Sequence record: NC_027399.1
Direction: 5' to 3' (one strand)
DNA length: 64,000 nt
The position numbers and the translations under genes are program-made. The notes under the pieces were generated by a model. It had not been told where the DNA came from. It saw nothing but the letters and a program-made list of their open reading frames with translations, and did not search any database. Shown here one piece after another: positions 1 through 64,000 of this stretch; within the stretch, counting starts at the first letter, position 1, and each line of letters opens with the position of its first letter.

Positions 1-18
1 TATAAAATTTGATATAAT

Positions 19-46
19 AAAAGCCTCCCTTCGTGGAGGCTTTTTT
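19..46 (+). terminator. Intrinsic terminator
   Basis: AAAAGCCTCC-CTTCGT-GGAGGC-TTTTTTT hairpin plus T-run. Confidence 0.85.
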
Positions 47-72
47 CGTTCTTTTTTAATTTAAATTGAGTC

Positions 73-101
73 TTGACAAATAATACATTTTTATGTATAA
101 T
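73..101 (+). promoter_or_regulatory. sigma70 promoter
   Basis: TTGACA-17bp-TATAAT, perfect consensus. Confidence 0.9.
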
Positions 102-136
102 AATCCTAATAATTAGAAAAGTATCAGGTGTGATTT

Positions 137-721
137 ATGTTAAGTACTTTTAAGCGAGTTTATTTAAGAAACAACAAAATGCAAGTTCGTTTACACAAAG
201 ACGAAGCTGATTCGTTTATGGCTAAAGCTATTGTTAAATCTGAATTGTACAAACGCCTTTCACCAAAAGAAAGCTCGCCATATGGATTTAATCACCCACA
301 CAGCCATTATGTTGGATTGGTGTGTGAACACGCTGCTTATGTGTTGTTCACGGAACTGGAAGAAATGACTGGCATCAAATACGATATCGATCCAGCATTC
401 CAGAATAGTAAAAGAGATGGTGAATGTGATTTAATTGTTAACAATCTACGTATAGAAGTGAAGGGTATTAAGTACAAATCATGGACTAATTATGGTCCGT
501 GTATCAGTACAAGACAATTAAAGAATATTGAGAAAAAAGCAGATATCATTCTGTGGGTTTTGTATAATGAAAAACGTCATGAATTTTCGTTTGAAGGTTT
601 TAATTATGTAAAAGATGTACATACTGTACCAGTTAAAATTACTGGTGCTAAAGGTAAACCACAAATTAAAAATCATCCAGTTATTGATATTATTAAACCA
701 TTACAGGAATTACCAATATGA
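137..721 (+). CDS. PD-(D/E)XK restriction-endonuclease-like protein
   Basis: GLVCEHA helix, then DGECDLIV...RIEVKG: E...D...ExK motif order. Confidence 0.6.
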   Translation: MLSTFKRVYLRNNKMQVRLHKDEADSFMAKAIVKSELYKRLSPKESSPYGFNHPHSHYVGLVCEHAAYVLFTELEEMTGIKYDIDPAFQNSKRDGECDLIVNNLRIEVKGIKYKSWTNYGPCISTRQLKNIEKKADIILWVLYNEKRHEFSFEGFNYVKDVHTVPVKITGAKGKPQIKNHPVIDIIKPLQELPI

Positions 722-975
722 TCAAATGTAATATCGTAGTGTATAATTATGAGATTAATTCACGCGATGGAAGTGAAGAATTAGTGAATTCATATTTAGA
801 ATATGTAGTTAATTTTCCAGTACTGCCAGCGATTGGTTCTGAATTGAAAATTTATACATACAATGAAAAAGTATATGTAGTACTGGATATTGAATACAGA
901 ACACGTATTATGGACTGTCATAATGTTGACAATCCAAGTACTATGGAAATTAATATCATTGTTAAGGAAGTATAA
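718..975 (+). CDS. Hypothetical protein
   Basis: ATGA overlap with upstream gene; LPAIGSEL motif resembles next ORF (LPRTGEL). Confidence 0.75.
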   Translation: MIKCNIVVYNYEINSRDGSEELVNSYLEYVVNFPVLPAIGSELKIYTYNEKVYVVLDIEYRTRIMDCHNVDNPSTMEINIIVKEV

Positions 976-1217
976 TGAACCAACAATACATGATTAAAGT
1001 GGTTTTGTACAAAAATGATAATCAGAGAACTAAAATCTGTTCTTCTTATGTTCAGTCATTACCAAGAACCGGAGAACTTATTACAGTACTTAATGATAAA
1101 TTCATTGTTGAACAGATTGAACACACACTGTATCCAATTAGTACAACCGATACTGTTTCGTGGAATATGAATCAACATTCTGAATCTGGTATTGCTATTA
1201 TTTGTACAAAAACATAA
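975..1217 (+). CDS. Hypothetical protein
   Basis: TAATG coupling; probable paralog of 718..975. Confidence 0.75.
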   Translation: MNQQYMIKVVLYKNDNQRTKICSSYVQSLPRTGELITVLNDKFIVEQIEHTLYPISTTDTVSWNMNQHSESGIAIICTKT

Positions 1218-1227
1218 GGTACCACAT

Positions 1228-1674
1228 ATGATGTATTTTATATTTCTGTACTTAATATGTCACCTTGTTATTGTTACTATTATGGACAGACATTCACACT
1301 TTGGATATAGTTATAAAGTTGCTAAGATTTATGGTTTTAAATCTTATTTTGTTGCACTATTTTATAGTTATATACTCGATCCAAAGTATATGATATTGTC
1401 TCTTATACTACAAAAAGAAGCAAACATTGATACTATTTCTAAAATAGAATTCGTATGTAGGCGATTTCTTAATTCAGATGATAAATGTTCAGTTAAATTT
1501 CATTCGGATAAAGTTATTTTTGTATATAACAATGTATTCACTTGTGGTATTGAATTAAATCAGGTATTAGGTATAGTTGATATTTCATGGAATCATAACG
1601 TCATTATGCATCCAAGAACTATCAAGCTAATAGAAGCATGTAAAATAAAAGTTGACAGCGACACAAAGAGATGA
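1228..1674 (+). CDS. Hypothetical membrane protein
   Basis: ATG after AAGGT; hydrophobic N-terminus. Confidence 0.7.
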   Translation: MMYFIFLYLICHLVIVTIMDRHSHFGYSYKVAKIYGFKSYFVALFYSYILDPKYMILSLILQKEANIDTISKIEFVCRRFLNSDDKCSVKFHSDKVIFVYNNVFTCGIELNQVLGIVDISWNHNVIMHPRTIKLIEACKIKVDSDTKR

Positions 1675-1710
1675 TATTATATAGAATAAACACATATTAA
1701 AGAGGTGTAT

Positions 1711-2178
1711 ATGGATGCTTTAGCTACTCTATTCAAACTGAATACTTCAGAAAAAGAAGGTTATTTGAGTATCAGTGATCTTGAAAATACAAGTGAATAT
1801 ATTTTCAAAAATACAATCAAAATTAAAGCTAATAAGGATAAAAGCAATACACATTTCACAAAATGGATTGCTTATTGGGAGGGTGTTAATTTCGCAGTTG
1901 AAATGACAGTTCTACCAAAAGTATTAAGTACCGGATTTGTTAAAGTTGTTATTATTGATAAAAATCTTCGACCAATTTCAGAAATTGGTGAATACCCGGT
2001 TAAGGGTACTAAAGTTTTTGGTACCATGATCAATAATAAGTTCATGATCGAAAAAACAAAAACTCAATACATCAATCAGGTTATTTCTGAATTCGAGAAC
2101 AAACCTAAACCAAAAACTAAAACTGAAACCAATGAAGAATATGTTAATAAAATTAAAGAAGCATGGGGATTGAAATAA
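1711..2178 (+). CDS. Hypothetical protein
   Basis: GAGGTG SD; promoter-like TTGACA..GATATT upstream. Confidence 0.8.
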   Translation: MDALATLFKLNTSEKEGYLSISDLENTSEYIFKNTIKIKANKDKSNTHFTKWIAYWEGVNFAVEMTVLPKVLSTGFVKVVIIDKNLRPISEIGEYPVKGTKVFGTMINNKFMIEKTKTQYINQVISEFENKPKPKTKTETNEEYVNKIKEAWGLK

Positions 2179-2627
2179 TGTTAACTTTAAAAAATCTAAA
2201 GTACTTAATTATGATTAGTATTATCCTATTCATCTCCAATGTACCTATGGATATTTTTAAATTTGGTGACACACGATTGGGTGCATTCATTGGTGTATAT
2301 AGTTTAATATTCTGCATCATAACATTTGTGGTTGCGTTTGTTATGTTCATTGAAGATATGTATGATGATAAAGACTTTTATTTCGAATTTCTCGGAAAAG
2401 ATAGCTATTCATTTATCTGGACATTCTCTATTTTACCAGCATTAATTTATGCATTCTTTATCGCAGAGAATGGTATCATTTATGGAGTTATGGGTATCTT
2501 CTTATTTCTCTTCTGGGAAAGAATCAGAACTATTCAAAACCGATATGCTCAAGAATATCGTGATGAAGAACTAAAAAATGAAGCAATGCGTAAGAACTAT
2601 CCACCCGAAGAGGTAGAAATTAAATGA
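2178..2627 (+). CDS. Hypothetical membrane protein
   Basis: TAATG coupling; about 4 hydrophobic segments. Confidence 0.8.
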   Translation: MLTLKNLKYLIMISIILFISNVPMDIFKFGDTRLGAFIGVYSLIFCIITFVVAFVMFIEDMYDDKDFYFEFLGKDSYSFIWTFSILPALIYAFFIAENGIIYGVMGIFLFLFWERIRTIQNRYAQEYRDEELKNEAMRKNYPPEEVEIK

Positions 2628-3052
2628 GTACTTATTTGAAAATTACACTATTTGTTTTTATTGTATTTCTTATTCAGTTATATGGTATTCTTGTACATAA
2701 CTACAATTTACCTTCATTTCTGAATGAATCTTGGTATATTGGTTCTTTTTGGGTTGCTGGAGCATTGGGTGTACTTGGGGTAATTCTGTCAATTGCAATA
2801 ATCAGTACTACCGATAACGATGCAGACAAAGAGACTACTATTAAAATGTTCGGATTTGATGAACTTAGTCCGTGGATTTATAGTAGACCATTCCTTTTAT
2901 TGGCTATCGTATTTGTACAGCTAGGTTCTCTATGGGTTGCTGTTTTCTGTTTTAGTGTGTGGTCTTACCAGACTCTTCAGATTGGTGAACACCGCGACTA
3001 TTTGATTGAAAAGCTAACAAAAGAGGCAGAAAAAGGCACCAAAAATCATTAA
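2624..3052 (+). CDS. Hypothetical membrane protein
   Basis: ATGA overlap; about 4 hydrophobic segments; probable paralog of previous gene. Confidence 0.8.
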   Translation: MSTYLKITLFVFIVFLIQLYGILVHNYNLPSFLNESWYIGSFWVAGALGVLGVILSIAIISTTDNDADKETTIKMFGFDELSPWIYSRPFLLLAIVFVQLGSLWVAVFCFSVWSYQTLQIGEHRDYLIEKLTKEAEKGTKNH

Positions 3053-3122
3053 TCATTGACAAGTGTGCTTCACATGAGGTAATATCATTACCTCATTTTA
3101 ATTCAAAAGAAGGAATGCAACC

Positions 3123-3425
3123 ATGAAAGATATTCTCATTGCAGTTGATGGTAGTGCTAAAACAATATCAAAAGGTATGCGTCTCTCCGTAGCCAAAACC
3201 CTTAGTAATGTATGCCCTGATTCTAAAATTTTATTTTGTCAAATTACAGACAAAAATATTATCGAATTAGATATTGATTTATTCTTTAAGTATGATCATC
3301 TTTTGTGTGGCACAAAAGCAAATATTGATCTGATATATTTAATTGATGATTTTGATCATAAATTCCTTATCACAGATAACAGTAATATTGAAAGTTCTGA
3401 AAACCTCAATGTAGTACTTTACTAA
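3123..3425 (+). CDS. Hypothetical protein
   Basis: AAGGA SD, promoter upstream. Confidence 0.8.
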   Translation: MKDILIAVDGSAKTISKGMRLSVAKTLSNVCPDSKILFCQITDKNIIELDIDLFFKYDHLLCGTKANIDLIYLIDDFDHKFLITDNSNIESSENLNVVLY

Positions 3426-3445
3426 TCAACTGGAGATGTATTATA

Positions 3446-3901
3446 ATGCAAAAACTCAATGCATGGGTAGAGAATACCAGGATTTATCCACCTTCTGAAA
3501 TGTTTTATCAGGCTGACTCAAAACAAGCAAAGGCCGAGAAACGCATTGTAAGCATCTGTGAAGAGCTTTATGTTTTTACCTGTACTACCCTAAGCGATAT
3601 GAGAGCGGCCTACACAGAGCTTTCTATGGCGGTTAGAATGGGTATTTCGGATATGCGTCAGGTTTATGTAGAAGAAATTTGTGGAAAGACTGCATTTCAT
3701 ATTGATAATGCAGTAAAAGCATTAGACACTATGCATAAGCGAGATCCACTTCTACAGGATTATTATAAAGAATGGTCATGTAAATCAAAGGATTTAAAAG
3801 ATGAAATTAAATCTACACTGATCAATGCTTTTCCGGGTGTTGATAAATCTGTACTTTTATCAAACCTACAGTACTGGTACGATAAAGAGAGTGAAAAATG
3901 A
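3446..3901 (+). CDS. Hypothetical protein
   Basis: GGAG SD. Confidence 0.8.
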   Translation: MQKLNAWVENTRIYPPSEMFYQADSKQAKAEKRIVSICEELYVFTCTTLSDMRAAYTELSMAVRMGISDMRQVYVEEICGKTAFHIDNAVKALDTMHKRDPLLQDYYKEWSCKSKDLKDEIKSTLINAFPGVDKSVLLSNLQYWYDKESEK

Positions 3902-4410
3902 CAACTGTTTACATCGATAAACGTTGTGGATTAGCAATGACAGATTCAAGAGTTACATCTACAATAGAACGTGCTTTTTTTGGTATCTTTCCATTGCAAT
4001 CAAAAAATCAATACAGTAAAGTACTCCAAAAATCAATGTACATCCACGACCGATTATTTTTAAGTTGTGGTACAGTATCTGAGATTAACAAGGTACTAAG
4101 GTATTTGGTTGAACAAAAACCAATAGTACCAAGTAGAAAAGATGGATGCCACTGTCTTTTACTTGATAAAGAGTATTGTATTAATTTTGTAATTCACAAT
4201 GGTGTACTGAAAAAGTTTGTACAATTCATTGATAAAAATTATGTATTCAGTATGGGTAGTGGTTCTTCTCATATGAGAAATACATTTAATGATATCGGTT
4301 CATTAAAATTAAATAATATGTCATTATCGGAATACGTTATTGATGAATTCAGTAAAGTATCAGAAAAAGATATATATACTGATAATAATATTAATTTATA
4401 CAAAATTTGA
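3898..4410 (+). CDS. HslV/proteasome-beta-like Ntn hydrolase (putative)
   Basis: N-terminal M-TT...DSR.T, later K, GSGS and D.YT pattern typical of Thr-nucleophile Ntn proteases. Confidence 0.5.
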   Translation: MTTVYIDKRCGLAMTDSRVTSTIERAFFGIFPLQSKNQYSKVLQKSMYIHDRLFLSCGTVSEINKVLRYLVEQKPIVPSRKDGCHCLLLDKEYCINFVIHNGVLKKFVQFIDKNYVFSMGSGSSHMRNTFNDIGSLKLNNMSLSEYVIDEFSKVSEKDIYTDNNINLYKI

Positions 4411-4417
4411 TTAATTT

Positions 4418-4445
4418 AAAGACCAAATTGAATTTGGTCTTTTTT
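4418..4445 (+). terminator. Intrinsic terminator
   Basis: AAAGACCAAATT-GAA-TTTGGTC-TTTTTT. Confidence 0.8.
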
Positions 4446-4473
4446 GTTTTATTACATATAAAAAGGATGAATA

Positions 4474-5373
4474 ATGAAAGAAGTTGATCTAAATGAACTA
4501 AGTGCTGAAATCATGGAAACATTATTTGATGAATCTGATATTGAGCAATCAAAAAATATTAAGAGTACAAAAGATAATAATATCAGTCTCAAACATCCAA
4601 CTGGTGTTACAAATGAAATGCTGTTAAATGAAATACATAATGGTATTAATGTAAAACAAAATCGTGAATTACTTATCCGTTATAATTATCCACTAGCAGT
4701 CAGTATTGCTAAACGTTGTAAATGTTATATTCCAGAAGAAGATAAAATTTCTTATGCAGTAGAGGGTCTTTTGAATTCAATTCATAATTTTGATGTTACA
4801 AAAGGTGTATTATTCAGTACTTATGCCAGTGCTTCCATTTACATGACAGTGATGAACATGAGTAATGAACATAATAATTTAGTTTATATCCCCCGCCATG
4901 TAAGTGTACATAATGTTAATATTCGTAAATTTGCAAATGAATACGAAAAGAAACACGGCAAAAAATGCAAACCTGAACTTATTTCAAAAGAACTCGGAAT
5001 TAATGTTGATACTGTTGAGTTGTGTTTGTCTTTCCAGGAAACCACATCTCTTGATACTCCAACTTCTGATGATAGTACTGCACTAATTGATACCATTGCC
5101 AGTGATTGTAACGTAGAACAAAATGACGTTGATAGTATTGTTCTGGAATTGATGAATGAACTAGAACCAAAAGAAAAGGAAATCCTTTCCAGAATTTATG
5201 GTTTGAATGGATATGCACCAGAAACCTATGATAGCTTGATTAGTACTGGATTTTATGATAAAAAGGGTAAACGTATTACTGTTCGCGGAACTTTACATTA
5301 CAAATTCAGTACTGCACTTGAGAAACTAAAGCGTTTGGTTCGTCTAAAAGGATTAACTGCCAAAGATGTTTAA
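4474..5373 (+). CDS. RNA polymerase sigma70-family factor (RpoD/RpoS-like regions 2-4)
   Basis: LLIRYNYPLAVSIAKR...EGLLNSIHNFD..KG..FSTYA (region 2), VYIPRHV, SLDTP (region 3), LEPKEKEILSRIYGL (region 4). Confidence 0.88.
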   Translation: MKEVDLNELSAEIMETLFDESDIEQSKNIKSTKDNNISLKHPTGVTNEMLLNEIHNGINVKQNRELLIRYNYPLAVSIAKRCKCYIPEEDKISYAVEGLLNSIHNFDVTKGVLFSTYASASIYMTVMNMSNEHNNLVYIPRHVSVHNVNIRKFANEYEKKHGKKCKPELISKELGINVDTVELCLSFQETTSLDTPTSDDSTALIDTIASDCNVEQNDVDSIVLELMNELEPKEKEILSRIYGLNGYAPETYDSLISTGFYDKKGKRITVRGTLHYKFSTALEKLKRLVRLKGLTAKDV

Positions 5374-5399
5374 ATTGATATTTTTTCTTTATTAAATAC

Positions 5400-5428
5400 T
5401 TGAACAAAATTTTTTACAGTGATATAAT
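5400..5428 (+). promoter_or_regulatory. sigma70 promoter driving a non-coding region
   Basis: TTGAAC-17bp-TATAAT. Confidence 0.75.
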
Positions 5429-5434
5429 GTTTGT

Positions 5435-6055
5435 AATACATGGATGTTGGACATTCTTTTTGAAAAGAACGTATGGATAAAAACCCGATTAGCCGAAAAT
5501 GTAACGCTACGGATGAGTATAACCAACATATACGAGATGCAGAGGATACCCGAAAGGCGAGACGGCATCTAAAAGGATAGGAAATAGCACTGCCTATCCC
5601 AAGCTTACATTAGGCTTGATAGATCGCAAATCTGGTTGAGTCCAGACAAATAAAGAGTGTAAGGGAGATTATTTTCTTTTAGATATTTTGGAAATAATCA
5701 CAGTATTGAATTGCTTGAATAGTTCGGTACTGAAGTGCAAGTATGTTTAAACTTGTGACCGTTGCATGTGACTGCGATAGGACGAAACAGGGCAACCCGC
5801 GTTCGTGTACCAAAAAGTATAATTCGCAATTCAAGGAATTTCGACAGCTACGAGCTTCAAGGCTTAGCTTTTTTATTTCTCTTCCCCTCCCTGTGGGGGG
5901 ATGAAAATATCTCGTGCAAACGCCTTCAAGTATTGAAATTCACGAAGTGAATTGAAATTACTTGTTCTGTAGTCGAACGACAGTGAGACGTGAGAACAAG
6001 TAATTTCTGCATGTATCAACGAAGTGCAAACGGAGTTGATACATAGCACTTTAAA
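5435..6055 (+). ncRNA. Long structured non-coding element of unknown family
   Basis: No credible ORF, higher GC, more than 10 hairpins (AGATGC/GCATCT, GATAGG/CCTATC, GAAATTACTTGTTCT/AGAACAAGTAATTTC, ATGTATCAAC/GTTGATACAT). Confidence 0.55.
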
Positions 6056-6119
6056 ACATTATTGAATTCAATAATTAATATTATTATGGTTATTGAAGAA
6101 ATCAAATCGGAGTACTGAA

Positions 6120-6320
6120 ATGAACACTATTATTTTTTTGATTATACTGAGTACTGGAACAACTACTACGGTAATTAAAGAAATGCCTTCTTTGGTACAA
6201 TGTAAAGTAATTATGAATTCCGTTTATACACAACAAAAAGAAAAGCAAAAAGAAACAAGTAAAACGGATTACTATTGTTTGAATTCAACAACCAACACTA
6301 AGTACTATCCAGATGAGTGA
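6120..6320 (+). CDS. Small hypothetical protein with hydrophobic N-terminus
   Basis: GGAG SD; paralog-like to 8243..8443. Confidence 0.7.
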   Translation: MNTIIFLIILSTGTTTTVIKEMPSLVQCKVIMNSVYTQQKEKQKETSKTDYYCLNSTTNTKYYPDE

Positions 6321-6519
6321 GTTCACATTTCTTTGTACTTTTTATTATTATACTTCTGCTACTTCAAAGAAGTATGTAAAAGAAGAAATAAACGTATATA
6401 CCAGTTCAGTACAAAAAGCTATTTGCGAGATACATTTGTACTTAGTTTGTTGTGAAGTAATTGATATAGAATACATACCGTACAGGAATAAATCTAATGA
6501 CTTTAAGACTAATTACTGA
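6313..6519 (+). CDS. Hypothetical protein
   Basis: Overlapping co-oriented ORF. Confidence 0.6.
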   Translation: MSEFTFLCTFYYYTSATSKKYVKEEINVYTSSVQKAICEIHLYLVCCEVIDIEYIPYRNKSNDFKTNY

Positions 6520-7387
6520 AGTAGATAAATCAGTAAGTGAATTATCAACTGAAGAATTGAATAAGTTGGACTGGAGTTCAGTCCCAAAATCACAACTTCT
6601 TTCTATTTCAGATGATCGTTTGATGAAATGTCCCATCGACATTTTAACCCAAAGTTATTCTTGTGATAACTATAGCAATGATTTGTGTTTATATATACTC
6701 ACTTCTAAAATAAAGAAGTGCAAAGATTTTCGAAATGGTTATGCATTATATCATCTATTAAGTAATTTTTTTAATCCAGATTTTATCAAGAATAATAAAA
6801 AAGAAATTCTTGAAATGTTAAAACGACATGAAGAGATTCATAGTACTGTTACGTTTCCATCAGTTATTCAATACTTGATGAAACATGGAATCATTTCATT
6901 TTTTGATTTAAATATGACATTTGAAACAATCAATGACACATGGGATGCCTTGGAATCCGATATTCCACAGGAAGATTGGATTAAATTAATCACACGTACA
7001 AATTACCTGTACTCAACACTCACTGAACACCATTCAATACAGAATAATGTAATACCATTAAGTACTGAAAACTTATGGAAATGTGGGATTAAAATTAATC
7101 CAGTTGTTGATCTGTCGTGGGTTAAAAATGGCACATATGAATGTGATGATGATTATGTAGACATTTTACTGGAAGATTTAATAGAACAATTAAATTGTAC
7201 TTCAATCACATGGGATGAAGTGCTAGAAAAATTCAATACATATAAACTTGATAGGGACAACAATCCCCCTTATGGTGTTAATTTTATCAGTACTGTATGG
7301 GAACATCACATAATTGACACAAAGTTTGAATTGAACAGAGATGATTTTTTCAAGAAAAATTTACATCTTTACAAAACTATTGGATAA
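6497..7387 (+). CDS. Hypothetical protein (296 aa)
   Basis: Long ORF with AGGA SD. Confidence 0.85.
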   Translation: MTLRLITEVDKSVSELSTEELNKLDWSSVPKSQLLSISDDRLMKCPIDILTQSYSCDNYSNDLCLYILTSKIKKCKDFRNGYALYHLLSNFFNPDFIKNNKKEILEMLKRHEEIHSTVTFPSVIQYLMKHGIISFFDLNMTFETINDTWDALESDIPQEDWIKLITRTNYLYSTLTEHHSIQNNVIPLSTENLWKCGIKINPVVDLSWVKNGTYECDDDYVDILLEDLIEQLNCTSITWDEVLEKFNTYKLDRDNNPPYGVNFISTVWEHHIIDTKFELNRDDFFKKNLHLYKTIG

Positions 7388-7453
7388 AAAGTCTTGACAT
7401 GGAGTACTATTTGAGTAATAATACTCCTATCTTAATTTAATGAGGAAACACTG

Positions 7454-7618
7454 ATGAAAACTCTATTACTTATTGTAGTCGTGGCTTTTGGTGCATGGTG
7501 GTTTTCTGAAAATTTCAGTATAACTTCAAAAAATGAACCACAACCTGTTCCACAAGAAGTACATACAGATTCTATTGGAACTAAGGTTGATAAAATAATT
7601 AAAGTAATTACGGAATAA
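7454..7618 (+). CDS. Small membrane-anchored protein (not in ORF track)
   Basis: GAGGA SD, own promoter; MKTLLLIVVVAFGAWWF... Confidence 0.7.
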   Translation: MKTLLLIVVVAFGAWWFSENFSITSKNEPQPVPQEVHTDSIGTKVDKIIKVITE

Positions 7619-7623
7619 ATGTT

Positions 7624-8016
7624 ATGGGATTAGATGTAACTGAAGCTCAAAGAATATTAGAAAACCTCAGAGAAATTAATTCAAAATTTGAACGTAATAA
7701 TCTCTGTACTGAATGGGATAAAAAACTACCCAATAGATTTAGTGAAATCACTAATGAAATTTTATTCAGTACTGGTTTAGTTTGGATTGAACATACTTCT
7801 CTATATAATGTTACGTATCGCCATGAAGGTTATGTTGTTGAATACAATGAATATCTGGATCAGGGTATGAAAGTACTCAAAATGTGGAGTACTGTTTATA
7901 ACGAGCTAGTAATTATCTGGATTAATGACAGTAATGGTGTTGACTTTGGTGATTTAGAAGAAAGCACTACTAAGGTAGCACCGATTTTCGTTGGTTTGTC
8001 TGATAATATCATGTAA
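7624..8016 (+). CDS. Hypothetical protein
   Basis: Co-oriented ORF. Confidence 0.75.
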   Translation: MGLDVTEAQRILENLREINSKFERNNLCTEWDKKLPNRFSEITNEILFSTGLVWIEHTSLYNVTYRHEGYVVEYNEYLDQGMKVLKMWSTVYNELVIIWINDSNGVDFGDLEESTTKVAPIFVGLSDNIM

Positions 8017-8033
8017 GTATTAAAAGAAAGGTT

Positions 8034-8246
8034 TTGACAATGAATGAAAAATTGGCTTTAATTTGGAAAAGTGGTTATGACTTTAAAGTAACACCAAAGG
8101 AACTTAGAGTATTTCGTACTGAATACTGTGAGTATCTTGATTTAGACCAGTATAATACCATTGTTCGTATTGAACACAATGGTGATGTTGAAGGTCATAT
8201 CAGTGAAGTACTTGATAAAGCTATTTCAATTATTGGGGTAAAATGA
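8034..8246 (+). CDS. Hypothetical protein
   Basis: Co-oriented ORF; ATG at 8040 is the likely start. Confidence 0.7.
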   Translation: MTMNEKLALIWKSGYDFKVTPKELRVFRTEYCEYLDLDQYNTIVRIEHNGDVEGHISEVLDKAISIIGVK

Positions 8247-8443
8247 TGATTAGTTTTTATTTGGCAGTGATACTTATTAATGGTAATATCGAACGAACAC
8301 TAGGAAATGGGTTTTATAAAACCCCTGAAGAATGCTATACGGCGACAAATTGGCCTCGTGATAGTGAAACTCGTGAAGAATTCAAATGCATCAAAGCTAC
8401 TGGTGATTTTGTAAATTTCAAAGTGATTGAGGTAAAAAAATGA
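8243..8443 (+). CDS. Hypothetical protein
   Basis: ATGA overlap. Confidence 0.7.
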   Translation: MMISFYLAVILINGNIERTLGNGFYKTPEECYTATNWPRDSETREEFKCIKATGDFVNFKVIEVKK

Positions 8444-8721
8444 TTCTTTCAAAAGAAGAACGTGATATTGTACTACACGCTTTATATTTCCTTGAGAATG
8501 AAAGTATGCATACAGATGCTTCTATGGCGTTGATTGAACGTCTTCAGAAAGAAGAAATGCCAAAGATTTATCGTATCCGTTATCTTGATGGGTCTGGTGG
8601 TGATCGTATTGCCATTGCTGAATCACGAGAAGAAGCAGAACAAATCTTCACTGATAATTATTTGAATCCTTTTTTGATGGAAGAAGTTTGTGAAGTGAAA
8701 AATGGTACATTTATTGGTTGA
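8440..8721 (+). CDS. Hypothetical protein (MILS.EER family)
   Basis: GAGG SD; N-terminus shared with 8891 and 49726. Confidence 0.75.
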   Translation: MILSKEERDIVLHALYFLENESMHTDASMALIERLQKEEMPKIYRIRYLDGSGGDRIAIAESREEAEQIFTDNYLNPFLMEEVCEVKNGTFIG

Positions 8722-8754
8722 CAGATAATAAAAATACGGTATAATGTTTATATC

Positions 8755-8817
8755 AAGACAAGAATGGTTCTATGTGTATCTGTGAATAAGCGGTAGTTCG
8801 ATTCCCCTTCTTGTCTT
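8755..8817 (+). ncRNA. Promoter-driven stem-loop RNA with T-arm-like motif
   Basis: TTGACA(8718)/TATAAT(8740) promoter; 10-bp closing stem AAGACAAGAA/TTCTTGTCTT; internal GGTAGTTCGATTCCCC. Confidence 0.5.
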
Positions 8818-8890
8818 GTCCTTTTTTTTAATTTAACAAAGTAACTATGTTTACTCCACATAATCAATCAGTTGTTATTGAGGTGCAGAA

Positions 8891-9133
8891 ATGATTCTTT
8901 CTAATGAAGAACGTAAAATTGTTTTGCAAGCAATGAGTCTTGTGCATTTAACTACTGAACAAGAGAGAGATTTGTTTGCTCGTCTTAAAGTCGGCAATGA
9001 TTTAATTGAACGCAAAAAAGCCAGTGCTGCTCGCCATAGTCGTTTCAAAGAGCATATGCATACATTATATGGTCCTCTGTCACATTTACATAATCATGAA
9101 TATTATGATTTTTGTAAAAAGAATGAATTTTGA
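8891..9133 (+). CDS. Hypothetical protein (MILS.EER family)
   Basis: GAGGT SD. Confidence 0.75.
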   Translation: MILSNEERKIVLQAMSLVHLTTEQERDLFARLKVGNDLIERKKASAARHSRFKEHMHTLYGPLSHLHNHEYYDFCKKNEF

Positions 9134-9169
9134 GTGATAGTACCGAATCATTGAGATAGAATCTGTATC

Positions 9170-9250
9170 AAGACGGTAGCTCAAGGGAGAGCAGCAGGTA
9201 ATAACGATAAGTTCACCTGTCAGCGTGGATTAAAACACCACCCGTCGTCA
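9170..9250 (+). ncRNA. tRNA-like RNA with 17-nt anticodon loop (pseudo-tRNA)
   Basis: Acceptor AAGACGG/CCGTCGT, D-arm GCTC-AAGGGA-GAGC, stem GCAGG/CCTGT, degenerate T-arm GTGG-ATTAAAACA-CCAC; no CCA. Confidence 0.6.
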
Positions 9251-9259
9251 TTTAATTTA

Positions 9260-9475
9260 ATGAGGTATATTATGTTTACTCCAAACACATCAAATGTAGG
9301 TAAGCGTGTAGTACTGTTAGAAGATGTATCAACACTTCGTGGGACTTTCAGTAAAGGTCACGAGATGACCATCATCGGAGAAACGTCACGTGGTTGGGAT
9401 CTCGAAGATGATGATGGTAATCGCATTTTAGAAGCTGGGATGTTTGGTCATAAAGAATTTAAACTACTTGACTAA
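9260..9475 (+). CDS. Hypothetical protein
   Basis: Co-oriented ORF; start may be ATG 9272. Confidence 0.75.
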   Translation: MRYIMFTPNTSNVGKRVVLLEDVSTLRGTFSKGHEMTIIGETSRGWDLEDDDGNRILEAGMFGHKEFKLLD

Positions 9476-9527
9476 ATTATTCAGTACTGAAGTATAATTT
9501 TGTTGTCTTAACGTGAGGAAATAAAAT

Positions 9528-9656
9528 ATGATTAAAGCTGGTGTATTTGCACTCGGTGTTATGGTTGGTGGTTTTGCTCATATGCTTTATGTTGATCATA
9601 AAGCACCTGAACCTGCACCATTTGTTGAAGTACAAAAGGGATCTGTCGGTAAATAA
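9528..9656 (+). CDS. Small membrane-anchored protein (not in track)
   Basis: GAGGA SD; MIKAGVFALGVMVGGFAH... Confidence 0.6.
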   Translation: MIKAGVFALGVMVGGFAHMLYVDHKAPEPAPFVEVQKGSVGK

Positions 9657-9723
9657 AAATTAAATCATCAAGGTAATATACATAGTGATTGACAAATAAT
9701 AGCAGTGCTGCTAATATAAGAAC

Positions 9724-9791
9724 AAGACGGGGTGATAAATTAACATTAACCTTAATCGATCAACAGGTGGCTGCGGTTATCATCCCGTCTT
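9724..9791 (+). ncRNA. Promoter-driven stem-loop RNA
   Basis: TTGACA(9689)-17-TAATAT; 15-bp closing stem AAGACGGGGTGATAA/TTATCATCCCGTCTT then T-run. Confidence 0.5.
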
Positions 9792-9815
9792 TCCTTTTTA
9801 ACAATGAGGTTTATC

Positions 9816-9956
9816 ATGAGTAAAGATGTTCACGTTCCAGTACAAAATGGTATGTCAGCATGTGGTAAACGCGTGGATTTAACTGGTTGGGTACGTTCAA
9901 TGATCACTTGCAAAAAATGCAAAAAATCTCAAGAATATCTTGAACTACCTAAGTAA
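9816..9956 (+). CDS. Small Cys-rich protein (not in track)
   Basis: GAGGT SD; H..., ACG, TCKKC. Confidence 0.6.
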   Translation: MSKDVHVPVQNGMSACGKRVDLTGWVRSMITCKKCKKSQEYLELPK

Positions 9957-9974
9957 GTGAAGTATAATGTTTAA

Positions 9975-10170
9975 CAAGTGGTGAGCTTTAGTGATACATC
10001 TATTGACGATGCGGGTGTGAGGGTGGCTACCTCAGCAGTGGCGAATTATGTAGCAACTGTGCTGAAAGATGCTAAGACAGTTCGATTCTGTCCACCCGCC
10101 GCACTAAAGGTAGGGTACTAAGTACCAGAAACTAACACGAGGCAGTCGGAATATACGCCTACACCACAAT
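9975..10170 (+). ncRNA. About 195-nt RNA containing a tRNA-like domain (10011..10103)
   Basis: TTGAAC(9940)-17-TATAAT; acceptor GCGGGTG/CACCCGC, D-arm GAGG/CCTC, stem GCAGT/ACTGT with 16-nt loop, canonical T-arm GACAG-TTCGATT-CTGTC; enclosed by CTTTAGTG/CACTAAAG and GTGGTG/CACCAC. Confidence 0.7.
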
Positions 10171-10198
10171 TACTTTTAATTTAATTGAGGAACAAAAC

Positions 10199-10546
10199 AT
10201 GTCAGAATCACTTGTAAATAAAAACTCTCAAGGATTTGTAATTGCAAATAAAAACCCTCAAGGGTTTGTAATTATTGATCTGAATCTTAACAGTGGGAGA
10301 ATGTTCCAAAGTACTGATGCATGTATGCAATTTGACTTCCTCGGTTATGAAATTAGTGTTAGTACAGGTGGTTCAGTACTACAAGGTGGTTTTCTTCAGG
10401 AAATTTTAGTTACTGATCCAGAAGAACGTCCTCACTTCATTCAGGGTTCGGTGCAAGATGCTATTATGTTTGTTATTCAGCGTGAACAAAATAGAAACTT
10501 TAATGAATTTACTAATGCAATGAGTAATAAGATTGAAGAAGTTTAA
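10199..10546 (+). CDS. Hypothetical protein
   Basis: GAGGA SD; internal duplication NKNSQGFVI/NKNPQGFVI. Confidence 0.8.
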   Translation: MSESLVNKNSQGFVIANKNPQGFVIIDLNLNSGRMFQSTDACMQFDFLGYEISVSTGGSVLQGGFLQEILVTDPEERPHFIQGSVQDAIMFVIQREQNRNFNEFTNAMSNKIEEV

Positions 10547-10778
10547 AGTTAATGTTAAGTACTTCACATTCTATAGTTTAGATCCAAATGATTGTCATCC
10601 AGGATTTTTTGAATGCACCCTAATCAGGGAGAATGAATGTGAAGTACTATACTTTATATATAAAATGTATAACAAAATAGTTGTTTATGATTATAGAAAA
10701 AGAAATCAAGAAACCTTATATTTCAATCAAACAATTATTGATTCCTACAGTATAGTTCTCACAGGAGAATATAAATGA
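10533..10778 (+). CDS. Hypothetical protein
   Basis: Co-oriented; start uncertain. Confidence 0.6.
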   Translation: MKKFKVNVKYFTFYSLDPNDCHPGFFECTLIRENECEVLYFIYKMYNKIVVYDYRKRNQETLYFNQTIIDSYSIVLTGEYK

Positions 10779-10957
10779 AGTATTATACTTTTGCATTGAA
10801 ATATATTTCAGCATATTCACCTAATGTGGAAGGTAAATGTGTTATAAAAGCACAAGGAAATAATCCAATTGAAGCCATTATGAAAATAATATCTACTAAT
10901 TCATTTCCAGATAAAAATTCAACGTTTGTACTAATTACTTCAATTGTCATTCAATGA
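10775..10957 (+). CDS. Hypothetical protein
   Basis: AGGAG SD, ATGA overlap. Confidence 0.7.
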   Translation: MKYYTFALKYISAYSPNVEGKCVIKAQGNNPIEAIMKIISTNSFPDKNSTFVLITSIVIQ

Positions 10958-10972
10958 TAATTTGGATATAGT

Positions 10973-11206
10973 ATGAATATATATACAGTAACTGGAATTC
11001 ATATGGCTCAATTTACAGGAACATTTCCATTGATTGGTGGTGTTCCTGTAAATACAATTCCTAAAAAATTTAAATTCCGAATTTCAGCAGATAATGAAGT
11101 ACATGCATATTATAAAGTTATAGAAAAATATAATTTTTATAATACCTGCAATTCTTTTTATATGATTTATGATGTTAAAGTTGACATTCATTATGCCATA
11201 GGATAG
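10973..11206 (+). CDS. Hypothetical protein
   Basis: Co-oriented ORF. Confidence 0.7.
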   Translation: MNIYTVTGIHMAQFTGTFPLIGGVPVNTIPKKFKFRISADNEVHAYYKVIEKYNFYNTCNSFYMIYDVKVDIHYAIG

Positions 11207-11245
11207 AATAACCTCATTATATCTTAATCTAAAAGAGAAAATAAA

Positions 11246-11914
11246 ATGCTTGCTAATCTGAAATACATGGTCAGTACTGAAGCACGTGATGAAAAAGGTT
11301 GCTACATTAAATCCGAAATCAAAACATTTGATGATCTTGGTATGAGTGGTGTTTTTCATGAATGTCATTTCGATCCATATCACCCATTTTGGTCTAAACA
11401 TCAGGAACCAGAGAAAGTACAAAATACTCGAATTTTTTGTGCATTACAAACAAATACACCTGGCATCATTGCGTCGTATAATGCGGATGATGTAATCGAC
11501 CACATGACGAATTATGAAGTAATCGATGAGCACCCAATGATTAGTCCAAGGGGTGAAGTTTATACACATCAAGATTTCCATTCAATGTTTAATGAAATGG
11601 AGAGGATCATTCTTCCCAGTGGTAAACAACGACCTGAATATATGAACTTGGTTGGTTCTTATGGTGTAGCAGATAACATTGAGCAAATTCTTCGTAAGTA
11701 TAAATCATTGTTAAATAGTCCAGATGAAGTTGTATTAACTATCCATCCAGTACTGAAAAAGGATCAACCAGAAAGTGGTGGTTGGCGTTGGCATAAATGG
11801 GGGTCATATATCGGCAATCACAAGATTAAGTGTGAATATTTGTATGATGAAGTTGGCATTGATAAAGTTTTGTGTTATAATTGGATCTACGTAAAACCCA
11901 AAAAAGGAATCTAA
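11246..11914 (+). CDS. Hypothetical protein, GWRWHKWG family
   Basis: C-terminal YGVADNIEQ...GGWRWHKWGSYIG shared with 23036..23623. Confidence 0.85.
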   Translation: MLANLKYMVSTEARDEKGCYIKSEIKTFDDLGMSGVFHECHFDPYHPFWSKHQEPEKVQNTRIFCALQTNTPGIIASYNADDVIDHMTNYEVIDEHPMISPRGEVYTHQDFHSMFNEMERIILPSGKQRPEYMNLVGSYGVADNIEQILRKYKSLLNSPDEVVLTIHPVLKKDQPESGGWRWHKWGSYIGNHKIKCEYLYDEVGIDKVLCYNWIYVKPKKGI

Positions 11915-11916
11915 AA

Positions 11917-12186
11917 ATGATTAATGTATTAGCATTGGTACTTATTTTGCTCTTTATTATGTTACCAACACTTATTTCTGTTACACGCAATACAGTGGAA
12001 ACTTCACTACGTGTATTTTTACTTAACTTTATGTTATTGGTTACTTCAATCATTGTTCCTTACAGTGAATCACTTATTGATGGTATCAGTAACATTTTAC
12101 TTGTTTGGTCTTATTTGATTATGTTATCTTATATTCCAGACGAATCAGATCCAAAAGATTTAAGAAATGTTGTAAGATACGTGTGA
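11917..12186 (+). CDS. Small membrane protein
   Basis: AAGGA SD; 3 hydrophobic segments. Confidence 0.75.
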   Translation: MINVLALVLILLFIMLPTLISVTRNTVETSLRVFLLNFMLLVTSIIVPYSESLIDGISNILLVWSYLIMLSYIPDESDPKDLRNVVRYV

Positions 12187-12199
12187 TTAAGGATTAATT

Positions 12200-12460
12200 G
12201 TGGCAAGTGGGTTTGTTGATGATGATGGTGTAAACAATACCATAGAAAGCACAGTACTTAATGCTATTGATTTTGCAAGAAGTAATTTATATTCAGGTGA
12301 ATCATTTAAGTACTGTACTGACTGCGGTGATGAAATACCAGAAAAACGTCGGGCAGTTCTTAATGGTGTAAAACGTTGTGTGAAATGTCAATCTAAGGTA
12401 GACAATTCATATAAAGAGTATTATAATAGACGTGGATCTAAAGATTCACAATTACGTTAA
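12200..12460 (+). CDS. DksA/TraR C4-type zinc-finger protein (YbiI-like)
   Basis: C-x2-CGDEIPEKRRAVLNGVKRC-x2-CQ signature. Confidence 0.9.
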   Translation: MASGFVDDDGVNNTIESTVLNAIDFARSNLYSGESFKYCTDCGDEIPEKRRAVLNGVKRCVKCQSKVDNSYKEYYNRRGSKDSQLR

Positions 12461-12471
12461 AAGGAAACAAA

Positions 12472-12795
12472 ATGATTGGATTAATTTCGGTTGTACTTAC
12501 TATCCCATATATTATTATTGTGTGGGCGATGGTTTGCAGTTTGTTACAGGAAAATGGTTCACTGAAGGGGAGTAGATTTAATTATAAAGAAGATTTTCTA
12601 TTAAATTCTAATACAGTGTCCTTACTATACAAAATCGTTTGGATTTGGTTAGGAGCTACAGTACTGAACTTCTTTTTCCCTGTATTTGGAATTGTACTAT
12701 ATATTATTAATATTGTTATTATTCTGGTATCATTGTATTGGTTGTACGAATGTTACAAAGCTGGAAAATTCAAAGTTTGGTTTAATAAAAAATAA
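12472..12795 (+). CDS. Membrane protein
   Basis: AAGGA SD; 3 hydrophobic segments. Confidence 0.8.
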   Translation: MIGLISVVLTIPYIIIVWAMVCSLLQENGSLKGSRFNYKEDFLLNSNTVSLLYKIVWIWLGATVLNFFFPVFGIVLYIINIVIILVSLYWLYECYKAGKFKVWFNKK

Positions 12796-12799
12796 AAAT

Positions 12800-12807
12800 T
12801 ATAAATA
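12800..12807 (+). promoter_or_regulatory. T4-type late promoter candidate
   Basis: Intergenic TATAAATA. Confidence 0.5.
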
Positions 12808-12854
12808 CCTTTGTATACTACCTACAAAGGTATTTTCTTTTTAGAGGATTTATT

Positions 12855-13190
12855 ATGCATATAATACTAAGTTTAGTACTTAGTACTATTTTGCTATCCT
12901 TTCTACCTGCCAGTGTATCAGCTAACAATGGTTCATTGTGCTTGTCTAATGATGGTGAATGGTACGAAGTACGTTCCGATCCTGATAATCCAAATAACCT
13001 CACCATTGATGGTGAAGTCTTTTACATTCTACAACAACAAACCCACCTTAATAAAAAAGTCTTGACATTTAAAAGTACCAGTGGTACACTGGCATTGTTA
13101 GTTCTGGTTGGTAATCCAGAAACTAAAAAGGTTTCAATTGACATGTTCCTCACATCTGAGATAAAATCAGTTAAAATTCAATGTAAATAA
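12855..13190 (+). CDS. Secreted hypothetical protein
   Basis: Signal peptide (ASVSA-); C.SNDGE.Y motif shared with 13568. Confidence 0.8.
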   Translation: MHIILSLVLSTILLSFLPASVSANNGSLCLSNDGEWYEVRSDPDNPNNLTIDGEVFYILQQQTHLNKKVLTFKSTSGTLALLVLVGNPETKKVSIDMFLTSEIKSVKIQCK

Positions 13191-13199
13191 GGTATAACA

Positions 13200-13571
13200 A
13201 TGCTAGACAAAATTTTTGATATTTTGTTTTTAATTCCAGTTGTATCAACTGCTATTGTAGTTTTTACAATGCTTAGTTCAGTACTGATTGGTATCCTTTG
13301 TTTGGTAATGGGTAGTGATTCTGTATTGAGATTTAGTTCTAAATATTTTGTTTGGGGAGACGTGCCAGCATTTAATGCTACATTCGTCTCCTTTTTTCTT
13401 TTTATTTGTTCTCTCATGTTACATGAATTTGAATTGCTGAGTTCGATTTATATCGTAAGCTTCTATTCAATTTTTAGTATGTGTTGTCTGTGGTACATGA
13501 TCTACAGTATTGATGTTTGGTATACAAATTATGTTGAATATAAACACAAAAAAATGAGAATAAAAATATGA
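13200..13571 (+). CDS. Membrane protein
   Basis: 3 hydrophobic segments. Confidence 0.75.
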   Translation: MLDKIFDILFLIPVVSTAIVVFTMLSSVLIGILCLVMGSDSVLRFSSKYFVWGDVPAFNATFVSFFLFICSLMLHEFELLSSIYIVSFYSIFSMCCLWYMIYSIDVWYTNYVEYKHKKMRIKI

Positions 13572-13930
13572 AAACTATTATATTCTTTGTATTAATGATG
13601 ATTTGTAGTATCAGTGCACGTGCAGAACTTATTGTTGATATGGTATGTGTTAGTAATGATGGGGAATATCATACTTATAAGGTAGACAGAGATAACTTAT
13701 TAACAATATTAATTGATAACATTCCATATGATTATGAAAAAAATACAACTATTGGTGATACTGATATTTCGAAATACACAAATACGAATAATAAATCCGA
13801 ATTGGCTTATATTTCAGTTGATGTATATGAAGATATGCGTACTAAACAACAATTTCCAGAAATTAAATTAGTACTAATGGAAAATGGTGCTAAAGTTGCT
13901 AAATTTGGAGGATTATGTCATGATAATTAA
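13568..13930 (+). CDS. Secreted hypothetical protein
   Basis: Signal peptide (SARA-); CVSNDGEY motif. Confidence 0.8.
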   Translation: MKTIIFFVLMMICSISARAELIVDMVCVSNDGEYHTYKVDRDNLLTILIDNIPYDYEKNTTIGDTDISKYTNTNNKSELAYISVDVYEDMRTKQQFPEIKLVLMENGAKVAKFGGLCHDN

Positions 13931-14195
13931 TTTATCAATTATGTATGACTCTTTTAATTTAGGAAAAAGTACTGAAAACATTTATTATTCTGGTGGTGCA
14001 CATTTATTTTTTGAAGATCATAAAATACCATATAAATTAATTGAAATTAATAATACTGATCGTATTCAATATCATGAAGATAATAGTAAAGTTTGTGTTG
14101 AAATTAATACATTAGAAGAATTAATTAAATTCATGAAAAAATATAATTGTACTATTGAATTAAAATTTGATTATGGTATAATTCATTTCATGTGA
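13920..14195 (+). CDS. Hypothetical protein
   Basis: GGAGG SD; ends like 26417 family (KKYNCTIEL). Confidence 0.7.
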   Translation: MIINLSIMYDSFNLGKSTENIYYSGGAHLFFEDHKIPYKLIEINNTDRIQYHEDNSKVCVEINTLEELIKFMKKYNCTIELKFDYGIIHFM

Positions 14196-14202
14196 GATCC
14201 AA

Positions 14203-14628
14203 ATGAAGCACTGGTCATATAAAAAAAGGTTAAAGAAGAATAAATGGTATCCAAGATATGAATATATACCGTGGGTATTGAGTTTTGCTAGATTATCTGC
14301 TTTATCTAAAAAATGTACTATTAATAAATTTCAAGTAAGTGATATAAGTACTAAAGGCGTATATAAAGTAAAAGTTAATCCAAATGATGAAATTGGTATT
14401 TGTTTATTGAATTATAATGAATTTAGTATTAACTATATATCTTCTGCGGTGAAATATTTAAATATACTAAGTACTAATTATGAATTTTCAGATTTTTTTA
14501 CTGGAGGCCGCCGACGTATAATTTGTACTAAATCTTACGAAAAGATTTCTAATGATATAGATTTTTCAAATTTAACTGAAGAGGAATATTTTCAGTACAG
14601 TACGTATATGATAATCTTGATGATTTAG
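14203..14628 (+). CDS. Hypothetical protein, FQLST-motif family
   Basis: C-terminal NLTEEEYFQYST. Confidence 0.7.
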   Translation: MKHWSYKKRLKKNKWYPRYEYIPWVLSFARLSALSKKCTINKFQVSDISTKGVYKVKVNPNDEIGICLLNYNEFSINYISSAVKYLNILSTNYEFSDFFTGGRRRIICTKSYEKISNDIDFSNLTEEEYFQYSTYMIILMI

Positions 14629-14728
14629 TTAAACTTAATACATTGTTTAAATGTATTGAAGAAAAAACCAAAGACAAATTTACATTAATGAATTTTCTAC
14701 GTGGAATTCAGAAATTTGAGGCTGAACA

Positions 14729-15136
14729 ATGAAAACGGTACTCGTTTATCGAGTTGAACTGTGTTTTACTGCTATCAGTATTAGTGGTATGAATTATGCT
14801 CAACAAGGACCATATACTACATATGATGCATGGATGAGCAAAGACAATGGATATAAACCGTGTTTAGTTTCATACGATCCAATTAATCAGCCTGAACCTG
14901 AAAATGATGGATTAGAACATACATTTGCAGTAATTTATGGATTTCGTGATAAAAACCAAATGTTTGATTGGTTTTGTTGTGATATCGTCTCTTTACATTA
15001 TGCTGGATTTGTGTTAAGCGTATATGAAGTACCAATTGAAGATGTAAATTATGGTAGAAAACAGTTGAATTTTTATCCAAATGAGAGTAGACTTATCTCT
15101 GTAGAATCGTTGTTGGACATTGCAGAGGATTATTAA
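14729..15136 (+). CDS. Hypothetical protein
   Basis: GAGG SD. Confidence 0.8.
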   Translation: MKTVLVYRVELCFTAISISGMNYAQQGPYTTYDAWMSKDNGYKPCLVSYDPINQPEPENDGLEHTFAVIYGFRDKNQMFDWFCCDIVSLHYAGFVLSVYEVPIEDVNYGRKQLNFYPNESRLISVESLLDIAEDY

Positions 15137-15420
15137 TGAAAACTGTGACAATCAAAGAAATCCAAAATAATTGGCAAGATTTAATTGAATTTAAATATAA
15201 TTTTGAAGAATACAAGAAAGATACAGCGGCAAGAAATGCTTTAAATTCTGCATTTGGTTGTAAGTTAAAAGCAGCATTCTGTACTGTATATCCTGCTGTG
15301 ACAGTTGATAAAACAGGCATCGATTTTGGTGCAGCACGTATTATTTTCATTACAGAGAAAGGTGATGTAAGAATGATCTCTTCTTCTGAATGGGGTGGTA
15401 TCAGTACTAAATTAAATTAA
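15136..15420 (+). CDS. Hypothetical protein
   Basis: GAGGA SD, TAATG coupling. Confidence 0.8.
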   Translation: MKTVTIKEIQNNWQDLIEFKYNFEEYKKDTAARNALNSAFGCKLKAAFCTVYPAVTVDKTGIDFGAARIIFITEKGDVRMISSSEWGGISTKLN

Positions 15421-15432
15421 AGGTATATTCCC

Positions 15433-15921
15433 ATGAAACCAAATAATGTTATTGTTAATGTTCCTGAATTCCATAATGTCGTTGTGCAAGGAAAGGATTA
15501 TATGACATTGGGATGTTGTGGATATGAATTGTTTACAGTACTAAAAGACCATGAACAAGATGACCGTCATCATGTTATTGTACAAAATAATGGATATCTT
15601 TGTACCATTGATAATAGTACAAATATGCTTGCAGAGAATCCAACAACAATTCAAAAATACTTAATTGAAAATCACGGTAATGACGCTGGTTTATTCTCTT
15701 TCAGTGACATGACAGAAGAAGAAGCAAATAGTTTTATTCCCATTGATCAAAATAAAAATGCACCTGTAGTATTTTTATACGAAGATGATGCATTCATTTA
15801 TCGTGACAAACTTTGTATTCTCATCAATGGAGAAGAAAAGTCTTTTCATGAAATCAGTGCGGATAAGAAATATATTTTTACTGTAGTACTAAATCGCATT
15901 AATGAAGTACTGATGGATTGA
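15433..15921 (+). CDS. Hypothetical protein
   Basis: AAGGT SD. Confidence 0.8.
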   Translation: MKPNNVIVNVPEFHNVVVQGKDYMTLGCCGYELFTVLKDHEQDDRHHVIVQNNGYLCTIDNSTNMLAENPTTIQKYLIENHGNDAGLFSFSDMTEEEANSFIPIDQNKNAPVVFLYEDDAFIYRDKLCILINGEEKSFHEISADKKYIFTVVLNRINEVLMD

Positions 15922-15996
15922 TATTAAAAATGGTTGACTTTATGTCAACCATTTTGTTATTATACGCATATATTAAGTCAATAAGGATTTATTTTA

Positions 15997-16299
15997 ATGA
16001 AAAATAAATTAGTGCTTACTATCATTTTTTTAATTCCATCAATCCCTTCATATGCAGGTAAATTGAGTGAGCCAGTTTGTGAAGTACGAGTATGTAATAA
16101 AATTTCTCGTTTTTCTTTAGATATTATGTCACATATTAAAGATGAAATGGGTGAGAAATGTGATACGGTATTATTACCTAAATCAGAATCATATGTTGGT
16201 AATGTATTATCATCAGAAAGTCGTTGGTATCAAGGTAGTTCAATCAATCCAACAAAGAAATCAGTGACGAAAGTTGTAGAAGTACTTGAATGTCAATGA
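15997..16299 (+). CDS. Secreted Cys-containing hypothetical protein
   Basis: Signal peptide (PSYA-); 4 Cys. Confidence 0.8.
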   Translation: MKNKLVLTIIFLIPSIPSYAGKLSEPVCEVRVCNKISRFSLDIMSHIKDEMGEKCDTVLLPKSESYVGNVLSSESRWYQGSSINPTKKSVTKVVEVLECQ

Positions 16300-16354
16300 T
16301 TAATAATTAAAGCCATTAAAAAAAGGTTGACTTCGGTCAGCCTTTTTGCTATTG

Positions 16355-16362
16355 TATAAATA
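16355..16362 (+). promoter_or_regulatory. T4-type late promoter
   Basis: TATAAATA 38 bp before the 564-aa ORF. Confidence 0.6.
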
Positions 16363-16399
16363 TACTCATAGGAATAGAATACTATAGAGGAATAATACA

Positions 16400-18094
16400 A
16401 TGCCTGGTCAATTCACTGACAAAAATGGCGGTAACATGGCAGGTCACAGCGACAAGTGGTCTGATAAGAACCGCCGCCCAAATTCATATCAAGCAGGTCA
16501 AGGTTCAAGAGGTTCACGAAATCAAGGTACTGGCCTGGCTGGTAAAGCAAATACTGTATCAAGCGATGAAGTAGATACTTCTAAAATGAATCCAGAAGAA
16601 AAGTTGCGTTATTTTAATAAACTTGGACTTCTTAATCCAACACAAAAACAGCAACTTGCTGATATTGATGCTAAAAAAGCAAAATCAAGTACTGCAAATG
16701 TTGAACCAGTACATAAACCTAGTACTGAACAACCTAAACCAGATGTTAATCCAGTAAAAGAATTATCTGATAAATTAGGTAAAATTTTCGCTAATAAACC
16801 ACAATTAATTCAAGGTATCGTGAAAGCATTACAATCTGTGCCGAAAGAACAATTAAAAGATAAAGCACAAGCTGTACTGAAAGCTATGAATAACAATACC
16901 AGTACTGAACCAACTGAAGTATTCAGTACTGTAATGCAAGCAATTGAAGGTTCTCCTGAAAAGGATGAAGATGATATTGATTTCGATGAAAAAGAACCAG
17001 TTAAATCTGAACCAGAAGAAGGTTCTATTGACTGGATTCGTAAAATACATAAGTTTGTTTTTGATAAGTATTTTAATCAAGATTTTGATAGTTATAAATC
17101 TTATAGGGATTTACTAAAAAATAAACACGATGCTAATATTTTTCAGGATTATCTTGAAAAAATGGAAAAAAATCCAAAAATAAAACCATTGTATGATCTA
17201 GCTATGAATAAATTAAATGACTTCGATCCAGAAGAAGGTGAAGATTCTAAATTCATTAACATTGGTGACGCAGTATTCAGTATCATCAAAGATGGTGAAA
17301 ATGTACAGCAAAGTGCCGGTACTGAAGAAAGTGATAAGTACGCTCAAGACTATGAAAGAGAAGAAGAAAAAAGTCGTGATCTAGAACGTCAGTACAGTAC
17401 TATGTCAGAGAATGATTTTAGAAAAGATTTTCATTTCTTAGATAGTAAAGATGTAGAAGCATTAATTAAACAAGCTAAGCAATTCAAAAATTATCAATCA
17501 GCACTATCAGCTATTGCTTCTGGTGTTGATAATAGTACAGATGGTGATAACAATGAAATTCTTTCTTCCATGTATGCTATCGCTGATGATTTAGGTAGTA
17601 TGGGATTTGAATTGAAAGATAACGATAACAGTACTTCAGATAATAATGAATATGGTTTTGTTATGTCTCCAGAAGAATTATCATCTACTGGAAAACATAG
17701 TTATAATAATGATCCAGAAGTATATCAACAGCCAACATTGGATGATGCCTTAGTACTTGCACGTAAACATGCAGCGGCTGCACGTAAAGAAGATTTTGAT
17801 AAATTCTTGAAATATGTAGCTGATGGTATGAAAGAACAGGGTACTAAACCAGCAATTATTAACAGAACTCTTAGTCATTATATGCATGAACTAAAAAATA
17901 ATGGTTTTAAATTTCAATCTGCACTAAATTCTATGGTAGATAATGCCGAGGCTTATGATCCAGATGATGATTATGGTACTGAATTTGACCACAACATAGC
18001 TTCATTTGAAGGTGGGATGGAAAACTATGATAAAGATCAATCAAAATATGAAGATCAAATAATTCACGTTTACAATCAATTACACGGAAAATAA
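16400..18094 (+). CDS. Large acidic hypothetical protein (564 aa), possibly virion-internal
   Basis: GAGGA SD; disordered G/S/N-rich N-terminus, D/E-rich body. Confidence 0.9.
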   Translation: MPGQFTDKNGGNMAGHSDKWSDKNRRPNSYQAGQGSRGSRNQGTGLAGKANTVSSDEVDTSKMNPEEKLRYFNKLGLLNPTQKQQLADIDAKKAKSSTANVEPVHKPSTEQPKPDVNPVKELSDKLGKIFANKPQLIQGIVKALQSVPKEQLKDKAQAVLKAMNNNTSTEPTEVFSTVMQAIEGSPEKDEDDIDFDEKEPVKSEPEEGSIDWIRKIHKFVFDKYFNQDFDSYKSYRDLLKNKHDANIFQDYLEKMEKNPKIKPLYDLAMNKLNDFDPEEGEDSKFINIGDAVFSIIKDGENVQQSAGTEESDKYAQDYEREEEKSRDLERQYSTMSENDFRKDFHFLDSKDVEALIKQAKQFKNYQSALSAIASGVDNSTDGDNNEILSSMYAIADDLGSMGFELKDNDNSTSDNNEYGFVMSPEELSSTGKHSYNNDPEVYQQPTLDDALVLARKHAAAARKEDFDKFLKYVADGMKEQGTKPAIINRTLSHYMHELKNNGFKFQSALNSMVDNAEAYDPDDDYGTEFDHNIASFEGGMENYDKDQSKYEDQIIHVYNQLHGK

Positions 18095-18165
18095 TAAAAA
18101 AGGGGTTGACTTAGGTCAGCCCTTTTGTTATTATATATACATCCAAACAAAATAGGAATACTACA

Positions 18166-18558
18166 ATGTCTTTAATTAAATTGGAAACTCATATCGCTGC
18201 TATCGAATCCATGATGAAACAACTGGATGTTCTTGAACTGACAACTGATAGTCCAGTACTGAATCATTGTCTCAGTCTTGAAGATATGGGTGAATTGGGT
18301 AATGGTATTGAAGCAATTCGCCGTAATTTGAATAATGCTAAAGCATGGGCTGTTGAGCAATATAATACACAAGTGTTGCAATTATCGTACACTACCAACA
18401 AAGGTGATTTTGCTCGTTTCCACGGTACTAAAGATGAACTTCGTAAATTCTGGAATTCATCAAAAGATAATATGAAGTACGTTGAAATCTATTACAATTA
18501 TTCTCGTGCTCCAATATGTGGTGATAAAGCCGTTGGAATATTTTTATCCACAAATTAA
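18166..18558 (+). CDS. Hypothetical protein
   Basis: Promoter and AGGA SD. Confidence 0.8.
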   Translation: MSLIKLETHIAAIESMMKQLDVLELTTDSPVLNHCLSLEDMGELGNGIEAIRRNLNNAKAWAVEQYNTQVLQLSYTTNKGDFARFHGTKDELRKFWNSSKDNMKYVEIYYNYSRAPICGDKAVGIFLSTN

Positions 18559-18636
18559 TTAAAAAAAGGTTGACTTAGGTCAGCCTTTTTATTATTATAT
18601 AAGTACTGAATAGTTAATTTAAAAGGATATCACATC

Positions 18637-19165
18637 ATGATCGTATCTGTACAGCCATTTGTGAATGGAACTTTTGTTCTTAAAATTGAAAGTGGATACA
18701 AAATGGGTCAATTCGTTAGTAAACCAAAGGTTAAAGATACTGATATCGAATTTCCAGAAACATTCGGCACTGAAGCGTCTGCATTAAAATGGGCAATTGA
18801 AACTGGATATCAAATTTTCAAATACCATGATGAAGTTCTTCCTGCTGNATGATTATAAAATCTTACACGCTGCCTTACAAAAAATCATGGAAGGCGAACG
18901 TAATGAAGATTATGGCATTTGTTATAATCTACAATCTAAAGTACTAAACTATATTGAAAAACGATTCATTTATCAATTCCTTCAAGAATCACTAAAAAGT
19001 ATTCTTGGTGGTAAATGTGGTCAATATCCAATTGAAGGGTCGTATGAAGATTTCAAACGAAACAATGAAAAATGGAATACATTTACTGAATTCGGATTTA
19101 AGCGTTTAAATCTACTTAAATCAATGATTGAGCGTACTGAAAAACTTTCTTTGGGAGAAAAATAA
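18637..19165 (+). CDS. Hypothetical protein, probably one gene split at the N (18848)
   Basis: 18637 frame ends at the ambiguous base and 18797 frame continues with DYKILHAALQK, paralogous to 24247 ORF. Confidence 0.55.
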
Positions 19166-19587
19166 TGTCCAACTGTCCACATTGTAATAAAGAATTAAAA
19201 ATTGACTACTGTGTATATATGAACGTAGAGACTTATGGTAAATCCACATTAGCAACATCTAAATGTTGTGGGCGTGCTGTGGTGGTTTCTCGTGTAGTCA
19301 ACTTTGGTATCAGTGCTTATAATGGTGAACGAACTGAAGATGATTGGGGTAACAGTATTCTTCAAACAATTCCAGTATCACAAAGTTGTATCAATGATGA
19401 ATTGGCTATTAATGTTACTGAACTCTTAAAAGCAGATAGACTATATGAAGCATTGGAAATTATTCGTGGTATTAAAAATCCACTGACTGCTGGTTGGTTA
19501 GTACAAGAAGTATTAAATGAATTAAATGTTCCAAGTCGTACACAAACAAAAAACTGGCTAATTAATGCTCTTTATAATGGTAAATGA
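19165..19587 (+). CDS. Hypothetical protein with N-terminal Zn ribbon
   Basis: CPHC...KCC; TAATG coupling. Confidence 0.8.
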   Translation: MSNCPHCNKELKIDYCVYMNVETYGKSTLATSKCCGRAVVVSRVVNFGISAYNGERTEDDWGNSILQTIPVSQSCINDELAINVTELLKADRLYEALEIIRGIKNPLTAGWLVQEVLNELNVPSRTQTKNWLINALYNGK

Positions 19588-19907
19588 TTATGTTTGAATT
19601 ATACAGATTCGCTGGAATTGCTATTGTTTTATCTGGATTTGTGTATATTTTAATTTGTGGAATGCTTTTATTCTTTAAGCACAGTACATTATTAAATAAA
19701 ATAACTCCAGAAATAGAAGATGAAGCATTTAAAGATACCTTTATTATCTTCTTTGTTGTTTTTGGAATTGGTGTATTAATACTTGATATTGGTATACCAA
19801 CCGCATGTGCTAGTGCATTATTTTCTTCTATTATACTAGCCGCCGTAATTATGTGCAAAATAATTGATATACTAATTAAAATTCGTAATAAATTACCACA
19901 GAGGTAA
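19584..19907 (+). CDS. Membrane protein, NKLP family
   Basis: 3 hydrophobic segments; C-terminal KIRNKLPQR. Confidence 0.75.
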   Translation: MIMFELYRFAGIAIVLSGFVYILICGMLLFFKHSTLLNKITPEIEDEAFKDTFIIFFVVFGIGVLILDIGIPTACASALFSSIILAAVIMCKIIDILIKIRNKLPQR

Positions 19908-19963
19908 TATTTGACCAAATAGAACCTAAAAGTTCTATTTTTTATAAAAAGGACTATAATTTT

Positions 19964-20338
19964 ATGCTTATTAAAGAAACTGGTAGTAAAATTAATTTTA
20001 TTGATGTAAACGATGTATACGTAGGATATGATATTAGTCAGTCTTGTTGTGAACACGCTGATTGGTTTATCCACCCAATGCAATGTGAATCACCATATAT
20101 TGAGGAATATGGTGATTCATACAGTGGTATTGTTAATAAAGAATTTGATTTAAATGGATTTGTATTTGATACTAAGTTTGTTGAATACTCAACCAAAGAT
20201 ACAGATTCTGGTGCAATGGTTATTTTCCGCATGGTGAAAGGTAATAATCAATTGTTTTTGCATCTATTCAATGTCCACAACGGTTACTATGGTCATGGTT
20301 TTGATACCAATCTTCCATGTGGTAATGGTTGTCTATGA
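19964..20338 (+). CDS. Conserved-looking phage hypothetical protein
   Basis: SQSCCEHA...HNGYYGHG motifs; AAGGA SD. Confidence 0.8.
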   Translation: MLIKETGSKINFIDVNDVYVGYDISQSCCEHADWFIHPMQCESPYIEEYGDSYSGIVNKEFDLNGFVFDTKFVEYSTKDTDSGAMVIFRMVKGNNQLFLHLFNVHNGYYGHGFDTNLPCGNGCL

Positions 20339-20611
20339 AAAATAACAGCAATTTGTGAATTATCCGATCAAGATTGTGGTATTAAAGATGCACGCATCAT
20401 TGATAATAGTACTGAATCAATGCAAACATATGAAGATGGGTGGGAATATAAAATGTGGGGATTTGGATATCGTATATACTTTTATGACGCCATCTATCCT
20501 CGTCAAGATGAATATGAAGACAAACGTTATGCATATGATTGGATGAATTATAATAGAGATAAAGAAATTGATTATTTTGTCAACCTTTTTACTATGATAT
20601 ATGTAATTTAA
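20335..20611 (+). pseudogene. Hypothetical gene with +1 frameshift in an A-run (likely sequencing error)
   Basis: Removing one A from ATGAAAAATA gives MKITAICELS... in frame with the 20420 ORF. Confidence 0.55.
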
Positions 20612-20678
20612 TAGTACCTAAGATTGATGGATATGGGATTTCAAATTATCTAAATTAATTAATTGGAGTGGGTATAAA

Positions 20679-21116
20679 ATGAAATTAACATTAGCAGTAT
20701 TGAAACATGTTGGGGCTTGTAAAAGTGGTATTGATTTTTTTGTTCGTAATAATTTGGAAGGTTTTCCAATTGATAAAATACATGAAGTTAAAGGTTCATA
20801 TAGCAATTATCTCACTTGGATTAATGAAAAAATTGATGATATTATTTCTTCACAAAATGTAGAAAGTAATATTCAATATACACTTCTTCCACATAAGAAA
20901 AATTCAAAGAATTGTATCCGTGTATATGATTCACATGGGAACTGCACTAAATTTTCTTATACTGTCCCAGAAGAAAAAGAAGATGAACATGGGAATATTA
21001 CGATTGTTGAACGTACTTATATTGAAGAACGTGAATATACATATATCAATAATGTTCTCAGTACTATTAAAGATGCAGAAACAAACGAAATACTTCTTAG
21101 CATTCCACAATTTTAA
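20679..21116 (+). CDS. Hypothetical protein
   Basis: MKLTLAVLKHVGACKSGI N-terminus. Confidence 0.8.
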   Translation: MKLTLAVLKHVGACKSGIDFFVRNNLEGFPIDKIHEVKGSYSNYLTWINEKIDDIISSQNVESNIQYTLLPHKKNSKNCIRVYDSHGNCTKFSYTVPEEKEDEHGNITIVERTYIEEREYTYINNVLSTIKDAETNEILLSIPQF

Positions 21117-21189
21117 TAAAAATAAGGGTTGACTTCGGTCAACCTTTTTGCTATTATGTAATTACAATTGTATACCGAGGTTATTTAAT

Positions 21190-21444
21190 ATGTTCGCATT
21201 GCAAAATAAAAATACTAAACAGATAATGAAAGTATCTTATTATTTCACGAATAGTGATGCAGGGGTGGAATTTGATTCACATGGTGATTATTTTTATTTA
21301 GAAAATGATCGTGAAGAACTGGAAAAACTACTTGAATTCTATCGTGAAGAAGGTAAAATAACACAGTTTGATGATTATCCAGAATGTGGGGTAGGAGAGT
21401 TGGATGGTTACGAAATAGTTGAAATTGAATTGGTAGTTAAATGA
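21190..21444 (+). CDS. Hypothetical protein
   Basis: GAGG SD after promoter cassette. Confidence 0.8.
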   Translation: MFALQNKNTKQIMKVSYYFTNSDAGVEFDSHGDYFYLENDREELEKLLEFYREEGKITQFDDYPECGVGELDGYEIVEIELVVK

Positions 21445-21465
21445 AAACACATTAGGAATTATATC

Positions 21466-21648
21466 ATGAAAAACATCATCAAAAAAGATTCAGGCGGTTA
21501 TTCTGTAGTATTGAATGGTATCGGTATTGGCGACGCAACAACTATGAAAGAAGCACGTAATATGATTGCTCAATACAAACGCAATCTTAAACACTCAAAT
21601 TTAGTTCATAAGTATACTAAATTTTCTAATGATTTTAAGTCGAAATAA
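21466..21648 (+). CDS. Hypothetical protein
   Basis: AGGA SD. Confidence 0.7.
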   Translation: MKNIIKKDSGGYSVVLNGIGIGDATTMKEARNMIAQYKRNLKHSNLVHKYTKFSNDFKSK

Positions 21649-21652
21649 AAAT

Positions 21653-22036
21653 ATGAAAATTCAATTAAGTACTACACTACAAGACACAGAAAACAAAGAT
21701 GATGTTGAGGTACAGGTTTCTGTTGATGTTACAAAACCAGATTCAGTACTGATTAATATTGATGGTAAAACTTTTAAGTTAACAGATATTGAACGTATCA
21801 TTGATTGTGCTGATAAATTAGTCAATTTAAGTACTGAATTCAATGAAGAAAACAGTGAAGAAGTATCTGATTTAAAATATTTTGATATTGATTTCTTTAA
21901 TCAACAGGGTGAACACAATAAAGTAACACTTTTAGCAAAAGATCCAGCACAAGCTGTGATATCTTTCTATGGTTCTGCTCATGCGGAACTCCACCCAAAC
22001 TCTACAATCGTCAGTGTAATGCTGAAAAAATATTGA
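21653..22036 (+). CDS. Hypothetical protein
   Basis: Co-oriented ORF. Confidence 0.8.
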   Translation: MKIQLSTTLQDTENKDDVEVQVSVDVTKPDSVLINIDGKTFKLTDIERIIDCADKLVNLSTEFNEENSEEVSDLKYFDIDFFNQQGEHNKVTLLAKDPAQAVISFYGSAHAELHPNSTIVSVMLKKY

Positions 22037-22093
22037 CAGTGTGGTTTTCTTTTGATATTATGTATACATGTTGAGTGTACAGAGGATTTAATC

Positions 22094-22366
22094 ATGCATG
22101 GCGTATTGACTTCACAAAGTATGAAAGTTGTATTCAAAGGTGAAGATGAAATCAGTTTAGAATCTGAGATTGTTCAAGAATGTCGCAGCTTTTCTGAGTT
22201 TAAAGACTTAGACATTCATACACACGGTGATTATTTTCATCACTATACAATTCAGTACAGTACTAATAGTATTGAACCGAAAAACTTTGCACCACAAATT
22301 ATGAAAGCAGCACTGTTATTGATTTCAATTGCAACAAAACGTGGATTGGTACTAGTTAATTTATAA
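22094..22366 (+). CDS. Hypothetical protein
   Basis: GAGGA SD. Confidence 0.8.
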   Translation: MHGVLTSQSMKVVFKGEDEISLESEIVQECRSFSEFKDLDIHTHGDYFHHYTIQYSTNSIEPKNFAPQIMKAALLLISIATKRGLVLVNL

Positions 22367-22446
22367 TAGTGTTTGACAAATCTTAATGACTGCGGTACTA
22401 TATCTATGTACCGCAAAACAACAAATTTTAATCTAAGGATATAAAC

Positions 22447-23034
22447 ATGAACGTTGCTTTCCATAAAACTGCTAACCACAAACATGAAATCCACATCAAT
22501 GGTTTTAAAGCTGGTCTTATTCAACTTCTATCACATCATCCTGATCATAAAGTTAATGATGAACAGCGTATGGATTGGCGTGTATTCTTTTGGGGAAAAT
22601 ATCAACAATTCCAAATGAATTATCGTGCAGTAGGTATCTGGCCTCAGACTCGCGGTTGCAATAGTGATATCTCTCTAAATCAAATGAAAAAAGATTTGGA
22701 ATTTCTTTTGCAAAATAATATCGACATTGTGCTTCCTAAAAAGTATTTTGAAGATAAAGGATATGTATTCGCCCATTTCAATGATGGTGATATCTATACT
22801 ATTGATACTGAATATCAAGATAAATGGACAGAATATTTCCATATCGGAGGAAAACATCATTTGTTTGCATCTGAACAAGAACTGACTGAACGCGTACAAA
22901 AACTGTTTGATTATGAAAAACGTAATTACGCTGGTAAAACCCACTTATTGAGTGAAAATAAAATCCTGGATATTGAATATCGTATGGTAAATGCAATGTT
23001 CGATACTTCTTATTATAATAGCATTAAGGATTAA
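22447..23034 (+). CDS. Hypothetical protein
   Basis: Promoter plus AAGGA SD. Confidence 0.85.
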   Translation: MNVAFHKTANHKHEIHINGFKAGLIQLLSHHPDHKVNDEQRMDWRVFFWGKYQQFQMNYRAVGIWPQTRGCNSDISLNQMKKDLEFLLQNNIDIVLPKKYFEDKGYVFAHFNDGDIYTIDTEYQDKWTEYFHIGGKHHLFASEQELTERVQKLFDYEKRNYAGKTHLLSENKILDIEYRMVNAMFDTSYYNSIKD

Positions 23035-23035
23035 C

Positions 23036-23623
23036 ATGTTAGTTAAACTACATTTTGATTTAGAAAAAATGAATGCTGAAGGTGTCAGAAATGGCACCTC
23101 TTATGAAGTAATCGATCACGATGGAAAGTATGCACATATTGTGAAAGTAGATTATTCTCATTCATTGTGGGATGGTTTCGATGCAGAAGGTGTACAGGAT
23201 GTTGATTTCTTAATTGAACATCAACCTGGTGTATATGAAACTCTAAGTGCAAACTTTCATTTAGAGATCGAAGAAACACAAATGAAAATTTGTGATAAGG
23301 ATAACATTACCACAAACGGTGAAGTACTTGGATACGATGAATATGAACCGTATAGTACTGAATTCTTACCAAGTTATGGTGTATGTGATAACATCGAACA
23401 AGTATTAGAACTCTATAAACCTTGTATTGACCATAGTACTAATAAATTTGTTATTTCATTAACACCAATATATAAAAATACACAACCAGAATTACATGGC
23501 TGGCGTTGGCATAAATGGGGTGAGTATATTGGTACTCAAGAAATTACAACCGAATACATTGCTGATGAACCACTAATTGAAATGGTATATTGCTTCCATA
23601 TCTATTGTGTAGAAGAAAAATAA
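23036..23623 (+). CDS. Hypothetical protein, GWRWHKWG family
   Basis: YGVCDNIEQ...HGWRWHKWGEYIG. Confidence 0.85.
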   Translation: MLVKLHFDLEKMNAEGVRNGTSYEVIDHDGKYAHIVKVDYSHSLWDGFDAEGVQDVDFLIEHQPGVYETLSANFHLEIEETQMKICDKDNITTNGEVLGYDEYEPYSTEFLPSYGVCDNIEQVLELYKPCIDHSTNKFVISLTPIYKNTQPELHGWRWHKWGEYIGTQEITTEYIADEPLIEMVYCFHIYCVEEK

Positions 23624-23694
23624 TAAAAAGGGTTGACATAAGTCAACCCTTTTTATTATAATAAAATCACATTAATTAAAAGTGATAATCAATT

Positions 23695-24093
23695 ATGTCA
23701 AAATATCGTTCAGTACTTAAAGTAAAGAAAGAAGAAATTAAACCAGAAATGTTTGAAAATAAGAAAAGTTATGAATACTTTATGACTTTGTATTATGAAT
23801 TTCGTTGGTTGGAATTATTACGTAAACAAGGTGCAATCATCTTTATGGATGGTGAACCTATGGATAAAAAAGAATTTTTCTCTTTCGGTATTGATGATGA
23901 TGGAACTATGCCACGTCTTGGAACCAGTACTACTAATAATAGTATGACTGTGTATTGTGGTTTTACTTATGGTAACAAACCAAATACAGTATTCGTTTAT
24001 AAGAAAGAGATCAATGAAGCATTGAAAAATATCACTTACGTAGAAAAGAAAGATATTAAAAAATTCACTACACAAAAATATTCATTTCAATAA
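23695..24093 (+). CDS. Hypothetical protein
   Basis: Follows promoter cassette. Confidence 0.8.
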   Translation: MSKYRSVLKVKKEEIKPEMFENKKSYEYFMTLYYEFRWLELLRKQGAIIFMDGEPMDKKEFFSFGIDDDGTMPRLGTSTTNNSMTVYCGFTYGNKPNTVFVYKKEINEALKNITYVEKKDIKKFTTQKYSFQ

Positions 24094-24106
24094 AGGAATA
24101 GAAAAT

Positions 24107-24537
24107 ATGTTCCAAAAAGAAACAGTACTTAAAAAATTAGATGAATGTATTGATACTCTTCAATATCATATTTCTGAATCGAACAGTAGTACTGAAATTT
24201 TAGATCATACTTCAATACTTAATAAAAAAAGAAAAAGAATTATAAATTGATTCTTTCTGCTCTTGAAGAAATTAAAAGTGGGAACAGAAATGAACTTCAT
24301 GGTATTTGTAACAACTTGTACTTTAAAGTGGACAATACCGATATGGTAGAGGAATTTATTAAGTATTCTTTTAATAGCATTTATGGAAGTAATCATGATT
24401 ATCCAATTGAGGGTTCTCGATTTCACTATCAAATGAATAAAAACAAATGGGACGAATCAACAGTACACGGTAAAAATCGATTAAATCTTTTGGACTCGAT
24501 GATTCAGTACTGTAAATGTCGATTGCTTTCTATTTAA
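24107..24537 (+). CDS. Hypothetical protein, probably one gene broken in an A7 run
   Basis: AAGGA SD at 24107; one extra A at about 24224-30 joins it to the 24247 frame, paralog of the 18797 frame. Confidence 0.5.
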
Positions 24538-24598
24538 AAATATTAAAATATATGTATCCTCTTTAAATTCTAAATATATTAAAAAGGGGATACATTAA

Positions 24599-25279
24599 AT
24601 GGTTAAATTATTAAAAACATTAGTTCTTATTACAATATTTTATATTCCATTTGCATTTGGTGATATTAATTGCAGTGATAAGTTTCTTAATTCAACTATA
24701 CCTGATGTTAAATACGATCAACAAGTTTGTTATACTAAATTTGCAGTACTATACAATTACAATTATAAAATCCCAATGGTGAGTGCTGAATACTTAACGC
24801 CAGATGATATCAACGCATCAAGTAAATTGAAGAGAAAAGATGCATTCCATTCAGATAAATCCATTCCACCAGAATTTAATCAAACCGTGGCTATGTATAA
24901 AGGCACTGGATATGATAAAGGTCACATGACACCAGCAGGTGATATGGATAATGCTTTTGATCAATCAGAAAGTTTTAGCTTAGCAAATATGACTCCACAG
25001 ACTAAAAAGTTAAATGAAATAGTATGGAGAGGAATTGAAGAAAAAGTACGAAATTCTATATTATCTGATGGTGCCGCCTATGTTATTACTGGTAGTATAG
25101 TTCAGAATGGTTCAAATAGACTTAATACTATTGTCATACCAGATTATATCTATAAAGCAGTATACTTTGTTAATACAAAAAAATCCATTGTATATGTAGC
25201 AAAAAATGATAATTCAGGTGCAGAAGAGGAATTATCAGAAAAGGATTTTGAAGTGAAATATAAAATTAAACTTTTTTAA
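24599..25279 (+). CDS. Secreted DNA/RNA non-specific endonuclease (NucA/EndA, beta-beta-alpha-Me)
   Basis: Signal peptide; YDKGHMTPAGD, FSLANMTPQ, LN..VW..IE motifs. Confidence 0.93.
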   Translation: MVKLLKTLVLITIFYIPFAFGDINCSDKFLNSTIPDVKYDQQVCYTKFAVLYNYNYKIPMVSAEYLTPDDINASSKLKRKDAFHSDKSIPPEFNQTVAMYKGTGYDKGHMTPAGDMDNAFDQSESFSLANMTPQTKKLNEIVWRGIEEKVRNSILSDGAAYVITGSIVQNGSNRLNTIVIPDYIYKAVYFVNTKKSIVYVAKNDNSGAEEELSEKDFEVKYKIKLF

Positions 25280-25345
25280 TAAAATGGGTTGACTTCGGTC
25301 AGCCCTTTTTGCTATAATCAATGAATCAATTAAAGGAGATACACA

Positions 25346-25789
25346 ATGACTCGTATTAATTTAGTACATGTTAAAGAACTCGCTGATCAACATTTGATGG
25401 CTGAATACAGAGAACTTCCTCGTGTGTTTGGTGCAGTTCGTAAACATGTACAAGATGGCAAACGTGTTTCTGATTTCAAAATCAACCGTACTTACATCTT
25501 AGGTACAGGACATGTGACATTCTTCTATAACAAATTATTGTACTTGCAGAAGCGTCACATTGATATTGTAAATGAATGTTTACGCCGTGGAATGAAGATT
25601 CAAAACACCGACATAAACGACCTCAGTGGTATTCCTACAGCTTTCTGTAATGATTATAACCCATTACCTCATGAGATCGATGTATCTCGTTCCAGATTGA
25701 TTGAGAAGATTCAGATGAAGCCTACCTGGTATAAGTTTACCAATGTGGAGTTTCCATCTTATTATATTACTATGTTGGATAAGTACTAA
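25346..25789 (+). CDS. denV: Pyrimidine-dimer DNA glycosylase / endonuclease V
   Basis: MTRINL...[24 protein letters not shown]...GHVTFFY, near-identical to T4 DenV. Confidence 0.97.
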
Positions 25790-25829
25790 TATAGTGTTTG
25801 AATAAAATAAATTAGGTGGTTTTTATACT

Positions 25830-26063
25830 ATGAAATTTAAAAAATTTAATGGTACTGTCTATTCGTGTGACGATATATACTGTAATCCGTCTTATCATGA
25901 TGGATTTTTCATCAAAACAAAAGATCATGAAGTACTGAAAGTTTCCTTACAGTGGGAAGAGGGTAGAACAAATAACTATAGATTTGTTCGCGGTGATAAA
26001 TTTTCATACACACCAAAGGATATAATTTGGCCGGATAGTGTAGTTGAAATAGAAATTAAATAA
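25830..26063 (+). CDS. Hypothetical protein
   Basis: AGGTG SD. Confidence 0.75.
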   Translation: MKFKKFNGTVYSCDDIYCNPSYHDGFFIKTKDHEVLKVSLQWEEGRTNNYRFVRGDKFSYTPKDIIWPDSVVEIEIK

Positions 26064-26064
26064 G

Positions 26065-26346
26065 GTGGAAATTATTATGCCATTTCTCTTTATGATACTG
26101 TACTATTTGATTGTTGTTCCATCTTATAAGATTGGTGATTTAGTAGAATCCAGATTTGGTAATAAAGTTGGTACCGAGATTAAATGGATAGTAGTACATC
26201 TTATTGTTCATTTAATAATCTTTTCGTTATTCATCGCATTACCATTATGGTTGTTTGGTGTAAAAATATTAATAATTGCAATTATTTTTTTAGTTCTGGA
26301 AGTAATATGTTTCTATCTTATTCATAAACATAATTCAAAAAAATGA
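26065..26346 (+). CDS. Small membrane protein
   Basis: 3 hydrophobic segments. Confidence 0.7.
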   Translation: MEIIMPFLFMILYYLIVVPSYKIGDLVESRFGNKVGTEIKWIVVHLIVHLIIFSLFIALPLWLFGVKILIIAIIFLVLEVICFYLIHKHNSKK

Positions 26347-26416
26347 AAAAAGGGTTGACGAAAGTCAGCCCTTTTGCTATTATATATACATCCAAACGAA
26401 ACAGGAATTTAATTTA

Positions 26417-26863
26417 ATGAAACTTCAATTCGACGCAATCAGTGCTGGTTCTAAAACAATCACAATCAACTGTGGTTCTATGACTCGTGAGTTTCTTGAA
26501 GAACATAATATCCCATATAAGATGCATTATGACGATATCAAACTTGATATCAATACAGAAGTAGAAGTTGATATTCGTTCTTTTGAAGATATCAAGCACT
26601 TCTGTAAAAAGTATTGTGCAAACATTACATTCGGTAATGGTACTCCTGATATCACATTCTATTCTTTACACGAAGAAGATCTACCAGTGCATTGTGCATG
26701 GGATTATAAAGATATACCAGTTCAGCAATTACGTTCAATGTATGCTGCTTTTATTCAGGAATGCAGTGAAATCAATGGAAGTACCGAAATGAATGAAGAT
26801 GAAAAAGAACAAATGAAACTCTTCGAAGAAACCATTGAATGGGTAAAAGGTCGAAATAAATGA
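26417..26863 (+). CDS. Hypothetical protein
   Basis: Promoter cassette plus AGGA SD. Confidence 0.85.
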   Translation: MKLQFDAISAGSKTITINCGSMTREFLEEHNIPYKMHYDDIKLDINTEVEVDIRSFEDIKHFCKKYCANITFGNGTPDITFYSLHEEDLPVHCAWDYKDIPVQQLRSMYAAFIQECSEINGSTEMNEDEKEQMKLFEETIEWVKGRNK

Positions 26864-27054
26864 AAGATTCAGTACTGAAATGTTCAGAAGGTGCTGATTG
26901 GTTAGTTGACAGAATACCAAATGCAGAGTATAATGCAATGAAATCTGAGATTGAATTGTGCGTTCATGCTATCTTCCAGAAATATGGATATGGTAAAGAA
27001 TTGCAAGATGCATTCAATGAATCTATTCCAGTTAAATTAGAAAGAAGGAAATGA
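26860..27054 (+). CDS. Hypothetical protein
   Basis: ATGA overlap. Confidence 0.75.
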   Translation: MKDSVLKCSEGADWLVDRIPNAEYNAMKSEIELCVHAIFQKYGYGKELQDAFNESIPVKLERRK

Positions 27055-27239
27055 CAATGAATAAGGCACAAGAACTGAAACTCTGTATTCAACAACTTTG
27101 TACACTTCGTTGTGAAAACCTTCGTGCTATCTATGAAGGGGTGAATACAATTGAATTGTCACGTTGTGAAACTGCAATCAAAGCAAAAGAATTTGAAGTC
27201 AACCGCTTAATTGATGAACTTTGTGGAGAAAAGAAATGA
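27051..27239 (+). CDS. Hypothetical protein
   Basis: ATGA overlap, AAGGA SD. Confidence 0.75.
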   Translation: MTMNKAQELKLCIQQLCTLRCENLRAIYEGVNTIELSRCETAIKAKEFEVNRLIDELCGEKK

Positions 27240-27529
27240 ACGTATTTAAGTTAAAATTTTATGCAAATGATACCCGCCCATTAGGAAAGAAAGTAGATTA
27301 CGATCTGTACTTTAATAGTACTGAACTGGCATTAGAATACCTCAATACTAAGATGCCAGGACACAAAGAAATCACAGAAGAAGTTGTTAAGCCGTGGTTC
27401 ACTAATTACAATACTCGTACTTTTACATGGGAAGGTAAGCGTTATGATGAAAACGGTGAATGGGATTATCCAGTAGAATTCACGGTTGAACTCGACAAAA
27501 TTGAAGTAATTCAAACATTAGAGGAATAG
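27236..27529 (+). CDS. Hypothetical protein
   Basis: GGAG SD, ATGA overlap. Confidence 0.8.
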   Translation: MNVFKLKFYANDTRPLGKKVDYDLYFNSTELALEYLNTKMPGHKEITEEVVKPWFTNYNTRTFTWEGKRYDENGEWDYPVEFTVELDKIEVIQTLEE

Positions 27530-27530
27530 T

Positions 27531-27773
27531 ATGTGGTTGCTAATTTTTCCTGTACTGACTGTTTTACTGACACTTTATTATTTTGTTCCACAATTAGCAG
27601 CAACGATATTTGTATTCGTTTTTTGTGGAACTATCTATAATATGTTGTTGGTACTATTATGGTTAATTGGTATTCATATTATACCACAAAAATATGAAAA
27701 CCATTTTGCTGTTGCAATAATTGCTTTATTTGTAGTACTGAATGGTGTATGGATCTGGGCTATCTGGTTTTAG
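27531..27773 (+). CDS. Small membrane protein
   Basis: GAGGA SD; 3 hydrophobic segments. Confidence 0.75.
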   Translation: MWLLIFPVLTVLLTLYYFVPQLAATIFVFVFCGTIYNMLLVLLWLIGIHIIPQKYENHFAVAIIALFVVLNGVWIWAIWF

Positions 27774-27872
27774 TAAAAAAGTTCAGTTAAGAAATTACTT
27801 ATCAAAGATAAGAAGAATATTTCTATCCAGATGTGTAATTTTTTTACTATATGACATAGGATAATATATAAA

Positions 27873-28067
27873 ATGTATGTTACTGTTCAAACTAATGATA
27901 GAACTCAAGTGTATACTAAAGAGTTTTTAAATAAAGTGGGGATTGTTGAACTAACTCGTATAGCTTTTGAGCATTATAATGCACAAGAACAATATGATAA
28001 TGTTCCACAAAATTATAAGAAAAAAATCAACCTCTTTACTGGTCTTGTAGTAGGTGAAATAGTATGA
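27873..28067 (+). CDS. Hypothetical protein
   Basis: Co-oriented ORF. Confidence 0.7.
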   Translation: MYVTVQTNDRTQVYTKEFLNKVGIVELTRIAFEHYNAQEQYDNVPQNYKKKINLFTGLVVGEIV

Positions 28068-28279
28068 AAGGAATCAAAGCTAAAAATAGTGTCTTATTTT
28101 CTTTGATCGATGGAAAATATACATATGAAGTAATGTATGGAACTACTAGATCTGTAGTATTATATATTGATGATGTATTATCATTATCAATGAATAAAAC
28201 TACTATGAATTGTATGACAAATCGTGCTGTTCCATTTTCAGTACTGGAACGTATGCAATCATTTGTCAATAACGTATAG
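28064..28279 (+). CDS. Hypothetical protein
   Basis: AGGTG SD, ATGA overlap. Confidence 0.7.
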   Translation: MKGIKAKNSVLFSLIDGKYTYEVMYGTTRSVVLYIDDVLSLSMNKTTMNCMTNRAVPFSVLERMQSFVNNV

Positions 28280-28426
28280 TCTATTCTATTACATTAATAT
28301 TTCTATTATGGAATTATAAATGTGGTGGTTACACCAGAAAAAGAACTGAAAAAAGGGTTGACGAAAGTCAGCCTTTTTGCTAATATAATAATCATCTAAA
28401 AAAACCATTTTAATTTGAGGTATATT

Positions 28427-28585
28427 ATGTCACGTAAAGTTCTTATCAATCGTTTAGCTGAAGCCCTGAATTGCAAACCGCATGAGATTCCTCATGTTAA
28501 TGAACTGACCAGTAATCAAATATACTGGATGATTCAACATGAACGTATGCATAAACGCTATGGTGATTTATATCGTTCAAAATGA
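28427..28585 (+). CDS. Small hypothetical protein (not in track)
   Basis: Promoter cassette plus GAGGT SD; MSRKVLINRLAEAL... Confidence 0.65.
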   Translation: MSRKVLINRLAEALNCKPHEIPHVNELTSNQIYWMIQHERMHKRYGDLYRSK

Positions 28586-28760
28586 TCATATAAAAGATAT
28601 AATAATTAATCCAGTACTGACTATTGTGTTATAATATTTGTAGTATTCGAATTGATATATTTTGTGATAAACTCCGTTAAAAAATAAATTATATAAAAGG
28701 GTTGACTTATGTCGGCCCTTTTGTTATTATGGTTGTACAACAAATTATTTGGATACTGTT

Positions 28761-29348
28761 ATGAAAGTTATTAAATTAAAGAAACGAAAATTCATTAAAC
28801 AATATAAACGTGATTCGGTTGTATTTCATGTATACTTGTCTGATGGTGTTCCTGGTAGTTTATTGACAAAACAGTATTTTACCGCAGTACACAATGCTGA
28901 TGTACGTTATATGGATATAGACAAAAATATTCTCAAATTAAGAGATGATATCAATAACAGTACTGATAAAAAAGTACAAAGAATTGAAGTAACGATTAAC
29001 AATAATTTAGGTTACTTCCGTTTGTATCATTTGATTGGTGATAAATTTATTCCTCACCGAGAACTAATGATTCACTGGAATTCAAAAGGTTTCAATTGTA
29101 AATCTCATATGATACAGTACAGGGATAATTGTATTCATCCTATATCTGGAAAACCATATTGTGTATTGTGGTATAAAGATATTATTGCATATGATTATTA
29201 TCGTATTTCTGAATCAAGGAGAACCATCGATAATAGTATCCATAAATTTGAATTATTATTGAATGACATTGAATCAGGTAAGTTTAATAAACCAACAAAG
29301 AACATTAGTTATACTGCACATTGTTTAGATGTTTTTCTTAAAGATTAA
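28761..29348 (+). CDS. Hypothetical basic protein
   Basis: Follows promoter cassette. Confidence 0.75.
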   Translation: MKVIKLKKRKFIKQYKRDSVVFHVYLSDGVPGSLLTKQYFTAVHNADVRYMDIDKNILKLRDDINNSTDKKVQRIEVTINNNLGYFRLYHLIGDKFIPHRELMIHWNSKGFNCKSHMIQYRDNCIHPISGKPYCVLWYKDIIAYDYYRISESRRTIDNSIHKFELLLNDIESGKFNKPTKNISYTAHCLDVFLKD

Positions 29349-29421
29349 CAAAGAAGGGGGTTGACTTTGGTCAGCCCTTTTGTTATTATATTTGTATATT
29401 AAGTCAATGAGGCGTTGTATT

Positions 29422-29694
29422 ATGATTCGTTATGCTCTGCGTCATAGAACTTCCAAACAGTACGTTGGATTTCGTACTGTGCAATGGGAATTCGGTACTG
29501 ATATTCATTTGGATTTCGATGATGATTATATTTGGTTGAAAGAAGATCGCACATTAATGGATACACTTATTGAAAATAGAAAGTCAAGTGATGCATCGTT
29601 ACAATTGAGTGATTCAGTACTGAAGGCGTTAAAAGATTATAAATTAGAAGTGATGGAAATTAATTTCCCAGATACTGATTGGTGGGATGATTAA
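29422..29694 (+). CDS. Hypothetical protein
   Basis: GAGG SD. Confidence 0.75.
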   Translation: MIRYALRHRTSKQYVGFRTVQWEFGTDIHLDFDDDYIWLKEDRTLMDTLIENRKSSDASLQLSDSVLKALKDYKLEVMEINFPDTDWWDD

Positions 29695-29748
29695 TGATTG
29701 TGAAATACAATTTTAATTTCATAAACTAAATTATCTAAAGGTGAAATA

Positions 29749-29895
29749 ATGCAATACTCTATCTATGCTCGTATGGGAGTTGATTATGAATGGAACAGAC
29801 TTCGTACAGTGTACAATGAAGAGAAAGCAATTGAATTGAAAGAGTATTACGAACAAACATGGCGTATCGTTGAAATTCGTAATGAAAGCAAATAA
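29749..29895 (+). CDS. Small hypothetical protein (not in track)
   Basis: AAGGTG SD. Confidence 0.6.
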   Translation: MQYSIYARMGVDYEWNRLRTVYNEEKAIELKEYYEQTWRIVEIRNESK

Positions 29896-29960
29896 GCGTT
29901 GACAACATACATCAGTACTGTATAATATATACAATCTTAATCGAAAAGGTAAAAACATAA

Positions 29961-30302
29961 ATGAAAGTTACTCTGACTGGTAGTACAATCAATGTAGCAA
30001 CAATCAAATCAGTACTGGAAAACAATAGCCGAGTATATATTTCACTTCCAATTAATGATGTTTGTGAAATTTTAGTAACTCGTTTGGAATCGCATTTTAA
30101 CGGGTATATTAAACAAGATAGTATTGAAGTTAAATACGCCGAACGAGATTGTGGTGAAATCCAGTGTATGGCAACAGAATACTTCAACATCAATATGATG
30201 GAAAAAGCCGCAATGGCTGCCGTTGAGCGATATAATTCAGAAGATCCATGTGAATTTTCTAATTATTCAGTGGCATTTGAAAATACATTTATTAAAGAAT
30301 AA
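29961..30302 (+). CDS. Hypothetical protein
   Basis: TTGACA/TATAAT promoter, AAGGT SD. Confidence 0.8.
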   Translation: MKVTLTGSTINVATIKSVLENNSRVYISLPINDVCEILVTRLESHFNGYIKQDSIEVKYAERDCGEIQCMATEYFNINMMEKAAMAAVERYNSEDPCEFSNYSVAFENTFIKE

Positions 30303-30359
30303 CAAAATGAAGTCATACCTTTTCCTATAATATAGTATTACTAAAATAGAGAATATTGT

Positions 30360-30710
30360 ATGAAACTTGATTATGCATTAATAAGCAAAACGTTTAAATT
30401 AATATATTTTATTTTTGGTTATAGTAAAAATTCTAATTTTTTTCCAATATTATTTGACCTTGATGAAAATGATATTCACCAAGAATACAAGAAAATATTG
30501 AATAGAGAGTTACATTTATCAATTAAAGAATTAGTAATTAATAAGTATATTCATTATAAAAATAAAAATTTTGATGGATATTTGCGAATTATTGGATATG
30601 ATTTTGATACATCGAACTTAATAGTAAATGCACCTAATAATACAGGAATTTTCCAAATAACTTGGGTGAATTTAAAAATTTTTGACAGTATACCATCAAA
30701 AAAGGGTTGA
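30360..30710 (+). CDS. Hypothetical protein
   Basis: Co-oriented AT-rich ORF. Confidence 0.65.
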   Translation: MKLDYALISKTFKLIYFIFGYSKNSNFFPILFDLDENDIHQEYKKILNRELHLSIKELVINKYIHYKNKNFDGYLRIIGYDFDTSNLIVNAPNNTGIFQITWVNLKIFDSIPSKKG

Positions 30711-30763
30711 CGAAAGTCAGCCTTTTTTGTTATAATGTGTTTATTAAGAAAGGAGAAATAAAA

Positions 30764-31534
30764 ATGCATCCTCGTTTAGTTAGAAGTCAGAAAATCCAGA
30801 AAAACTTCGATTCAATGCTCGCAGTACTGGAAAGTATGCTTAAACCAAATAGCCCTATTAATAGCATGATTGTAAGTGGTGCTCCGGGTATTGGTAAAAC
30901 ATACTCACTCTCTAACCGACTCAATAAAGCACATTCTAATGCTGAATGTAATGTAACTACCGTTAGCGGTAAAATGACTACCCTAGCACTCTTCGAAGTA
31001 CTGTACAAAAACCGGTTCAGTACTAATATCATTGTACTTGATGATATGGACAGTATTTTTGATTCAGAAGATGGTATGAATCTGCTCAAAGCAGTACTTG
31101 ATACGTCAAAACGTACAGTATCATATATGTCATCTTCTAAGTACTTAAAAGATAATGGCATCCCAAGTACTTTTGATTTTTTTGGTAAAATTGTATTCAT
31201 TACAAATAAAGATTTAACTCGTATTGCTGCATCCAAAAGCAAACAAGCACCACATTGTCAAGCTTTGATTTCTCGTTCAGTGTATATTGATCTTGAAATT
31301 CAAAGCAAAGAAGATATCATGATTCATATCGAAAATGTTATGCTCAGTACTAATATTCTTGAAAAATATAATGTTAATCAAAATGGTAGTAACATGATTC
31401 TTAATTGGATGCTGAAACACCAGGAACGTCTACAGTCTCCATCATTACGTACACCTGTGCTTATTAGTGCTCTGTATAATTCCAATCCATATGATTGGGA
31501 AGAAATTTGCGAAAATGTTTATCTGGAGAAGTAA
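30764..31534 (+). CDS. AAA+ ATPase
   Basis: Walker A GAPGIGKT, Walker B IIVLDDMD, sensor FITN, ALISRS; AGGAG SD. Confidence 0.9.
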   Translation: MHPRLVRSQKIQKNFDSMLAVLESMLKPNSPINSMIVSGAPGIGKTYSLSNRLNKAHSNAECNVTTVSGKMTTLALFEVLYKNRFSTNIIVLDDMDSIFDSEDGMNLLKAVLDTSKRTVSYMSSSKYLKDNGIPSTFDFFGKIVFITNKDLTRIAASKSKQAPHCQALISRSVYIDLEIQSKEDIMIHIENVMLSTNILEKYNVNQNGSNMILNWMLKHQERLQSPSLRTPVLISALYNSNPYDWEEICENVYLEK

Positions 31535-31848
31535 TGAAATACAAATGTACAGTATACAAAGAAGGAATTGTATTCATTGAAGTCTATGTAGATGATGATA
31601 TTTGGTTTGAAGTTGATGAATGTTTTGATACAAATGTATACGTATCAAAAAATGGATATATCTATGAATATAATTTAAATAACGATTTTGGTTCAATGCA
31701 AGATGATGAATTATTTCAATTGAGTACTGTAAGTCCGATTCCTTTTGACTTAAAAATCATTAGAGAAGCCCATAAACAATTCAGTACTATTATAAAAGAA
31801 AATTCATCATTATTGTATCATTATATATTAGTAACAGAGGACGAATAA
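31534..31848 (+). CDS. Hypothetical protein, FQLST-motif family
   Basis: DDELFQLSTV. Confidence 0.75.
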   Translation: MKYKCTVYKEGIVFIEVYVDDDIWFEVDECFDTNVYVSKNGYIYEYNLNNDFGSMQDDELFQLSTVSPIPFDLKIIREAHKQFSTIIKENSSLLYHYILVTEDE

Positions 31849-31978
31849 TGAAACCAGAACAATGGATCATCGATGATATGCGTGCTATGCGTAAGATTGA
31901 AAATAAATCATACGAAGAACAAGCATACTTAGATCTTCTTCAATGGTATGTTAAAGTAATCCAATCAAAGGAATAATT

Positions 31979-32326
31979 ATGTTAGACTTTATGCTAAAAA
32001 GTGAACTATCTCATACTATTGGATATAGTATTGCAGTACTGATCGTATTCAGCTTTCTGTTTGAAAAAATCAATTGGCTATTCAAAACCAATATCTATAA
32101 AAAGTATTATAAAGTTAAAAGTTTTGACAGACAATTCTTTTTGGGTGTAATGTATACATTAACATTATATTGTAGTGTATTTGAAATTGGATTTGTACTG
32201 GCTGATTCACCATTAACATTATATCTTTCATTGTATACACTTTTTGTTATACCATTTTCTTTGTATATTTTTTGTACTAAAGTGTTCGATAAAATTATTG
32301 AATTCCGAAATAAACTACCAGACTGA
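31979..32326 (+). CDS. Membrane protein, NKLP family
   Basis: 3 TM segments; ends IIEFRNKLPD. Confidence 0.8.
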   Translation: MLDFMLKSELSHTIGYSIAVLIVFSFLFEKINWLFKTNIYKKYYKVKSFDRQFFLGVMYTLTLYCSVFEIGFVLADSPLTLYLSLYTLFVIPFSLYIFCTKVFDKIIEFRNKLPD

Positions 32327-32341
32327 TATGGAGTAATATAA

Positions 32342-32689
32342 ATGATTGAGTTTATATTCAAAAGTGATTTCGCATATAGTGTTGGGTATTGTATCTTTAT
32401 TGCTATTATTTTTAATTACTTATTTGAGAAAATTAATTATTTTTTTAAGACTAATATTCACAAAAAGTATTATACAAACAAGAGCAGTAAAAGAAAAAAC
32501 ATTGAATTCACTCTGTATATTAGTACTATATATCTGATAACAATTGAACTTCCTTCAGTACTAACTGATAAAAATGTAACAATGCTATTTTGTGTATATA
32601 GTGCAGTGATTATCTTCTTTTGGGTATATTATACAATCAAAGCATTGAATCAAAAATTAACTGAATTCCATAATAAACTACCGGATTAA
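32342..32689 (+). CDS. Membrane protein, NKLP family
   Basis: Clear paralog of previous gene; ends LTEFHNKLPD. Confidence 0.8.
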   Translation: MIEFIFKSDFAYSVGYCIFIAIIFNYLFEKINYFFKTNIHKKYYTNKSSKRKNIEFTLYISTIYLITIELPSVLTDKNVTMLFCVYSAVIIFFWVYYTIKALNQKLTEFHNKLPD

Positions 32690-32695
32690 TTAAAA

Positions 32696-33040
32696 ATGAA
32701 TGAATTTCTACGAAGTGAACTATTGTGTTCAGTACTACAATGCTTTTTGTTGTTATTCATTGTGTACCATTTGTATATTTTAGTACTATGGTACTTTAAA
32801 CGTAAATCGTATTTGACATTATGGCAAAACAATAAGTTAGCAGTTCCATTTCTTACTACTACAACAATAGCTTATGCTCTTTCCGGGATTTTCCTGTTTC
32901 CGGTAGATGATCCTGTAATGCAAGAAAGTGGGATAGCAATTGCTAATCTTATTAGATCATTGTTCATTAGTGCATGGTTTTTCTTTGTATTAATCAGGTA
33001 CTTAGTGCGTTTACGTACTAAAATCGAAGGGGCATTCTAA
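32696..33040 (+). CDS. Membrane protein
   Basis: 3 TM segments in tandem array. Confidence 0.8.
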   Translation: MNEFLRSELLCSVLQCFLLLFIVYHLYILVLWYFKRKSYLTLWQNNKLAVPFLTTTTIAYALSGIFLFPVDDPVMQESGIAIANLIRSLFISAWFFFVLIRYLVRLRTKIEGAF

Positions 33041-33041
33041 A

Positions 33042-33377
33042 ATGATGGAGTACATTAATCTGTTTGATACATCATTCATTATAGTTAGTACTTATTATAT
33101 TTGTAGTACTATTTTTTACTTTCTGATGTGGTTCTTTAAACGTAAACTGGATAACTTCATTAAGCAATATTCGTTACAACTGGTATTACAATTGTATTAC
33201 TGGATTGGATTTGGTTTAATGTATTTGCATTACTATTTTGTATTATATAATATCCGTGAAAATAATACATTTATGCTTTATATGCTACAAATTATCGGTA
33301 CTGCAATCTATGTAGGTTATCTAATGTCGATTGTACTGTCAAAATTAAGAAACAAAATCCCTGATATGAGGAATTAA
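33042..33377 (+). CDS. Membrane protein, NKLP family
   Basis: Ends KLRNKIPD. Confidence 0.8.
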   Translation: MMEYINLFDTSFIIVSTYYICSTIFYFLMWFFKRKLDNFIKQYSLQLVLQLYYWIGFGLMYLHYYFVLYNIRENNTFMLYMLQIIGTAIYVGYLMSIVLSKLRNKIPDMRN

Positions 33378-33380
33378 AAA

Positions 33381-33686
33381 ATGACATATATTTTTATTGC
33401 ATTAGCAATGTATTACTGGATTTCGTGGACTGGATATCTCTTTGCATTAAAATCTTTTGATTATTTCAGTACTTCCTGTAAAGAAAGTTGGGGATGGCAT
33501 GTAATGGCAACTTCGTCAGTAACATACTGTGCTTATGAAAGCATCACTGATAAGACATTCAATGATATTGTATTGAGTACAGTACTGATGTATTTGTGGG
33601 GTTTTGCATTTATTGTTCATATTTCACCTTTAATTAGAGATAAAATTGTAAAATTTCATAATAAACAAAAGGAAAAACGTACATGA
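33381..33686 (+). CDS. Membrane protein, NKLP family
   Basis: Ends IVKFHNKQK. Confidence 0.8.
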   Translation: MTYIFIALAMYYWISWTGYLFALKSFDYFSTSCKESWGWHVMATSSVTYCAYESITDKTFNDIVLSTVLMYLWGFAFIVHISPLIRDKIVKFHNKQKEKRT

Positions 33687-34036
33687 TCCTTACATTAAAT
33701 TTACTGACATTTTTTAGTGTATTAACGTGTTTAATCTTTATTGGAAAATTCTTTTGTGTTAAAATAGCAGAAAAGATTTATGATTCATGGGAAAACGAAA
33801 TGTCTTTATGGGTTCCTATATTCTGGACTGTTAGTAATGTATTTTTAATTCCAGCCTGGATTGGTGCAACAAAGGAAATCTTCCCACTTTTTTTATTCAG
33901 TGCAATGTTCAGTGCTGGTTTTTGTTTTATGTATATGGCATTTGAATTGATTGTTGTACTAAATGCTGTATTAGTACCTGCATTAAAGAATGTGCATGTA
34001 AAAATTAAACTCAAGAAATCACAGGGCAAATTATGA
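33683..34036 (+). CDS. Membrane protein
   Basis: 3 TM segments. Confidence 0.8.
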   Translation: MILTLNLLTFFSVLTCLIFIGKFFCVKIAEKIYDSWENEMSLWVPIFWTVSNVFLIPAWIGATKEIFPLFLFSAMFSAGFCFMYMAFELIVVLNAVLVPALKNVHVKIKLKKSQGKL

Positions 34037-34422
34037 CTTACAGAGATTATTTTTGTATATTCGAAGTACTGGTTTTCACTTCAGGTAGTTTAGTATTGTT
34101 ATTGCATTATTTTTGTGTTGAGCCTTTTTACAAATTATTAAAACCAAAAACCGAAATGGGTGTATTTTGTTTATTTCAGTTTTTGTATTACTATTTTCTG
34201 TCTATTCTTTCTGTTGTTGTAGAAGTAATTTTCGGAGGATTTGTTAATGCAGACAAAATGCCGTCATACGAGTTGTTTACAATCTTCAATGTACTTATGA
34301 TTGCGTTAATAGTGTTCGTTTCAATTCTTGCTGGAATTTACAAATTTTTCGTATTCCTTGGTAACAAACACAATGATATAGTACTAAAACGAAAAGGAAC
34401 CCTGACAAATGAGCGTAATTGA
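34033..34422 (+). CDS. Membrane protein
   Basis: 3 TM segments. Confidence 0.8.
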   Translation: MTYRDYFCIFEVLVFTSGSLVLLLHYFCVEPFYKLLKPKTEMGVFCLFQFLYYYFLSILSVVVEVIFGGFVNADKMPSYELFTIFNVLMIALIVFVSILAGIYKFFVFLGNKHNDIVLKRKGTLTNERN

Positions 34423-34768
34423 AATAATTGTAATTGCATACCACATTTTAGCAGTACTCCTTATTTTATCTGTTCTTGTGGATTATGCATTAGGATTTGA
34501 TAAACTTAAATTTATCTATCAGTACTTTGATGATAATTTCGATAGTGATAATCCAGTACACGTATTTCTTGGATTAGAATTTATGTGCTTAATTCTTGTA
34601 CTGTTTATTCCCATTATCGGTACTGGAACATCTCTTTTCTTCATTACTGCAATTACATTATTGTACTTCGTAGTAATAGTTCTTATTTTAGTACTATATT
34701 CTGTTGCATATGGAATAGAAAAAATTAGAAATAAACGCCTAACAAAAAAAATAAAAAATAGTTCCTGA
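34409..34768 (+). CDS. Membrane protein
   Basis: 3 TM segments; ends EKIRNKR. Confidence 0.8.
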   Translation: MSVIEIIVIAYHILAVLLILSVLVDYALGFDKLKFIYQYFDDNFDSDNPVHVFLGLEFMCLILVLFIPIIGTGTSLFFITAITLLYFVVIVLILVLYSVAYGIEKIRNKRLTKKIKNSS

Positions 34769-34825
34769 ACTTGACAATGCGGGATTTTTATATATAATAA
34801 CACAATAAAATAATAGAGGCACAAA

Positions 34826-35413
34826 ATGAAACGCATAACTCGCAGCAAAAATGTGATCAGGGATAGATTTCGCAAGGTAAACATTATTAAGTACAGTACT
34901 ATTGCATTAGCATTAAGTACTACATTTGTACTCACTGCATGTGATGAACCAACAAATGTAGACGTATACAAATCATTAGAACAATGCAAAACTTCTGGAA
35001 AAAATCCAGCACAATGTGAAGAAGATTACAAAAATGCACTAAAGCAAAGTGTCAGTACTGCACCGCATTATAAATCACAAAGCGAATGCTACGCAGACTT
35101 TGATACAGTATGTCAGGAAGGACATTACAGTACTGGTGGTATGTTCTTCTATCCTATGATGACAGGATTCCATAGTTCAGGACAAGGATATCATTCACAA
35201 CCTTTATATAGTCATAAAGGTAATTACGTTGATGCTGGTGGAAATAATTACGGATCAACTTACAGTACCACTACTAACAGAACTGTACCAAGATCCGGTC
35301 TGACACAAAAAGCACCAACCAGTACTATAACCAGAAGTGGATTTGGTAGTACTGTTTCAAGTCGTAGTTTTTCAAGTTCTCATAGTTCATCAAGCCATTC
35401 ATTTGGTGGTTAA
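34826..35413 (+). CDS. DUF1190 (YgiB/YjfM-like) lipoprotein
   Basis: Lipobox LTAC; Y.S...C...C..APHY.S...C..DF; FYPMMTGF; SQPLY; TITRSGFG; Ser/Gly tail. Confidence 0.88.
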   Translation: MKRITRSKNVIRDRFRKVNIIKYSTIALALSTTFVLTACDEPTNVDVYKSLEQCKTSGKNPAQCEEDYKNALKQSVSTAPHYKSQSECYADFDTVCQEGHYSTGGMFFYPMMTGFHSSGQGYHSQPLYSHKGNYVDAGGNNYGSTYSTTTNRTVPRSGLTQKAPTSTITRSGFGSTVSSRSFSSSHSSSSHSFGG

Positions 35414-35430
35414 ACAACAAAGGAAAATAA

Positions 35431-36063
35431 ATGAAATATTCTAGCCTGAATCTTTATAATAATCCAGCAGTCGCTACTCATGCAATCACTGGTAGTATCA
35501 ATGATTCTTCTTATAAAGAATTCCGTGAGTTCATCAAAGCAGTACTGGAAAATAATCAGAAAATCTCCGACGAAGAACGTATCCATAAAGAGAAAGAAGA
35601 ATTCAATAAAATTCATAACCCAGAAGCTAAACCAGAATTCTTTAGCCCTAAAACTAAAGTACAACGTATTAACCTTATCGTAGATTCATATGGCGGTCAA
35701 TGTTCTTCTATGACCAGTATTGTTGCACTAATGAATAGTTCTCCTATTCCTATTGATACATATTGCTTCGGTGCTGCTATGTCAGCAGGATTTATGATTT
35801 TTATTCATGGAAAAAATCGTTATGTAGGTAATGCAGCAGACCTTATGATGCATAGTTTAAGTACTGGTGTATATGATCACGCACCTGGTATTAAATCAAA
35901 AGCCGAACACCTGCTGAAAATTAATACAGTCTATCAACAAATGGTAGCAAATAAAACTGGTCTTACAATGGAATGGCTTAAAGAGCACGAAGAAAAGGAT
36001 ATGCACTTCCTTGCAGATGATTGTATTGAATACAAAATTGCAGATGCAATCATTGAGGAATAA
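35431..36063 (+). CDS. ClpP-like serine protease subunit
   Basis: INLIVDSYGG, TYCFGAAMSAG (catalytic Ser), LMMH (His), EKDMHFLA..C..Y.IAD. Confidence 0.9.
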   Translation: MKYSSLNLYNNPAVATHAITGSINDSSYKEFREFIKAVLENNQKISDEERIHKEKEEFNKIHNPEAKPEFFSPKTKVQRINLIVDSYGGQCSSMTSIVALMNSSPIPIDTYCFGAAMSAGFMIFIHGKNRYVGNAADLMMHSLSTGVYDHAPGIKSKAEHLLKINTVYQQMVANKTGLTMEWLKEHEEKDMHFLADDCIEYKIADAIIEE

Positions 36064-36066
36064 TAT

Positions 36067-36306
36067 ATGACAATATTATTCAGTACTAAAGATCCGGTAG
36101 GCGATTCTAGTAATGTAATTAGTAACTTCTACAATCATGTTCGTCGTAAGACACATCATGGTTCATGGGGTGCTGATAAACATACACGTAAGCTATTCCC
36201 GAGGGGAAAGGCGTATGATCGTCTGTTTGAATTACAATTGGATTGTTGGAAAAAACCGCTACGATTATTTCTAAGAGAACACTATGACTCCAGACCAATC
36301 ACGTGA
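36067..36306 (+). CDS. Hypothetical protein
   Basis: GAGGA SD. Confidence 0.7.
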   Translation: MTILFSTKDPVGDSSNVISNFYNHVRRKTHHGSWGADKHTRKLFPRGKAYDRLFELQLDCWKKPLRLFLREHYDSRPIT

Positions 36307-36727
36307 GGTGGAAGAAGCCAGTACATTGTTTAGTCAATCCAGTAGTGATATCACATCACCATATACTGGCCTCGCCAAACATTATATGCGAGGTTTAGAA
36401 TCTATTCATCGCATTTATAATGAACGGGACTGGTTTGATTCTGCTTCAATTGATGATGTTGAATACATTAAAAACATGTGCAAGTACTATGAAGATAACA
36501 AAGAGTTTTATGATAATATTGGTTATCACGACCACGATTATAATACAGTATTTGAGATTGTAGATATTCATAACTTAGCACATAAAAACGCAATTAAAAG
36601 TATGATGAACGTTTACAAAATGGCATACAATGAGTTTCATCGCACACACTATCCAAACGAACCCGATGTGATATACGCCGGAACCGTTCTCAAGAAAATG
36701 GAAGAAATATTCCCAGAACTATTCTAA
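36284..36727 (+). CDS. Hypothetical protein
   Basis: Co-oriented ORF. Confidence 0.8.
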   Translation: MTPDQSREVEEASTLFSQSSSDITSPYTGLAKHYMRGLESIHRIYNERDWFDSASIDDVEYIKNMCKYYEDNKEFYDNIGYHDHDYNTVFEIVDIHNLAHKNAIKSMMNVYKMAYNEFHRTHYPNEPDVIYAGTVLKKMEEIFPELF

Positions 36728-36796
36728 GATAAAAGGTTGACTTCGGTCAGCCTTTTTTGTTATTATAACAGTACTATATCAAAGAGGTAATTAATA

Positions 36797-37396
36797 ATGA
36801 AAAAAGTCAAAAAATTATACAAAGATTGGTACAACAAAATTAAACAACAACATTTAAAAGAAAAACGCAACCCGCAATCTACTTATGTGTTTAGATGGAC
36901 TTTCAAATCTTCAGATAGTATGAAAAAGATTAAACCGGGTGCTACATTTAAAATTGCTAAAGTACTAAAAATATTTCTCAGAGCTAATAATATCCATCTC
37001 AATGAAGTAGGGTGGAATAATAGAGGGAAAATTACTTGTACTAATAAAATTAAATCAGCAACCTTTGATGTATATATCAAAAATATTCCATGCTCAATTA
37101 TGATATCCGCCACAGGAGCATTTATACTCACCAATTATCATAAACATAAAAAAAATAATACATTAGAAAATTGCATTGTATATAATTCACATAATGATCT
37201 CTTTCTTCAGGGTCGTCAAATACTTGAAGAATTAAACATTGATTATAATAACTTAACAGAAGAAGAAATGTTTCAACTAAGTACTATATTCGATGTGTAT
37301 TTCTATAAAACCGTCAAAAATATAGGAATAGAATTACATAGAACAAAAAACCTAAATTGTAATAAACTCGTAGCAGTACTAAACAAATACAAATAA
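36797..37396 (+). CDS. Hypothetical basic protein, FQLST-motif family
   Basis: NLTEEEMFQLSTI; GAGGT SD. Confidence 0.8.
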   Translation: MKKVKKLYKDWYNKIKQQHLKEKRNPQSTYVFRWTFKSSDSMKKIKPGATFKIAKVLKIFLRANNIHLNEVGWNNRGKITCTNKIKSATFDVYIKNIPCSIMISATGAFILTNYHKHKKNNTLENCIVYNSHNDLFLQGRQILEELNIDYNNLTEEEMFQLSTIFDVYFYKTVKNIGIELHRTKNLNCNKLVAVLNKYK

Positions 37397-37418
37397 AACC
37401 AATGAAGGATTTAAGTAA

Positions 37419-37976
37419 ATGATCATCCAAATCAATAGCTATAAAACAAAAGAAGAACTGACCACCCTTATCATTAAAGCTATTCAAAAAGGGGAAAGTT
37501 ATATCAAAATTCCATTGGATAAAACAAGCAATCGTAATATGGTTATTTCCCAAATTGATAAAGATTTTGATATCAATATATGCTATATGGAAGAAACCAG
37601 TACTGATATCATTTACTCAGGTACTGAATCATTTAAACCAGACCAAATCATTACAGCAGTGTATAATTGCGTCCAACGTTATTTCAGTACTGAACCCAAT
37701 AAAACAATCAGAGAACAACAAAAATATAATACACGAAATATACAAGAAGTAGAAAAACATAGCAAAAACTTCCCCGGTGGTATGACCGTCAAAGAATTAA
37801 AAGAATTAATTAAAGATTGGCCTGAAACCAATCAGTACGGAGAAGATACTTTAGTATATATCAGTACTGAGTCAGATACGGATTGTACTGTACATTCTTC
37901 GTGGTGTTCATCAGTAAGAACTAATGATAATGGTACACTTGTATATGACTTGACTCTTGATACAGAACAAAGATAA
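37419..37976 (+). CDS. Hypothetical protein
   Basis: AAGGA SD; GMTVKELKELIKDWPE domain. Confidence 0.8.
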   Translation: MIIQINSYKTKEELTTLIIKAIQKGESYIKIPLDKTSNRNMVISQIDKDFDINICYMEETSTDIIYSGTESFKPDQIITAVYNCVQRYFSTEPNKTIREQQKYNTRNIQEVEKHSKNFPGGMTVKELKELIKDWPETNQYGEDTLVYISTESDTDCTVHSSWCSSVRTNDNGTLVYDLTLDTEQR

Positions 37977-37980
37977 TTAA

Positions 37981-38026
37981 AAAGACTCCCCGTAAAACTC
38001 GATCAAACGGATTCTACGGGGAGTAT
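37981..38026 (+). terminator. Hairpin closing the left gene block
   Basis: ACTCCCCGTA / TACGGGGAGT inverted repeat; no T-run. Confidence 0.55.
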
Positions 38027-38454
38027 ACTATATTGGACGATATGGTCATTATAGTAGACAATTTAATGGATATAGGTGATTCAGTACTGATAATAATGAA
38101 TATAAATGAATAAGAATGATTCTGAATGATTAAGTACTATTAAGAATGATTAAGTACTATTCAGTACTGATATGCCACTAAGTCCGTTTATAAAGTCGCA
38201 CCCAGTGGGCTACATTTGTAACTATTCAGTACTGAATAGTTCAATTCATCAACTATTTCAAATCTAATTACCCCATTAACTAAATCCCCAAATTATATAT
38301 TAACAAAAATCTGAATAGCATGTCAAGAAAAATCTGGATTACCAACGAGAAAAAATCTGGATTTTAAAAATTTTGAAATGTCGTTTATAGTTCAGGAAAA
38401 AAATGAAATTATAACAAGAAAATTGTTGACACGTATATGATGCCATTATATAAT

Positions 38455-38945
38455 GTAATCCTCAAGACGAGAGAATGTTCTCTCACAGAAAATGCGAAGA
38501 AGCCGAGTTTATCTGTCCCTGCGTGAGTGGGCTAACATTTGAATAGGACAATACGTGGATGAATGAAAAAGGTTCAAAGGGAAGTATTTGATTCCCTGTA
38601 GTATAGTTAATGAGTTAGTACTGATATAGTTTTAATCATTGAGTAGTACTACTGTCGCAAAGGGAAACCTTTGGCTTCCATGGGGAGTGATGACAGAAGG
38701 GCATTATCCTCCATATAGAGTTACTGCGAATAACTCCGTAAGTTGGGTTGTGGCAAACCTCCTAAAATAGTGAATCTACAGTACTACTGATTGGTAGTAC
38801 TGCTTTTAATTCAAAGTGTTTCTTTCCATAGAGAAAAGGTGCATGTAACTTGAACATGTGAACTACGGGAACAGTACTGAACAATTCCAGTACTGATTCC
38901 TCTCCAAATTTTGGATACAATAATGCTAGGCTTCAGTTAGTACTG
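38455..38945 (+). ncRNA. Long structured non-coding transcript of unknown family
   Basis: TTGACA(38426) promoter with TATAAT; no ORF; many hairpins (GAGAGAA/TTCTCTC, CTGTC..GACAG, GAGTTA/TAACTC, CAGTACTAC/GTAGTACTG). Confidence 0.55.
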
Positions 38946-38947
38946 AG

Positions 38948-39066
38948 TGAGAATGATAATGATTCTCATTTGAATTGGATGAGAACGATTCTCATTTACT
39001 ATTGCAAATGATAATAGATTGCATTTACGAATGGTTCTCATTCGCAGATGATAATGATTCTTATTC
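38948..39066. promoter_or_regulatory. Tandem array of five Fur-box-like sites
   Basis: 7-1-7 inverted repeats TGATAAT-G-ATTCTCA, TGAGAAC-G-ATTCTCA, TGATAATAGATTGCA, TACGAAT-G-GTTCTCA, TGATAAT-G-ATTCTTA. Confidence 0.8.
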
Positions 39067-39198
39067 AAAATTGATTTTTCCGATTTTTTCCATTAGTCCC
39101 CCTTCAGCGTAGGGTTAATTTTTCCCCTGCCGAATCAGTTATATATTTTCAAAATCTGGATTAATCATATCAGTACTAACCCAGATAAACAATACCCT

Positions 39199-39213
39199 TT
39201 TACAAATCTTTAC
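39199..39213 (-). promoter_or_regulatory. CpxR-type box
   Basis: TTTACAAATCTTTAC = GTAAA-N5-GTAAA on minus strand. Confidence 0.55.
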
Positions 39214-39227
39214 AAAAAGATTCTAAA

Positions 39228-39257
39228 TGCGAATACAAATGATAATGATTCTCATTT
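39228..39257. promoter_or_regulatory. Extended Fur box
   Basis: TGCGAATACAAATGATAATGATTCTCATTT. Confidence 0.8.
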
Positions 39258-39345
39258 ACAGTACTGAATACTTTTTCCCACGCCCTGGCGTCTCCGGTTA
39301 CTCCCGTCTATATAAACATTATACAGTACTGAAATATTAAGTCAA
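39240..39345 (-). ncRNA. Gene-less promoter element, divergent member of the CCC..GGGTG family
   Basis: TTGACT-16-TATAAT on minus strand; GACGCCAGGGCGTGGG core; runs into Fur box. Confidence 0.5.
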
Positions 39346-39377
39346 TACTATTTTTCAAAAAGATTAAAATAAAATAC

Positions 39378-39484
39378 TTGCAATCATTGTATTATTATAT
39401 TATAATGTTTACAGTACTGAGAAAGTTCTTTTGCCCGCTAGGGTGCGGGGGAGTATGCGTTAAATGAGAATGATAATCATTTAC
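39378..39484 (+). ncRNA. Gene-less promoter element (CCC..GGGTG family) ending in Fur box
   Basis: TTGCAA-17-TATAAT; GCCCGCTAGGGTGCGGGGGAGTAT; GAGAATGATAATCATTTAC (16/19 to Fur consensus). Confidence 0.6.
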
Positions 39485-39489
39485 AGTAC

Positions 39490-39584
39490 TGGACGGATTT
39501 TCCCACCCTCGGGGGTCTCTTTTTGTCTATGTAGTAATTATACAGTACTGGAATACTATATCAAGTCTCTTTACAAATCTTTAC
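39490..39584 (-). ncRNA. Gene-less promoter element convergent on the same Fur box
   Basis: CpxR-type box 39570..39584, TTGATA-16-TATAAT, CCCCCGAGGGTGGGA. Confidence 0.55.
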
Positions 39585-39678
39585 AATTCACCCGGGTAGA
39601 TTTATCTTTACTGTAAAAGTACTTGCATAATTCTTTCAGTACTGCTATTATATATTCATACCAAACAGGAGAACTACC

Positions 39679-39831
39679 ATGAAATACGCGTACTCTTATT
39701 TTATTGTAAACGGTGAACGTTTGACCATCGGCCAGGCTGCTGTAAAACATGAAATCATTTGCGATGATCTGGCAAAGATGCTACCAGGTGAAACGCAAGA
39801 GTTTTACAAAGGCTTCAGAAAGTCATTGTAA
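39679..39831 (+). CDS. Small early hypothetical protein (not in track)
   Basis: Own promoter, AGGAG SD. Confidence 0.7.
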   Translation: MKYAYSYFIVNGERLTIGQAAVKHEIICDDLAKMLPGETQEFYKGFRKSL

Positions 39832-39913
39832 CACGTTGTGAAGATTGATCCAGTATTAGGGGTAGGAATACCCCTAAAACGTCCTATAACGCATTATAAG
39901 AGGTTTTTATAAT

Positions 39914-40141
39914 ATGGCTATAGAAGTTAACGCTGGGGATATAAAGGCGGCTGTACTGCGTACCCTGAAAGCATACGGCAGAAAGCTGAATGATCGAAAC
40001 GTTCCCTATTATTTCCTTGCTGCTACTCATAAAATGGCAATCGCTGAGGCTCGCGGGTGGCTGAATGATCGCAGTACTGTAAAGAGTACCAGAACAAGAA
40101 ACGCAATTGAGCGATGGATAAAAGAATTAAATCATTTCTAA
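39914..40141 (+). CDS. Hypothetical protein
   Basis: GAGG SD, host-like codons. Confidence 0.75.
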   Translation: MAIEVNAGDIKAAVLRTLKAYGRKLNDRNVPYYFLAATHKMAIAEARGWLNDRSTVKSTRTRNAIERWIKELNHF

Positions 40142-40214
40142 TAGTTCAGTAAAGGGAATCAGTACTGATTCCCTGTTTAGTACTGAAATTATAAGGGGAG
40201 TTAATTAATTCCCC

Positions 40215-40345
40215 TTTACAAATCTTTACAAAAGAATTGTTGACATAGTATCCCAGTACTGGTATTATGTATTCATAGACAGAACAAGTCTTTGGCCCAC
40301 AGGGTGCGGAGGAGTATCTATTAAATGAGAATGATAATCATTTAC
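40215..40345 (+). ncRNA. Gene-less promoter element (CCC..GGGTG family) ending in Fur box
   Basis: CpxR-type box 40215..40229; TTGACA-17-TATTAT; AGAC-AGAACAA-GTCT hairpin; GCCCACAGGGTGCGGAGGAGTATCTAT; Fur box 40327..40345. Confidence 0.65.
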
Positions 40346-40349
40346 AGTA

Positions 40350-40452
40350 CTGAATATATTTCCGCACCCTTTTGGGCTTTTCGATTCCTCTCTACTTGCT
40401 AATAAGTATATCATAATCATTACTGAATGCAATGGTCTTTACAAATCTTTAC
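40350..40452 (-). ncRNA. Convergent gene-less promoter element
   Basis: CpxR-type box 40438..40452; TTGCAT-16-TATACT; GCCCAAAAGGGTGCGGA. Confidence 0.55.
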
Positions 40453-40549
40453 AAAAGAAAATAATTATAAAAAGTACTGAAAAAGTACTTGACGTAATAA
40501 TGTAGTACTGGCATAATGAGTACATACCAAACAGAACGGAGTAACTAAA

Positions 40550-40837
40550 ATGTTTAATGAAAATGATCATATTGTTAAAGAGTTTTCTTTCAGTAAGCCG
40601 ATCCATTTAGAAAACGGTGAAACACTGGACAATAAATTTTATGGTAGTATTATTAAGCGTTATACATCGCGGAGTAGTACTGGAATTTTATGGGAAGTGA
40701 ATAAACAGTACAATGGTAATTCGCTGGTTGTCAATGAGTGGGAAAGTTATGCAGTAGCGGAAATGGATTTTTCTAACTTCATTACTGAATCTTTGAACGA
40801 TGATATCTTTTACAAGTTCACAGCGGAAAGGGTTTAA
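40550..40837 (+). CDS. Early hypothetical protein
   Basis: Promoter plus GGAG SD. Confidence 0.8.
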   Translation: MFNENDHIVKEFSFSKPIHLENGETLDNKFYGSIIKRYTSRSSTGILWEVNKQYNGNSLVVNEWESYAVAEMDFSNFITESLNDDIFYKFTAERV

Positions 40838-40956
40838 AAAGTTTTAAAGAGTACTTGACAACATAATTCAGTACTGTATAATGTATTGCATAGAAAGGAG
40901 ATTCCAGAATAATGGAATCTCCGATAAAACAAACTATCAGTGAAGGAGTAATTGCC

Positions 40957-41568
40957 ATGAATGTTATCGATACCATCTATTCTAAATCTTTTATCGAACT
41001 GAATGAAGAGCAGAAAGAAAAAGCAATCGATGTTATGCGGGAACTGGATCGCCATGATTCAGATCCATTCTGGGCACAATTAATTAATGAAGATAAACAA
41101 GAATTAATGAATAATGAATATGGTTTTACTGATGCTGTAATTCATTATAGCGGCTTTTGCTCACAAGGTGACGGGGCGTCAATTAGTACTGAATCAATCG
41201 ACGCTGAGACGTTTTTACGCAAAATTAAAGCATGGTCGAAATTCCGTGTATTGCATAAACATTTCAATGATGGTACTATTACATTAAAGATCGAACGCAA
41301 CGATCATCGTTATTCGCATGAAAATACTGTTTCTGGTGTGGTGGATTTGGATTATTATACTGAATTCACTGCTAAACAAGAAGAGAAAGCGGAAGAGCTG
41401 GAGACGCTTTTGACTGAAACTATCCGTGATCTTTCACGTCAACATTACCAGGAGTTAAGCGACGAAAACGATTATCAAAATAGTGATGAAGCATTGATTG
41501 AATCGATTAATGCAAATGATTATAATTTCAAAGTTAACAGTACTGGTAACGTATTGGGGTTAGCGTAA
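40957..41568 (+). CDS. Early hypothetical protein
   Basis: AAGGAG SD; YSGFCSQGDGASI motif. Confidence 0.85.
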   Translation: MNVIDTIYSKSFIELNEEQKEKAIDVMRELDRHDSDPFWAQLINEDKQELMNNEYGFTDAVIHYSGFCSQGDGASISTESIDAETFLRKIKAWSKFRVLHKHFNDGTITLKIERNDHRYSHENTVSGVVDLDYYTEFTAKQEEKAEELETLLTETIRDLSRQHYQELSDENDYQNSDEALIESINANDYNFKVNSTGNVLGLA

Positions 41569-41666
41569 TGACTAAATTATATATTCGTTTCTGTTTTGCC
41601 TGGTATTTGTATAATCTACAAAATGGTTATACAACGAAATAATATATCTTTTTACTGATATACTGT

Positions 41667-41698
41667 AAAACGTCCTGTAAACGATTATGGGACGTTTT
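41667..41698. repeat. 32-bp imperfect palindrome, copy at 49893..49924
   Basis: AAAACGTCCTGTAA(A/T)CGATTATGGGACGTTTT; relatives at 39876, 41734, 44918, 54579. Confidence 0.8.
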
Positions 41699-41769
41699 AA
41701 GGAATATTAGTACAATGTTAGTACTGAATGATTTAAACGCCTTACAGTGGCTTACAGGAGATTATATCA

Positions 41770-41982
41770 ATGGCTAAATGTACTATTTGTAATAAAGAAA
41801 TTATTCTTTCCCCTAGTGCAGAGGATCGAGCTAAAAAGTACGGTGGTAAAGCCAGCGACTACACGAAACTTTTTACTACTCATGCGTCTTGTGTTGTTAA
41901 TAAACGTTCAAATGTCAACATTGAATTAATGCGTAAAATCAATAATGATTTTATTAATTCCTGTAAAAAAGTACTTGCATAA
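41770..41982 (+). CDS. Small Zn-binding hypothetical protein
   Basis: CTIC...H..C; AGGAG SD. Confidence 0.8.
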   Translation: MAKCTICNKEIILSPSAEDRAKKYGGKASDYTKLFTTHASCVVNKRSNVNIELMRKINNDFINSCKKVLA

Positions 41983-42061
41983 AGTTTTCAGTACTGGCAT
42001 AATACATCTATACCAAACAAAAAGGGAATCAGTACTGATTCCAAGATAAGGAGTAACTGAA

Positions 42062-42376
42062 ATGAGTACTAAAGAACTGAATGTAACTACCAACACTTAT
42101 AAGACGTTATGCGGTCGGTTGTTACGTGATTATTACACTGTAGAGATTGAAGAACGCGAATTACCCGAAGATAAACACTATTGGGAAAGTGGTGTGAGTC
42201 CTCTGTTACGGGTAACAACGTCTAAGCATGTTTTCTTTACTTCTCGCATTCATGTTAATAAGCGTGTCGAATTGACTTTCTCGTTTAGTGGAAGCTATAA
42301 AGATTATGAGATATTAAATGATCATATCGTTATCAGCAAATTTATTCAAATGTATGGTGCGGATTCTTTACTTTAA
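42062..42376 (+). CDS. Early hypothetical protein
   Basis: Promoter-stem-loop-AAGGAG cassette. Confidence 0.8.
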   Translation: MSTKELNVTTNTYKTLCGRLLRDYYTVEIEERELPEDKHYWESGVSPLLRVTTSKHVFFTSRIHVNKRVELTFSFSGSYKDYEILNDHIVISKFIQMYGADSLL

Positions 42377-42462
42377 GTATTTGACAATTCGATCCAGTAC
42401 TGTATAATGTATTACACCAAAGGGGATACATAGTGTATCCCTGATATAAAGGAGTAGCGACT

Positions 42463-42822
42463 ATGCGAGCTTTTAACGTTTATAAGAATGACAAAAAAAT
42501 TGACGTTGTTTATTATTCCGAAGTAATGACGGCAAAAGAAGTAACCGATTTGCTGAATAGCCGTGGTGAATACAACGGCGAAGTAAAAGCATTTCGGTCA
42601 TTGAATAGTGCGAATATTCGCACAGTACTGAAAAATGCTAAAACTGTTTTATTCAATGATGACGAATATTTTAATAAAGATGTTACGGGTATTAAAAACC
42701 TGGAAGATCTGAAAAGCCTTATTGGTATTAAAGGCAACGTATACAAAGTGGGGGAAGTCGGATCTCGCCATGAATATAAATTAGCCAATAGTGATTATAA
42801 ATTTTCAATCCTGGTAATGTAA
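42463..42822 (+). CDS. Early hypothetical protein
   Basis: Promoter-stem-loop-AAGGAG cassette. Confidence 0.8.
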   Translation: MRAFNVYKNDKKIDVVYYSEVMTAKEVTDLLNSRGEYNGEVKAFRSLNSANIRTVLKNAKTVLFNDDEYFNKDVTGIKNLEDLKSLIGIKGNVYKVGEVGSRHEYKLANSDYKFSILVM

Positions 42823-42823
42823 T

Positions 42824-43027
42824 ATGAAAGTTTATATTTTGGAAGTGGAAGAATGTAATTCATATTCTTACAGTGGTACACTATCACGCGTGGAGGCTGT
42901 ATTTGCAAGCGAGCAAGAAGCCCACGCCGCCGGGATTCAAAAAGTAAAAGAAGGCTATGAAGGTTATAGCGTCGATGCTTATGATATTCAGGGCGATCTT
43001 TCAGTACTGTTAAAGGAATTAAAATAA
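42824..43027 (+). CDS. Early hypothetical protein
   Basis: Coupled to upstream gene. Confidence 0.75.
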   Translation: MKVYILEVEECNSYSYSGTLSRVEAVFASEQEAHAAGIQKVKEGYEGYSVDAYDIQGDLSVLLKELK

Positions 43028-43242
43028 TGGAATATGAATTAATATATCACACTCGGTTATATGTTATTTTCTTTGAAATAACGTTATGGGGAGTAAAGGC
43101 AACGATTTATAATAAAGACGTTGCCGACGATCAAGAATGGATCGTTGTTGCAGAAGATAAAACGCCTCATGATTCGTTAAGTACTGATTTTAAATTATGC
43201 CGTGAATTATTAAAGAGAATAAGAAAAGATAATAATATATAA
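43027..43242 (+). CDS. Early hypothetical protein
   Basis: AAGGA SD, TAATG coupling. Confidence 0.75.
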   Translation: MEYELIYHTRLYVIFFEITLWGVKATIYNKDVADDQEWIVVAEDKTPHDSLSTDFKLCRELLKRIRKDNNI

Positions 43243-43245
43243 AAC

Positions 43246-43272
43246 AAAGGGGATCAATCGATCCCCTTTTTG
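43246..43272. terminator. Bidirectional intrinsic terminator
   Basis: AAAGGGGATC-AATC-GATCCCCTTTT. Confidence 0.85.
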
Positions 43273-43289
43273 TTTCAGTACTGAATTAA

Positions 43290-43400
43290 TAATAGATACA
43301 CTACGGCACCCTATGGGTCAGTGCCTTGTGTCCGGCTTATGTGGTTATTATGCCAGTACTGCGAACATAAGTCAATAGATGATTTGTAAAGAAGTGTAAA
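43290..43400 (-). ncRNA. Gene-less promoter element (CCC..GGGTG family)
   Basis: GTAAA-N5-GTAAA 43386..43400; TTGACT-17-CATAAT; GCC-GGACACAA-GGC; GACCCATAGGGTGCCGTAGTGTATCTAT. Confidence 0.65.
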
Positions 43401-43567
43401 TGCACAGGAAGCGTTTTAAGGCGTTAATCTGTTGCTGGTGGCTGATAGTACAGAGAAGTGTTTTAGATTGATTGTAGGCCGTTGTAGGCGTTTATAGATA
43501 GTAAAGTACTGATAATGTTTAATGATCCTGGTATGTGCAAATTATTTTAATTTTTTTCGTATTGGGT

Positions 43568-43950
43568 ATTGACGGATTATGTCAGTACTGGCATAATGTA
43601 TCACATAGAGCGACGGGCAAGACAAGTAGTCAACCTGTAAGACATACGAAAACCAGGTGACGTTGCACTGATTCAGTACTGAATAATACATAACATCTAA
43701 ATGTTGACAGTACTGAAAAATGTAGTATAATGATTCACAGAAAGAAGCAATCCAGTAAGCATGGATTAGTGATAAACGTAGGCCGGAATCACGAAAAACT
43801 TTCAAGGAAATACCCTTGTATAAAAAGGGAAGCGTTAAGCGTAGAACGTAAACGCGAAAATCCTAGCCTTGAACTGAAAAAGTAAACAAGGCAATTACAG
43901 AAAAAAGATTTAAAAAAGTAGTTGACAAGTACTAACGAGAATGAGATAAT
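43568..43950 (+). promoter_or_regulatory. Tandem strong promoters upstream of the H-NS-like gene
   Basis: TTGACG/CATAAT, TTGCAC/AATAAT, TTGACA/TATAAT, TTGACA/GATAAT, each containing AGTACT. Confidence 0.7.
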
Positions 43951-44003
43951 CTCTCTCGTTGAAACAAACAAACAATCTTAATCAAAACTTAAAGGTGAAT
44001 AAA

Positions 44004-44504
44004 ATGGCTAAACTGAATTCTGTTGTTGTTGCTCTGATCGCTGGTGATATCGCTGCTCTGAATGCTTCTTTCGCGTCGGTATCGATGGAAGATATGAAAA
44101 CTGTTCGTAACAACTTTAACGATTTTTACTCTAAATTCAAAGCTGCAAATGAAGCGGCGGAAGCGGCTGCAAAAGAGCGTAAAGCACAGATCGAAACCGA
44201 AACGAAAGAACTGGTAGACGCCCTGGTAACTGCTGGCCTGGATCTGGAAATGGCCGCCGAAGTCGCCAGCCAGAAAATGGCGGTGAAATATCCCGAACTG
44301 GCTCCGAAGTCGGGAACTGGTAAAACCTGGTCGTTTGAAACCGTATTCGTTAACGTTGACGGTGAAAAACTGGAAATTGGCACCAAAGGCAACAAAGGCA
44401 GTATGAAAGCACTGGCGGCGGCACGCGAAGCAATTGCCGCTGGCAAATACAAAGATCGTGCTGAATGGATCGCCGCTCACGCCTGGACTGAAACCGAAGC
44501 GTAA
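44004..44504 (+). CDS. H-NS/MvaT-like nucleoid-associated protein (putative)
   Basis: Ala/Glu-rich coiled coil ending ALVTAGLD (H-NS MLIADGID); KY...GTGKTWS (H-NS KY...GETKTWTG); GEKLEIGTKGN (MvaT GEVIETKGGN); highly expressed codon bias; AAGGTG SD. Confidence 0.55.
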   Translation: MAKLNSVVVALIAGDIAALNASFASVSMEDMKTVRNNFNDFYSKFKAANEAAEAAAKERKAQIETETKELVDALVTAGLDLEMAAEVASQKMAVKYPELAPKSGTGKTWSFETVFVNVDGEKLEIGTKGNKGSMKALAAAREAIAAGKYKDRAEWIAAHAWTETEA

Positions 44505-44525
44505 TAATTCAGTACTGTAATAATT

Positions 44526-44550
44526 AGCCTCCTGTAATTAGGAGGCTTTT
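44526..44550 (+). terminator. Intrinsic terminator
   Basis: AGCCTCCT-GTAATT-AGGAGGCT-TTT. Confidence 0.85.
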
Positions 44551-44583
44551 TATTTTGTTCAAAAAAATATTTTAATTTATTTT

Positions 44584-44740
44584 TTGAACGGACTTAAAAA
44601 ATCGGATATAATAATAAAGGGTGTTAATTACAGAGACCCCCATAGTGTTCGCTACGCTCACATAATGATCTTACTCGTTGCACTCGTAAGATCATTATCC
44701 AATCGGCCTTCGGCGATTTCTTTTTGATTTCCTACGGAAA
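44584..44740. other. Promoter followed by cluster of GNA-triloop hairpins
   Basis: TTGAAC-17-TATAAT; 13-bp perfect stem ATAATGATCTTAC/GTAAGATCATTAT; minus-strand GCGTAGC, GCCGAAGGC, TCCGTAGGA. Confidence 0.6.
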
Positions 44741-45111
44741 CCAAACGAAACCACCAGCAAAGGCAGATCCCATTATTTGATTTAGTTAGTACTGCAATGA
44801 ATTAGTTTAATCGCACTACAAAGCAATCAATCCCTTTTGTAATAGCTCATAGAACGCAATAAGACGCGTTTAAATGACTTCCCTATGTAATGCCATTCCT
44901 TTTTAATAAGTCCTCTTAAAACGCGTTACAGTTCGTTATACGGCGTTTAATAATACTCATCATTTCTTTTTCAAAAAGTACTTGCATTAATGATCCAGTA
45001 CTGCAATAATGTACTCACTGAAACGCAGTAAGTAAATGCAAATAAGTACTTGACAAAGTGTTGTAGTACTGGCATAATGAATACATCAAAACGATTAAGG
45101 AGAAACACCAA

Positions 45112-45585
45112 ATGTTAAAACTTCATAAAGTACTTGATAACGCAGTTGTAACCGACTTTTTCCTGTCTCTTAACAACGAACCTAAAACAGCAAAAGAAAT
45201 TGTTTTGAGTGGTTACATTGCCAGCAAGTCAGAGATCGCACATTTGGAAAGTGCTTTCAAGTCCGGCGATGCATTGTACCGAAAAATGCAAAATACCATC
45301 GAAGATTTGCAATATATCAATTTACGTGATATTGTAGACAATAAATTGGATATTTCAGAAGAAGCACGCGAAAACCTGGTAAGTAAATTATGTTACCGCT
45401 GCCGAACTGCAAAATGGAATCGCATTCGTAGTATTATTACTTACGATTTAAGTAAGATCGATTCTAAATCAATTCTTGAACGTATGTTATTAAATTTGCA
45501 AAGCAATGAATGGTTTTATACTGCTGCCCAATCTCATAGCGAAGAAATTGCATATATTCGTGATTATGTAATTTACAGCAAGTAA
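45112..45585 (+). CDS. Early hypothetical protein
   Basis: Two tandem promoters, AAGGAG SD. Confidence 0.85.
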   Translation: MLKLHKVLDNAVVTDFFLSLNNEPKTAKEIVLSGYIASKSEIAHLESAFKSGDALYRKMQNTIEDLQYINLRDIVDNKLDISEEARENLVSKLCYRCRTAKWNRIRSIITYDLSKIDSKSILERMLLNLQSNEWFYTAAQSHSEEIAYIRDYVIYSK

Positions 45586-45658
45586 TTAATAATTGATTAG
45601 CCATCATTAAAGCTGGTGGCTAATAGAATATTAATAACCTGTTAGGAGAATAATCTTT

Positions 45659-45928
45659 ATGAAAGGTATTAGTACTTTAATTGATAAAAACACTCATGTA
45701 AGACGTTCAATGATTGCCGTATCACTGGCTAAAGTTGTTGCAAGTGGTTATCTGGTTTTTGTTGTAGATGGTAAATTGCAAGAGCGTTCAATTGCATTTA
45801 GTACTAAAGAAAATTGCCGTTATATTGTATACAAGAAAGAAGCATACAAGATAGATTTACCAGCGAAACCGATCTCAGGCGGTTACAATGTTGAAAGCCT
45901 TTATGAAAGGCCACCGTATACTGCGTAG
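45659..45928 (+). CDS. Early hypothetical protein
   Basis: AGGAG SD. Confidence 0.75.
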   Translation: MKGISTLIDKNTHVRRSMIAVSLAKVVASGYLVFVVDGKLQERSIAFSTKENCRYIVYKKEAYKIDLPAKPISGGYNVESLYERPPYTA

Positions 45929-46182
45929 AATCGATTTTGAGCGGCTTTAATGAAATATAGGGTATCAGTACTGATACCCGTTTAAAACAGTGTAGGAGTG
46001 ATTCTGTGAAGCGTGAACAAGCTTTATTGACGCCTGAAGAGGCAAGACGCTATGAAATGTTTTCAAACCAGGAAACGATCAAAGCGGCACAATATAACCC
46101 GGTTGCTTGTACAGTACAAAGAAAGAATTTTGTACTAAATGAAGTAGAAAGTATTATCAAATCAAATAAGGAGTAAAACGCT

Positions 46183-46455
46183 ATGCAAAATAACCGTCCA
46201 ATGATCCGCAACATGCTTTTCGTATTCCAGAAAAAAGTTAATGTAACTTCGGTAAATGGTGAACGTAAATTAAATGCAGCTTTCGCCAAATATACCCAAA
46301 GTAAAAACATCCATTACTTTTATCTTACTCTGAATGAGTTTAATGATCTGGTAAAAGAAATGTTTGTCAGTACTGAAATTGTTGCACCTGTAAGCACTGA
46401 TATCATTCTAAAAGAATGGGAAAGTTTTTACAAAAGTTCTGTTGTAATCGCTTGA
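46183..46455 (+). CDS. Early hypothetical protein
   Basis: AAGGAG SD. Confidence 0.8.
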   Translation: MQNNRPMIRNMLFVFQKKVNVTSVNGERKLNAAFAKYTQSKNIHYFYLTLNEFNDLVKEMFVSTEIVAPVSTDIILKEWESFYKSSVVIA

Positions 46456-46509
46456 CAACATAATCCAGTACTGGCATAATAACTACATAGACCACAAAGG
46501 AGAAACATA

Positions 46510-46689
46510 ATGGAAACTGTAATTGCTACTACCAAAATCAATGGACTGGATAATGAAGTTTCATTGATCCATGACGGTAACGAATATGTTGTGTCATATG
46601 GTATCTATAAAACCTATCATGACACTATCAATGAAGCTTTTGAGGATTATATGAAAGCAATTGAAATTGCTTATGATGATTATCGTTAA
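46510..46689 (+). CDS. Small early protein (not in track)
   Basis: Promoter plus AAGGAG SD; METVIATTKING... Confidence 0.7.
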   Translation: METVIATTKINGLDNEVSLIHDGNEYVVSYGIYKTYHDTINEAFEDYMKAIEIAYDDYR

Positions 46690-46772
46690 AAGTACTTGCT
46701 TTAATCATTCAGTACTGTATAATGTATTACATCAAAGGGAATGAATGATTCATTCCCACATAACCAGGAGTA

Positions 46773-47132
46773 ATGACTATGTTTGATAAAGTTTTATTTT
46801 CTGATAACACTTCTGAAACCGAGATCCCGGAAGCGGTAAAAGCTTTTGCTCAATTAGTTGCCCAGCGTCAATCTGATAATTACGACGGGCCTTATTCTTT
46901 CCTTACTGAGATTAGTAAAGGCAAAAAGTTTATTAAACTTATTCGCCGCGAGAAGTGGAAAGATAACGGACAATTAACAGGCGGATCGGTATTTACCTTT
47001 ATTGATCCCGATGGTAACATTTACAAATCAGCGACGGCTAAAGCACCAGCTAAAGGTATTCGCGGAAATGTTAACATCAACGGCGGCAATGATGCAATCG
47101 GACGTGATGGTTATATTCGTTACTTTCGTTAA
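46773..47132 (+). CDS. Early hypothetical protein
   Basis: Cassette with AGGAG; FID.DGNIYKSA..KAPAKGIRGN motif. Confidence 0.85.
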   Translation: MTMFDKVLFSDNTSETEIPEAVKAFAQLVAQRQSDNYDGPYSFLTEISKGKKFIKLIRREKWKDNGQLTGGSVFTFIDPDGNIYKSATAKAPAKGIRGNVNINGGNDAIGRDGYIRYFR

Positions 47133-47246
47133 TTGACAAATCTTTACAAATCGGGGTTGACTTCGGTCGCCCCTTTTGTTATTATATATTCATACCACAG
47201 AGCAAGTGGTTTAGCCCACAGGGTGCCGAGATGTATCTATAGTTTA
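47133..47246 (+). ncRNA. Gene-less promoter element (CCC..GGGTG family)
   Basis: TTGACAAATCTTTAC; TTGACT-17-TATTAT; ACCAC-AGAGCAA-GTGGT; GCCCACAGGGTGCCGAGATGTATCTATAGTTTA. Confidence 0.7.
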
Positions 47247-47342
47247 ATAATTTGAAGTACTGAAAAATAATTATAAAAAGTACTTGTATTTGTGATTCAG
47301 TACTGCTATTATATATTCATACCAATTAAGGAGATTATCCAA

Positions 47343-47501
47343 ATGAATACACAATATGTGCCGGTGATGAATATCACTATAGGAAATGGAAAAGGTATGC
47401 ATCGATTCAGTACTACAAAGAGTTATACTCAGCGTACATTAGAATCGTGTGCAATTACTAAATGGCAAATCAAACATTACTTCACTACGGACAAGAAATA
47501 A
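47343..47501 (+). CDS. Small early protein
   Basis: AAGGAG SD. Confidence 0.65.
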   Translation: MNTQYVPVMNITIGNGKGMHRFSTTKSYTQRTLESCAITKWQIKHYFTTDKK

Positions 47502-47613
47502 TGATTGTAAAAGTATTGACAACGATAATTCAGTACTGTATCATAACTGGTGTAGCGTTCGTGTTAGCAGTTGCTATAGTGTTTAGTACTGTAATTGTAT
47601 TGGGGAATATATT

Positions 47614-47919
47614 ATGATTAAAAATATTGAATCATTTGATAAAGCATATCTTTATACCAGTACTTTTCGGAATAGCGATGGCGTACCGGTTGAATTTAAA
47701 AGCGTAGTATTGATCCGCCCAGGGTTCGATATTATTCACATCTGGAATTCATGGAATCAGGCCGCCGGCAATCGCTATACTATTGATAAAGAAATTTCAA
47801 TAGAAGAAGCGTTAAAACTTCCAACATTGCCGGAACGTTTATCCCTGGCTAGTCGCGTGGAACTGGTAGGCGATACCGCACAATATATCACGCATGAGTA
47901 TGAATTTAAGTACTTATAA
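47614..47919 (+). CDS. Early hypothetical protein
   Basis: GGGG SD. Confidence 0.75.
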   Translation: MIKNIESFDKAYLYTSTFRNSDGVPVEFKSVVLIRPGFDIIHIWNSWNQAAGNRYTIDKEISIEEALKLPTLPERLSLASRVELVGDTAQYITHEYEFKYL

Positions 47920-48004
47920 GTGTTGACAACATAATTCAGTACTGTATAATGTATTACATCAAAGGGGTACATAGTGTATCCCTGAATTAACAGGAGTAAC
48001 CCAT

Positions 48005-48253
48005 ATGTCTAGTATCGTTATCAATGAAACCTTATTATCTGTTACTTATGACAATGACAGTGTTTTTCCGGGTAAAGATTATGGGGACGAAATTCCCGTA
48101 AAAGTTGAACTCGATCAGAGTGTCGGTAATTCCGATGATATTAAACGCACTATGGTAGTTAAAATCGGTCATATTACTTTATTGCCCGGTGATATTGATT
48201 ATATCAAAAGCATGATTGATCGTGCAAATATCATCGCCAATACTTTTAAATAA
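48005..48253 (+). CDS. Early hypothetical protein
   Basis: Promoter-stem-loop-AGGAG. Confidence 0.8.
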   Translation: MSSIVINETLLSVTYDNDSVFPGKDYGDEIPVKVELDQSVGNSDDIKRTMVVKIGHITLLPGDIDYIKSMIDRANIIANTFK

Positions 48254-48346
48254 GTACTTGACAACTGATTTCAGTACTGTATAATGTATTACATAGAAAA
48301 GAGATTCCAGTACTGGAATCTCTAAGATAACCCCAGGAGATTAAAA

Positions 48347-48535
48347 ATGGCAGTAGTATACGGTTATATCAGCAAATATGATTTGACTTTCCGGGAAGTC
48401 GGCACTGAATTAGGTGCAAAGAATGCAGCAACGCGAAACGGCTCGACCCGTGTGGGATATCGCAGTAATATTAATAACATGTATATTGAAACGCATATCC
48501 GCAACGATAAAAAGGGTAAATGGGAAAAAGTGTAA
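48347..48535 (+). CDS. Early hypothetical protein
   Basis: Promoter-stem-loop-AGGAG. Confidence 0.8.
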   Translation: MAVVYGYISKYDLTFREVGTELGAKNAATRNGSTRVGYRSNINNMYIETHIRNDKKGKWEKV

Positions 48536-48545
48536 TCTAATTTCA

Positions 48546-48658
48546 TTTACAAATCTTTACAAAACCAGTACTTGATTTAATTATTGAGTACTGGTATTAT
48601 ATATTCATTGGCAGATAAGCCGCAGCCCACAGGGTGGGGAAGTGTATCTATATGATTT
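48546..48658 (+). ncRNA. Gene-less promoter element (CCC..GGGTG family)
   Basis: CpxR-type box 48546..48560; TTGATT-17-TATTAT; GGC-AGATAA-GCC; GCCCACAGGGTGGGGAAGTGTATCTAT. Confidence 0.7.
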
Positions 48659-48775
48659 AAGTACTGATTTGTTTTTTTTATTTCAAAATAACGCTTGCAT
48701 TACTTTTGGGTTAGTGTATAATGTTTTATATCGAGAGGGGAATTGTTTTCCCCTCCACATTAAGGAAATGAAATT

Positions 48776-48958
48776 ATGTCTATCATCTTAACTGTTCGTC
48801 AATCAAACGCCCTGGCAGCACTTAACAAATCTCTGCAAGAAGCGAGCGATTGCGGGATGTTTGATGTAGTTGATGCTACACCGTCGATCATTAACGCTTT
48901 CTGTGATGAAATGGCTTACTGTCAGGAGCAGGATGATAAGACAAAAGAAATAAAATAA
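48776..48958 (+). CDS. Early hypothetical protein
   Basis: Promoter-stem-loop-AAGGA. Confidence 0.75.
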   Translation: MSIILTVRQSNALAALNKSLQEASDCGMFDVVDATPSIINAFCDEMAYCQEQDDKTKEIK

Positions 48959-48984
48959 GTACTGAAAAGTTTTCAAATAAGGGG

Positions 48985-49070
48985 TTGACTTCGGTCGGCC
49001 CTTTTGCTATTATATATTCATTGGCAGATAAGCCGCAGCCCACAGGGTGCCGAGGTGTATCTATAGTTTA
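48985..49070 (+). ncRNA. Gene-less promoter element (CCC..GGGTG family)
   Basis: TTGACT-17-TATTAT; same 5' hairpin as 48.6 kb copy; GCCCACAGGGTGCCGAGGTGTATCTATAGTTTA. Confidence 0.7.
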
Positions 49071-49338
49071 TTGAATTGAAGTACAGAAAAATATTTCTTG
49101 CATAATTCATTTCTTATGATATAATAGTAATCACATAAATTAATTGGAGTGAACAAAAATGTTATTAGATTGGCTCAATACTTTATCCCCTGCTGCTGGC
49201 CGTCGCTGGGCTATCGGTTCGTCGGTTGCCATCGTTGTAGGCGTCATTGTACTTTTAGTGATGATTTTCTAAAAAGTACTTGCTTTAATGATCCAGTACT
49301 GTATAATGTACTTATACCAAATAACAGGAGTAAAACCG

Positions 49339-49695
49339 ATGAAAGATGTAACTTTACCAGTAGTTCAAACTAACTTTGAAAACCAATTCCTGGCCGAAGT
49401 GTTCAAGATTGATAATGGCGTTGTATCAATCAATTACGGTTTCAATAGCGGCGGTTATGAAAAATTCATTTATTTCGTTACTGCCGATGGTGGATGCCTG
49501 GCAATTGATACGGTACTGAATGAATTCAGTAAAGTAGATTTTAATGATGATAATGATCCTCAGTGGTATATCGTCGGTTATGACGTGAACTATGAAGATG
49601 AAGATCTTTATGATGATCATACTAATCAAAAAATTGAATCAGCTTGGGGTGATATTGAGGACGATTATCAGTCAGTCCCCGAGGATTTTGAATAA
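49339..49695 (+). CDS. Acidic early hypothetical protein
   Basis: AGGAG SD. Confidence 0.85.
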   Translation: MKDVTLPVVQTNFENQFLAEVFKIDNGVVSINYGFNSGGYEKFIYFVTADGGCLAIDTVLNEFSKVDFNDDNDPQWYIVGYDVNYEDEDLYDDHTNQKIESAWGDIEDDYQSVPEDFE

Positions 49696-49725
49696 AAAAA
49701 CACTGGCATATACAGGGGAATAAAA

Positions 49726-49881
49726 ATGATCATCGTACTATCAGAGAAAGAAAAGAAATTAGTTCTTTCAGTACTGAAAGAATATCCCAGAAATATGCGG
49801 GAGCCGTTTGAAACAAATAGTGAATTCGAAGAGCATTTAAACGATATCGATTTATTGATATCCAAGATCGAATCACAATAG
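49726..49881 (+). CDS. Small protein, MILS.EER family (not in track)
   Basis: AGGGG SD; MIIVLSEKEKKLVLSVL. Confidence 0.65.
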   Translation: MIIVLSEKEKKLVLSVLKEYPRNMREPFETNSEFEEHLNDIDLLISKIESQ

Positions 49882-50041
49882 TGATGTACTGTAAAACGTC
49901 CTGTAATCGATTATGGGACGTTTTAAGGAATAGCACTATGATTTATTCAGTACAGTGGAAAAAACGCTTGTAAATTGATTCCAGTACTGTATAATGCTTT
50001 ACATGGAAAAATTATTCTCCACATTATTAGGAATAAAGAAT

Positions 50042-50269
50042 ATGTTTTATCTTGGAACTGTTAAAGAAAATTCGAATGTAATTGAGGCGTCATTGATTTG
50101 TACTAATAATGAAGTCGCTGGCTATGATTTTGCAAAAGAGCGATTCATGAAATATTACACTGGTGATAATTCAGTGTCATTCGATTTTGAACGTATCGGT
50201 GATGGTGTTACAATTATGAAATTTGAAGATCTCCCTGAAATCGATTTTGATTTTGTCGTTACACTGTAA
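50042..50269 (+). CDS. Early hypothetical protein
   Basis: AGGA SD. Confidence 0.75.
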   Translation: MFYLGTVKENSNVIEASLICTNNEVAGYDFAKERFMKYYTGDNSVSFDFERIGDGVTIMKFEDLPEIDFDFVVTL

Positions 50270-50367
50270 AAAAGTACTTGCATAATTCTTTCAGTACTGT
50301 ATACTGTACTTATACCAAACAAAAGCAAATGGAATCAGTACTGATTCCCTGTAAAGGAGATAGACCA

Positions 50368-50619
50368 ATGTCAGATCGTATCACTCGCAAAATGGTAGCA
50401 GATAAAGTTGCTGGGCTGAATCTTGCTATTGACCGTCGTGGATTACCTGAAAAATATCAGGTAGTACTGGAAGATGGTAAATTCAATATTGAATTACAGC
50501 CGTCTCATGTTTATACTAATCCAAAAGTGATACAAAAGAATTTGAGTACACGAGAAGCATATTTTTATCTGAAAGGTATGTTTCAAATTCTTCTCGACAA
50601 TGTACCACATAAAGATTAA
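50368..50619 (+). CDS. Early hypothetical protein
   Basis: AAGGAG SD; MSDRITRKMV... Confidence 0.8.
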   Translation: MSDRITRKMVADKVAGLNLAIDRRGLPEKYQVVLEDGKFNIELQPSHVYTNPKVIQKNLSTREAYFYLKGMFQILLDNVPHKD

Positions 50620-50621
50620 AG

Positions 50622-50653
50622 AAAAAGGGGAGACAACAAGTCTCCCTTTTTTT
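50622..50653. terminator. Bidirectional intrinsic terminator
   Basis: AAAAAGGGGAGAC-AACAA-GTCTCCC-TTTTTTT. Confidence 0.85.
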
Positions 50654-50669
50654 GTATTCAGTACTAAAT

Positions 50670-50755
50670 TATATAGATACATTTATGCACCCTGTGGGTT
50701 AGTAGCTTGTTCTGCTTTATGTAGTAATTATATGATAAAGCTGGTGGCTTGTCAA
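50670..50755 (-). ncRNA. Gene-less promoter element (CCC..GGGTG family)
   Basis: TTGACA-17-TATAAT on minus; AGC-AGAACAA-GCT; AACCCACAGGGTGCATAAATGTATCTAT. Confidence 0.7.
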
Positions 50756-50848
50756 CACTTATTTTAAAATAAAAAAAATACTGAATAGTACTTGCAAAAA
50801 GTATTCAGTACTGTATAATGTTTGTATTGAGATTAAGGAGTACTTACT

Positions 50849-51388
50849 ATGTTAATCAAAATGTATCACGGTTCTAATAATTTTGATCACCGCCGGGGAT
50901 ATCTGGGCGGAAAGCCAGGTAATTTTCATATGGGCTTTGGACTCTATCTAACTAACTCTTATCGCTGGGCTGATAATTATGGGCGACGTCATTATGAGTT
51001 AGATTTAGATATTTGTAGTACTGGTGCCGCACATAATGTATGGATTCCTACTAAACACTTTATGGAATTCATAAGAGTATATTGCACCAAAAAGTTTTAT
51101 ACAATGTGCTGTAAAGAATTTAAAGACCGTGAATCGTTGAATGTAGAACGCGTTGAATTGCTTATTATCAATATGGAAAGGCACGTTACGAAAATCGCTA
51201 AACCATTTGCTGAATTCGTCGCTGCCTGGGGTTGCACGCATAGCATTGAAATATCCGGTAACTATGGTGGTGTTTGCGTGCGGCTTTATGATTTCAGTAC
51301 TATAAAGAATTGTATCATAAGCCAGGAAACGCAGGATTTTTATTATCCAGATGAATTGACAAGATATCCTCAAAAAAACTTGTATTAA
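50849..51388 (+). CDS. ADP-ribosyltransferase-fold protein (putative, H-Y class)
   Basis: MYHGS...GFGLYLT.S...A..YG signature. Confidence 0.55.
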   Translation: MLIKMYHGSNNFDHRRGYLGGKPGNFHMGFGLYLTNSYRWADNYGRRHYELDLDICSTGAAHNVWIPTKHFMEFIRVYCTKKFYTMCCKEFKDRESLNVERVELLIINMERHVTKIAKPFAEFVAAWGCTHSIEISGNYGGVCVRLYDFSTIKNCIISQETQDFYYPDELTRYPQKNLY

Positions 51389-51651
51389 TGATTCAGTACT
51401 GATATAATGTATTAAATTAACAGGAGGAATTATCTTAAATGAATAAACGTCAATTGATGATTGATGCATCTCGTTTCCGTTCAAAAGAAGAAAAGAAAAG
51501 TTGCATTAAATGGGTTTTGTCAACTTTCATTATTGGATTACTTATTGTTGCTTTTGTTTATAGTTAGTACTTGACAATATAATCCAGTACTGTATAATGT
51601 TTATCAAAGGGAATGAATTATTCATTCCCGATTAATCAAAGGAGTTTTGCC

Positions 51652-51876
51652 ATGATCTATATTATCAAAGTATCCCCGACCGTAGGAAAATCAGAAGTTG
51701 TAGCTGTTATCACTTCCCTGGAAGCGAAAGATCTTCATACCCCGTTTAATGTATGGGTGGAGGATAATTTCGGACAATTCAGTACTGCTGAATATATCGA
51801 ACAATTCGCCGTCCCGGATACTGGTAAAATCAAAGTGGATCGTATCCTGGATTTTGATAACAGTAATTACTTTTAA
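51652..51876 (+). CDS. Early hypothetical protein
   Basis: Promoter-stem-loop-AAGGAG. Confidence 0.75.
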   Translation: MIYIIKVSPTVGKSEVVAVITSLEAKDLHTPFNVWVEDNFGQFSTAEYIEQFAVPDTGKIKVDRILDFDNSNYF

Positions 51877-52174
51877 AAACGTTTGACAACTGATTTCAGT
51901 ACTGTATAATGTTTATCAAAGGGAATGAATTATTCATTCCCGATTAATCAAAGGGGTTTATCATGAAAGAGTATATCTTTGAAGTAACTTTCACCTTTGG
52001 CCCGCACCAACTGATCCGGTCTTCTGGCTACAACCGCGAACAAGCATTCAGCAACCTTCGCCGTATGTACCCCAATGTCGTGACCTGGGTCAAGTGTGAA
52101 GAAGCATAAAATAATTAGTCAGTACTATTGACAACGCGTGATAGTACTGCTATAATTATTTTAACTTATACGGA

Positions 52175-52426
52175 ATGGAGTTAAAACAAATGTTCAGTGT
52201 CAGCAAACAAGGCGACAAATTTCTGGTTCAATACCATCATTTTGATCTGGTATACACTCAGCCAGATTGTGTATTCAGTACTCAGGAAGGTGCTGAAAAG
52301 CACAAAAAAGCCTTGATCGAAAATAGCAACAGTGGTACATTAGATTTCATCCAACAGTACTGGAATGAATCTAAGCTGGTGGACGGTTATTCCAACACAG
52401 TTTATTATGTAGGTATCACTGATTAA
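52175..52426 (+). CDS. Early hypothetical protein
   Basis: Follows promoter; start may be ATG 52190. Confidence 0.75.
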   Translation: MELKQMFSVSKQGDKFLVQYHHFDLVYTQPDCVFSTQEGAEKHKKALIENSNSGTLDFIQQYWNESKLVDGYSNTVYYVGITD

Positions 52427-52713
52427 TCGGGAGTACTGTTAATGTATATGCCAATTATCATACCGTTAGCAGTACTGTTAATCGCCGCCGTTATCTGCGA
52501 ACAATATCATTTGTTAGGAATGTAAACTATGATTCAATGTGAATTGTCAGTACTGATCACGCTGTTCTATATGTTGGGGCAAAAGAAACAAGATATTTCT
52601 GGTGATAATGCATTATTGTATCAATCATTAGACCAATGGCAACGATCTGAATTAAGCAATGCATGGGCGAAAGGTTACAACGATAGTACTGCAAAATAAT
52701 TTAAAAAAAGGGG

Positions 52714-52801
52714 TTGACTTACGCCAGCCCTTTTGTTATCATTAGTACATAGCAAGAACAATGCTCAAGCCCACAGGGTGCCGAAGTGTATCTATAGTTT
52801 A
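52714..52801 (+). ncRNA. Gene-less promoter element (CCC..GGGTG family)
   Basis: TTGACT-17-TATCAT; AGCA-AGAACAA-TGCT; GCCCACAGGGTGCCGAAGTGTATCTATAGTTTA. Confidence 0.7.
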
Positions 52802-52886
52802 TGTTGGTCTGAATCATTAATTTTTCTTGACAATTGGTTTAGTACTGGATATAATAGCCGCCATTGAATACAGGAGGATTTTAAAA

Positions 52887-53153
52887 ATGGCCTATCATAC
52901 ACCACATAGACACTTCATTGATAAACGCGGTATGGCTTTTAAAGCAATGAGTGACAATCGTAACACACAAATGTACTTTAAAGATATGACATTAGAAGAA
53001 GCAATTGAAGCCGTAAGGAATGATCGTAAGCTTTCCAAGAAAGTTGCATCAGTACTTAATGCTTTTTGGTTTGAACGTACTACCAACAAAGAATACAAAG
53101 AAAAGATGATTGCACTTGGTAAAGTAGTAAGAGAAGAAAAATTATATCTTTAA
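52887..53153 (+). CDS. Early hypothetical protein
   Basis: AGGAGG SD. Confidence 0.8.
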   Translation: MAYHTPHRHFIDKRGMAFKAMSDNRNTQMYFKDMTLEEAIEAVRNDRKLSKKVASVLNAFWFERTTNKEYKEKMIALGKVVREEKLYL

Positions 53154-53435
53154 GTACTTGACTATGTGATTCAGTACTGTATACTGTACTTATACCAAAC
53201 AAAAGCAAAGGGAATCAGTACTGATTCCCTGTAAAGGAGATAGACCAAATGAAACAAGCAAAATTTAATTCAGAAATTAAAGCAGCAAAAGCACACAAAG
53301 TACAGTTAGCAGTACTGGCTATCGTATCAATCTTTTTGCTGTGCAACATCGGCTAAAATAATTATCACAGTACTATTGACAACCAACGATAGTACTGGTA
53401 TAATTAGTTTACCAAATCAAAAAGGAGTAACTAAA

Positions 53436-53711
53436 ATGCGGATTAAACTTACCAGTGATGAAATTCATTCAGTACTTACTACCAATATGCAGGACTGGAA
53501 AAAGTACGCTGATATCGAAGAAGTCCAGGAACTCAATGATGATTTGAGTGTAGATGAAATTATTACTATTTGCTCATCTCAATTCTTTGATGATATCAAT
53601 GATGAAGAGCAAGATGTATTTGATATCATGGAAAAACATTTTATTGCGTATGATGTTTTCCCGTATACTCGCCAGGCTTATATTCTTATTCACAACATTT
53701 ATAACAAATAA
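53436..53711 (+). CDS. Acidic early hypothetical protein
   Basis: AAGGAG SD. Confidence 0.8.
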   Translation: MRIKLTSDEIHSVLTTNMQDWKKYADIEEVQELNDDLSVDEIITICSSQFFDDINDEEQDVFDIMEKHFIAYDVFPYTRQAYILIHNIYNK

Positions 53712-53723
53712 GGAATAATAATC

Positions 53724-54089
53724 ATGGAAAAAGAATTTAAAATCAAATACAATATCAGTACTGATTGCGGTTTCGAAGTACCAGAAGAAGATCAAGAACG
53801 TCTTAATGATGTTATTATGATTGACATTTCAAATAAAATCATTCAAGGCTACCGTGAAGGCGAATTGTGTGAATCGTTGATGGATCAATTCAATGAAGTG
53901 GAAACGTTTTATCGTGGCTGGTGGAGTATCGAAGAAGTTCACAAAGTACACGAATACCGTGTATTCTGGATTAACGGCGTTAATGATATCGAAGATATCA
54001 TTGTAAAAGAAAGTAGTGAATCCGCCGCCATTCAGTACTTTAAAGATCACTACCCCAACAAACGTTATCACCATTTAGAAAAAATTTAA
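53724..54089 (+). CDS. Early hypothetical protein
   Basis: AAGGA SD. Confidence 0.8.
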   Translation: MEKEFKIKYNISTDCGFEVPEEDQERLNDVIMIDISNKIIQGYREGELCESLMDQFNEVETFYRGWWSIEEVHKVHEYRVFWINGVNDIEDIIVKESSESAAIQYFKDHYPNKRYHHLEKI

Positions 54090-54176
54090 AAAGTACTTGA
54101 CACCTAATACCAGTACTGATATATTAATACGCATAGGGGCAAACAACTTGCCCCACTAAACAAAAGGAACTACCAA

Positions 54177-54533
54177 ATGATTACTAAATTCTATTCTTCC
54201 CGCGAAAAAGCTCGGATCGTAGCACGTGAAGAAGGCGAAACCTTCAAAGATATGGGTAAAGATTCCCCTGCTGGTCAACGCTGGGCAGTACTGTTCCGCG
54301 AGGTCAAAGACCTGGTAGAAAACGCTAAAGCGGTTGAAATGAACGTACCCACCAAAGAAGATAAAGATCTGACTGATGCCCTCGCCGCTGCATTCTCCGC
54401 GATGGATAAAGCCGCAGCGGTAGTACTGAAAGTACCGGAATTTGTAACCCGCAAAGTGCATTCAGTACTGCAAAATAAATTCAACGGTAAACAGGTTCAA
54501 GTGTTTACTAAACGTAAAATTCCGGTCATGTAA
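54177..54533 (+). CDS. Highly expressed early hypothetical protein
   Basis: Cassette with AAGGA; strong host-like codon bias; YSSREKAR...GQRWAV. Confidence 0.85.
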   Translation: MITKFYSSREKARIVAREEGETFKDMGKDSPAGQRWAVLFREVKDLVENAKAVEMNVPTKEDKDLTDALAAAFSAMDKAAAVVLKVPEFVTRKVHSVLQNKFNGKQVQVFTKRKIPVM

Positions 54534-54641
54534 GACCTGATTATTACAGTACTAACAAAGGGGCTTCAAAGCCCCTTTAAACGTCCTGTAAGCCATTCTA
54601 AGAGGTTTTACATGAAAAAGGTACAACTACACAAAGGAGTA

Positions 54642-54860
54642 ATGAAAGTTCATTATAATGCCCCGCAACGCATTATAGATAGAGCCATTGAACTAGCCAA
54701 TCAATATCTAGCTGGTGGATTAACTCCCAGGAAGTTAAGCAACGGGAAGTTATATGTAATCAACGTTGATACTAATAATCGTATAGTAATCAAAGGTGAA
54801 AGCATATCACTGTATGAACATCAACAGTATAACAAGAAAGTAAAAAATATTAGTAGATAA
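54642..54860 (+). CDS. Small basic protein, possibly RelE/ParE-like fold
   Basis: AAGGAG SD; RKL...I.V..NNRIV...HQQYN pattern. Confidence 0.45.
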   Translation: MKVHYNAPQRIIDRAIELANQYLAGGLTPRKLSNGKLYVINVDTNNRIVIKGESISLYEHQQYNKKVKNISR

Positions 54861-54939
54861 GTGTTGACAACTGATTTCAGTACTACCATAATGTATACAT
54901 ACAAGGCAATACCGCCTAATAACATAGGAGTAACTGAAA

Positions 54940-55362
54940 ATGAAAAAATCAACTAAAATTGTCTTAGGTGTATTTGTTGTTCCGGCAGTCGCCTTTTTTT
55001 CTTGTGCTATGATTTTTGGTGATGCTTCTCGGGTTGCCGCAAAAATCGAAAAAGAAAAACAAGTCCAGGAACAAGTTAAGAAAGAAGAAAAACCAAATTA
55101 TAACACTGTATGGGAAGCAATTTGCCATACCAGTACAGGTAAACGAATTTCCATCCTTACAGCAATGAATAATGGAAAATCAATCGTCGGAAACGAATAC
55201 ATGGAAGTGACTTCCAGTACTGGTAAAGAATTTGTAATGACGAACTATAATAACAATAACGTTGCAATTGTTACACAGGATTTTAAAGGTAATGCAGTAC
55301 TTGAATATCATATGCAATATGAAGTAATTTTTGCAAAATGCACATTTGAATGGGGTGCATAA
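54940..55362 (+). CDS. Membrane-anchored early hypothetical protein
   Basis: N-terminal hydrophobic helix; AGGAG SD. Confidence 0.8.
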   Translation: MKKSTKIVLGVFVVPAVAFFSCAMIFGDASRVAAKIEKEKQVQEQVKKEEKPNYNTVWEAICHTSTGKRISILTAMNNGKSIVGNEYMEVTSSTGKEFVMTNYNNNNVAIVTQDFKGNAVLEYHMQYEVIFAKCTFEWGA

Positions 55363-55389
55363 AAATAAACATAATAAACAAAAAAGGGG

Positions 55390-55472
55390 TTGACACAGGT
55401 CAGCCCTTTTGCTATTATTAATATCAAGAAAACAAGCTAACCCACAGGGTGCATAAATGTATCTATAGTTTA
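55390..55472 (+). ncRNA. Gene-less promoter element (CCC..GGGTG family)
   Basis: TTGACA-17-TATTAT; AACCCACAGGGTGCATAAATGTATCTATAGTTTA. Confidence 0.7.
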
Positions 55473-55543
55473 TTAAAGAATTTTAGTACTTGACAACGTA
55501 GTACAGCAGTACTAAAATATCTACATACAAAGGAGATTACCAA

Positions 55544-56128
55544 ATGAACAAACATCTTAAAGTACTGAATAAATGTAAATCCAATACCGAAATGTTACTG
55601 TACTGTTACAAAAATTTAATTAAACTCGGGAGAGGTTCATCAAGAACAGTATTTTTGTTAACAAAAAATAAAGTACTGAAAGTTGCTCATAACCATATTG
55701 GCAACCAACAGAATACAGCAGAAATCACTGCATGGTTGTATATTGATTATGACCGCTATTATAATAAACGCTTTTTCGCTAAAGTGTTCCCTGATATGTC
55801 ACATTTCAAAGATGTATACATAGTACAGGAGTACTGCGACAATATCAGTACTAAAGAAGCGAAGCCATACATCGAACATTACTTGACACCTCGCACTATT
55901 GAAAATGAGCGTGCTAAACGCTTCCACACGGCGTTAAGAGATGTAGACAATACCCTTAACTATAAAACGCTGGTGGACTTAAACATGGGCAATATAGGCC
56001 GTTCTGTAAGGGGTGCAATCAAAATCCGTGATTATGGATTATCTGAGCATATTGCTAAACAGTACCGAGAAGCCCGCTTCCAATACCAGCAACTCAAAAG
56101 TATTAGTAACATAAGTATTGATTTATAA
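55544..56128 (+). CDS. Ser/Thr protein kinase-like protein
   Basis: Gly loop LGRGSSRTV, VLKVA (Lys), NTAE (alphaC Glu), IVQEYC hinge, DLNMGN catalytic loop, DYG. Confidence 0.8.
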   Translation: MNKHLKVLNKCKSNTEMLLYCYKNLIKLGRGSSRTVFLLTKNKVLKVAHNHIGNQQNTAEITAWLYIDYDRYYNKRFFAKVFPDMSHFKDVYIVQEYCDNISTKEAKPYIEHYLTPRTIENERAKRFHTALRDVDNTLNYKTLVDLNMGNIGRSVRGAIKIRDYGLSEHIAKQYREARFQYQQLKSISNISIDL

Positions 56129-56193
56129 TTTCAGTACTGCTATAGTACTTTCACAGGGGAGATAATCTCCCCAATCACAGAGGAGATTTTACC

Positions 56194-56556
56194 ATGAGTA
56201 CTAAACCATTCGTTACTACCCGTTCAAATCTGACCGAAATCTATGTACACGGCGGATACGAGGAAACGTATGTCACTGGTATTATGGTAGAATTCCATCA
56301 GGGTTATCGGTTTATGTTGGTAGATTCAGAAATCTATCATACCCAACAAGATAAACATGGTTATGTCAATAAGTACTCCACCGATGAAGTACTGAAACGC
56401 CTGGATAACAAAATTAAACAAATTCAAAAACATCTTGACAACGGCGGAAAACTTAATCATTTACTTTGGGATAGCTTAGATCCCTGCTACGGTTCGGATG
56501 CATATGGTAAAAGCCGTGACACTGCAATGAAAGTACTTAAAGATTATTTCTTTTAA
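56194..56556 (+). CDS. Early hypothetical protein
   Basis: GAGGAG SD. Confidence 0.8.
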   Translation: MSTKPFVTTRSNLTEIYVHGGYEETYVTGIMVEFHQGYRFMLVDSEIYHTQQDKHGYVNKYSTDEVLKRLDNKIKQIQKHLDNGGKLNHLLWDSLDPCYGSDAYGKSRDTAMKVLKDYFF

Positions 56557-56630
56557 GTATTGACAAGCAATTCCAGTACTGGCATAATGTATTTCAAGGA
56601 GGTAATAACACCTCCTACCTTCAAGGAGTA

Positions 56631-56879
56631 GTGACTATGAATACTAAAGAAATGCTTTGTGAGTTCGCCAGTAACAATCTTGGTAACGCCGCTTTCATTG
56701 ATGGTTTTAATTATGTAGCAACTCGTGATCAAGAAGGTAAAGTATTCGTTAAAGATCGTATGGGCTTTTCTATCCAGGTTCAATCTGGTACTGCAAGCCA
56801 TATNGATNGTNNGAANGNNTGGNNNNGNTNCTATCCCCGGNGATGGAACATATCATTTCCGTATCGTAAAATAATTTAA
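56631..56879 (+). CDS. Early hypothetical protein (3' end unreliable, many Ns)
   Basis: AAGGAG SD. Confidence 0.6.
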   Translation: MTMNTKEMLCEFASNNLGNAAFIDGFNYVATRDQEGKVFVKDRMGFSIQVQSGTASHXDXXXXWXXXYPRXWNISFPYRKII

Positions 56880-56973
56880 AAAGTNCTGGACAATACAATC
56901 CAGTACTGTATAATGTTTTGCATACACAAGAGATTCCAGTNCTGGAATCTNTAATNTAAAGGAGAATACCAAA

Positions 56974-57255
56974 ATGATTAACGGCACTCTGATTAANTAT
57001 GCAAAACGCCGCGATGTAGAAATAGAAGTACTGAAAGCAGGCGAAGTTGACGATGACGCTCAGGTATGGTTCTACACCGCAGACAATGACTGTGAACCAG
57101 TACTGATGTACCTGATTAATAATGATGGTTCTCTTACTTATCGTAGCAAACTGATGAAGTCACTGGAAGATATGCCAGCACATATCAATAATAAAGAAGT
57201 ACTGAAACGCGTAATCTGCTACATCTCAGACCAGCACAAAGCGGATATGATGTAA
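56974..57255 (+). CDS. Early hypothetical protein
   Basis: AAGGAG SD. Confidence 0.8.
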   Translation: MINGTLIXYAKRRDVEIEVLKAGEVDDDAQVWFYTADNDCEPVLMYLINNDGSLTYRSKLMKSLEDMPAHINNKEVLKRVICYISDQHKADMM

Positions 57256-57274
57256 TCTTTACAAATATGGGGGG

Positions 57275-57362
57275 TTGACTAATGTCAGCCCTTTTGGTAT
57301 TATATATTCAATCCAGCGAAATGGTCTAACCCTCAAGGGTGCCGAGATGTATCTATAATTTA
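57275..57362 (+). ncRNA. Gene-less promoter element (CCC..GGGTG family)
   Basis: CTTTACAAAT upstream; TTGACT-17-TATTAT; AACCCTCAAGGGTGCCGAGATGTATCTATAATTTA. Confidence 0.7.
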
Positions 57363-57506
57363 ATGATTTGAAGTACTGAAAAATAATTATAAAAAGTACT
57401 TGTATTTGTGATTCAGTACTGCCATAATATATCCATACAAGGGAAACATAGTGTTTCCCGATAATCCACAGCAATAGTGCTGGTGGATGAACCAGGAGTA
57501 ATAACC

Positions 57507-57803
57507 ATGCAAGACAAATCAATTCACGTTCAAGTAGTTTCAAGCCGTGGCTATGACGATGTAGTACTGGATATCATGGTTAAAGATCTGCGGGACTATG
57601 CAATCATTGCACGTCATATCATGGTTAACTCCATTTGTATCAGTACTGGTGCTGATATGGAAGAAAACCGCTTACATATAGAGGAACATCTATACAAAGC
57701 ACGCATGAATGACAGCAGTGTATTCATCATTGAAGGTGCTGAGGGTAAAGAGTATACCGTATACCTTCGCCAGTACCTGGAAGTAGAAAAAGAAGAAGAT
57801 TAA
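57507..57803 (+). CDS. Early hypothetical protein
   Basis: AGGAG SD. Confidence 0.8.
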   Translation: MQDKSIHVQVVSSRGYDDVVLDIMVKDLRDYAIIARHIMVNSICISTGADMEENRLHIEEHLYKARMNDSSVFIIEGAEGKEYTVYLRQYLEVEKEED

Positions 57804-57894
57804 TTTATAAAAAGTACTTGCTTTAATAGTTCAGTACTGTATACTGTTTATCAAGGGGAAGCAATAGTGCCTCCCCACTCATAGGAGATACACC

Positions 57895-58293
57895 ATGTTT
57901 ACCATCACTTCTCGCCAGGATGTTCTGTACGTTGCTAAAACTTTTGGTCTGGAAGCACTGGATCATATCATCCGCAACAGTACTTTAACCCCTGAAGCCA
58001 ATCAGACTATCACTGAATGTCAGCGGTGGGCTGCATCAGAAGTGGTCAACATTGATTCATTCAATGATGGCAATACTGTATGGGAACTGGATGCATCTTT
58101 CAACGCTGTTAAAGTAGCAGGGATGTATATCACTGGCATTGATGATATTACTATCATCCGTTCGGGTATGGGTAACTTCTCCATGCCTTTACGTTCAGCA
58201 ATGGAAAGTAAAGAGATCAGTACAGAACAATGTGCAAATTTAATCAATGAGATTACCGCACGTAATGAAGCTGCTGCTATCCTTTACCCGTAG
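57895..58293 (+). CDS. Early hypothetical protein
   Basis: Promoter-stem-loop-AGGAG. Confidence 0.85.
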   Translation: MFTITSRQDVLYVAKTFGLEALDHIIRNSTLTPEANQTITECQRWAASEVVNIDSFNDGNTVWELDASFNAVKVAGMYITGIDDITIIRSGMGNFSMPLRSAMESKEISTEQCANLINEITARNEAAAILYP

Positions 58294-58312
58294 TAGTTCA
58301 GTACAGTACTGT

Positions 58313-58343
58313 AAGCCCATAGGATAAACCCTGTGGGCTTTTT
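58313..58343 (+). terminator. Intrinsic terminator closing the early island
   Basis: AAGCCCATAGG-ATAAAC-CCTGTGGGC-TTTTT. Confidence 0.85.
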
Positions 58344-58757
58344 CTTTATGGGTAATATGATTGGGTAGGTTATGGTGTAAGTACTGTCAGAATTGATTAC
58401 AGGAGGATAGCGTAAAAATTGATTAATTGATTTCAGTACTGAACTGTTATTGAGAAAAAATATTAGTCAAAAAATAATTGACTTAGAAAATATTTAAACC
58501 AATACCTTATACTGTATGAAATAGTTTCGGACTGTGATTATATATTTGACTAAGTAAAGTGGTATTAGGCTTAGCACTTTTATATAGTATTACAGTACTG
58601 GAACAATTTATGCTATTCTGTACTGAATCCTGAACATCATCCTAATCTGAATTCTATACATCTACAATGAGGGCTATTCTATGCCCCTCAAAAAAGTTTG
58701 ACACACAATAAGATTTATTTTAAATTACATTCTAGACGGCGACGCTGGAACTTATAA

Positions 58758-58946
58758 ATGAAAATATTTACAGAAGATGAAAGAATTCTATTGGAAGCAC
58801 TAATATATTCAACATTAAAGAAACAATATGTAGCCAAAGATTTGATGTTTGGATTTTTGGGTACTAACTATCAGGAAATATATGTTTTGAATTATATAGA
58901 TGCATTGAAAAGAAAGTTAAAAATACAAGTACAGAGTAACACATAG
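58758..58946 (+). CDS. Small hypothetical protein (right-end paralog family)
   Basis: QEIYVLNYIDALKRK. Confidence 0.7.
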   Translation: MKIFTEDERILLEALIYSTLKKQYVAKDLMFGFLGTNYQEIYVLNYIDALKRKLKIQVQSNT

Positions 58947-59087
58947 TACTGAACAATTTATACTATTCTGTACATCATTCTGTACTACACTAATTGAAAT
59001 TCATGGATATAAAACCCTTGTCACCCCAATAAAACTGTGATATGATGCAATTGACATGTTTTTTATAATTAAATCAGGGGACACAAA

Positions 59088-59288
59088 ATGAAAACCAGAC
59101 CATATTATGATGAAATAGAAGAAGCTTTTTCTGATGGTAATACATTAAGAAGCATTGAATTATTTTTGCTTCGTAGTTTAGGTACAGCACTTCAAGAAGA
59201 GTATGTACAAGAATACATAAATCATTTGATAACTAAGTCAATACTAAGACATATTCAAAACAAAGAGATAGTGTTAGATGATATTTAA
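59088..59288 (+). CDS. Small hypothetical protein (right-end paralog family)
   Basis: QEEYVQEYINHLITK; AGGGG SD. Confidence 0.7.
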   Translation: MKTRPYYDEIEEAFSDGNTLRSIELFLLRSLGTALQEEYVQEYINHLITKSILRHIQNKEIVLDDI

Positions 59289-59320
59289 TGATGTAACCAA
59301 TGTCTTGAACAGGAATAGTA

Positions 59321-59686
59321 ATGCAACCTAAATTAATAAATTTTAAAAAATTCGATTCAAGAGTTAGTAAATCATGTCAAGAGCATACAAAAAGATATTC
59401 AATTCAACCTAATACTGTTAGGGTAAAAGAAATCTATCTACTTCATGCACTGGATACTAATGTACAATACGGGTACTCATTGCAGTACATTGATGCATTA
59501 ATGCAAGAAATAAAAAGAAAGTGTATATGCGTGTACATTACTGGTATGAATTATGAGAAGTTCAGATTTGCAGTAAAAGACTGGAACGATCCTGCTGTGG
59601 TACTGAAAGAATGTGAAACGATGGAAGAAGCCTTGGTGTTTATCAAGACCAACAATTATCTTTGTGTAGAAAATTTATCAATTTGA
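59321..59686 (+). CDS. Hypothetical protein (right-end paralog family)
   Basis: C-terminus resembles 62666. Confidence 0.75.
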   Translation: MQPKLINFKKFDSRVSKSCQEHTKRYSIQPNTVRVKEIYLLHALDTNVQYGYSLQYIDALMQEIKRKCICVYITGMNYEKFRFAVKDWNDPAVVLKECETMEEALVFIKTNNYLCVENLSI

Positions 59687-59783
59687 CTAACCTTTGTTTG
59701 CATTAAAAGTAGACAAAGGTTTTTCTTTTTGATATGATATCAGTACTACATAATTGTATCAACTCATTGGTGAGGAATCAAAA

Positions 59784-60182
59784 ATGGCAAAGAAAAAGAA
59801 AAAGATTGACAGAACATTACGGCATCCTAAGTACAGAGTTCAATATCATGATAGTGAACAGATAGAAGTAGATTTGGGAGGTGGAAGTAGGTTAAAATAT
59901 GCTAACAATGCATATGTGAATAATAAATTTGTATTAACATTGTATAAAAATTTCAAGTATCATTCAAGTAATGATCTTCTTGATTATACATTTATTAGTA
60001 CTGAAGAAGAATTATTTCAGCATTCTTTGCTGTGTACTGTTGATATTGATTTTTCTGTACTGGTACAGTTACAGAAAGCTTTAAAGCATCAAATGTATCA
60101 ATATATTTTTCCAAATAAACTGGAAATGATTAATATGAAGAATAGATATGTTTTGGATATTACTGGTACTGAAATTGTTTAA
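59784..60182 (+). CDS. Hypothetical protein, FQLST-motif family
   Basis: GAGGA SD; STEEELFQHS. Confidence 0.75.
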   Translation: MAKKKKKIDRTLRHPKYRVQYHDSEQIEVDLGGGSRLKYANNAYVNNKFVLTLYKNFKYHSSNDLLDYTFISTEEELFQHSLLCTVDIDFSVLVQLQKALKHQMYQYIFPNKLEMINMKNRYVLDITGTEIV

Positions 60183-60206
60183 TAACAATATAACTAATGA
60201 GCCAAA

Positions 60207-60734
60207 ATGAAAATTAATATCAAAGATGATAGTGGATTAAGTACATTAGTACAAGATATATGTACTGTATACAATAAGATGAAATCCGTAACTAAAGATA
60301 AAGGAAGGATAGATGTATTACGCGGCGAATACAGATTTAATCATATATTGAGTAAAAATTTATCTGTACTGCAAACTTGTATTAGTAATGTTCAATACAA
60401 TATCATTGAATACGGTTCTTTCTTTTCTGATTATTGTTATGATAATATGATAAAGATTGACAGTACTGGTAATATTTTGGATGTTTATTTAGCACCGAGT
60501 AGTCCAGTATTAGAAATTATTAAAATTGATAATATTAATAACACATTGGAACACATTGAATTACCTCCAAGGTCCACAGAGATGACAGAGGAATATGTAT
60601 TCCAGTTAAGTACAGTACATGAATATTTTTCTGCTATTATAATGATCACAGAGTTAAAGAAAAGAATTAATCGCAAGATGCGTGTTCATGTACCTGATTT
60701 CAGTACTGAATTGATCAAGTACATTGAGATATAA
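60207..60734 (+). CDS. Hypothetical protein, FQLST-motif family
   Basis: MTEEYVFQLSTV...PDFSTEL. Confidence 0.8.
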   Translation: MKINIKDDSGLSTLVQDICTVYNKMKSVTKDKGRIDVLRGEYRFNHILSKNLSVLQTCISNVQYNIIEYGSFFSDYCYDNMIKIDSTGNILDVYLAPSSPVLEIIKIDNINNTLEHIELPPRSTEMTEEYVFQLSTVHEYFSAIIMITELKKRINRKMRVHVPDFSTELIKYIEI

Positions 60735-60807
60735 AATGTCTTGACATTGGCTTTTATTTTTGTTATTATAAACCATCATTATCATTTACAAAGAGTAAGA
60801 AAATAAA

Positions 60808-61452
60808 ATGACTACAAGTGAATTATCTGAACTGTTTGGAATTTTATCAGTACTGATGCCTAAGATTGAAAGTAATCCACATCATTTATTGAGTCCAAAA
60901 GCACAATCTATTTTCAGTATTGAAGAACTCGTGGATATGGAATATAATGTATATCGTGCTTATTTCAAAGCTATTGAAAATGGTGAGATCATTCCAAAAG
61001 AATATCTTGTTAGTATTAATGAATTGAGTTCTTACACTCGTTGTGAAATCACTCGTCGTAAAAGTTATTATAATGCTACTTGTACTTGTGAGCGAGTATT
61101 AACAGTGAAAGAAAATTCACATGATTTTAATGTAATTAATCTTACTGATGATGGTAAAGTGAAAGAAGTTATGTATCATCCTACATCAGAAGAAATTATG
61201 ATCAACAAAGGTGGTATTTGGGGAAGTCGACATAAAATTAAAATTCCTAATTACAAAGACTATGATGATGTTGATGCTTACATGTTTCAGTTAAGTACTG
61301 TAAAGGATATTAGTACTGAAGAAGAAAATATTATGAAGTTCTTTATGTTCTTACAGAAGTTTAAAAGTTCACGAAAGCGTTTGCCTAAATTTAGTACAAA
61401 CATTGAACTGATTTCATTATCTAAACTGCTAGAGTTATATGACCAAAATTGA
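60808..61452 (+). CDS. Hypothetical protein, FQLST-motif family
   Basis: AYMFQLSTV...PKFSTNI; paralog of 60207. Confidence 0.8.
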   Translation: MTTSELSELFGILSVLMPKIESNPHHLLSPKAQSIFSIEELVDMEYNVYRAYFKAIENGEIIPKEYLVSINELSSYTRCEITRRKSYYNATCTCERVLTVKENSHDFNVINLTDDGKVKEVMYHPTSEEIMINKGGIWGSRHKIKIPNYKDYDDVDAYMFQLSTVKDISTEEENIMKFFMFLQKFKSSRKRLPKFSTNIELISLSKLLELYDQN

Positions 61453-61726
61453 ATACTATTCAGTACTGAATATACAGGAAGTATGCAACGAATTATACTT
61501 CACTCCTTATACAGAAGTATTGCGTTCTGTACTACAATCACTACAGAAGGAATTCAATGCAAAGTACAAAGGAACGCCAGTGCGAACAAAAAACAATGAA
61601 TTTGTCTATGAGACTGTAATTGATCATTATATTATATCGTTCATTGATTGTGTGTTCAAAACTGATGATATTGGATGGAACAGATATTTTGATGAAACTG
61701 TTATGATCATTGGGGATAAAAAATGA
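61439..61726 (+). CDS. Hypothetical protein (MTK.EY family)
   Basis: Paralog of 61723 and 63737. Confidence 0.8.
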   Translation: MTKIEYYSVLNIQEVCNELYFTPYTEVLRSVLQSLQKEFNAKYKGTPVRTKNNEFVYETVIDHYIISFIDCVFKTDDIGWNRYFDETVMIIGDKK

Positions 61727-62004
61727 CTAAAGATGAATATAAATCTGTTTCTATTATTAGAAAAATGTGTGATTCTTTTTACAGAAATACAGAATACGGT
61801 ACTGCTATGCGTTCAGTACTGAATACGTTATCAAAAGATTTTACTCATAAGTATCATGGCCGAAAGATAAAAATTAATACTATTAATGCAGAATATTACA
61901 CAAAAATTAAAAAGTACAAGATTACATTAGGTGAATGTGATTTTCGTACTAACACTGGAATTAATGGTTCATTTTTTGGTGATTATGTGACGCTATGTGA
62001 TTAA
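61723..62004 (+). CDS. Hypothetical protein (MTK.EY family)
   Basis: ATGA overlap. Confidence 0.8.
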   Translation: MTKDEYKSVSIIRKMCDSFYRNTEYGTAMRSVLNTLSKDFTHKYHGRKIKINTINAEYYTKIKKYKITLGECDFRTNTGINGSFFGDYVTLCD

Positions 62005-62074
62005 AAATGTTTTTTTACTTACCATGTTAGTACATCGATAAAACAACCATGATATTTAATATAAAGGAAACGTT

Positions 62075-62329
62075 ATGAAACAAATTTTTAAAACCATCTG
62101 GAATTCACTGTTTAGTAAAAATACCAGTAATGTCGTTGATACTGTTGATAGTACTGTTACTACAAATACACAAAGTACATACATTCCGGTATATAGCGAT
62201 GAAAATCCATTCTATACAGAAGAAGAGAAGAAACAATGGATTGAGGATGAGATTCGTTTACGCAAAGAAGAAGCAGAGCGTATGAAACTTGAAAAAAGTA
62301 ATAAGAAATGCAACCAATGCAACAAATAA
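62075..62329 (+). CDS. Hypothetical protein
   Basis: AAGGA SD. Confidence 0.75.
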   Translation: MKQIFKTIWNSLFSKNTSNVVDTVDSTVTTNTQSTYIPVYSDENPFYTEEEKKQWIEDEIRLRKEEAERMKLEKSNKKCNQCNK

Positions 62330-62490
62330 ATTCTGACTATTATTACAGTACTGTACAGTACAATATGTATTTAAGTTCTTTTATGAATTTAAAAACGAGT
62401 TCAATAGACAAAGACGTATATGAAAGTATATTGGGTTGTTTGAATCATAGTATTCATAAATTATATAAATTAAAAGGTACGTTGGGATGA
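62308..62490 (+). CDS. Small hypothetical protein (right-end family)
   Basis: Ends IHKLYKLKGTL. Confidence 0.6.
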   Translation: MQPMQQINSDYYYSTVQYNMYLSSFMNLKTSSIDKDVYESILGCLNHSIHKLYKLKGTLG

Positions 62491-62669
62491 TTGATAATTA
62501 CCAACAAATAAAAATACTATCTGAGTATTATAAAATTGATACTAATTATATAGTACGGATGCCTGTAGAGTTGGATGAATCTTTACATAAGTGGAGATAT
62601 TTTTCAGTATTAAATAATTTGAATTTTGTCATTAATAGTTTATATGAATTACAAGGTAAATTACCATGA
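62487..62669 (+). CDS. Small hypothetical protein (right-end family)
   Basis: Ends INSLYELQGKLP. Confidence 0.7.
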   Translation: MIDNYQQIKILSEYYKIDTNYIVRMPVELDESLHKWRYFSVLNNLNFVINSLYELQGKLP

Positions 62670-63013
62670 AATATAAACGATGTGATGATGGATATCTGGC
62701 TGCCAGGTATTACAGTAAATTTGTATCTACAACTAACAAAGATGATTTGTTATTGCTTATGTTAGTAGGTACAATTAAACAAGAAATGGCGGTGGAAAGA
62801 TATATCAACACGTTAATACATAAAATGGTACTGAAACACAGGCTGGTTAAGATCAGGACTATTGGTGGTTATGAACCTTATAAATTTGGTGTATTTTATC
62901 TTGACAATACTAAATTAGCTGCTGCTGATTCTATTATAATTTGTGAGTCCATTGAAAAAGCAGTTCAGTACTGTAAAAATAATAATTATAGATTGATTGG
63001 TACAGAGGTATGA
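62666..63013 (+). CDS. Hypothetical protein (right-end family)
   Basis: QEMAVERYINTLIHK. Confidence 0.75.
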   Translation: MKYKRCDDGYLAARYYSKFVSTTNKDDLLLLMLVGTIKQEMAVERYINTLIHKMVLKHRLVKIRTIGGYEPYKFGVFYLDNTKLAAADSIIICESIEKAVQYCKNNNYRLIGTEV

Positions 63014-63016
63014 ATT

Positions 63017-63259
63017 ATGATGAGTTTAAAATTTTATGACCATTTACCAAAAAGTATTAAATTCAGTAATATACAATATTATACATTAGAAGATTGGGAA
63101 ATGCATTATCGAAAGATACTCGGTTTTTCTTTGGGATTTGAAGAAACTGAGTACCAGGAAATACATTATAATTATTATATTGAAATATTAAAATGTATGA
63201 TACATAAAGATTATGAAATTTTAATTTCCAGATATATAGTGACGAGTAAAAATGGATAA
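63017..63259 (+). CDS. Hypothetical protein (right-end family)
   Basis: QEIHYNYYIEILK. Confidence 0.7.
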   Translation: MMSLKFYDHLPKSIKFSNIQYYTLEDWEMHYRKILGFSLGFEETEYQEIHYNYYIEILKCMIHKDYEILISRYIVTSKNG

Positions 63260-63415
63260 AGAAACAAAGAAGAAATTAACTGAACTTATTGAAGCATCTA
63301 TTAATGCTGAGGGTGCTTTCTTTGAACACTACGATAAGTATGATAAAAAAGGACGAGTATTGTGGGAGAAGCGTAATAGTACCAGGAAGGAGTTGGATGA
63401 ATTTATTTCTAAATT

Positions 63416-63634
63416 GTGAGGAAATTAGTGAATAGTCCAAATGGTCGTGCATCTATATCCCAACTATATTTGTATAATCTTAAATTATCTTATATTATAA
63501 AATCAATAAAAACTCAAAATAACTTCATTGGTTTGCCTAATTATGTAAGAGAAATGGAGATAGATTCATTTGTTAAGGATATGATAGAAATATATAAAAT
63601 TCAAGGTAAGTTACCACCGTTTGATGCGTTGTAA
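63416..63634 (+). CDS. Small hypothetical protein (right-end family)
   Basis: Ends IEIYKIQGKLP; start uncertain. Confidence 0.6.
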   Translation: MRKLVNSPNGRASISQLYLYNLKLSYIIKSIKTQNNFIGLPNYVREMEIDSFVKDMIEIYKIQGKLPPFDAL

Positions 63635-63736
63635 TACTATTCACTTCATCCCCACCGTGTGTCTTTTTTAAACACTTGACTTCCAGTCAAATCTGTGTTA
63701 TTGTTATCATTGTAATAATAAAAATGGTACAATATA

Positions 63737-64000
63737 ATGACCAAAAGTGAATACTATTCTGTACTGAATATTCAGGAAGCGTGCAAAGGTTTATACTTTA
63801 CTCCTTATACTGAAGTTATGCGTTCTGTGTTACACTCATTACAGATGGAATTTAATGCAAAGTACAAAGGGACACCCATTTCCATAAAATGTTATAATGA
63901 AGATTTTGGTGTTTTAATTAATAGTTATAGTATAACATTTATTGTTTGTTATTTTGAAACATCGGGTTCTATAGCAGTGACAAGAAAATATTTTGATTCT
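63737..64000 (+). CDS. Partial hypothetical protein (MTK.EY family), runs off window
   Basis: MTKSEYYSVLNIQEACKGLYFTPYTEV, close paralog of 61439. Confidence 0.8.
   Translation, partial: MTKSEYYSVLNIQEACKGLYFTPYTEVMRSVLHSLQMEFNAKYKGTPISIKCYNEDFGVLINSYSITFIVCYFETSGSIAVTRKYFDS

Follow-up and report, generated by a model that had tools for sequence, protein, structure and literature searches.

The stretch of DNA analysed here (the window, 64,000 nucleotides) comprises bases 186001-250000 of the 346.6-kb genome of the Klebsiella jumbo phage K64-1, and within it lies an island, at window positions 38181-58572 on the plus strand, that coincides with a direct terminal repeat. For Muenster, a close relative, PhageTerm predicts such a repeat (1-20030, which maps to 38181-~58572), and the records of vB_Ec-M-J, CBB and PA5oct have one annotated; the bounds that we use for K64-1 (~20.4 kb) were set by homology to the Muenster prediction and to what is annotated in vB_Ec-M-J and CBB. 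The repeat carries small genes, putatively early, together with 150 copies of the hexamer AGTACT, or 7.4 per kb compared with ~2.5 per kb elsewhere. Directly before the physical left end is a cluster of these hexamers (38083-38180, with copies at 38083, 38133, 38153 and 38163) whose last letters, CAGTACTGATATGCCACTA, form a 13-mer also found just ahead of the right repeat in the E. coli phage vB_Ec-M-J. The repeat itself opens with a non-coding leader (38181-39617, plus strand) in which the hexamer occurs 14 times, alongside Fur-box-like repeats and two consensus promoters (38426 and 39378) that are without it.

Promoters of the terminal repeat

Ahead of the small genes of this ~20-kb repeat, about 34 strong promoters of the host sigma-70 type are predicted. 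Their TTGACA-like and TATAAT-like hexamers stand 16-18 bp apart, upstream of plus-strand ORFs, and among the plus-strand sites in 38150-58100 there are 12 perfect (12/12) sigma-70 matches, most of the others scoring 10-11 of 12. These ~34 promoters have an AGTACT abutting the -10 box, and 19 of them have a second one fused to the -35 box. The former occupies roughly -21 to -16 and overlaps the extended -10, its last T and the next G being the TG of that element; the latter occupies roughly -41 to -36 and has its final T in common with the box, as the first T of the -35. Where both are present, they are 20 bp apart, that is, roughly on one face of the helix. The palindrome thus overlaps the -35 box, the -10 box or both, as a repressor operator might be expected to do.

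A pattern search for AGTACT-N14-AGTACT returned 19 pairs in the window, compared with 0.00 in 100 shuffles, and 18 of the 19 are promoters of the form AGTAC-TTGnnn-N9-AGTACT-G-(0 or 1 nt)-TATAAT-like, all on the plus strand between 39618 and 57838. Their -35 boxes read TTGCAT (39618-39643, 44977-45002 and 50273-50298), TTGACA (40850-40875, 45045-45070, 51566-51591 and 54092-54117), TTGCTT (46691-46716, 49275-49300 and 57813-57838), TTGTAT (47279-47304 and 57395-57420), TTGACG (40484-40509), TTGATT (48567-48592), TTGCAA (50787-50812) and TTGACT (53153-53178). Hairpins in the 5'-UTR come after AGTACT promoters, and at the two remaining pairs the hexamer recurs in the hairpin: beyond 41970-41995, a third AGTACT (42031) is the tip, and beyond 48253-48278, the hairpin at 48300-48323 is likewise tipped by AGTACT. 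A 19th paired promoter, at 56882-56907 on the plus strand, escapes the pattern because of an N at 56885 (AGTNCTGGACA...CCAGTACTGTATAAT), the RaK2 orthologue reading AGTACTGGACAATACAATCCAGTACT. The one pair left over, at 38133-38158, is part of the cluster that precedes the physical genome end and not of a promoter; outside the window, the K64-1 genome has just one more pair, at record position 179497.

An earlier note on this DNA had described at least 18 such promoters and two cases with 22-bp spacing near 52120 and 53370, and our counts bear it out. The latter are found on the plus strand at 52121-52148 (AGTACT at 52121 and 52143) and 53369-53396 (53369 and 53391), in each case with the upstream site moved by 2 bp, and there is also a 23-bp variant at 55485-55518 (plus strand, 55485 and 55508), where AGTACT is fused to TTGACA and the second copy overlaps the -10 box, TAAAAT. 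In one respect, we would correct the earlier picture: the more general element is the -10-proximal AGTACT, not the -35-fused site. The -10-proximal copy (position in brackets) stands alone in the plus-strand promoters at 40240-40268 (40255-40260), 42381-42408 (42396; here, the upstream element is a degenerate AGTATT), 43569-43597 (43584), 46452-46480 (46467), 47516-47544 (47532), 47923-47950 (47938), 49968-49995 (49983), 51380-51408 (51395), 51883-51910 (51898), 52827-52855 (52841), 54864-54892 (54879) and 56560-56588 (56575).

The 20-bp spacing should not be given too much weight. It had been cautioned before that the promoter geometry partly dictates it, and anchoring each hexamer to its box does force 20 bp. 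The anchoring itself is beyond chance, with P ~ 5e-32 for AGTACT at one fixed offset in 19 of 34 promoters at the island density of 7.4 per kb. It is also a property of the repeat: none of the ~35 sigma-70-like candidates elsewhere in the window has the pair, as had been claimed for most of them, and only one, at 29899-29926 on the plus strand, has a -10-proximal AGTACT at the usual place. Consensus TTGACA-N16-18-TATAAT promoters outside the repeat (window positions 73, 8718, 26906 and 34771) have no AGTACT, and because these and the two in the leader do without the hexamer, promoter activity in this genome does not appear to need it.

Aligning K64-1 with RaK2 and Muenster gave 1 change among the 432 positions of the two hexamers and none among the 180 that make up what remains of the -35 box, compared with 21 in 324 for the spacer between the hexamers and 11 in 324 for the -10 region (Fisher p = 1.7e-7). 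As judged from these alignments, the promoter AGTACT is under purifying selection as strong as that on the -35 hexamer, and, set against the adjacent spacer, it is conserved beyond the promoter's own needs. Part of the conservation of the -10-proximal copy is due to RNA polymerase itself, because its T and the following G double as the extended -10 TG. In Muenster, RaK2, vB_Ec-M-J (E. coli), Munch (Salmonella), Hallingskeid (Erwinia), CBB (Pectobacterium) and GAP32 (Cronobacter), too, the promoter layout is concentrated at the terminal-repeat ends; at least four lineages besides that of K64-1 have it in their repeats, and their cassettes differ in sequence. In IMG/VR, every contig with multiple matches was a jumbo genome 350-370 kb long, except for one of 109 kb that has the same k-mer signature.

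One word across the genome and the clade

AGTACT is also the top hexamer of the whole K64-1 genome, with 940 copies (293 of them scattered through window positions 1-64000), or 11.9 times the first-order Markov expectation. Most are within genes (~78% fall within crude ORF calls), where the word skews codon and dipeptide use, coding sequences holding 695 copies compared with 217 ± 14 in synonymous shuffles. Its density is steady while individual positions turn over; genome-wide, 93.6% of the copies are intact, compared with 89-91% for all hexamers, and the promoter copies are far better kept. The word is enriched, and is the commonest hexamer, in seven enterobacterial RaK2-like phages, and we found no enrichment in PA5oct or Atu_ph07 (Pseudomonas and Agrobacterium relatives), T4 or T5. 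A repressor working through AGTACT would meet ~900 extra sites on each genome copy and be titrated by them during replication, unless it were very abundant or bound the paired sites much more tightly, and this speaks against a repressor.

The extended consensus is TTCAGTACTGAA, and the two flanks mirror each other: C is over-represented at -1 and G at +1, and G is under-represented at -1. Symmetry of this kind is the mark of a sequence recognised as duplex DNA by a symmetric dimer, as opposed to a signal that acts in RNA or in coding. The preferred flank is CAGTACTG in K64-1, vB_Ec-M-J and Hallingskeid and AAGTACTT in Munch and CBB. Hallingskeid is Erwinia-hosted and the hosts of CBB include Erwinia (PMC5259590), and because the preference in this way tracks phage lineage, not host, we take the reader to be probably a phage protein rather than a host protein. 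T4 and T5 share hosts with the RaK2-like clade yet lack the enrichment, which we also count in favor of a phage-encoded reader.

The earlier note saw in these sites a class-specific operator, and that idea survives in part. The sites do mark the terminal-repeat promoter class, overlap the -35 and extended -10, are conserved and recur at matching positions in the terminal repeats of other genera, but the word itself is not confined to regulated promoters and no repressor was found. Any reader of a hexamer that is the commonest in the genome and mostly within genes would bind genome-wide; only the phasing to -35 and -10 is class-specific.

A putative reader and its likenesses

What, then, might read this word? 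The fixed promoter positions, coupled with the genome-wide excess in all of the enterobacterial relatives, point to a factor that does so. The reading that we favor, and hold tentatively, is that a clade-specific, probably phage-encoded, dimeric protein occludes the promoters of the repeat, shutting off the first wave of genes, and has a second, genome-wide role. AGTACT (extended, TTCAGTACTGAA) would be the core site of this putative protein, which would bind double-stranded DNA as a symmetric dimer and would be specific to the enterobacterial RaK2-like clade. As it accumulated, it would occupy the phased, possibly cooperative sites at the repeat promoters and block RNA polymerase at -35 and -10, and the consensus promoters elsewhere, having no sites, would escape. 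The ~900 other copies, evenly spread through genes, may serve its second role, such as marking, coating or protecting phage DNA.

Searches for the protein itself gave no candidate from Pfam, PHROGs, Atlas or fold comparisons; TetR_N, HTH_3, PrlF and AbrB/MazE had no convincing match in the four genomes searched. The 44004 protein, which the earlier note had put forward as a possible binder, proves to be H-NS-like (Pfam Histone_HNS_N, E = 4e-6), and to our knowledge, that family is not known for reading hexamers. Among the basic proteins of the repeat, the best conserved (45659-45928) yielded a structure model without a significant PDB fold match, and an HTH_37 regulator of CBB was set aside, having no homologue in K64-1.

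A close likeness is to coliphage T5, whose pre-early (first-step-transfer) region, according to its record annotation, also has small host-takeover genes in a long direct terminal repeat behind strong host sigma-70 promoters. That parallel had been drawn earlier, and the location of the island in the direct terminal repeat makes it stronger. By class expectation, the repeat genes of K64-1 would be first expressed and then shut off, and their location fits a first-expressed class in need of a dedicated shut-off, like the T5 pre-early genes, whose shut-off is A1-dependent. Unlike K64-1, T5 has neither AGTACT enrichment nor such pairs, and a search for proteins common to the two found none; two-step DNA transfer and an A1-like function are features of T5. 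Bacillus phage SPO1 similarly has a host-takeover module within its terminal redundancy, with many strong early promoters ahead of small genes, and one of its proteins, TF1, binds DNA throughout the genome, its preferred sites overlapping early promoters. TF1 is of the HU type and has hydroxymethyluracil DNA rather than a hexamer as its target, and the K64-1 genome has no sign of base replacement.

Operators of the lambda type also present palindromes that overlap promoter boxes, with two sites about two helical turns apart that could bind cooperatively. Lambdoid operators are 15-17 bp long, few and absent from coding DNA, whereas the core of the K64-1 site measures 6-8 bp and is more frequent in the genome than any other word; no Cro/CI-type HTH gene could be detected in the four genomes searched. 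In its abundance, AGTACT is more like Chi, DNA uptake sequences and KOPS, which are short, ~10-fold over-represented and carried in coding DNA at the expense of codon choice, a strong over-representation that AGTACT shares. Those words are asymmetric and strand-skewed and have known readers, whereas AGTACT is a perfect viral palindrome that is phased to promoters; because it is a palindrome, strand or orientation skew is impossible, and the Chi pattern of skew plus a RecBCD/AddAB-type reader is not seen.

Other explanations and a wider role

It is also conceivable, if on balance unlikely, that AGTACT is a positive element, bound by a factor present at time zero (from the host or injected with the DNA) or contacting RNA polymerase, that boosts or licenses transcription of the repeat. 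Weaker, non-consensus -35 boxes are commoner at promoters with the -35-fused site (12 of 19 compared with 2 of 14, p = 0.011, several of these promoters being near-duplicates and not independent), as at activator-dependent promoters, and this fits a positive role in which the site compensates; the -10-proximal copy, moreover, supplies the extended -10 TG. But the correlation is inflated by the duplicated cassettes, most island promoters are already near-consensus with an extended -10, which would make help superfluous, and equally good promoters outside the repeat lack the hexamer. We know of no RNA polymerase contact that reads AGTACT.

Palindromes that occur genome-wide and also as same-face pairs at promoters taken to be regulated bring to mind GATC and SeqA, which acts on hemimethylated GATC pairs. 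AGTACT could, in the same way, be where the phage DNA is modified, and a protein that senses the modification state would sequester the paired sites after replication and so couple early shut-off to replication. RaK2 DNA is reported to resist many restriction enzymes and to encode two methyltransferases (PMC3622015), which counts in favor of this idea. We nevertheless consider it quite unlikely: no tested methyltransferase family is common to all five AGTACT-rich genomes searched (N6_N4_Mtase is in CBB only, D12 is in none and the C5 family is in four of five, not Munch), 12-fold enrichment is not obviously needed for a modification target and other palindromes (GCGC, CAGCTG and AGGCCT) are purged to zero, which argues that the genomes are not broadly protected.

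The promoters might instead be copies of a mobile cassette of promoter plus stem-loop, in which AGTACT is merely a genome-favored word without promoter-specific function. The T4-type PeSLs are repeated early-promoter cassettes with stem-loops that flank small variable ORFs (PMC2839356, PMC4122927), T4-type phages also have composite promoter-terminator cassettes (PMC4122927), and the AGTACT promoters are comparable in being repeated, early-type and near stem-loops and small ORFs; the downstream 5'-UTR hairpins and the near-identity of several cassettes (39618 and 50273; 47279 and 57395) lend themselves to this account. It is, however, very unlikely. The spacer has diverged within cassettes and the hexamers have not, promoter copies are far better conserved than copies genome-wide and the positions recur in lineages with differently sequenced cassettes. 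K64-1 has, besides, a true PeSL-like class, with the promoter embedded in a terminator (AAAGGGTTGAC-loop-GTCAGCCCTTTT-TATTAT, 15 copies in the window); no palindrome brackets the PeSLs, and the AGTACT promoters are a separate class, in the terminal repeat only.

Hardly credible at all is the idea that the sites mimic the SlmA-binding sequence GTGAGTACTCAC (a genome-scattered, dimer-read 12-bp palindrome with the same AGTACT core; PMC3020112), so that phage DNA activates or titrates this host nucleoid-occlusion factor and blocks cell division: although only phages of Enterobacterales show the enrichment and the Pseudomonas and Agrobacterium relatives do not, T4 and T5 do not show it either, flank preference varies between phages with a common host genus and the flanks that SlmA requires are not those enriched in the phage. 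In each half-site, SlmA has a strong preference for G1 and T2 and requires a purine at 3, with A4 and G5 after it (PMC3020112), whereas the phage consensus is T/A-T-C-A-G-T (T or A at 1, C at 3), the G of the SlmA sequence at position 3 is the rarest base (5-12% in six genomes) and only zero to two compatible full 12-mers occur per genome, on which grounds we reject the sites as SlmA-binding sequences.

We return, then, to a dimeric, clade-specific reader that would switch off the genes of the repeat. Its genome-wide role may bear on a second word. GCGC has zero copies in the 346-378 kb genomes of the enterobacterial RaK2-like jumbo phages, and it is tempting to imagine, though we think it improbable, that the two words form a code for "self," GCGC purged and AGTACT packed to ~12-fold, with phage machinery reading both to tell phage DNA from that of the host. 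If this were true, a clade-specific nuclease, for example, might destroy GCGC-bearing host DNA, while the reader of AGTACT would mark, protect or license the DNA of the phage, and that same reader, reused at the phased sites, would turn the terminal-repeat genes off.

Paired promoters in the terminal repeat

The window is identical in sequence to bases 186001-250000 of Klebsiella phage K64-1 (NC_027399.1), an RaK2-like jumbo myovirus (genus Alcyoneusvirus) with a genome of 346.6 kb, and in the window the arrangement AGTACT-N14-AGTACT occurs 19 times, against 0 in 100 dinucleotide-preserving shuffles. Eighteen of these 19 pairs (39618 to 57838, all on the + strand) have one anatomy: an A-rich stretch leads into AGTACT and a TTGnnn −35 box, the hexamer's last T being the first T of the box, and then come nine variable bases, the second AGTACT, a G, 0 or 1 base and a TATAAT-like −10. 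The promoter class that the earlier note described is thus real, as are the two cases it named with 22-bp spacing (52121/52143 and 53369/53391), and there is a 23-bp variant at 55485/55508. A 19th paired promoter (56882-56907) was missed by the pattern search only through an N at 56885 in the record; in RaK2 the orthologous promoter has the pair in perfect form. The remaining pair, at 38133, does not belong to a promoter, and the rest of the K64-1 genome holds only one more, at record position 179497. Ambiguous bases, 22 of them, at 56804-56997 mask two AGTACT sites, and their positions are not specific to AGTACT; that N might be the mark of a modification at AGTACT is ruled out, the 35 N of the record being scattered or in this low-quality patch (56804-56997).

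The hexamer next to the −10 box is commoner than the pair, as two scans showed, one for the −35 and −10 boxes alone and the other for AGTACT together with a −10 box. CAGTACTG stands immediately 5′ of the −10 box in ~34 promoters of the island, the ~20-kb stretch at ~38181-58572; in 19 of them there is also the −35-fused copy, in 2 that copy is displaced by 2 bp, and in the others it is degenerate or missing. A G follows the −10-proximal hexamer in nearly all cases, and the hexamer's T and this G therefore form an extended −10 TG. Several predicted early transcripts also carry 5′-UTR hairpins that are 18-24-bp perfect palindromes with AGTACT at the centre (42025-42042, 48300-48323, 50331-50348, 53209-53230 and 56931-56950), a third site lying 36-44 bp (start to start) 3′ of the −10-proximal one.

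Is this the dress of promoters in general, or of one class? The earlier note had said that promoters outside the island mostly lack the pair, and in the window all do: it is absent from each of the ~35 sigma-70-like candidates outside the repeat, only one of which (29899) has even the −10-proximal site at its usual place. Perfect TTGACA-N16-18-TATAAT promoters outside the repeat (73, 8718, 26906 and 34771) have neither the pair nor the −10-proximal site, and these, along with the AGTACT-free consensus promoters at 38426 and 39378 in the leader (the non-coding start of the repeat, 38181-39617), indicate that AGTACT is dispensable for a promoter as such and marks a class. When the paired promoters of K64-1 were compared with those of RaK2 and Muenster, the two hexamers differed at 1 of 432 positions and the rest of the −35 box at 0 of 180, with 11 changes in 324 positions of the −10 region and 21 in 324 of the nine-base stretch between the −35 box and the second hexamer (hexamers versus spacer, p = 1.7e-7).

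In all relatives examined, the layout clusters at the end that bears the repeat. Of the matches on the strand concerned, 30 of 38 in K64-1, 34 of 44 in Muenster and 10-12 of 19 in Munch fall in the repeat-end bins and 26 of 37 in Hallingskeid in the first 20 kb, and vB_Ec-M-J has 18 per repeat copy out of 51. The repeats of CBB and GAP32 hold pairs too, and the share of promoter candidates that bear the hexamer is smaller in the other lineages than in Alcyoneusvirus. The IMG/VR contigs with more than one AGTACTTG-N12-AGTACTG are all jumbo contigs of 350-370 kb, save one of 109 kb; no bracketing palindrome was found at the repeat promoters of PA5oct.

What is the island? Muenster has a PhageTerm-predicted direct terminal repeat at 1-20030, which in alignment spans window 38181 (its position 1) to ~58572 (its position 20030), and terminal repeats of 21-39 kb are annotated at the corresponding place in vB_Ec-M-J (E. 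coli), CBB (Pectobacterium) and PA5oct (Pseudomonas). The island is therefore a terminal repeat, present at both ends of the packaged DNA, with boundaries in K64-1 that are predicted from homology to these relatives. The likeness to T5 pre-early shut-off, drawn earlier from the sequence alone, is apter than could then have been known, for T5's region lies in a terminal repeat as well. The host-takeover modules of SPO1, too, lie in a terminal redundancy. The predicted genome end comes directly 3′ of a sequence conserved between genera, CAGTACTGATATG(C/T)CACTA, which opens with an AGTACT site (window 38162-38180; vB_Ec-M-J record 357029-357048), and a dense run of AGTACT (38083-38168) lies upstream of that end; the region recognised by the terminase might include this conserved sequence.

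The repeat has other contents of its own. Its leader and first genes (38949-40345) hold four Fur-box-like 19-mers against 0.12 expected (at most 3 mismatches to GATAATGATAATCATTATC), which belong to 58-nt repeats and three of which run straight into AGTACT; possible roles are the titration of host Fur and an iron-sensitive transcription of the leader. The two consensus sigma-70 promoters of the leader (38426-38454 and 39378-39406), without AGTACT, have no ORF behind them and may drive small RNAs; Rfam and tRNA scans of the repeat returned nothing. Its cargo includes an annotated YeeU-like antitoxin (40912-41568), a protein with a ParE-like toxin domain (54612-54860; Pfam, E = 2.4e-10) and an annotated protein kinase (55544-56128), the last two kept in all lineages compared. 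Fifteen composite terminator-promoter elements are spread over the window (15932, 18104, 18568, 21127, 23631, 25287, 26353, 28700, 29359, 30705, 36735, 47155, 48983, 55388 and 57273), each a hairpin AAAGGGTTGAC-loop-GTCAGCCCTTTT with the −35 box within its stem and a TATTAT −10 after the T-run, and they match the promoter/stem-loop (PeSL) cassettes described for T4-type phages (PMC4122927). The window also encodes a phage sigma-70-family factor (4474-5373, +; Pfam regions 2 and 3; PHROG "RNA polymerase sigma factor") that is core to the enterobacterial clade, with no tblastn hit in PA5oct or Atu_ph07.

A genome-wide word, and one that is missing

The earlier note took AGTACT to be the operator word of one class of promoters. 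Its phased copies do mark such a class, but the word itself is shared by the whole genome: there are 293 copies in the window (15 ± 4 expected) and 940 in K64-1, where AGTACT is the most frequent hexamer at 11.9 times the first-order Markov expectation, and the extended consensus is a 12-bp palindrome, TTCAGTACTGAA, with mirror-symmetric flanks. About 78% of the copies lie within crude ORF calls, chiefly as AGT-ACT (Ser-Thr) and xxA-GTA-CTx (Val-Leu). Coding sequences contain 695 copies where synonymous codon shuffles give 217 ± 14, Ser-Thr is written AGTACT 384 times where codon usage would predict 121, and the dipeptides are themselves in excess (Ser-Thr 797 versus 450; Val-Leu 744 versus 473), so that selection on the DNA word has been strong enough to leave its mark on the proteins. 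As the origin of the excess, a preference for codons or amino acids is ruled out by the synonymous shuffles, the spelling of Ser-Thr, the symmetric flanks and the still greater richness of non-coding DNA.

Outside the repeat the copies are scattered in Poisson-like fashion (CV ~1), with 20 bp as the sole preferred distance; their density is flat over gene starts, ends and bodies, and every gene of at least 1.5 kb has one. Such flat profiles and Poisson-like gaps tell against regular spacing and against a link to gene starts or stops or to the late (TATAAATA) or TGAAACG motifs. Between K64-1 and vB_Ec-M-J, 32% of AGTACT sites are kept in place (17% for all hexamers), so the density is maintained while positions turn over. 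Could a bias of repair, mutation or conversion have made the word? This too is ruled out: its one-mismatch neighbours stand at 1.3-3.9 times expectation, save AGGACT/AGTCCT at ~0.5-0.7 times, and no neighbour is depleted to the extent that such a bias would demand.

AGTACT ranks first among hexamers in seven enterobacterial RaK2-like phages, namely K64-1 with its 940 copies, RaK2 (937), Muenster (949), vB_Ec-M-J (1125), Munch (850), Hallingskeid (1313) and CBB (1235); the excess is 8.7-11.9 times first-order Markov in the five genomes computed (K64-1, vB_Ec-M-J, Munch, Hallingskeid and CBB), and loci of several uncultivated jumbo contigs have 5.3 copies per kb. It is not enriched in the related phages PA5oct (15 versus 89 expected) and Atu_ph07 of Agrobacterium (21 versus 53), nor in T4 (29 versus 32) or T5 (23 versus 35), both of which share the clade's hosts. 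The preferred flanks, CAGTACTG in K64-1, vB_Ec-M-J and Hallingskeid and AAGTACTT in Munch and CBB, follow phage lineage and not host: the host of Hallingskeid is an Erwinia, a genus listed among the hosts of CBB (PMC5259590). Together, the lineage-bound flanks and the T4 and T5 controls favour a phage-encoded reader of AGTACT over a host protein.

The same seven genomes have 0 copies of GCGC, with 120-350 expected (window: 0 versus 34 ± 6 in shuffles). GCGC is also absent from ~100 kb of uncultivated jumbo relatives, and it is at expectation in PA5oct, Atu_ph07, T4 and T5, a pattern suggestive of a nuclease specific for GCGC, perhaps one that the phage itself makes for use against host DNA. 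CAGCTG and AGGCCT have zero copies in K64-1 and Hallingskeid (18-57 expected), AGCGCT is at zero because GCGC is absent, and CCATGG is at zero in Hallingskeid; this is classical palindrome avoidance, beside a 12-fold excess of AGTACT. As to the nuclease, our guess falls on a clade-specific HNH protein (K64-1 record 5709-6293) and on a 194-aa clade-specific protein at 137-721 (+), at least 51% identical within the clade and absent from PA5oct and Atu_ph07. The latter has an invariant D98...E107-V-K109 motif (D...E-x-K), and the best PDB matches of its model (mean pLDDT 88.7), among them D212, NhoI, Eco15I and Hjc, are PD-(D/E)XK nucleases and restriction enzymes, though weak ones (E = 1e-3 to 0.05).

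A reader protein and the rival explanations

Symmetric flanks, selection on density, and phased, conserved copies are, we argue, best explained by a dimeric, sequence-specific DNA-binding factor. At the repeat promoters its sites would cover ~−41 to −36 and ~−21 to −16, where a bound protein would get in the way of sigma region 4 at the −35 box and of extended −10 recognition, and two sites 20 bp apart would lie on nearly the same face of the helix and might be bound cooperatively. From this we still infer the class-specific shut-off that the earlier note proposed, with two changes: the operator word is genome-wide, and the single −10-proximal site would be the core element. Since the operator word is common to the whole genome, such a reader would have to be abundant or to bind paired sites much better. 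A search of public RNA runs turned up contigs only, and no infection series.

Which protein might it be? The candidate named earlier, gp430 (44004-44504, +), is not favoured, having an H-NS N-terminal domain (Pfam Histone_HNS_N, E = 4e-6) and no detectable homologue in Munch; it is kept in the repeats of vB_Ec-M-J and Hallingskeid, and might serve this AT-rich invader by mimicking or antagonising H-NS. The four genomes searched yielded no convincing match to the TetR_N, HTH_3, PrlF or AbrB/MazE families, the HTH_37 regulator of CBB has no K64-1 homologue, and the clade-specific small basic proteins screened had either no match or one to HNH, lysozyme, NUDIX or KTSC only. Among the basic proteins of the repeat, the one at 45659-45928 is the most conserved, being 74% identical in the E. 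coli phage and present in all five lineages compared; its model is beta-rich (mean pLDDT 75.7), with no significant PDB match. The window also encodes a phage sigma-70-family factor (4474-5373, +; Pfam regions 2 and 3; PHROG "RNA polymerase sigma factor") that is core to the enterobacterial clade, with no tblastn hit in PA5oct or Atu_ph07.

The sites might instead help the repeat promoters rather than repress them. Weak −35 boxes are commoner where there is a −35-fused site (12 of 19 versus 2 of 14, p = 0.011), and the −10-proximal site provides the TG, but many of these promoters are near-duplicates, and those near consensus scarcely need help. Another reading would make AGTACT a modification target for a SeqA-like factor, and RaK2 DNA is indeed reported to be methylated and resistant to many enzymes (PMC3622015). 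A target has no need to be enriched, however, and of three methyltransferase families looked for in five AGTACT-rich genomes, none occurs in all five; a C5 cytosine methyltransferase, for one, is present in K64-1 (~300 aa, record 166682-167551, outside the window), vB_Ec-M-J, Hallingskeid and CBB, and was not detected in Munch. Mimicry of the host's SlmA site, GTGAGTACTCAC, fares worse: SlmA requires G1, T2 and, as the third base, a purine (PMC3020112), but in the phage consensus position 1 is T or A and position 3 is C, and at this third position the G of the SlmA-binding sequence is the rarest base, and each genome has 0-2 compatible 12-mers. Passive hitch-hiking in mobile promoter cassettes like the PeSLs of T4-type phages (PMC4122927) is contradicted by hexamers that stay frozen while the spacer drifts.

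Known parts and a new signature

How much of this was known? Clustered RpoD-like early promoters before small ORFs beside the terminal repeat had already been described in CBB and GAP32 (PMC5259590), and the published promoter tables, main text and supplement for CBB have no AGTACT elements (PMC5259590). The RaK2 paper has no promoter analysis, and its main text does not describe the motif (PMC3622015). Our literature search returned no paper linking AGTACT or GCGC with these phages, and in the literature searched we did not find the genome-wide signature described. The proposed control of early promoters in a terminal repeat is of a known kind, with a genome-wide signature attached to it. The operator-like sites recall those of lambdoid phages, but unlike classical operators they are not confined to regulated promoters; the genome-wide statistics recall Chi and uptake sequences, but AGTACT is palindromic, belongs to a virus and has no known reader.

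The paired promoters are compact, very strong and possibly switchable parts, and if the phased AGTACT sites are operators, they would offer a handle on the timing of the first genes in a large group of jumbo phages of Klebsiella, E. coli and Salmonella that is in therapeutic use. The genome-wide signature, which implies an abundant and so far undescribed sequence-specific reader of phage DNA, may matter more than the promoters.

What the first reader, a model, noticed from the sequence alone, without database searches (positions are those of the whole stretch)
43568..44550. H-NS/MvaT-like protein under four tandem promoters in the early island
Seen: a 166-aa ORF with the strongest host-like codon bias in the window, four stacked promoters and its own terminator. 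By eye, the N-terminal helix and coiled coil ending LVTAGLD align with the H-NS oligomerisation region. KY...GTGKTWS recalls the H-NS DNA-binding motif but lacks the QGR hook, and GEKLEIGTKGN recalls MvaT. Established: AT-rich phage DNA is an H-NS target, and phages encode antagonists (T7 5.5, T4 Arn). Inference: a dominant-negative anti-silencer or the phage's own nucleoid protein, and a candidate reader of AGTACT.
Basis: inference. Interest (0 to 1): 0.7.

Follow-up and report, generated by a model that had tools for sequence, protein, structure and literature searches.

The report
Divergent H-NS-like early protein of jumbo phage
A Klebsiella jumbo phage carries, near the end of its genome, a heavily expressed gene for a distant look-alike of the bacterial gene-silencing protein H-NS; the look-alike lacks H-NS's key DNA-gripping arginine and may help the phage escape or take over host silencing.

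Summary
The window is Klebsiella jumbo phage K64-1 (Alcyoneusvirus, RaK2-like). The 166-aa ORF is real (44004..44504, RefSeq gp430 'DNA-binding protein').

Expression signals:
- It is a self-contained unit with its own Shine-Dalgarno site and terminator.
- It has the best host-optimal codon usage of 162 ORFs in the window.
- It has three, not four, consensus-grade sigma-70 promoters. Two are conserved across the genus.

H-NS resemblance is supported:
- Pfam Histone_HNS_N scores above its gathering threshold.
- A collinear profile-profile alignment to H-NS/StpA covers 115 columns; none of 200 shuffles reaches its score.
- The AlphaFold topology matches H-NS.
- An H-NS family cluster is the top ESM Atlas shape match.

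It is not a canonical member:
- The C-terminal Pfam models for H-NS and MvaT do not match.
- The QGR arginine hook is replaced by an invariant Gly-Asn.
- The basic linker is weak, and the protein ends in an acidic tail.
- No specific MvaT relationship was found.

The family is conserved across RaK2-like jumbo phages of Enterobacterales. Where genome ends are known, the gene lies 1.5-7 kb from the left end, inside the ~20-kb terminal repeat.

Function is inferred, not shown. My best guess is an abundant immediate-early H-NS mimic that interferes with host H-NS silencing. A complex prediction with H-NS gave only weak support. The proposed AGTACT 'reader' role is untested.

The parts
43246..43269 (.). 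Bidirectional terminator hairpin that closes the upstream gene block and isolates the unit.
   Evidence: 10-bp stem, T-runs on both strands. Conserved in five phages.
43569..43597 (+). Promoter-like site P1 (TTGACG-17-CATAAT, extended -10 TG, AGTACT in the spacer). The start site would lie near 43604, giving a leader of about 400 nt.
   Evidence: Invariant in K64-1, Muenster, RaK2, KP13-7 and phiKp_21. The same hexamer pair lies upstream of the homolog in L006.
43657..43687 (+). Weak candidate fourth promoter (GTGACG-19-AATAAT, 9 of 12). Probably not functional.
   Evidence: Mutated in RaK2 and KP13-7.
43704..43731 (+). Promoter-like site P2 (TTGACA-16-TATAAT, 12 of 12). It lies at the edge of an insertion of about 190 bp.
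   Evidence: Its -10 hexamer and the insertion are present only in K64-1 and Muenster. The short form also appears in a metatranscriptome contig.
43922..43950 (+). Promoter-like site P3 (TTGACA-17-GATAAT, extended -10 TG, AGTACT directly after the -35). It is the promoter nearest the gene, with a leader of about 47 nt.
   Evidence: Invariant in five phages. The same hexamers occur in L006.
43992..43997 (+). Shine-Dalgarno sequence AAGGTG, 6 nt upstream of the ATG.
   Evidence: Read directly from the sequence. Annotated as an RBS in Muenster.
44004..44504 (+). CDS of 166 aa, the H-NS-like protein (gp430).
44004..44291 (+). N-terminal helical part, aa 1-96. Two short helices, a 49-residue helix, the invariant G78-L79-D80-L81 turn (44235-44246) and helix 4. 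This is the layout of H-NS oligomerisation sites 1 and 2.
   Evidence: Pfam PF22470 on aa 12-71. AlphaFold helices 2-13, 16-22, 28-76 and 81-95. hhalign. ESM Atlas shape match over residues 2-93. The segment 78-96 is among the best conserved in the family.
44292..44327 (+). Linker, aa 97-108. pLDDT is low around 104-108. Net charge is 0 to +3 across the family, against about +5 for the H-NS linker.
44328..44480 (+). C-terminal domain, aa 109-159. A beta-hairpin, a loop with invariant G129-N130 (44388-44393), a helix and a short helix. The topology is that of the H-NS DNA-binding domain, with Asn in place of the Arg hook.
   Evidence: AlphaFold strands 113-118 and 121-126, helices 134-145 and 152-158. 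hhalign on this domain alone scores 16.8, reached by 1 of 120 shuffles. PF00816 and PF22055 are not matched.
44481..44501 (+). Acidic C-terminal tail (AWTETEA). Family members have tails with net charge +1 to -6, acidic in 24 of 27, mostly ending in AE or EA.
44526..44557 (+). Intrinsic terminator (AGCCTCCTGTAATTAGGAGGCT followed by a T-run).
   Evidence: Annotated as a terminator in Muenster.

Best explanation
SHOWN
- gp430 is a divergent relative or close structural mimic of the bacterial nucleoid protein H-NS.
- It has the full H-NS layout: two short helices, one long helix, a G-[IL]-D turn, a fourth helix, a linker, then a small beta-hairpin-plus-helix domain.
- The gene is a monocistronic unit with tandem sigma-70 promoters, a strong ribosome site, its own terminator and the most host-optimal codons in its neighbourhood.
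- These expression features recur in three divergent genera of RaK2-like jumbo phages.

INFERRED FROM PLACEMENT
- The gene lies a few kb from the left genome end, inside the ~20-kb direct terminal repeat.
- It would therefore be present twice per packaged genome and be among the first genes available to host RNA polymerase.

INFERRED MECHANISM
- The protein is made in near-stoichiometric amounts with host H-NS immediately after infection.
- It uses its H-NS-like N-terminal sites to enter or cap H-NS/StpA oligomers.
- Its C-terminal domain has Asn where H-NS has the minor-groove Arg, has a weak basic linker and ends in an acidic tail. Mixed filaments would therefore grip AT-rich DNA poorly.
- This would relieve xenogeneic silencing of a phage genome of 32% GC in a host of ~57% GC.
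For: H-NS homology or mimicry
- PF22470 E = 4e-6, above its gathering score.
- hhalign covers 115 collinear columns at score 29.5; shuffles reach at most 18.7.
- The C-terminal domain alone scores 16.8, reached by 1 of 120 shuffles.
- AlphaFold model with mean pLDDT 83 and H-NS topology.
- An H-NS cluster is the top ESM Atlas shape hit, with 79 residues aligned at rmsd 2.8 A.
- A language-model feature search with residues 100-166 returns Histone_HNS and MvaT_DBD in 83 of its 100 nearest clusters and Histone_HNS_N in 2; the other 15 carry no common family (a lead only).
- Muenster's depositors recorded an HHpred hit to StpA.

High, early expression
- Codon-optimality rank 1 here and also in loci L002, L006 and L008.
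- Tandem promoters and flanking terminators are conserved.
- Position inside the terminal repeat, near the left end, in Muenster, CBB, vB_Ec-M-J, fHe-Yen9 and others.

Interaction with H-NS
- ESMFold2 complex of phage residues 1-100 with H-NS 1-83: ipSAE 0.40, 0.34 and 0.33 against 0.00 in three controls.
- The interface falls on H-NS residues 7-44, which is site 1. The tool grades this 'weak support'.

Altered DNA grip
- Asn replaces Arg114 in all 27 family members.
- The C-terminal part has net charge -3 to +1, against +4 to +6 in H-NS, StpA and Pmr.

Host range fits
- All phages found to carry the family infect Enterobacterales, which have H-NS.
- These phages are AT-rich: the Muenster genome is 31.9% GC against about 57.7% for its host (PMC8407769), and this window is 32% GC.
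Against: - No experiment or transcriptome shows expression, oligomerisation, H-NS binding or DNA binding.
- The metatranscriptome contigs are sparse and cannot separate RNA from DNA.
- The complex score of 0.34 lies in the range the tool says is 'more often wrong than right unless the guess was likely beforehand'. It may only reflect likeness to solved H-NS dimers.
- The N-terminal 77 residues are poorly conserved within the family (30-37% identity), while host H-NS N-termini are nearly invariant. That pattern fits a co-evolving self-interface better than a fixed host target.
- The best-conserved segments include the GN loop and the beta-hairpin. This argues that the C-terminal domain does something specific, possibly binding DNA, rather than being a dead domain.
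- The H-NS core domain is itself not basic, so the charge argument rests mainly on the linker and the lost Arg.
- Foldseek and VIA-align searches of PDB and AlphaFold DB did not retrieve H-NS.
Confidence: 0.42

Rival explanations
1. The phage's own nucleoid-associated protein. gp430 self-oligomerises as H-NS does and binds DNA through the GN-loop domain. It would coat phage DNA, to exclude host H-NS, nucleases or defence systems, or it would coat host DNA to shut it off. It might recognise the hyper-abundant AGTACT palindrome or help switch off the immediate-early promoters that contain it.
For: - Both H-NS functional hot spots are the best-conserved parts of the family: the site-2 turn at 53% identity and the GN loop at 58%.
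- G-N is invariant in 27 members.
- Basic residues lie just before the first beta-strand, as in H-NS (KAKKYTF against RPAKYSY).
- Very high expression would also suit an abundant DNA-coating protein.
- AGTACT is over-represented 13.6-fold in the window and 17-20-fold in the early regions of every relative checked that carries the family.
- AGTACT sits at fixed offsets in 25 of 38 promoter-like sites inside the putative terminal repeat.
Against: - The Arg hook is missing, and the Pfam H-NS and MvaT DNA-binding models do not match.
- The core C-terminal domain has net charge about 0 (range -5 to +2) and is followed in most members by an acidic tail.
- H-NS-type domains read minor-groove shape rather than a specific hexamer (established knowledge).
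- The co-occurrence with AGTACT is a clade-wide trait shared with hundreds of other genes.
Confidence: 0.33
2. A coiled-coil early protein whose likeness to H-NS is convergent or vestigial. It would act on another target, for example as an adaptor or inhibitor of a host enzyme, RNA polymerase or a defence system, with no link to H-NS or DNA.
For: - Distant family members do not match PF22470; only 5 of 27 do.
- The hhalign probability is only 33-36%.
- Structure searches of solved and Swiss-Prot models give only generic long-helix matches.
- The N-terminal part is Ala/Glu/Lys-rich, a composition prone to spurious coiled-coil hits.
Against: - The hhalign score lies 7.7 sd above column-shuffled controls that keep composition.
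- The alignment is collinear over both domains, including the non-helical C-terminal domain in the correct register.
- The ESM Atlas shape and feature searches independently point to H-NS.
Confidence: 0.15
3. A recently captured host hns gene, with its high GC content and host codon usage simply left over from horizontal transfer.
For: The ORF has 49% GC in a genome of 32% GC.
Against: - BLASTP against E. coli H-NS and StpA is not significant, and profile identity is 17%.
- GC3 is only 0.46 and the favoured codons are the translationally optimal set, not simply GC-ending ones.
- The family is old and clade-wide, with about 30% identity between genera, and is codon-optimised in each genus.
- tblastn with E. 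coli H-NS against 50,697 phage records finds no phage copy.
Confidence: 0.03

Closest known systems
H-NS / StpA of Enterobacterales (Pfam PF22470 + PF00816)
   Same: - The order of secondary-structure elements matches from end to end.
- The N-terminal Pfam domain is matched.
- The G-[IL]-D turn of oligomerisation site 2 is present.
- The C-terminal domain has the same beta-hairpin, loop and helix in the same register, and the loop has the same length (G104...G113 against G120...G129).
- The overall pI is similar, at about 5.4.
   Different: - Profile identity is about 17%.
- The C-terminal Pfam model is not matched.
- Q112-G113-R114 is replaced by K/S-G-N.
- The basic linker is weaker.
- Alcyoneusvirus members carry a 5-residue insertion after the GN.
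- The protein ends in an acidic tail.
- It is encoded by a lytic jumbo phage.
H-NST (truncated H-NS antagonists of pathogenic E. coli islands) and plasmid or island paralogues such as Sfh and Hfp
   Same: It is a horizontally carried H-NS-like protein that could act through heteromerisation with resident H-NS. H-NST is described as antagonising H-NS through N-terminal heterodimerisation (PMC8501957, PMC7074111).
   Different: - H-NST lacks a C-terminal domain, whereas gp430 keeps a conserved but altered one.
- Sfh and Hfp are close full-length H-NS paralogues with an intact QGR motif.
- gp430 is far more divergent.
- Its heteromerisation has only weak in-silico support.
Phage anti-H-NS proteins: T7 gp5.5, T4 Arn, T4 MotB, LUZ24 gp4 (Mip)
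   Same: They are early phage proteins aimed at xenogeneic silencers of AT-rich DNA. gp5.5 targets H-NS oligomerisation site 2 (PMC8501957).
   Different: - None of them is an H-NS homolog. Arn is a DNA mimic; gp5.5 and gp4 are small unrelated binders.
- gp430 would work by mimicry of H-NS itself. This is inferred, not shown.
Phage-encoded xenogeneic-silencer homologs: H-NS of phage EPV1, Lsr2 homologs of actinophages, CgpS
   Same: It is a silencer-family protein encoded by a phage (PMC3097231, PMC7074111).
   Different: - EPV1 H-NS is closely related to its host's hns.
- According to PMC7074111, the Lsr2 homologs are relatively more frequent in lysogenic than in lytic actinophages, and CgpS is encoded by a prophage.
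- gp430 belongs to an old, divergent family in strictly lytic jumbo phages.
- BLAST with H-NS cannot find it.
MvaT / Pmr (Pseudomonas; PF22055)
   Same: The DNA-contact loop position holds 'G-N' (TKGGN in MvaT/Pmr, TKGN here), preceded by G-E-x-[LV]-E.
   Different: - There is no profile similarity (P = 0.09).
- PF22055 is not matched.
- The loop is one residue longer than in MvaT and equal in length to that of H-NS.
- The N-terminal domain matches the H-NS model, not MvaT.

Membership tests
H-NS family (Pfam Histone_HNS_N + Histone_HNS) | The N-terminal oligomerisation domain matches PF22470 above its gathering score. | tested here: met
   27.1 bits against a cut-off of 24.5, E = 4e-6, aa 12-71. 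Only the 5 Alcyoneusvirus members of the 27 family members pass.
H-NS family (Pfam Histone_HNS_N + Histone_HNS) | [quoted passage not shown] | tested here: not met
   No match at E <= 10 in the protein. No match at E <= 1 anywhere in the K64-1 genome in six frames.
H-NS family (Pfam Histone_HNS_N + Histone_HNS) | Conserved T-W-T-G-Q-G-R-T-P loop with the minor-groove Arg (R114). | tested here: not met
   The aligned loop is E-I-G-T-K-G-N. Asn is invariant at the Arg position in 27 members.
H-NS family (Pfam Histone_HNS_N + Histone_HNS) | Overall architecture: alpha1, alpha2, long alpha3, turn, alpha4, flexible linker, beta-hairpin, helix, short helix. | tested here: met
   AlphaFold model with pLDDT 83. 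Collinear hhalign over 115 columns, with 0 of 200 shuffles reaching the score. An H-NS cluster is the top ESM Atlas shape hit for residues 2-93. Foldseek and VIA-align searches of PDB and AlphaFold DB found no H-NS.
H-NS family (Pfam Histone_HNS_N + Histone_HNS) | Basic linker that supports DNA binding. | tested here: inconclusive
   Linker net charge is +1 here and -1 to +3 across the family, against about +5 in H-NS. The C-terminal part overall is -3 to +1, against +4 to +6.
H-NS family (Pfam Histone_HNS_N + Histone_HNS) | Self-oligomerisation and heteromerisation with H-NS paralogues. | tested here: inconclusive
   Predicted complex with H-NS 1-83: ipSAE 0.34 against 0.00 for controls, graded 'weak support', with the interface on site 1.
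H-NS family (Pfam Histone_HNS_N + Histone_HNS) | Binding and bridging of AT-rich DNA, and silencing. | not testable with these tools
   This needs EMSA, bridging, reporter or ChIP experiments.
MvaT family (PF22055 MvaT_DBD) | The C-terminal domain matches PF22055. | tested here: not met
   No match in the protein or in the whole genome. The same search found Pmr on pCAR1 at E = 9e-23, which serves as a positive control.
MvaT family (PF22055 MvaT_DBD) | Profile similarity to MvaT/Pmr proteins. | tested here: not met
   hhalign of A4 against A6: P = 0.094, 22 columns in an unrelated N-terminal segment. Caveat: H-NS against MvaT is also not detected by this test.
MvaT family (PF22055 MvaT_DBD) | 'AT-pincer' G-N in the loop after the beta-hairpin (my own knowledge of the MvaT-DNA structure). 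| tested here: inconclusive
   G-N is present and invariant. The loop is one residue longer than in MvaT/Pmr, and the partner Arg of the pincer cannot be identified.
H-NST-type truncated antagonists | An H-NS N-terminal domain only, with no C-terminal domain. | tested here: not met
   gp430 has a conserved, confidently modelled C-terminal domain of about 50 residues.

The most novel reading that the evidence does not exclude
gp430 and its relatives would be a phage-specific chromatin protein. Their modified H-NS-type domain (a GN loop instead of QGR) would read the AGTACT palindrome. That palindrome is over-represented 14- to 20-fold in RaK2-like jumbo phages and is built into their terminal-repeat promoters. 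The protein would form filaments that mark phage DNA as 'self', exclude host H-NS and defence nucleases, and time the shut-off of immediate-early promoters.
Probability: 0.1. Interest if true: 0.85.

Novelty: new variant of a known kind. Interest (0 to 1): 0.58.

Why it matters
H-NS silences AT-rich foreign DNA, and the known phage countermeasures are small unrelated inhibitors such as T7 gp5.5, T4 Arn and LUZ24 gp4. In RaK2-like jumbo phages, an entire clade of lytic phages of Enterobacterales, the most strongly expression-optimised immediate-early gene encodes a divergent copy of H-NS itself, with the DNA-gripping arginine replaced.

If it acts on host silencing, it would be a mimicry-based anti-silencing strategy. 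It would also be a natural experiment on which H-NS features are needed for oligomerisation and which for DNA grip.

If it instead binds DNA, it would be a phage-encoded chromatin protein. It might be linked to the unexplained AGTACT hyper-abundance.

Either way the hypotheses can be tested directly with standard assays. The family is currently annotated as 'hypothetical protein' in all but two of the phage records listed by the searches.

Tried and rejected
- PDB sequence searches with the protein and with a family profile gave only chance hits.
- Foldseek against PDB and AlphaFold DB Swiss-Prot, and VIA-align wide, did not find H-NS. The matches were dominated by the 49-residue helix.
- Foldseek against BFVD returned only family members.
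- NCBIfam gave nothing.
- The first AlphaFold run, with 7 near-identical sequences, was poor (pLDDT 63). It was replaced by the run with 27 sequences.
- An exhaustive representative search found only 6 clusters, so the family is small and confined to phages.
- The MvaT relationship was rejected.
- Recent capture of host hns was rejected.
- A structured leader RNA between P1 and P3 was rejected. The fold z-score is -0.5 and there is only one compensatory pair between two lineages.
- Rfam and tRNA scans of the region found nothing significant.
- The 51-aa ORF at 43730-43885 inside the insertion is probably not a gene. Its ATG overlaps the P2 -10 hexamer, it has no ribosome site, and it is absent from RaK2 and KP13-7.
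- Wastewater metatranscriptome contigs touch the ORF in three of four RNA runs, and a fourth run covers only the 5' leader and start codon. Depth is low, strand information is absent and DNA carry-over cannot be excluded, so this is inconclusive.
Full report
IDENTITY OF THE WINDOW

Window 43300-44800 is 100% identical to Klebsiella phage K64-1, NC_027399 229300-230800. K64-1 is a 346.6-kb RaK2-like jumbo myophage of the genus Alcyoneusvirus. Record coordinate equals window coordinate plus 186,000. The ORF is ACQ27_gp430, annotated 'DNA-binding protein'. NP_417155.1 is E. coli StpA.

THE OBSERVATION

The ORF:
- It runs from ATG 44004 to the stop at 44504 and encodes 166 aa.
- AAGGTG lies 6 nt upstream of the ATG.
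- A terminator lies at 44526-44547.
- The longer TTG start at 43959 would lie at the start site of the nearest promoter, so it is unlikely to be used.

Codon bias:
- Of 162 ATG-ORFs of at least 60 aa in the window, this ORF has the highest fraction of E. coli-type optimal codons: 0.78 against a median of 0.44.
- All 10 Leu codons are CTG.
- GC is 49% against 32%.
- GC3 is only 0.46. The signal is therefore selection for translationally optimal codons, not a host-GC remnant.

Promoters:
- The consensus scan finds three strong sigma-70-like sites: P1 (43569-43597), P2 (43704-43731, 12 of 12) and P3 (43922-43950).
- A fourth candidate (43657-43687) is weak.
- An alignment of five Alcyoneusviruses shows P1 and P3 to be invariant.
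- P2 belongs to an insertion of about 190 bp found only in K64-1 and Muenster.
- No + strand terminator lies between P1 and the gene, so all three promoters would read into it.
- The leader shows no significant structure (z = -0.5).

WHAT THE PROTEIN IS

Sequence searches:
- Pfam gives Histone_HNS_N (PF22470) at 27.1 bits (cut-off 24.5, E = 4e-6) on residues 12-71.
- PHROGs places the protein in phrog_27871, of unknown function.
- Sequence searches find only phage and metagenome relatives: 7 close ones, 6 clusters in the exhaustive library, and 34 with a family profile.

Conserved positions in a 27-member alignment, where members share about 30% identity with the window protein:
- F38 and K46.
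- G78-L79-D80-L81.
- A88 and K95.
- V116 and G120.
- G129-N130.
- I156.

Structure model. With this alignment AlphaFold2 gives a model with mean pLDDT 83. Its elements are:
- Helices 2-13, 16-22, 28-76 and 81-95.
- A disordered linker around residues 104-108.
- Strands 113-118 and 121-126.
- Helices 134-145 and 152-158.

From my own knowledge of the solved H-NS 1-83 and C-terminal-domain structures, this is the H-NS order of elements.

Profile-profile comparison with H-NS:
- I built a 13-sequence H-NS/StpA alignment (A5) and compared it with the family alignment using hhalign.
- With default settings, 89 columns align at P = 4.7e-4.
- With -M first, 115 columns align: phage 27-158 to H-NS 22-136, score 29.5, P = 3.7e-4.
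- Two hundred column-shuffled H-NS alignments scored 11.8 +/- 2.3, with a maximum of 18.7. The reversed alignment scored 19.2.

The alignment pairs these residues:
- G78-L79-D80 with G69-I70-D71, the site-2 turn.
- K107-F111 with A95-Y99.
- G120 with G104.
- G129-N130 with G113-R114.

The C-terminal domains alone score 16.8 in the same register, and 1 of 120 shuffles reaches this.

Independent leads that agree:
- The ESM Atlas shape search ranks an H-NS family cluster first: residues 2-93, 79 aligned, rmsd 2.8 A, TM 0.39 by the query and 0.47 by the hit.
- A language-model feature search with residues 100-166 alone returns Histone_HNS or MvaT_DBD for almost all of its named clusters (83 of the 100 nearest; 2 more carry only Histone_HNS_N). 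Scores are 0.54-0.61, which the tool treats as a lead only.

WHERE IT IS NOT H-NS

- PF00816 (the H-NS C-terminal domain) and PF22055 (MvaT_DBD) match neither the protein nor any frame of the K64-1 genome.
- Only the 5 Alcyoneusvirus members pass PF22470.
- BLASTP against H-NS and StpA is not significant.
- The Arg of the QGR hook is Asn in every member.
- The C-terminal part has net charge -3 to +1, against +4 to +6 in H-NS, StpA and Pmr.
  - The core domain is near 0.
  - The linker is -1 to +3.
  - The tail is +1 to -6, acidic in 24 of 27 members, and usually ends in AE or EA.
- Foldseek (PDB, Swiss-Prot models) and VIA-align did not retrieve H-NS. The long helix dominates those matches.

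A specific MvaT link is not supported. hhalign against a 12-member MvaT/Pmr alignment gives P = 0.09 on an unrelated segment. The same test also fails to connect H-NS with MvaT. The GN loop has the H-NS length, one residue longer than in MvaT.

DISTRIBUTION AND GENOMIC PLACEMENT

tblastn with the window protein and with one distant family member (P0034) together finds the family in the following phages, nearly always annotated 'hypothetical protein':
- Alcyoneusvirus phages of Klebsiella.
- 121Q, PBECO4 and other Asteriusvirus phages of E. coli.
- Salmonella phages Munch and 7t3.
- Cronobacter phage GAP32.
- Pectobacterium phage CBB.
- Serratia phage BF.
- Yersinia phage fHe-Yen9.
- Several Erwinia phages.

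In records opened at the physical ends, the gene lies 1.5-7 kb from the left end, inside the direct terminal repeat:
- Muenster, at 5709.
- CBB, at 2184, annotated 'redundant repeat'.
- fHe-Yen9-04, gene g001.
- vB_Ec-M-J, annotated 'Direct Terminal Repeats', with two places in the record.

Terminal repeats of about 20 kb are reported or verified for this clade (PMC8407769, PMC5259590, PMC13070987). Muenster base 1 maps to window 38181 and the end of its repeat to about 58573. By homology, the gene therefore starts 5.8 kb from the putative K64-1 left end. The ends of K64-1 itself have not been determined.

In two distant loci, L006 (Munch-like) and L008 (121Q-like), the homolog again has the best codon optimality of its 12-kb neighbourhood. 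It is again bracketed by terminators. In L006 it is preceded by the same TTGACG...CATAAT and TTGACA...GATAAT pair.

A tblastn search with E. coli H-NS against 50,697 phage records returns only one record, and that is a bacterial contig. The reviews I read list EPV1 H-NS and actinophage Lsr2 as the phage-encoded silencer homologs and do not mention this family (PMC7074111, PMC3097231). I found no paper on it.

HOW IT PROBABLY WORKS

Shown:
- H-NS-like architecture.
- Family-wide conservation.
- Signals for very high expression.
- Placement in the terminal repeat.
- Loss of the Arg hook.

Inferred:
- Host RNA polymerase transcribes the gene immediately after DNA entry. This follows from the sigma-70-type promoters. 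The CBB paper calls the equivalent region of short ORFs with RpoD-like promoters the early region (PMC5259590).
- Large amounts of protein are made. H-NS is a very abundant protein, so a stoichiometric antagonist needs this.

My preferred mechanism is co-oligomerisation with host H-NS/StpA through the N-terminal sites. This would give filaments with a weakened grip on DNA and relieve silencing of a 32%-GC genome in a ~57%-GC host.

The only direct computation is a predicted complex of residues 1-100 with H-NS 1-83:
- ipSAE was 0.40, 0.34 and 0.33, against 0.00 in three controls.
- The interface fell on H-NS residues 7-44 and phage residues 4-49.
- The tool grades this 'weak support' and warns that such a pass may only reflect likeness to solved complexes.

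Evidence against this mechanism:
- The N-terminal 77 residues are the least conserved part of the family (30-37% identity).
- The site-2 turn (53%), the GN loop (58%) and the hairpin (46%) are the most conserved.
- This pattern suggests a self-interface together with a functional C-terminal domain.

The main rival is therefore a phage-owned DNA-coating protein. I put it at about 0.33, against 0.42 for the antagonist model.

AGTACT

The palindrome is a real and striking feature, but its link to this protein is untested.
- The window holds 293 sites against 21.5 expected. The next most enriched palindrome is at 1.9-fold.
- CAGTACTG occurs 242 times in the genome, against 1 for the reversed control pattern.
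- Density is 3.6 per kb inside ORFs and 8.1 per kb outside.
- Enrichment of 17-20-fold recurs in the early regions of Muenster and of Munch-like and 121Q-like relatives.
- Inside the putative terminal repeat, 25 of 38 promoter-like sites contain AGTACT at fixed offsets: AGTACTGnCATAAT, which overlaps the extended -10 TG, and AGTACTTGACA. Outside the repeat the count is 4 of 54.

VERDICT

The H-NS-like interpretation is supported, as a divergent variant rather than a canonical member. The MvaT comparison is not supported beyond a two-residue motif. Function remains inferred. I score interest at 0.58. The family is conserved, highly expressed and uncharacterised, and it makes H-NS mimicry by lytic phages directly testable. 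A database annotation had already hinted at the homology.

Noticed in passing
whole window; also L002, L006, L007, L008, L009: The palindrome AGTACT is hugely over-represented. The window holds 293 sites against 21.5 expected. CAGTACTG occurs 242 times in the K64-1 genome, against 1 for a reversed control pattern. Enrichment of 17-20-fold also appears in the early regions of distant RaK2-like phages. Nineteen site pairs are spaced exactly 20 bp apart. The held literature offers no explanation.
   Followed up: partly
window 38181-58573: This is the putative direct terminal repeat of about 20.4 kb, located by homology to the PhageTerm-defined ends of phage Muenster. Inside it, 25 of 38 + strand promoter-like sites carry AGTACT at fixed offsets (+15 and -5 from the start of the -35 hexamer). 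Outside it, 4 of 54 do. This looks like a distinct class of immediate-early promoter.
   Followed up: partly
window 43238-43375, - strand: A candidate small RNA of about 100 nt. It has a minus-strand promoter at 43375->43347 (TTGACT-17-CATAAT, with the same CAGTACTGGCATAAT form), a hairpin and the bidirectional terminator at 43269-43246. The fold z-score is -4.0 and the region is nearly invariant in five phages. There is no Rfam match.
   Followed up: partly
window 44584-44730, + strand: A candidate small RNA of about 105 nt just downstream of the gene. It has a promoter at 44584-44612 (TTGAAC-17-TATAAT), a 13-bp hairpin and a hairpin followed by a U-run. The fold z-score is -2.7. There is no credible ORF, no tRNA and no significant Rfam match.
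   Followed up: partly
window 43715-43900: An insertion of about 190 bp between P1 and P3, present only in K64-1 and Muenster. It brings the perfect-consensus promoter P2 and a very basic 51-aa ORF (43730-43885) that is probably not translated. The short form without the insertion is seen in RaK2, KP13-7, phiKp_21 and one wastewater RNA-library contig.
   Followed up: partly
window 54177-54533, 56974-57255, 57507-57803, 57895-58293: Four further small + strand ORFs with unusually host-optimal codons (Fop 0.64-0.74, GC 40-45%). They lie near the right edge of the putative terminal repeat and may be other very highly expressed early proteins.
   Followed up: no
window 40957-41568 and 42463-42822: RefSeq annotates a YeeU-like (CbeA-type) antitoxin homolog just upstream. 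It also annotates a 119-aa ORF as 'phosphoribosylpyrophosphate synthetase'. That looks doubtful, because the Muenster depositors note flavodoxin-like HHpred hits for the ortholog.
   Followed up: no
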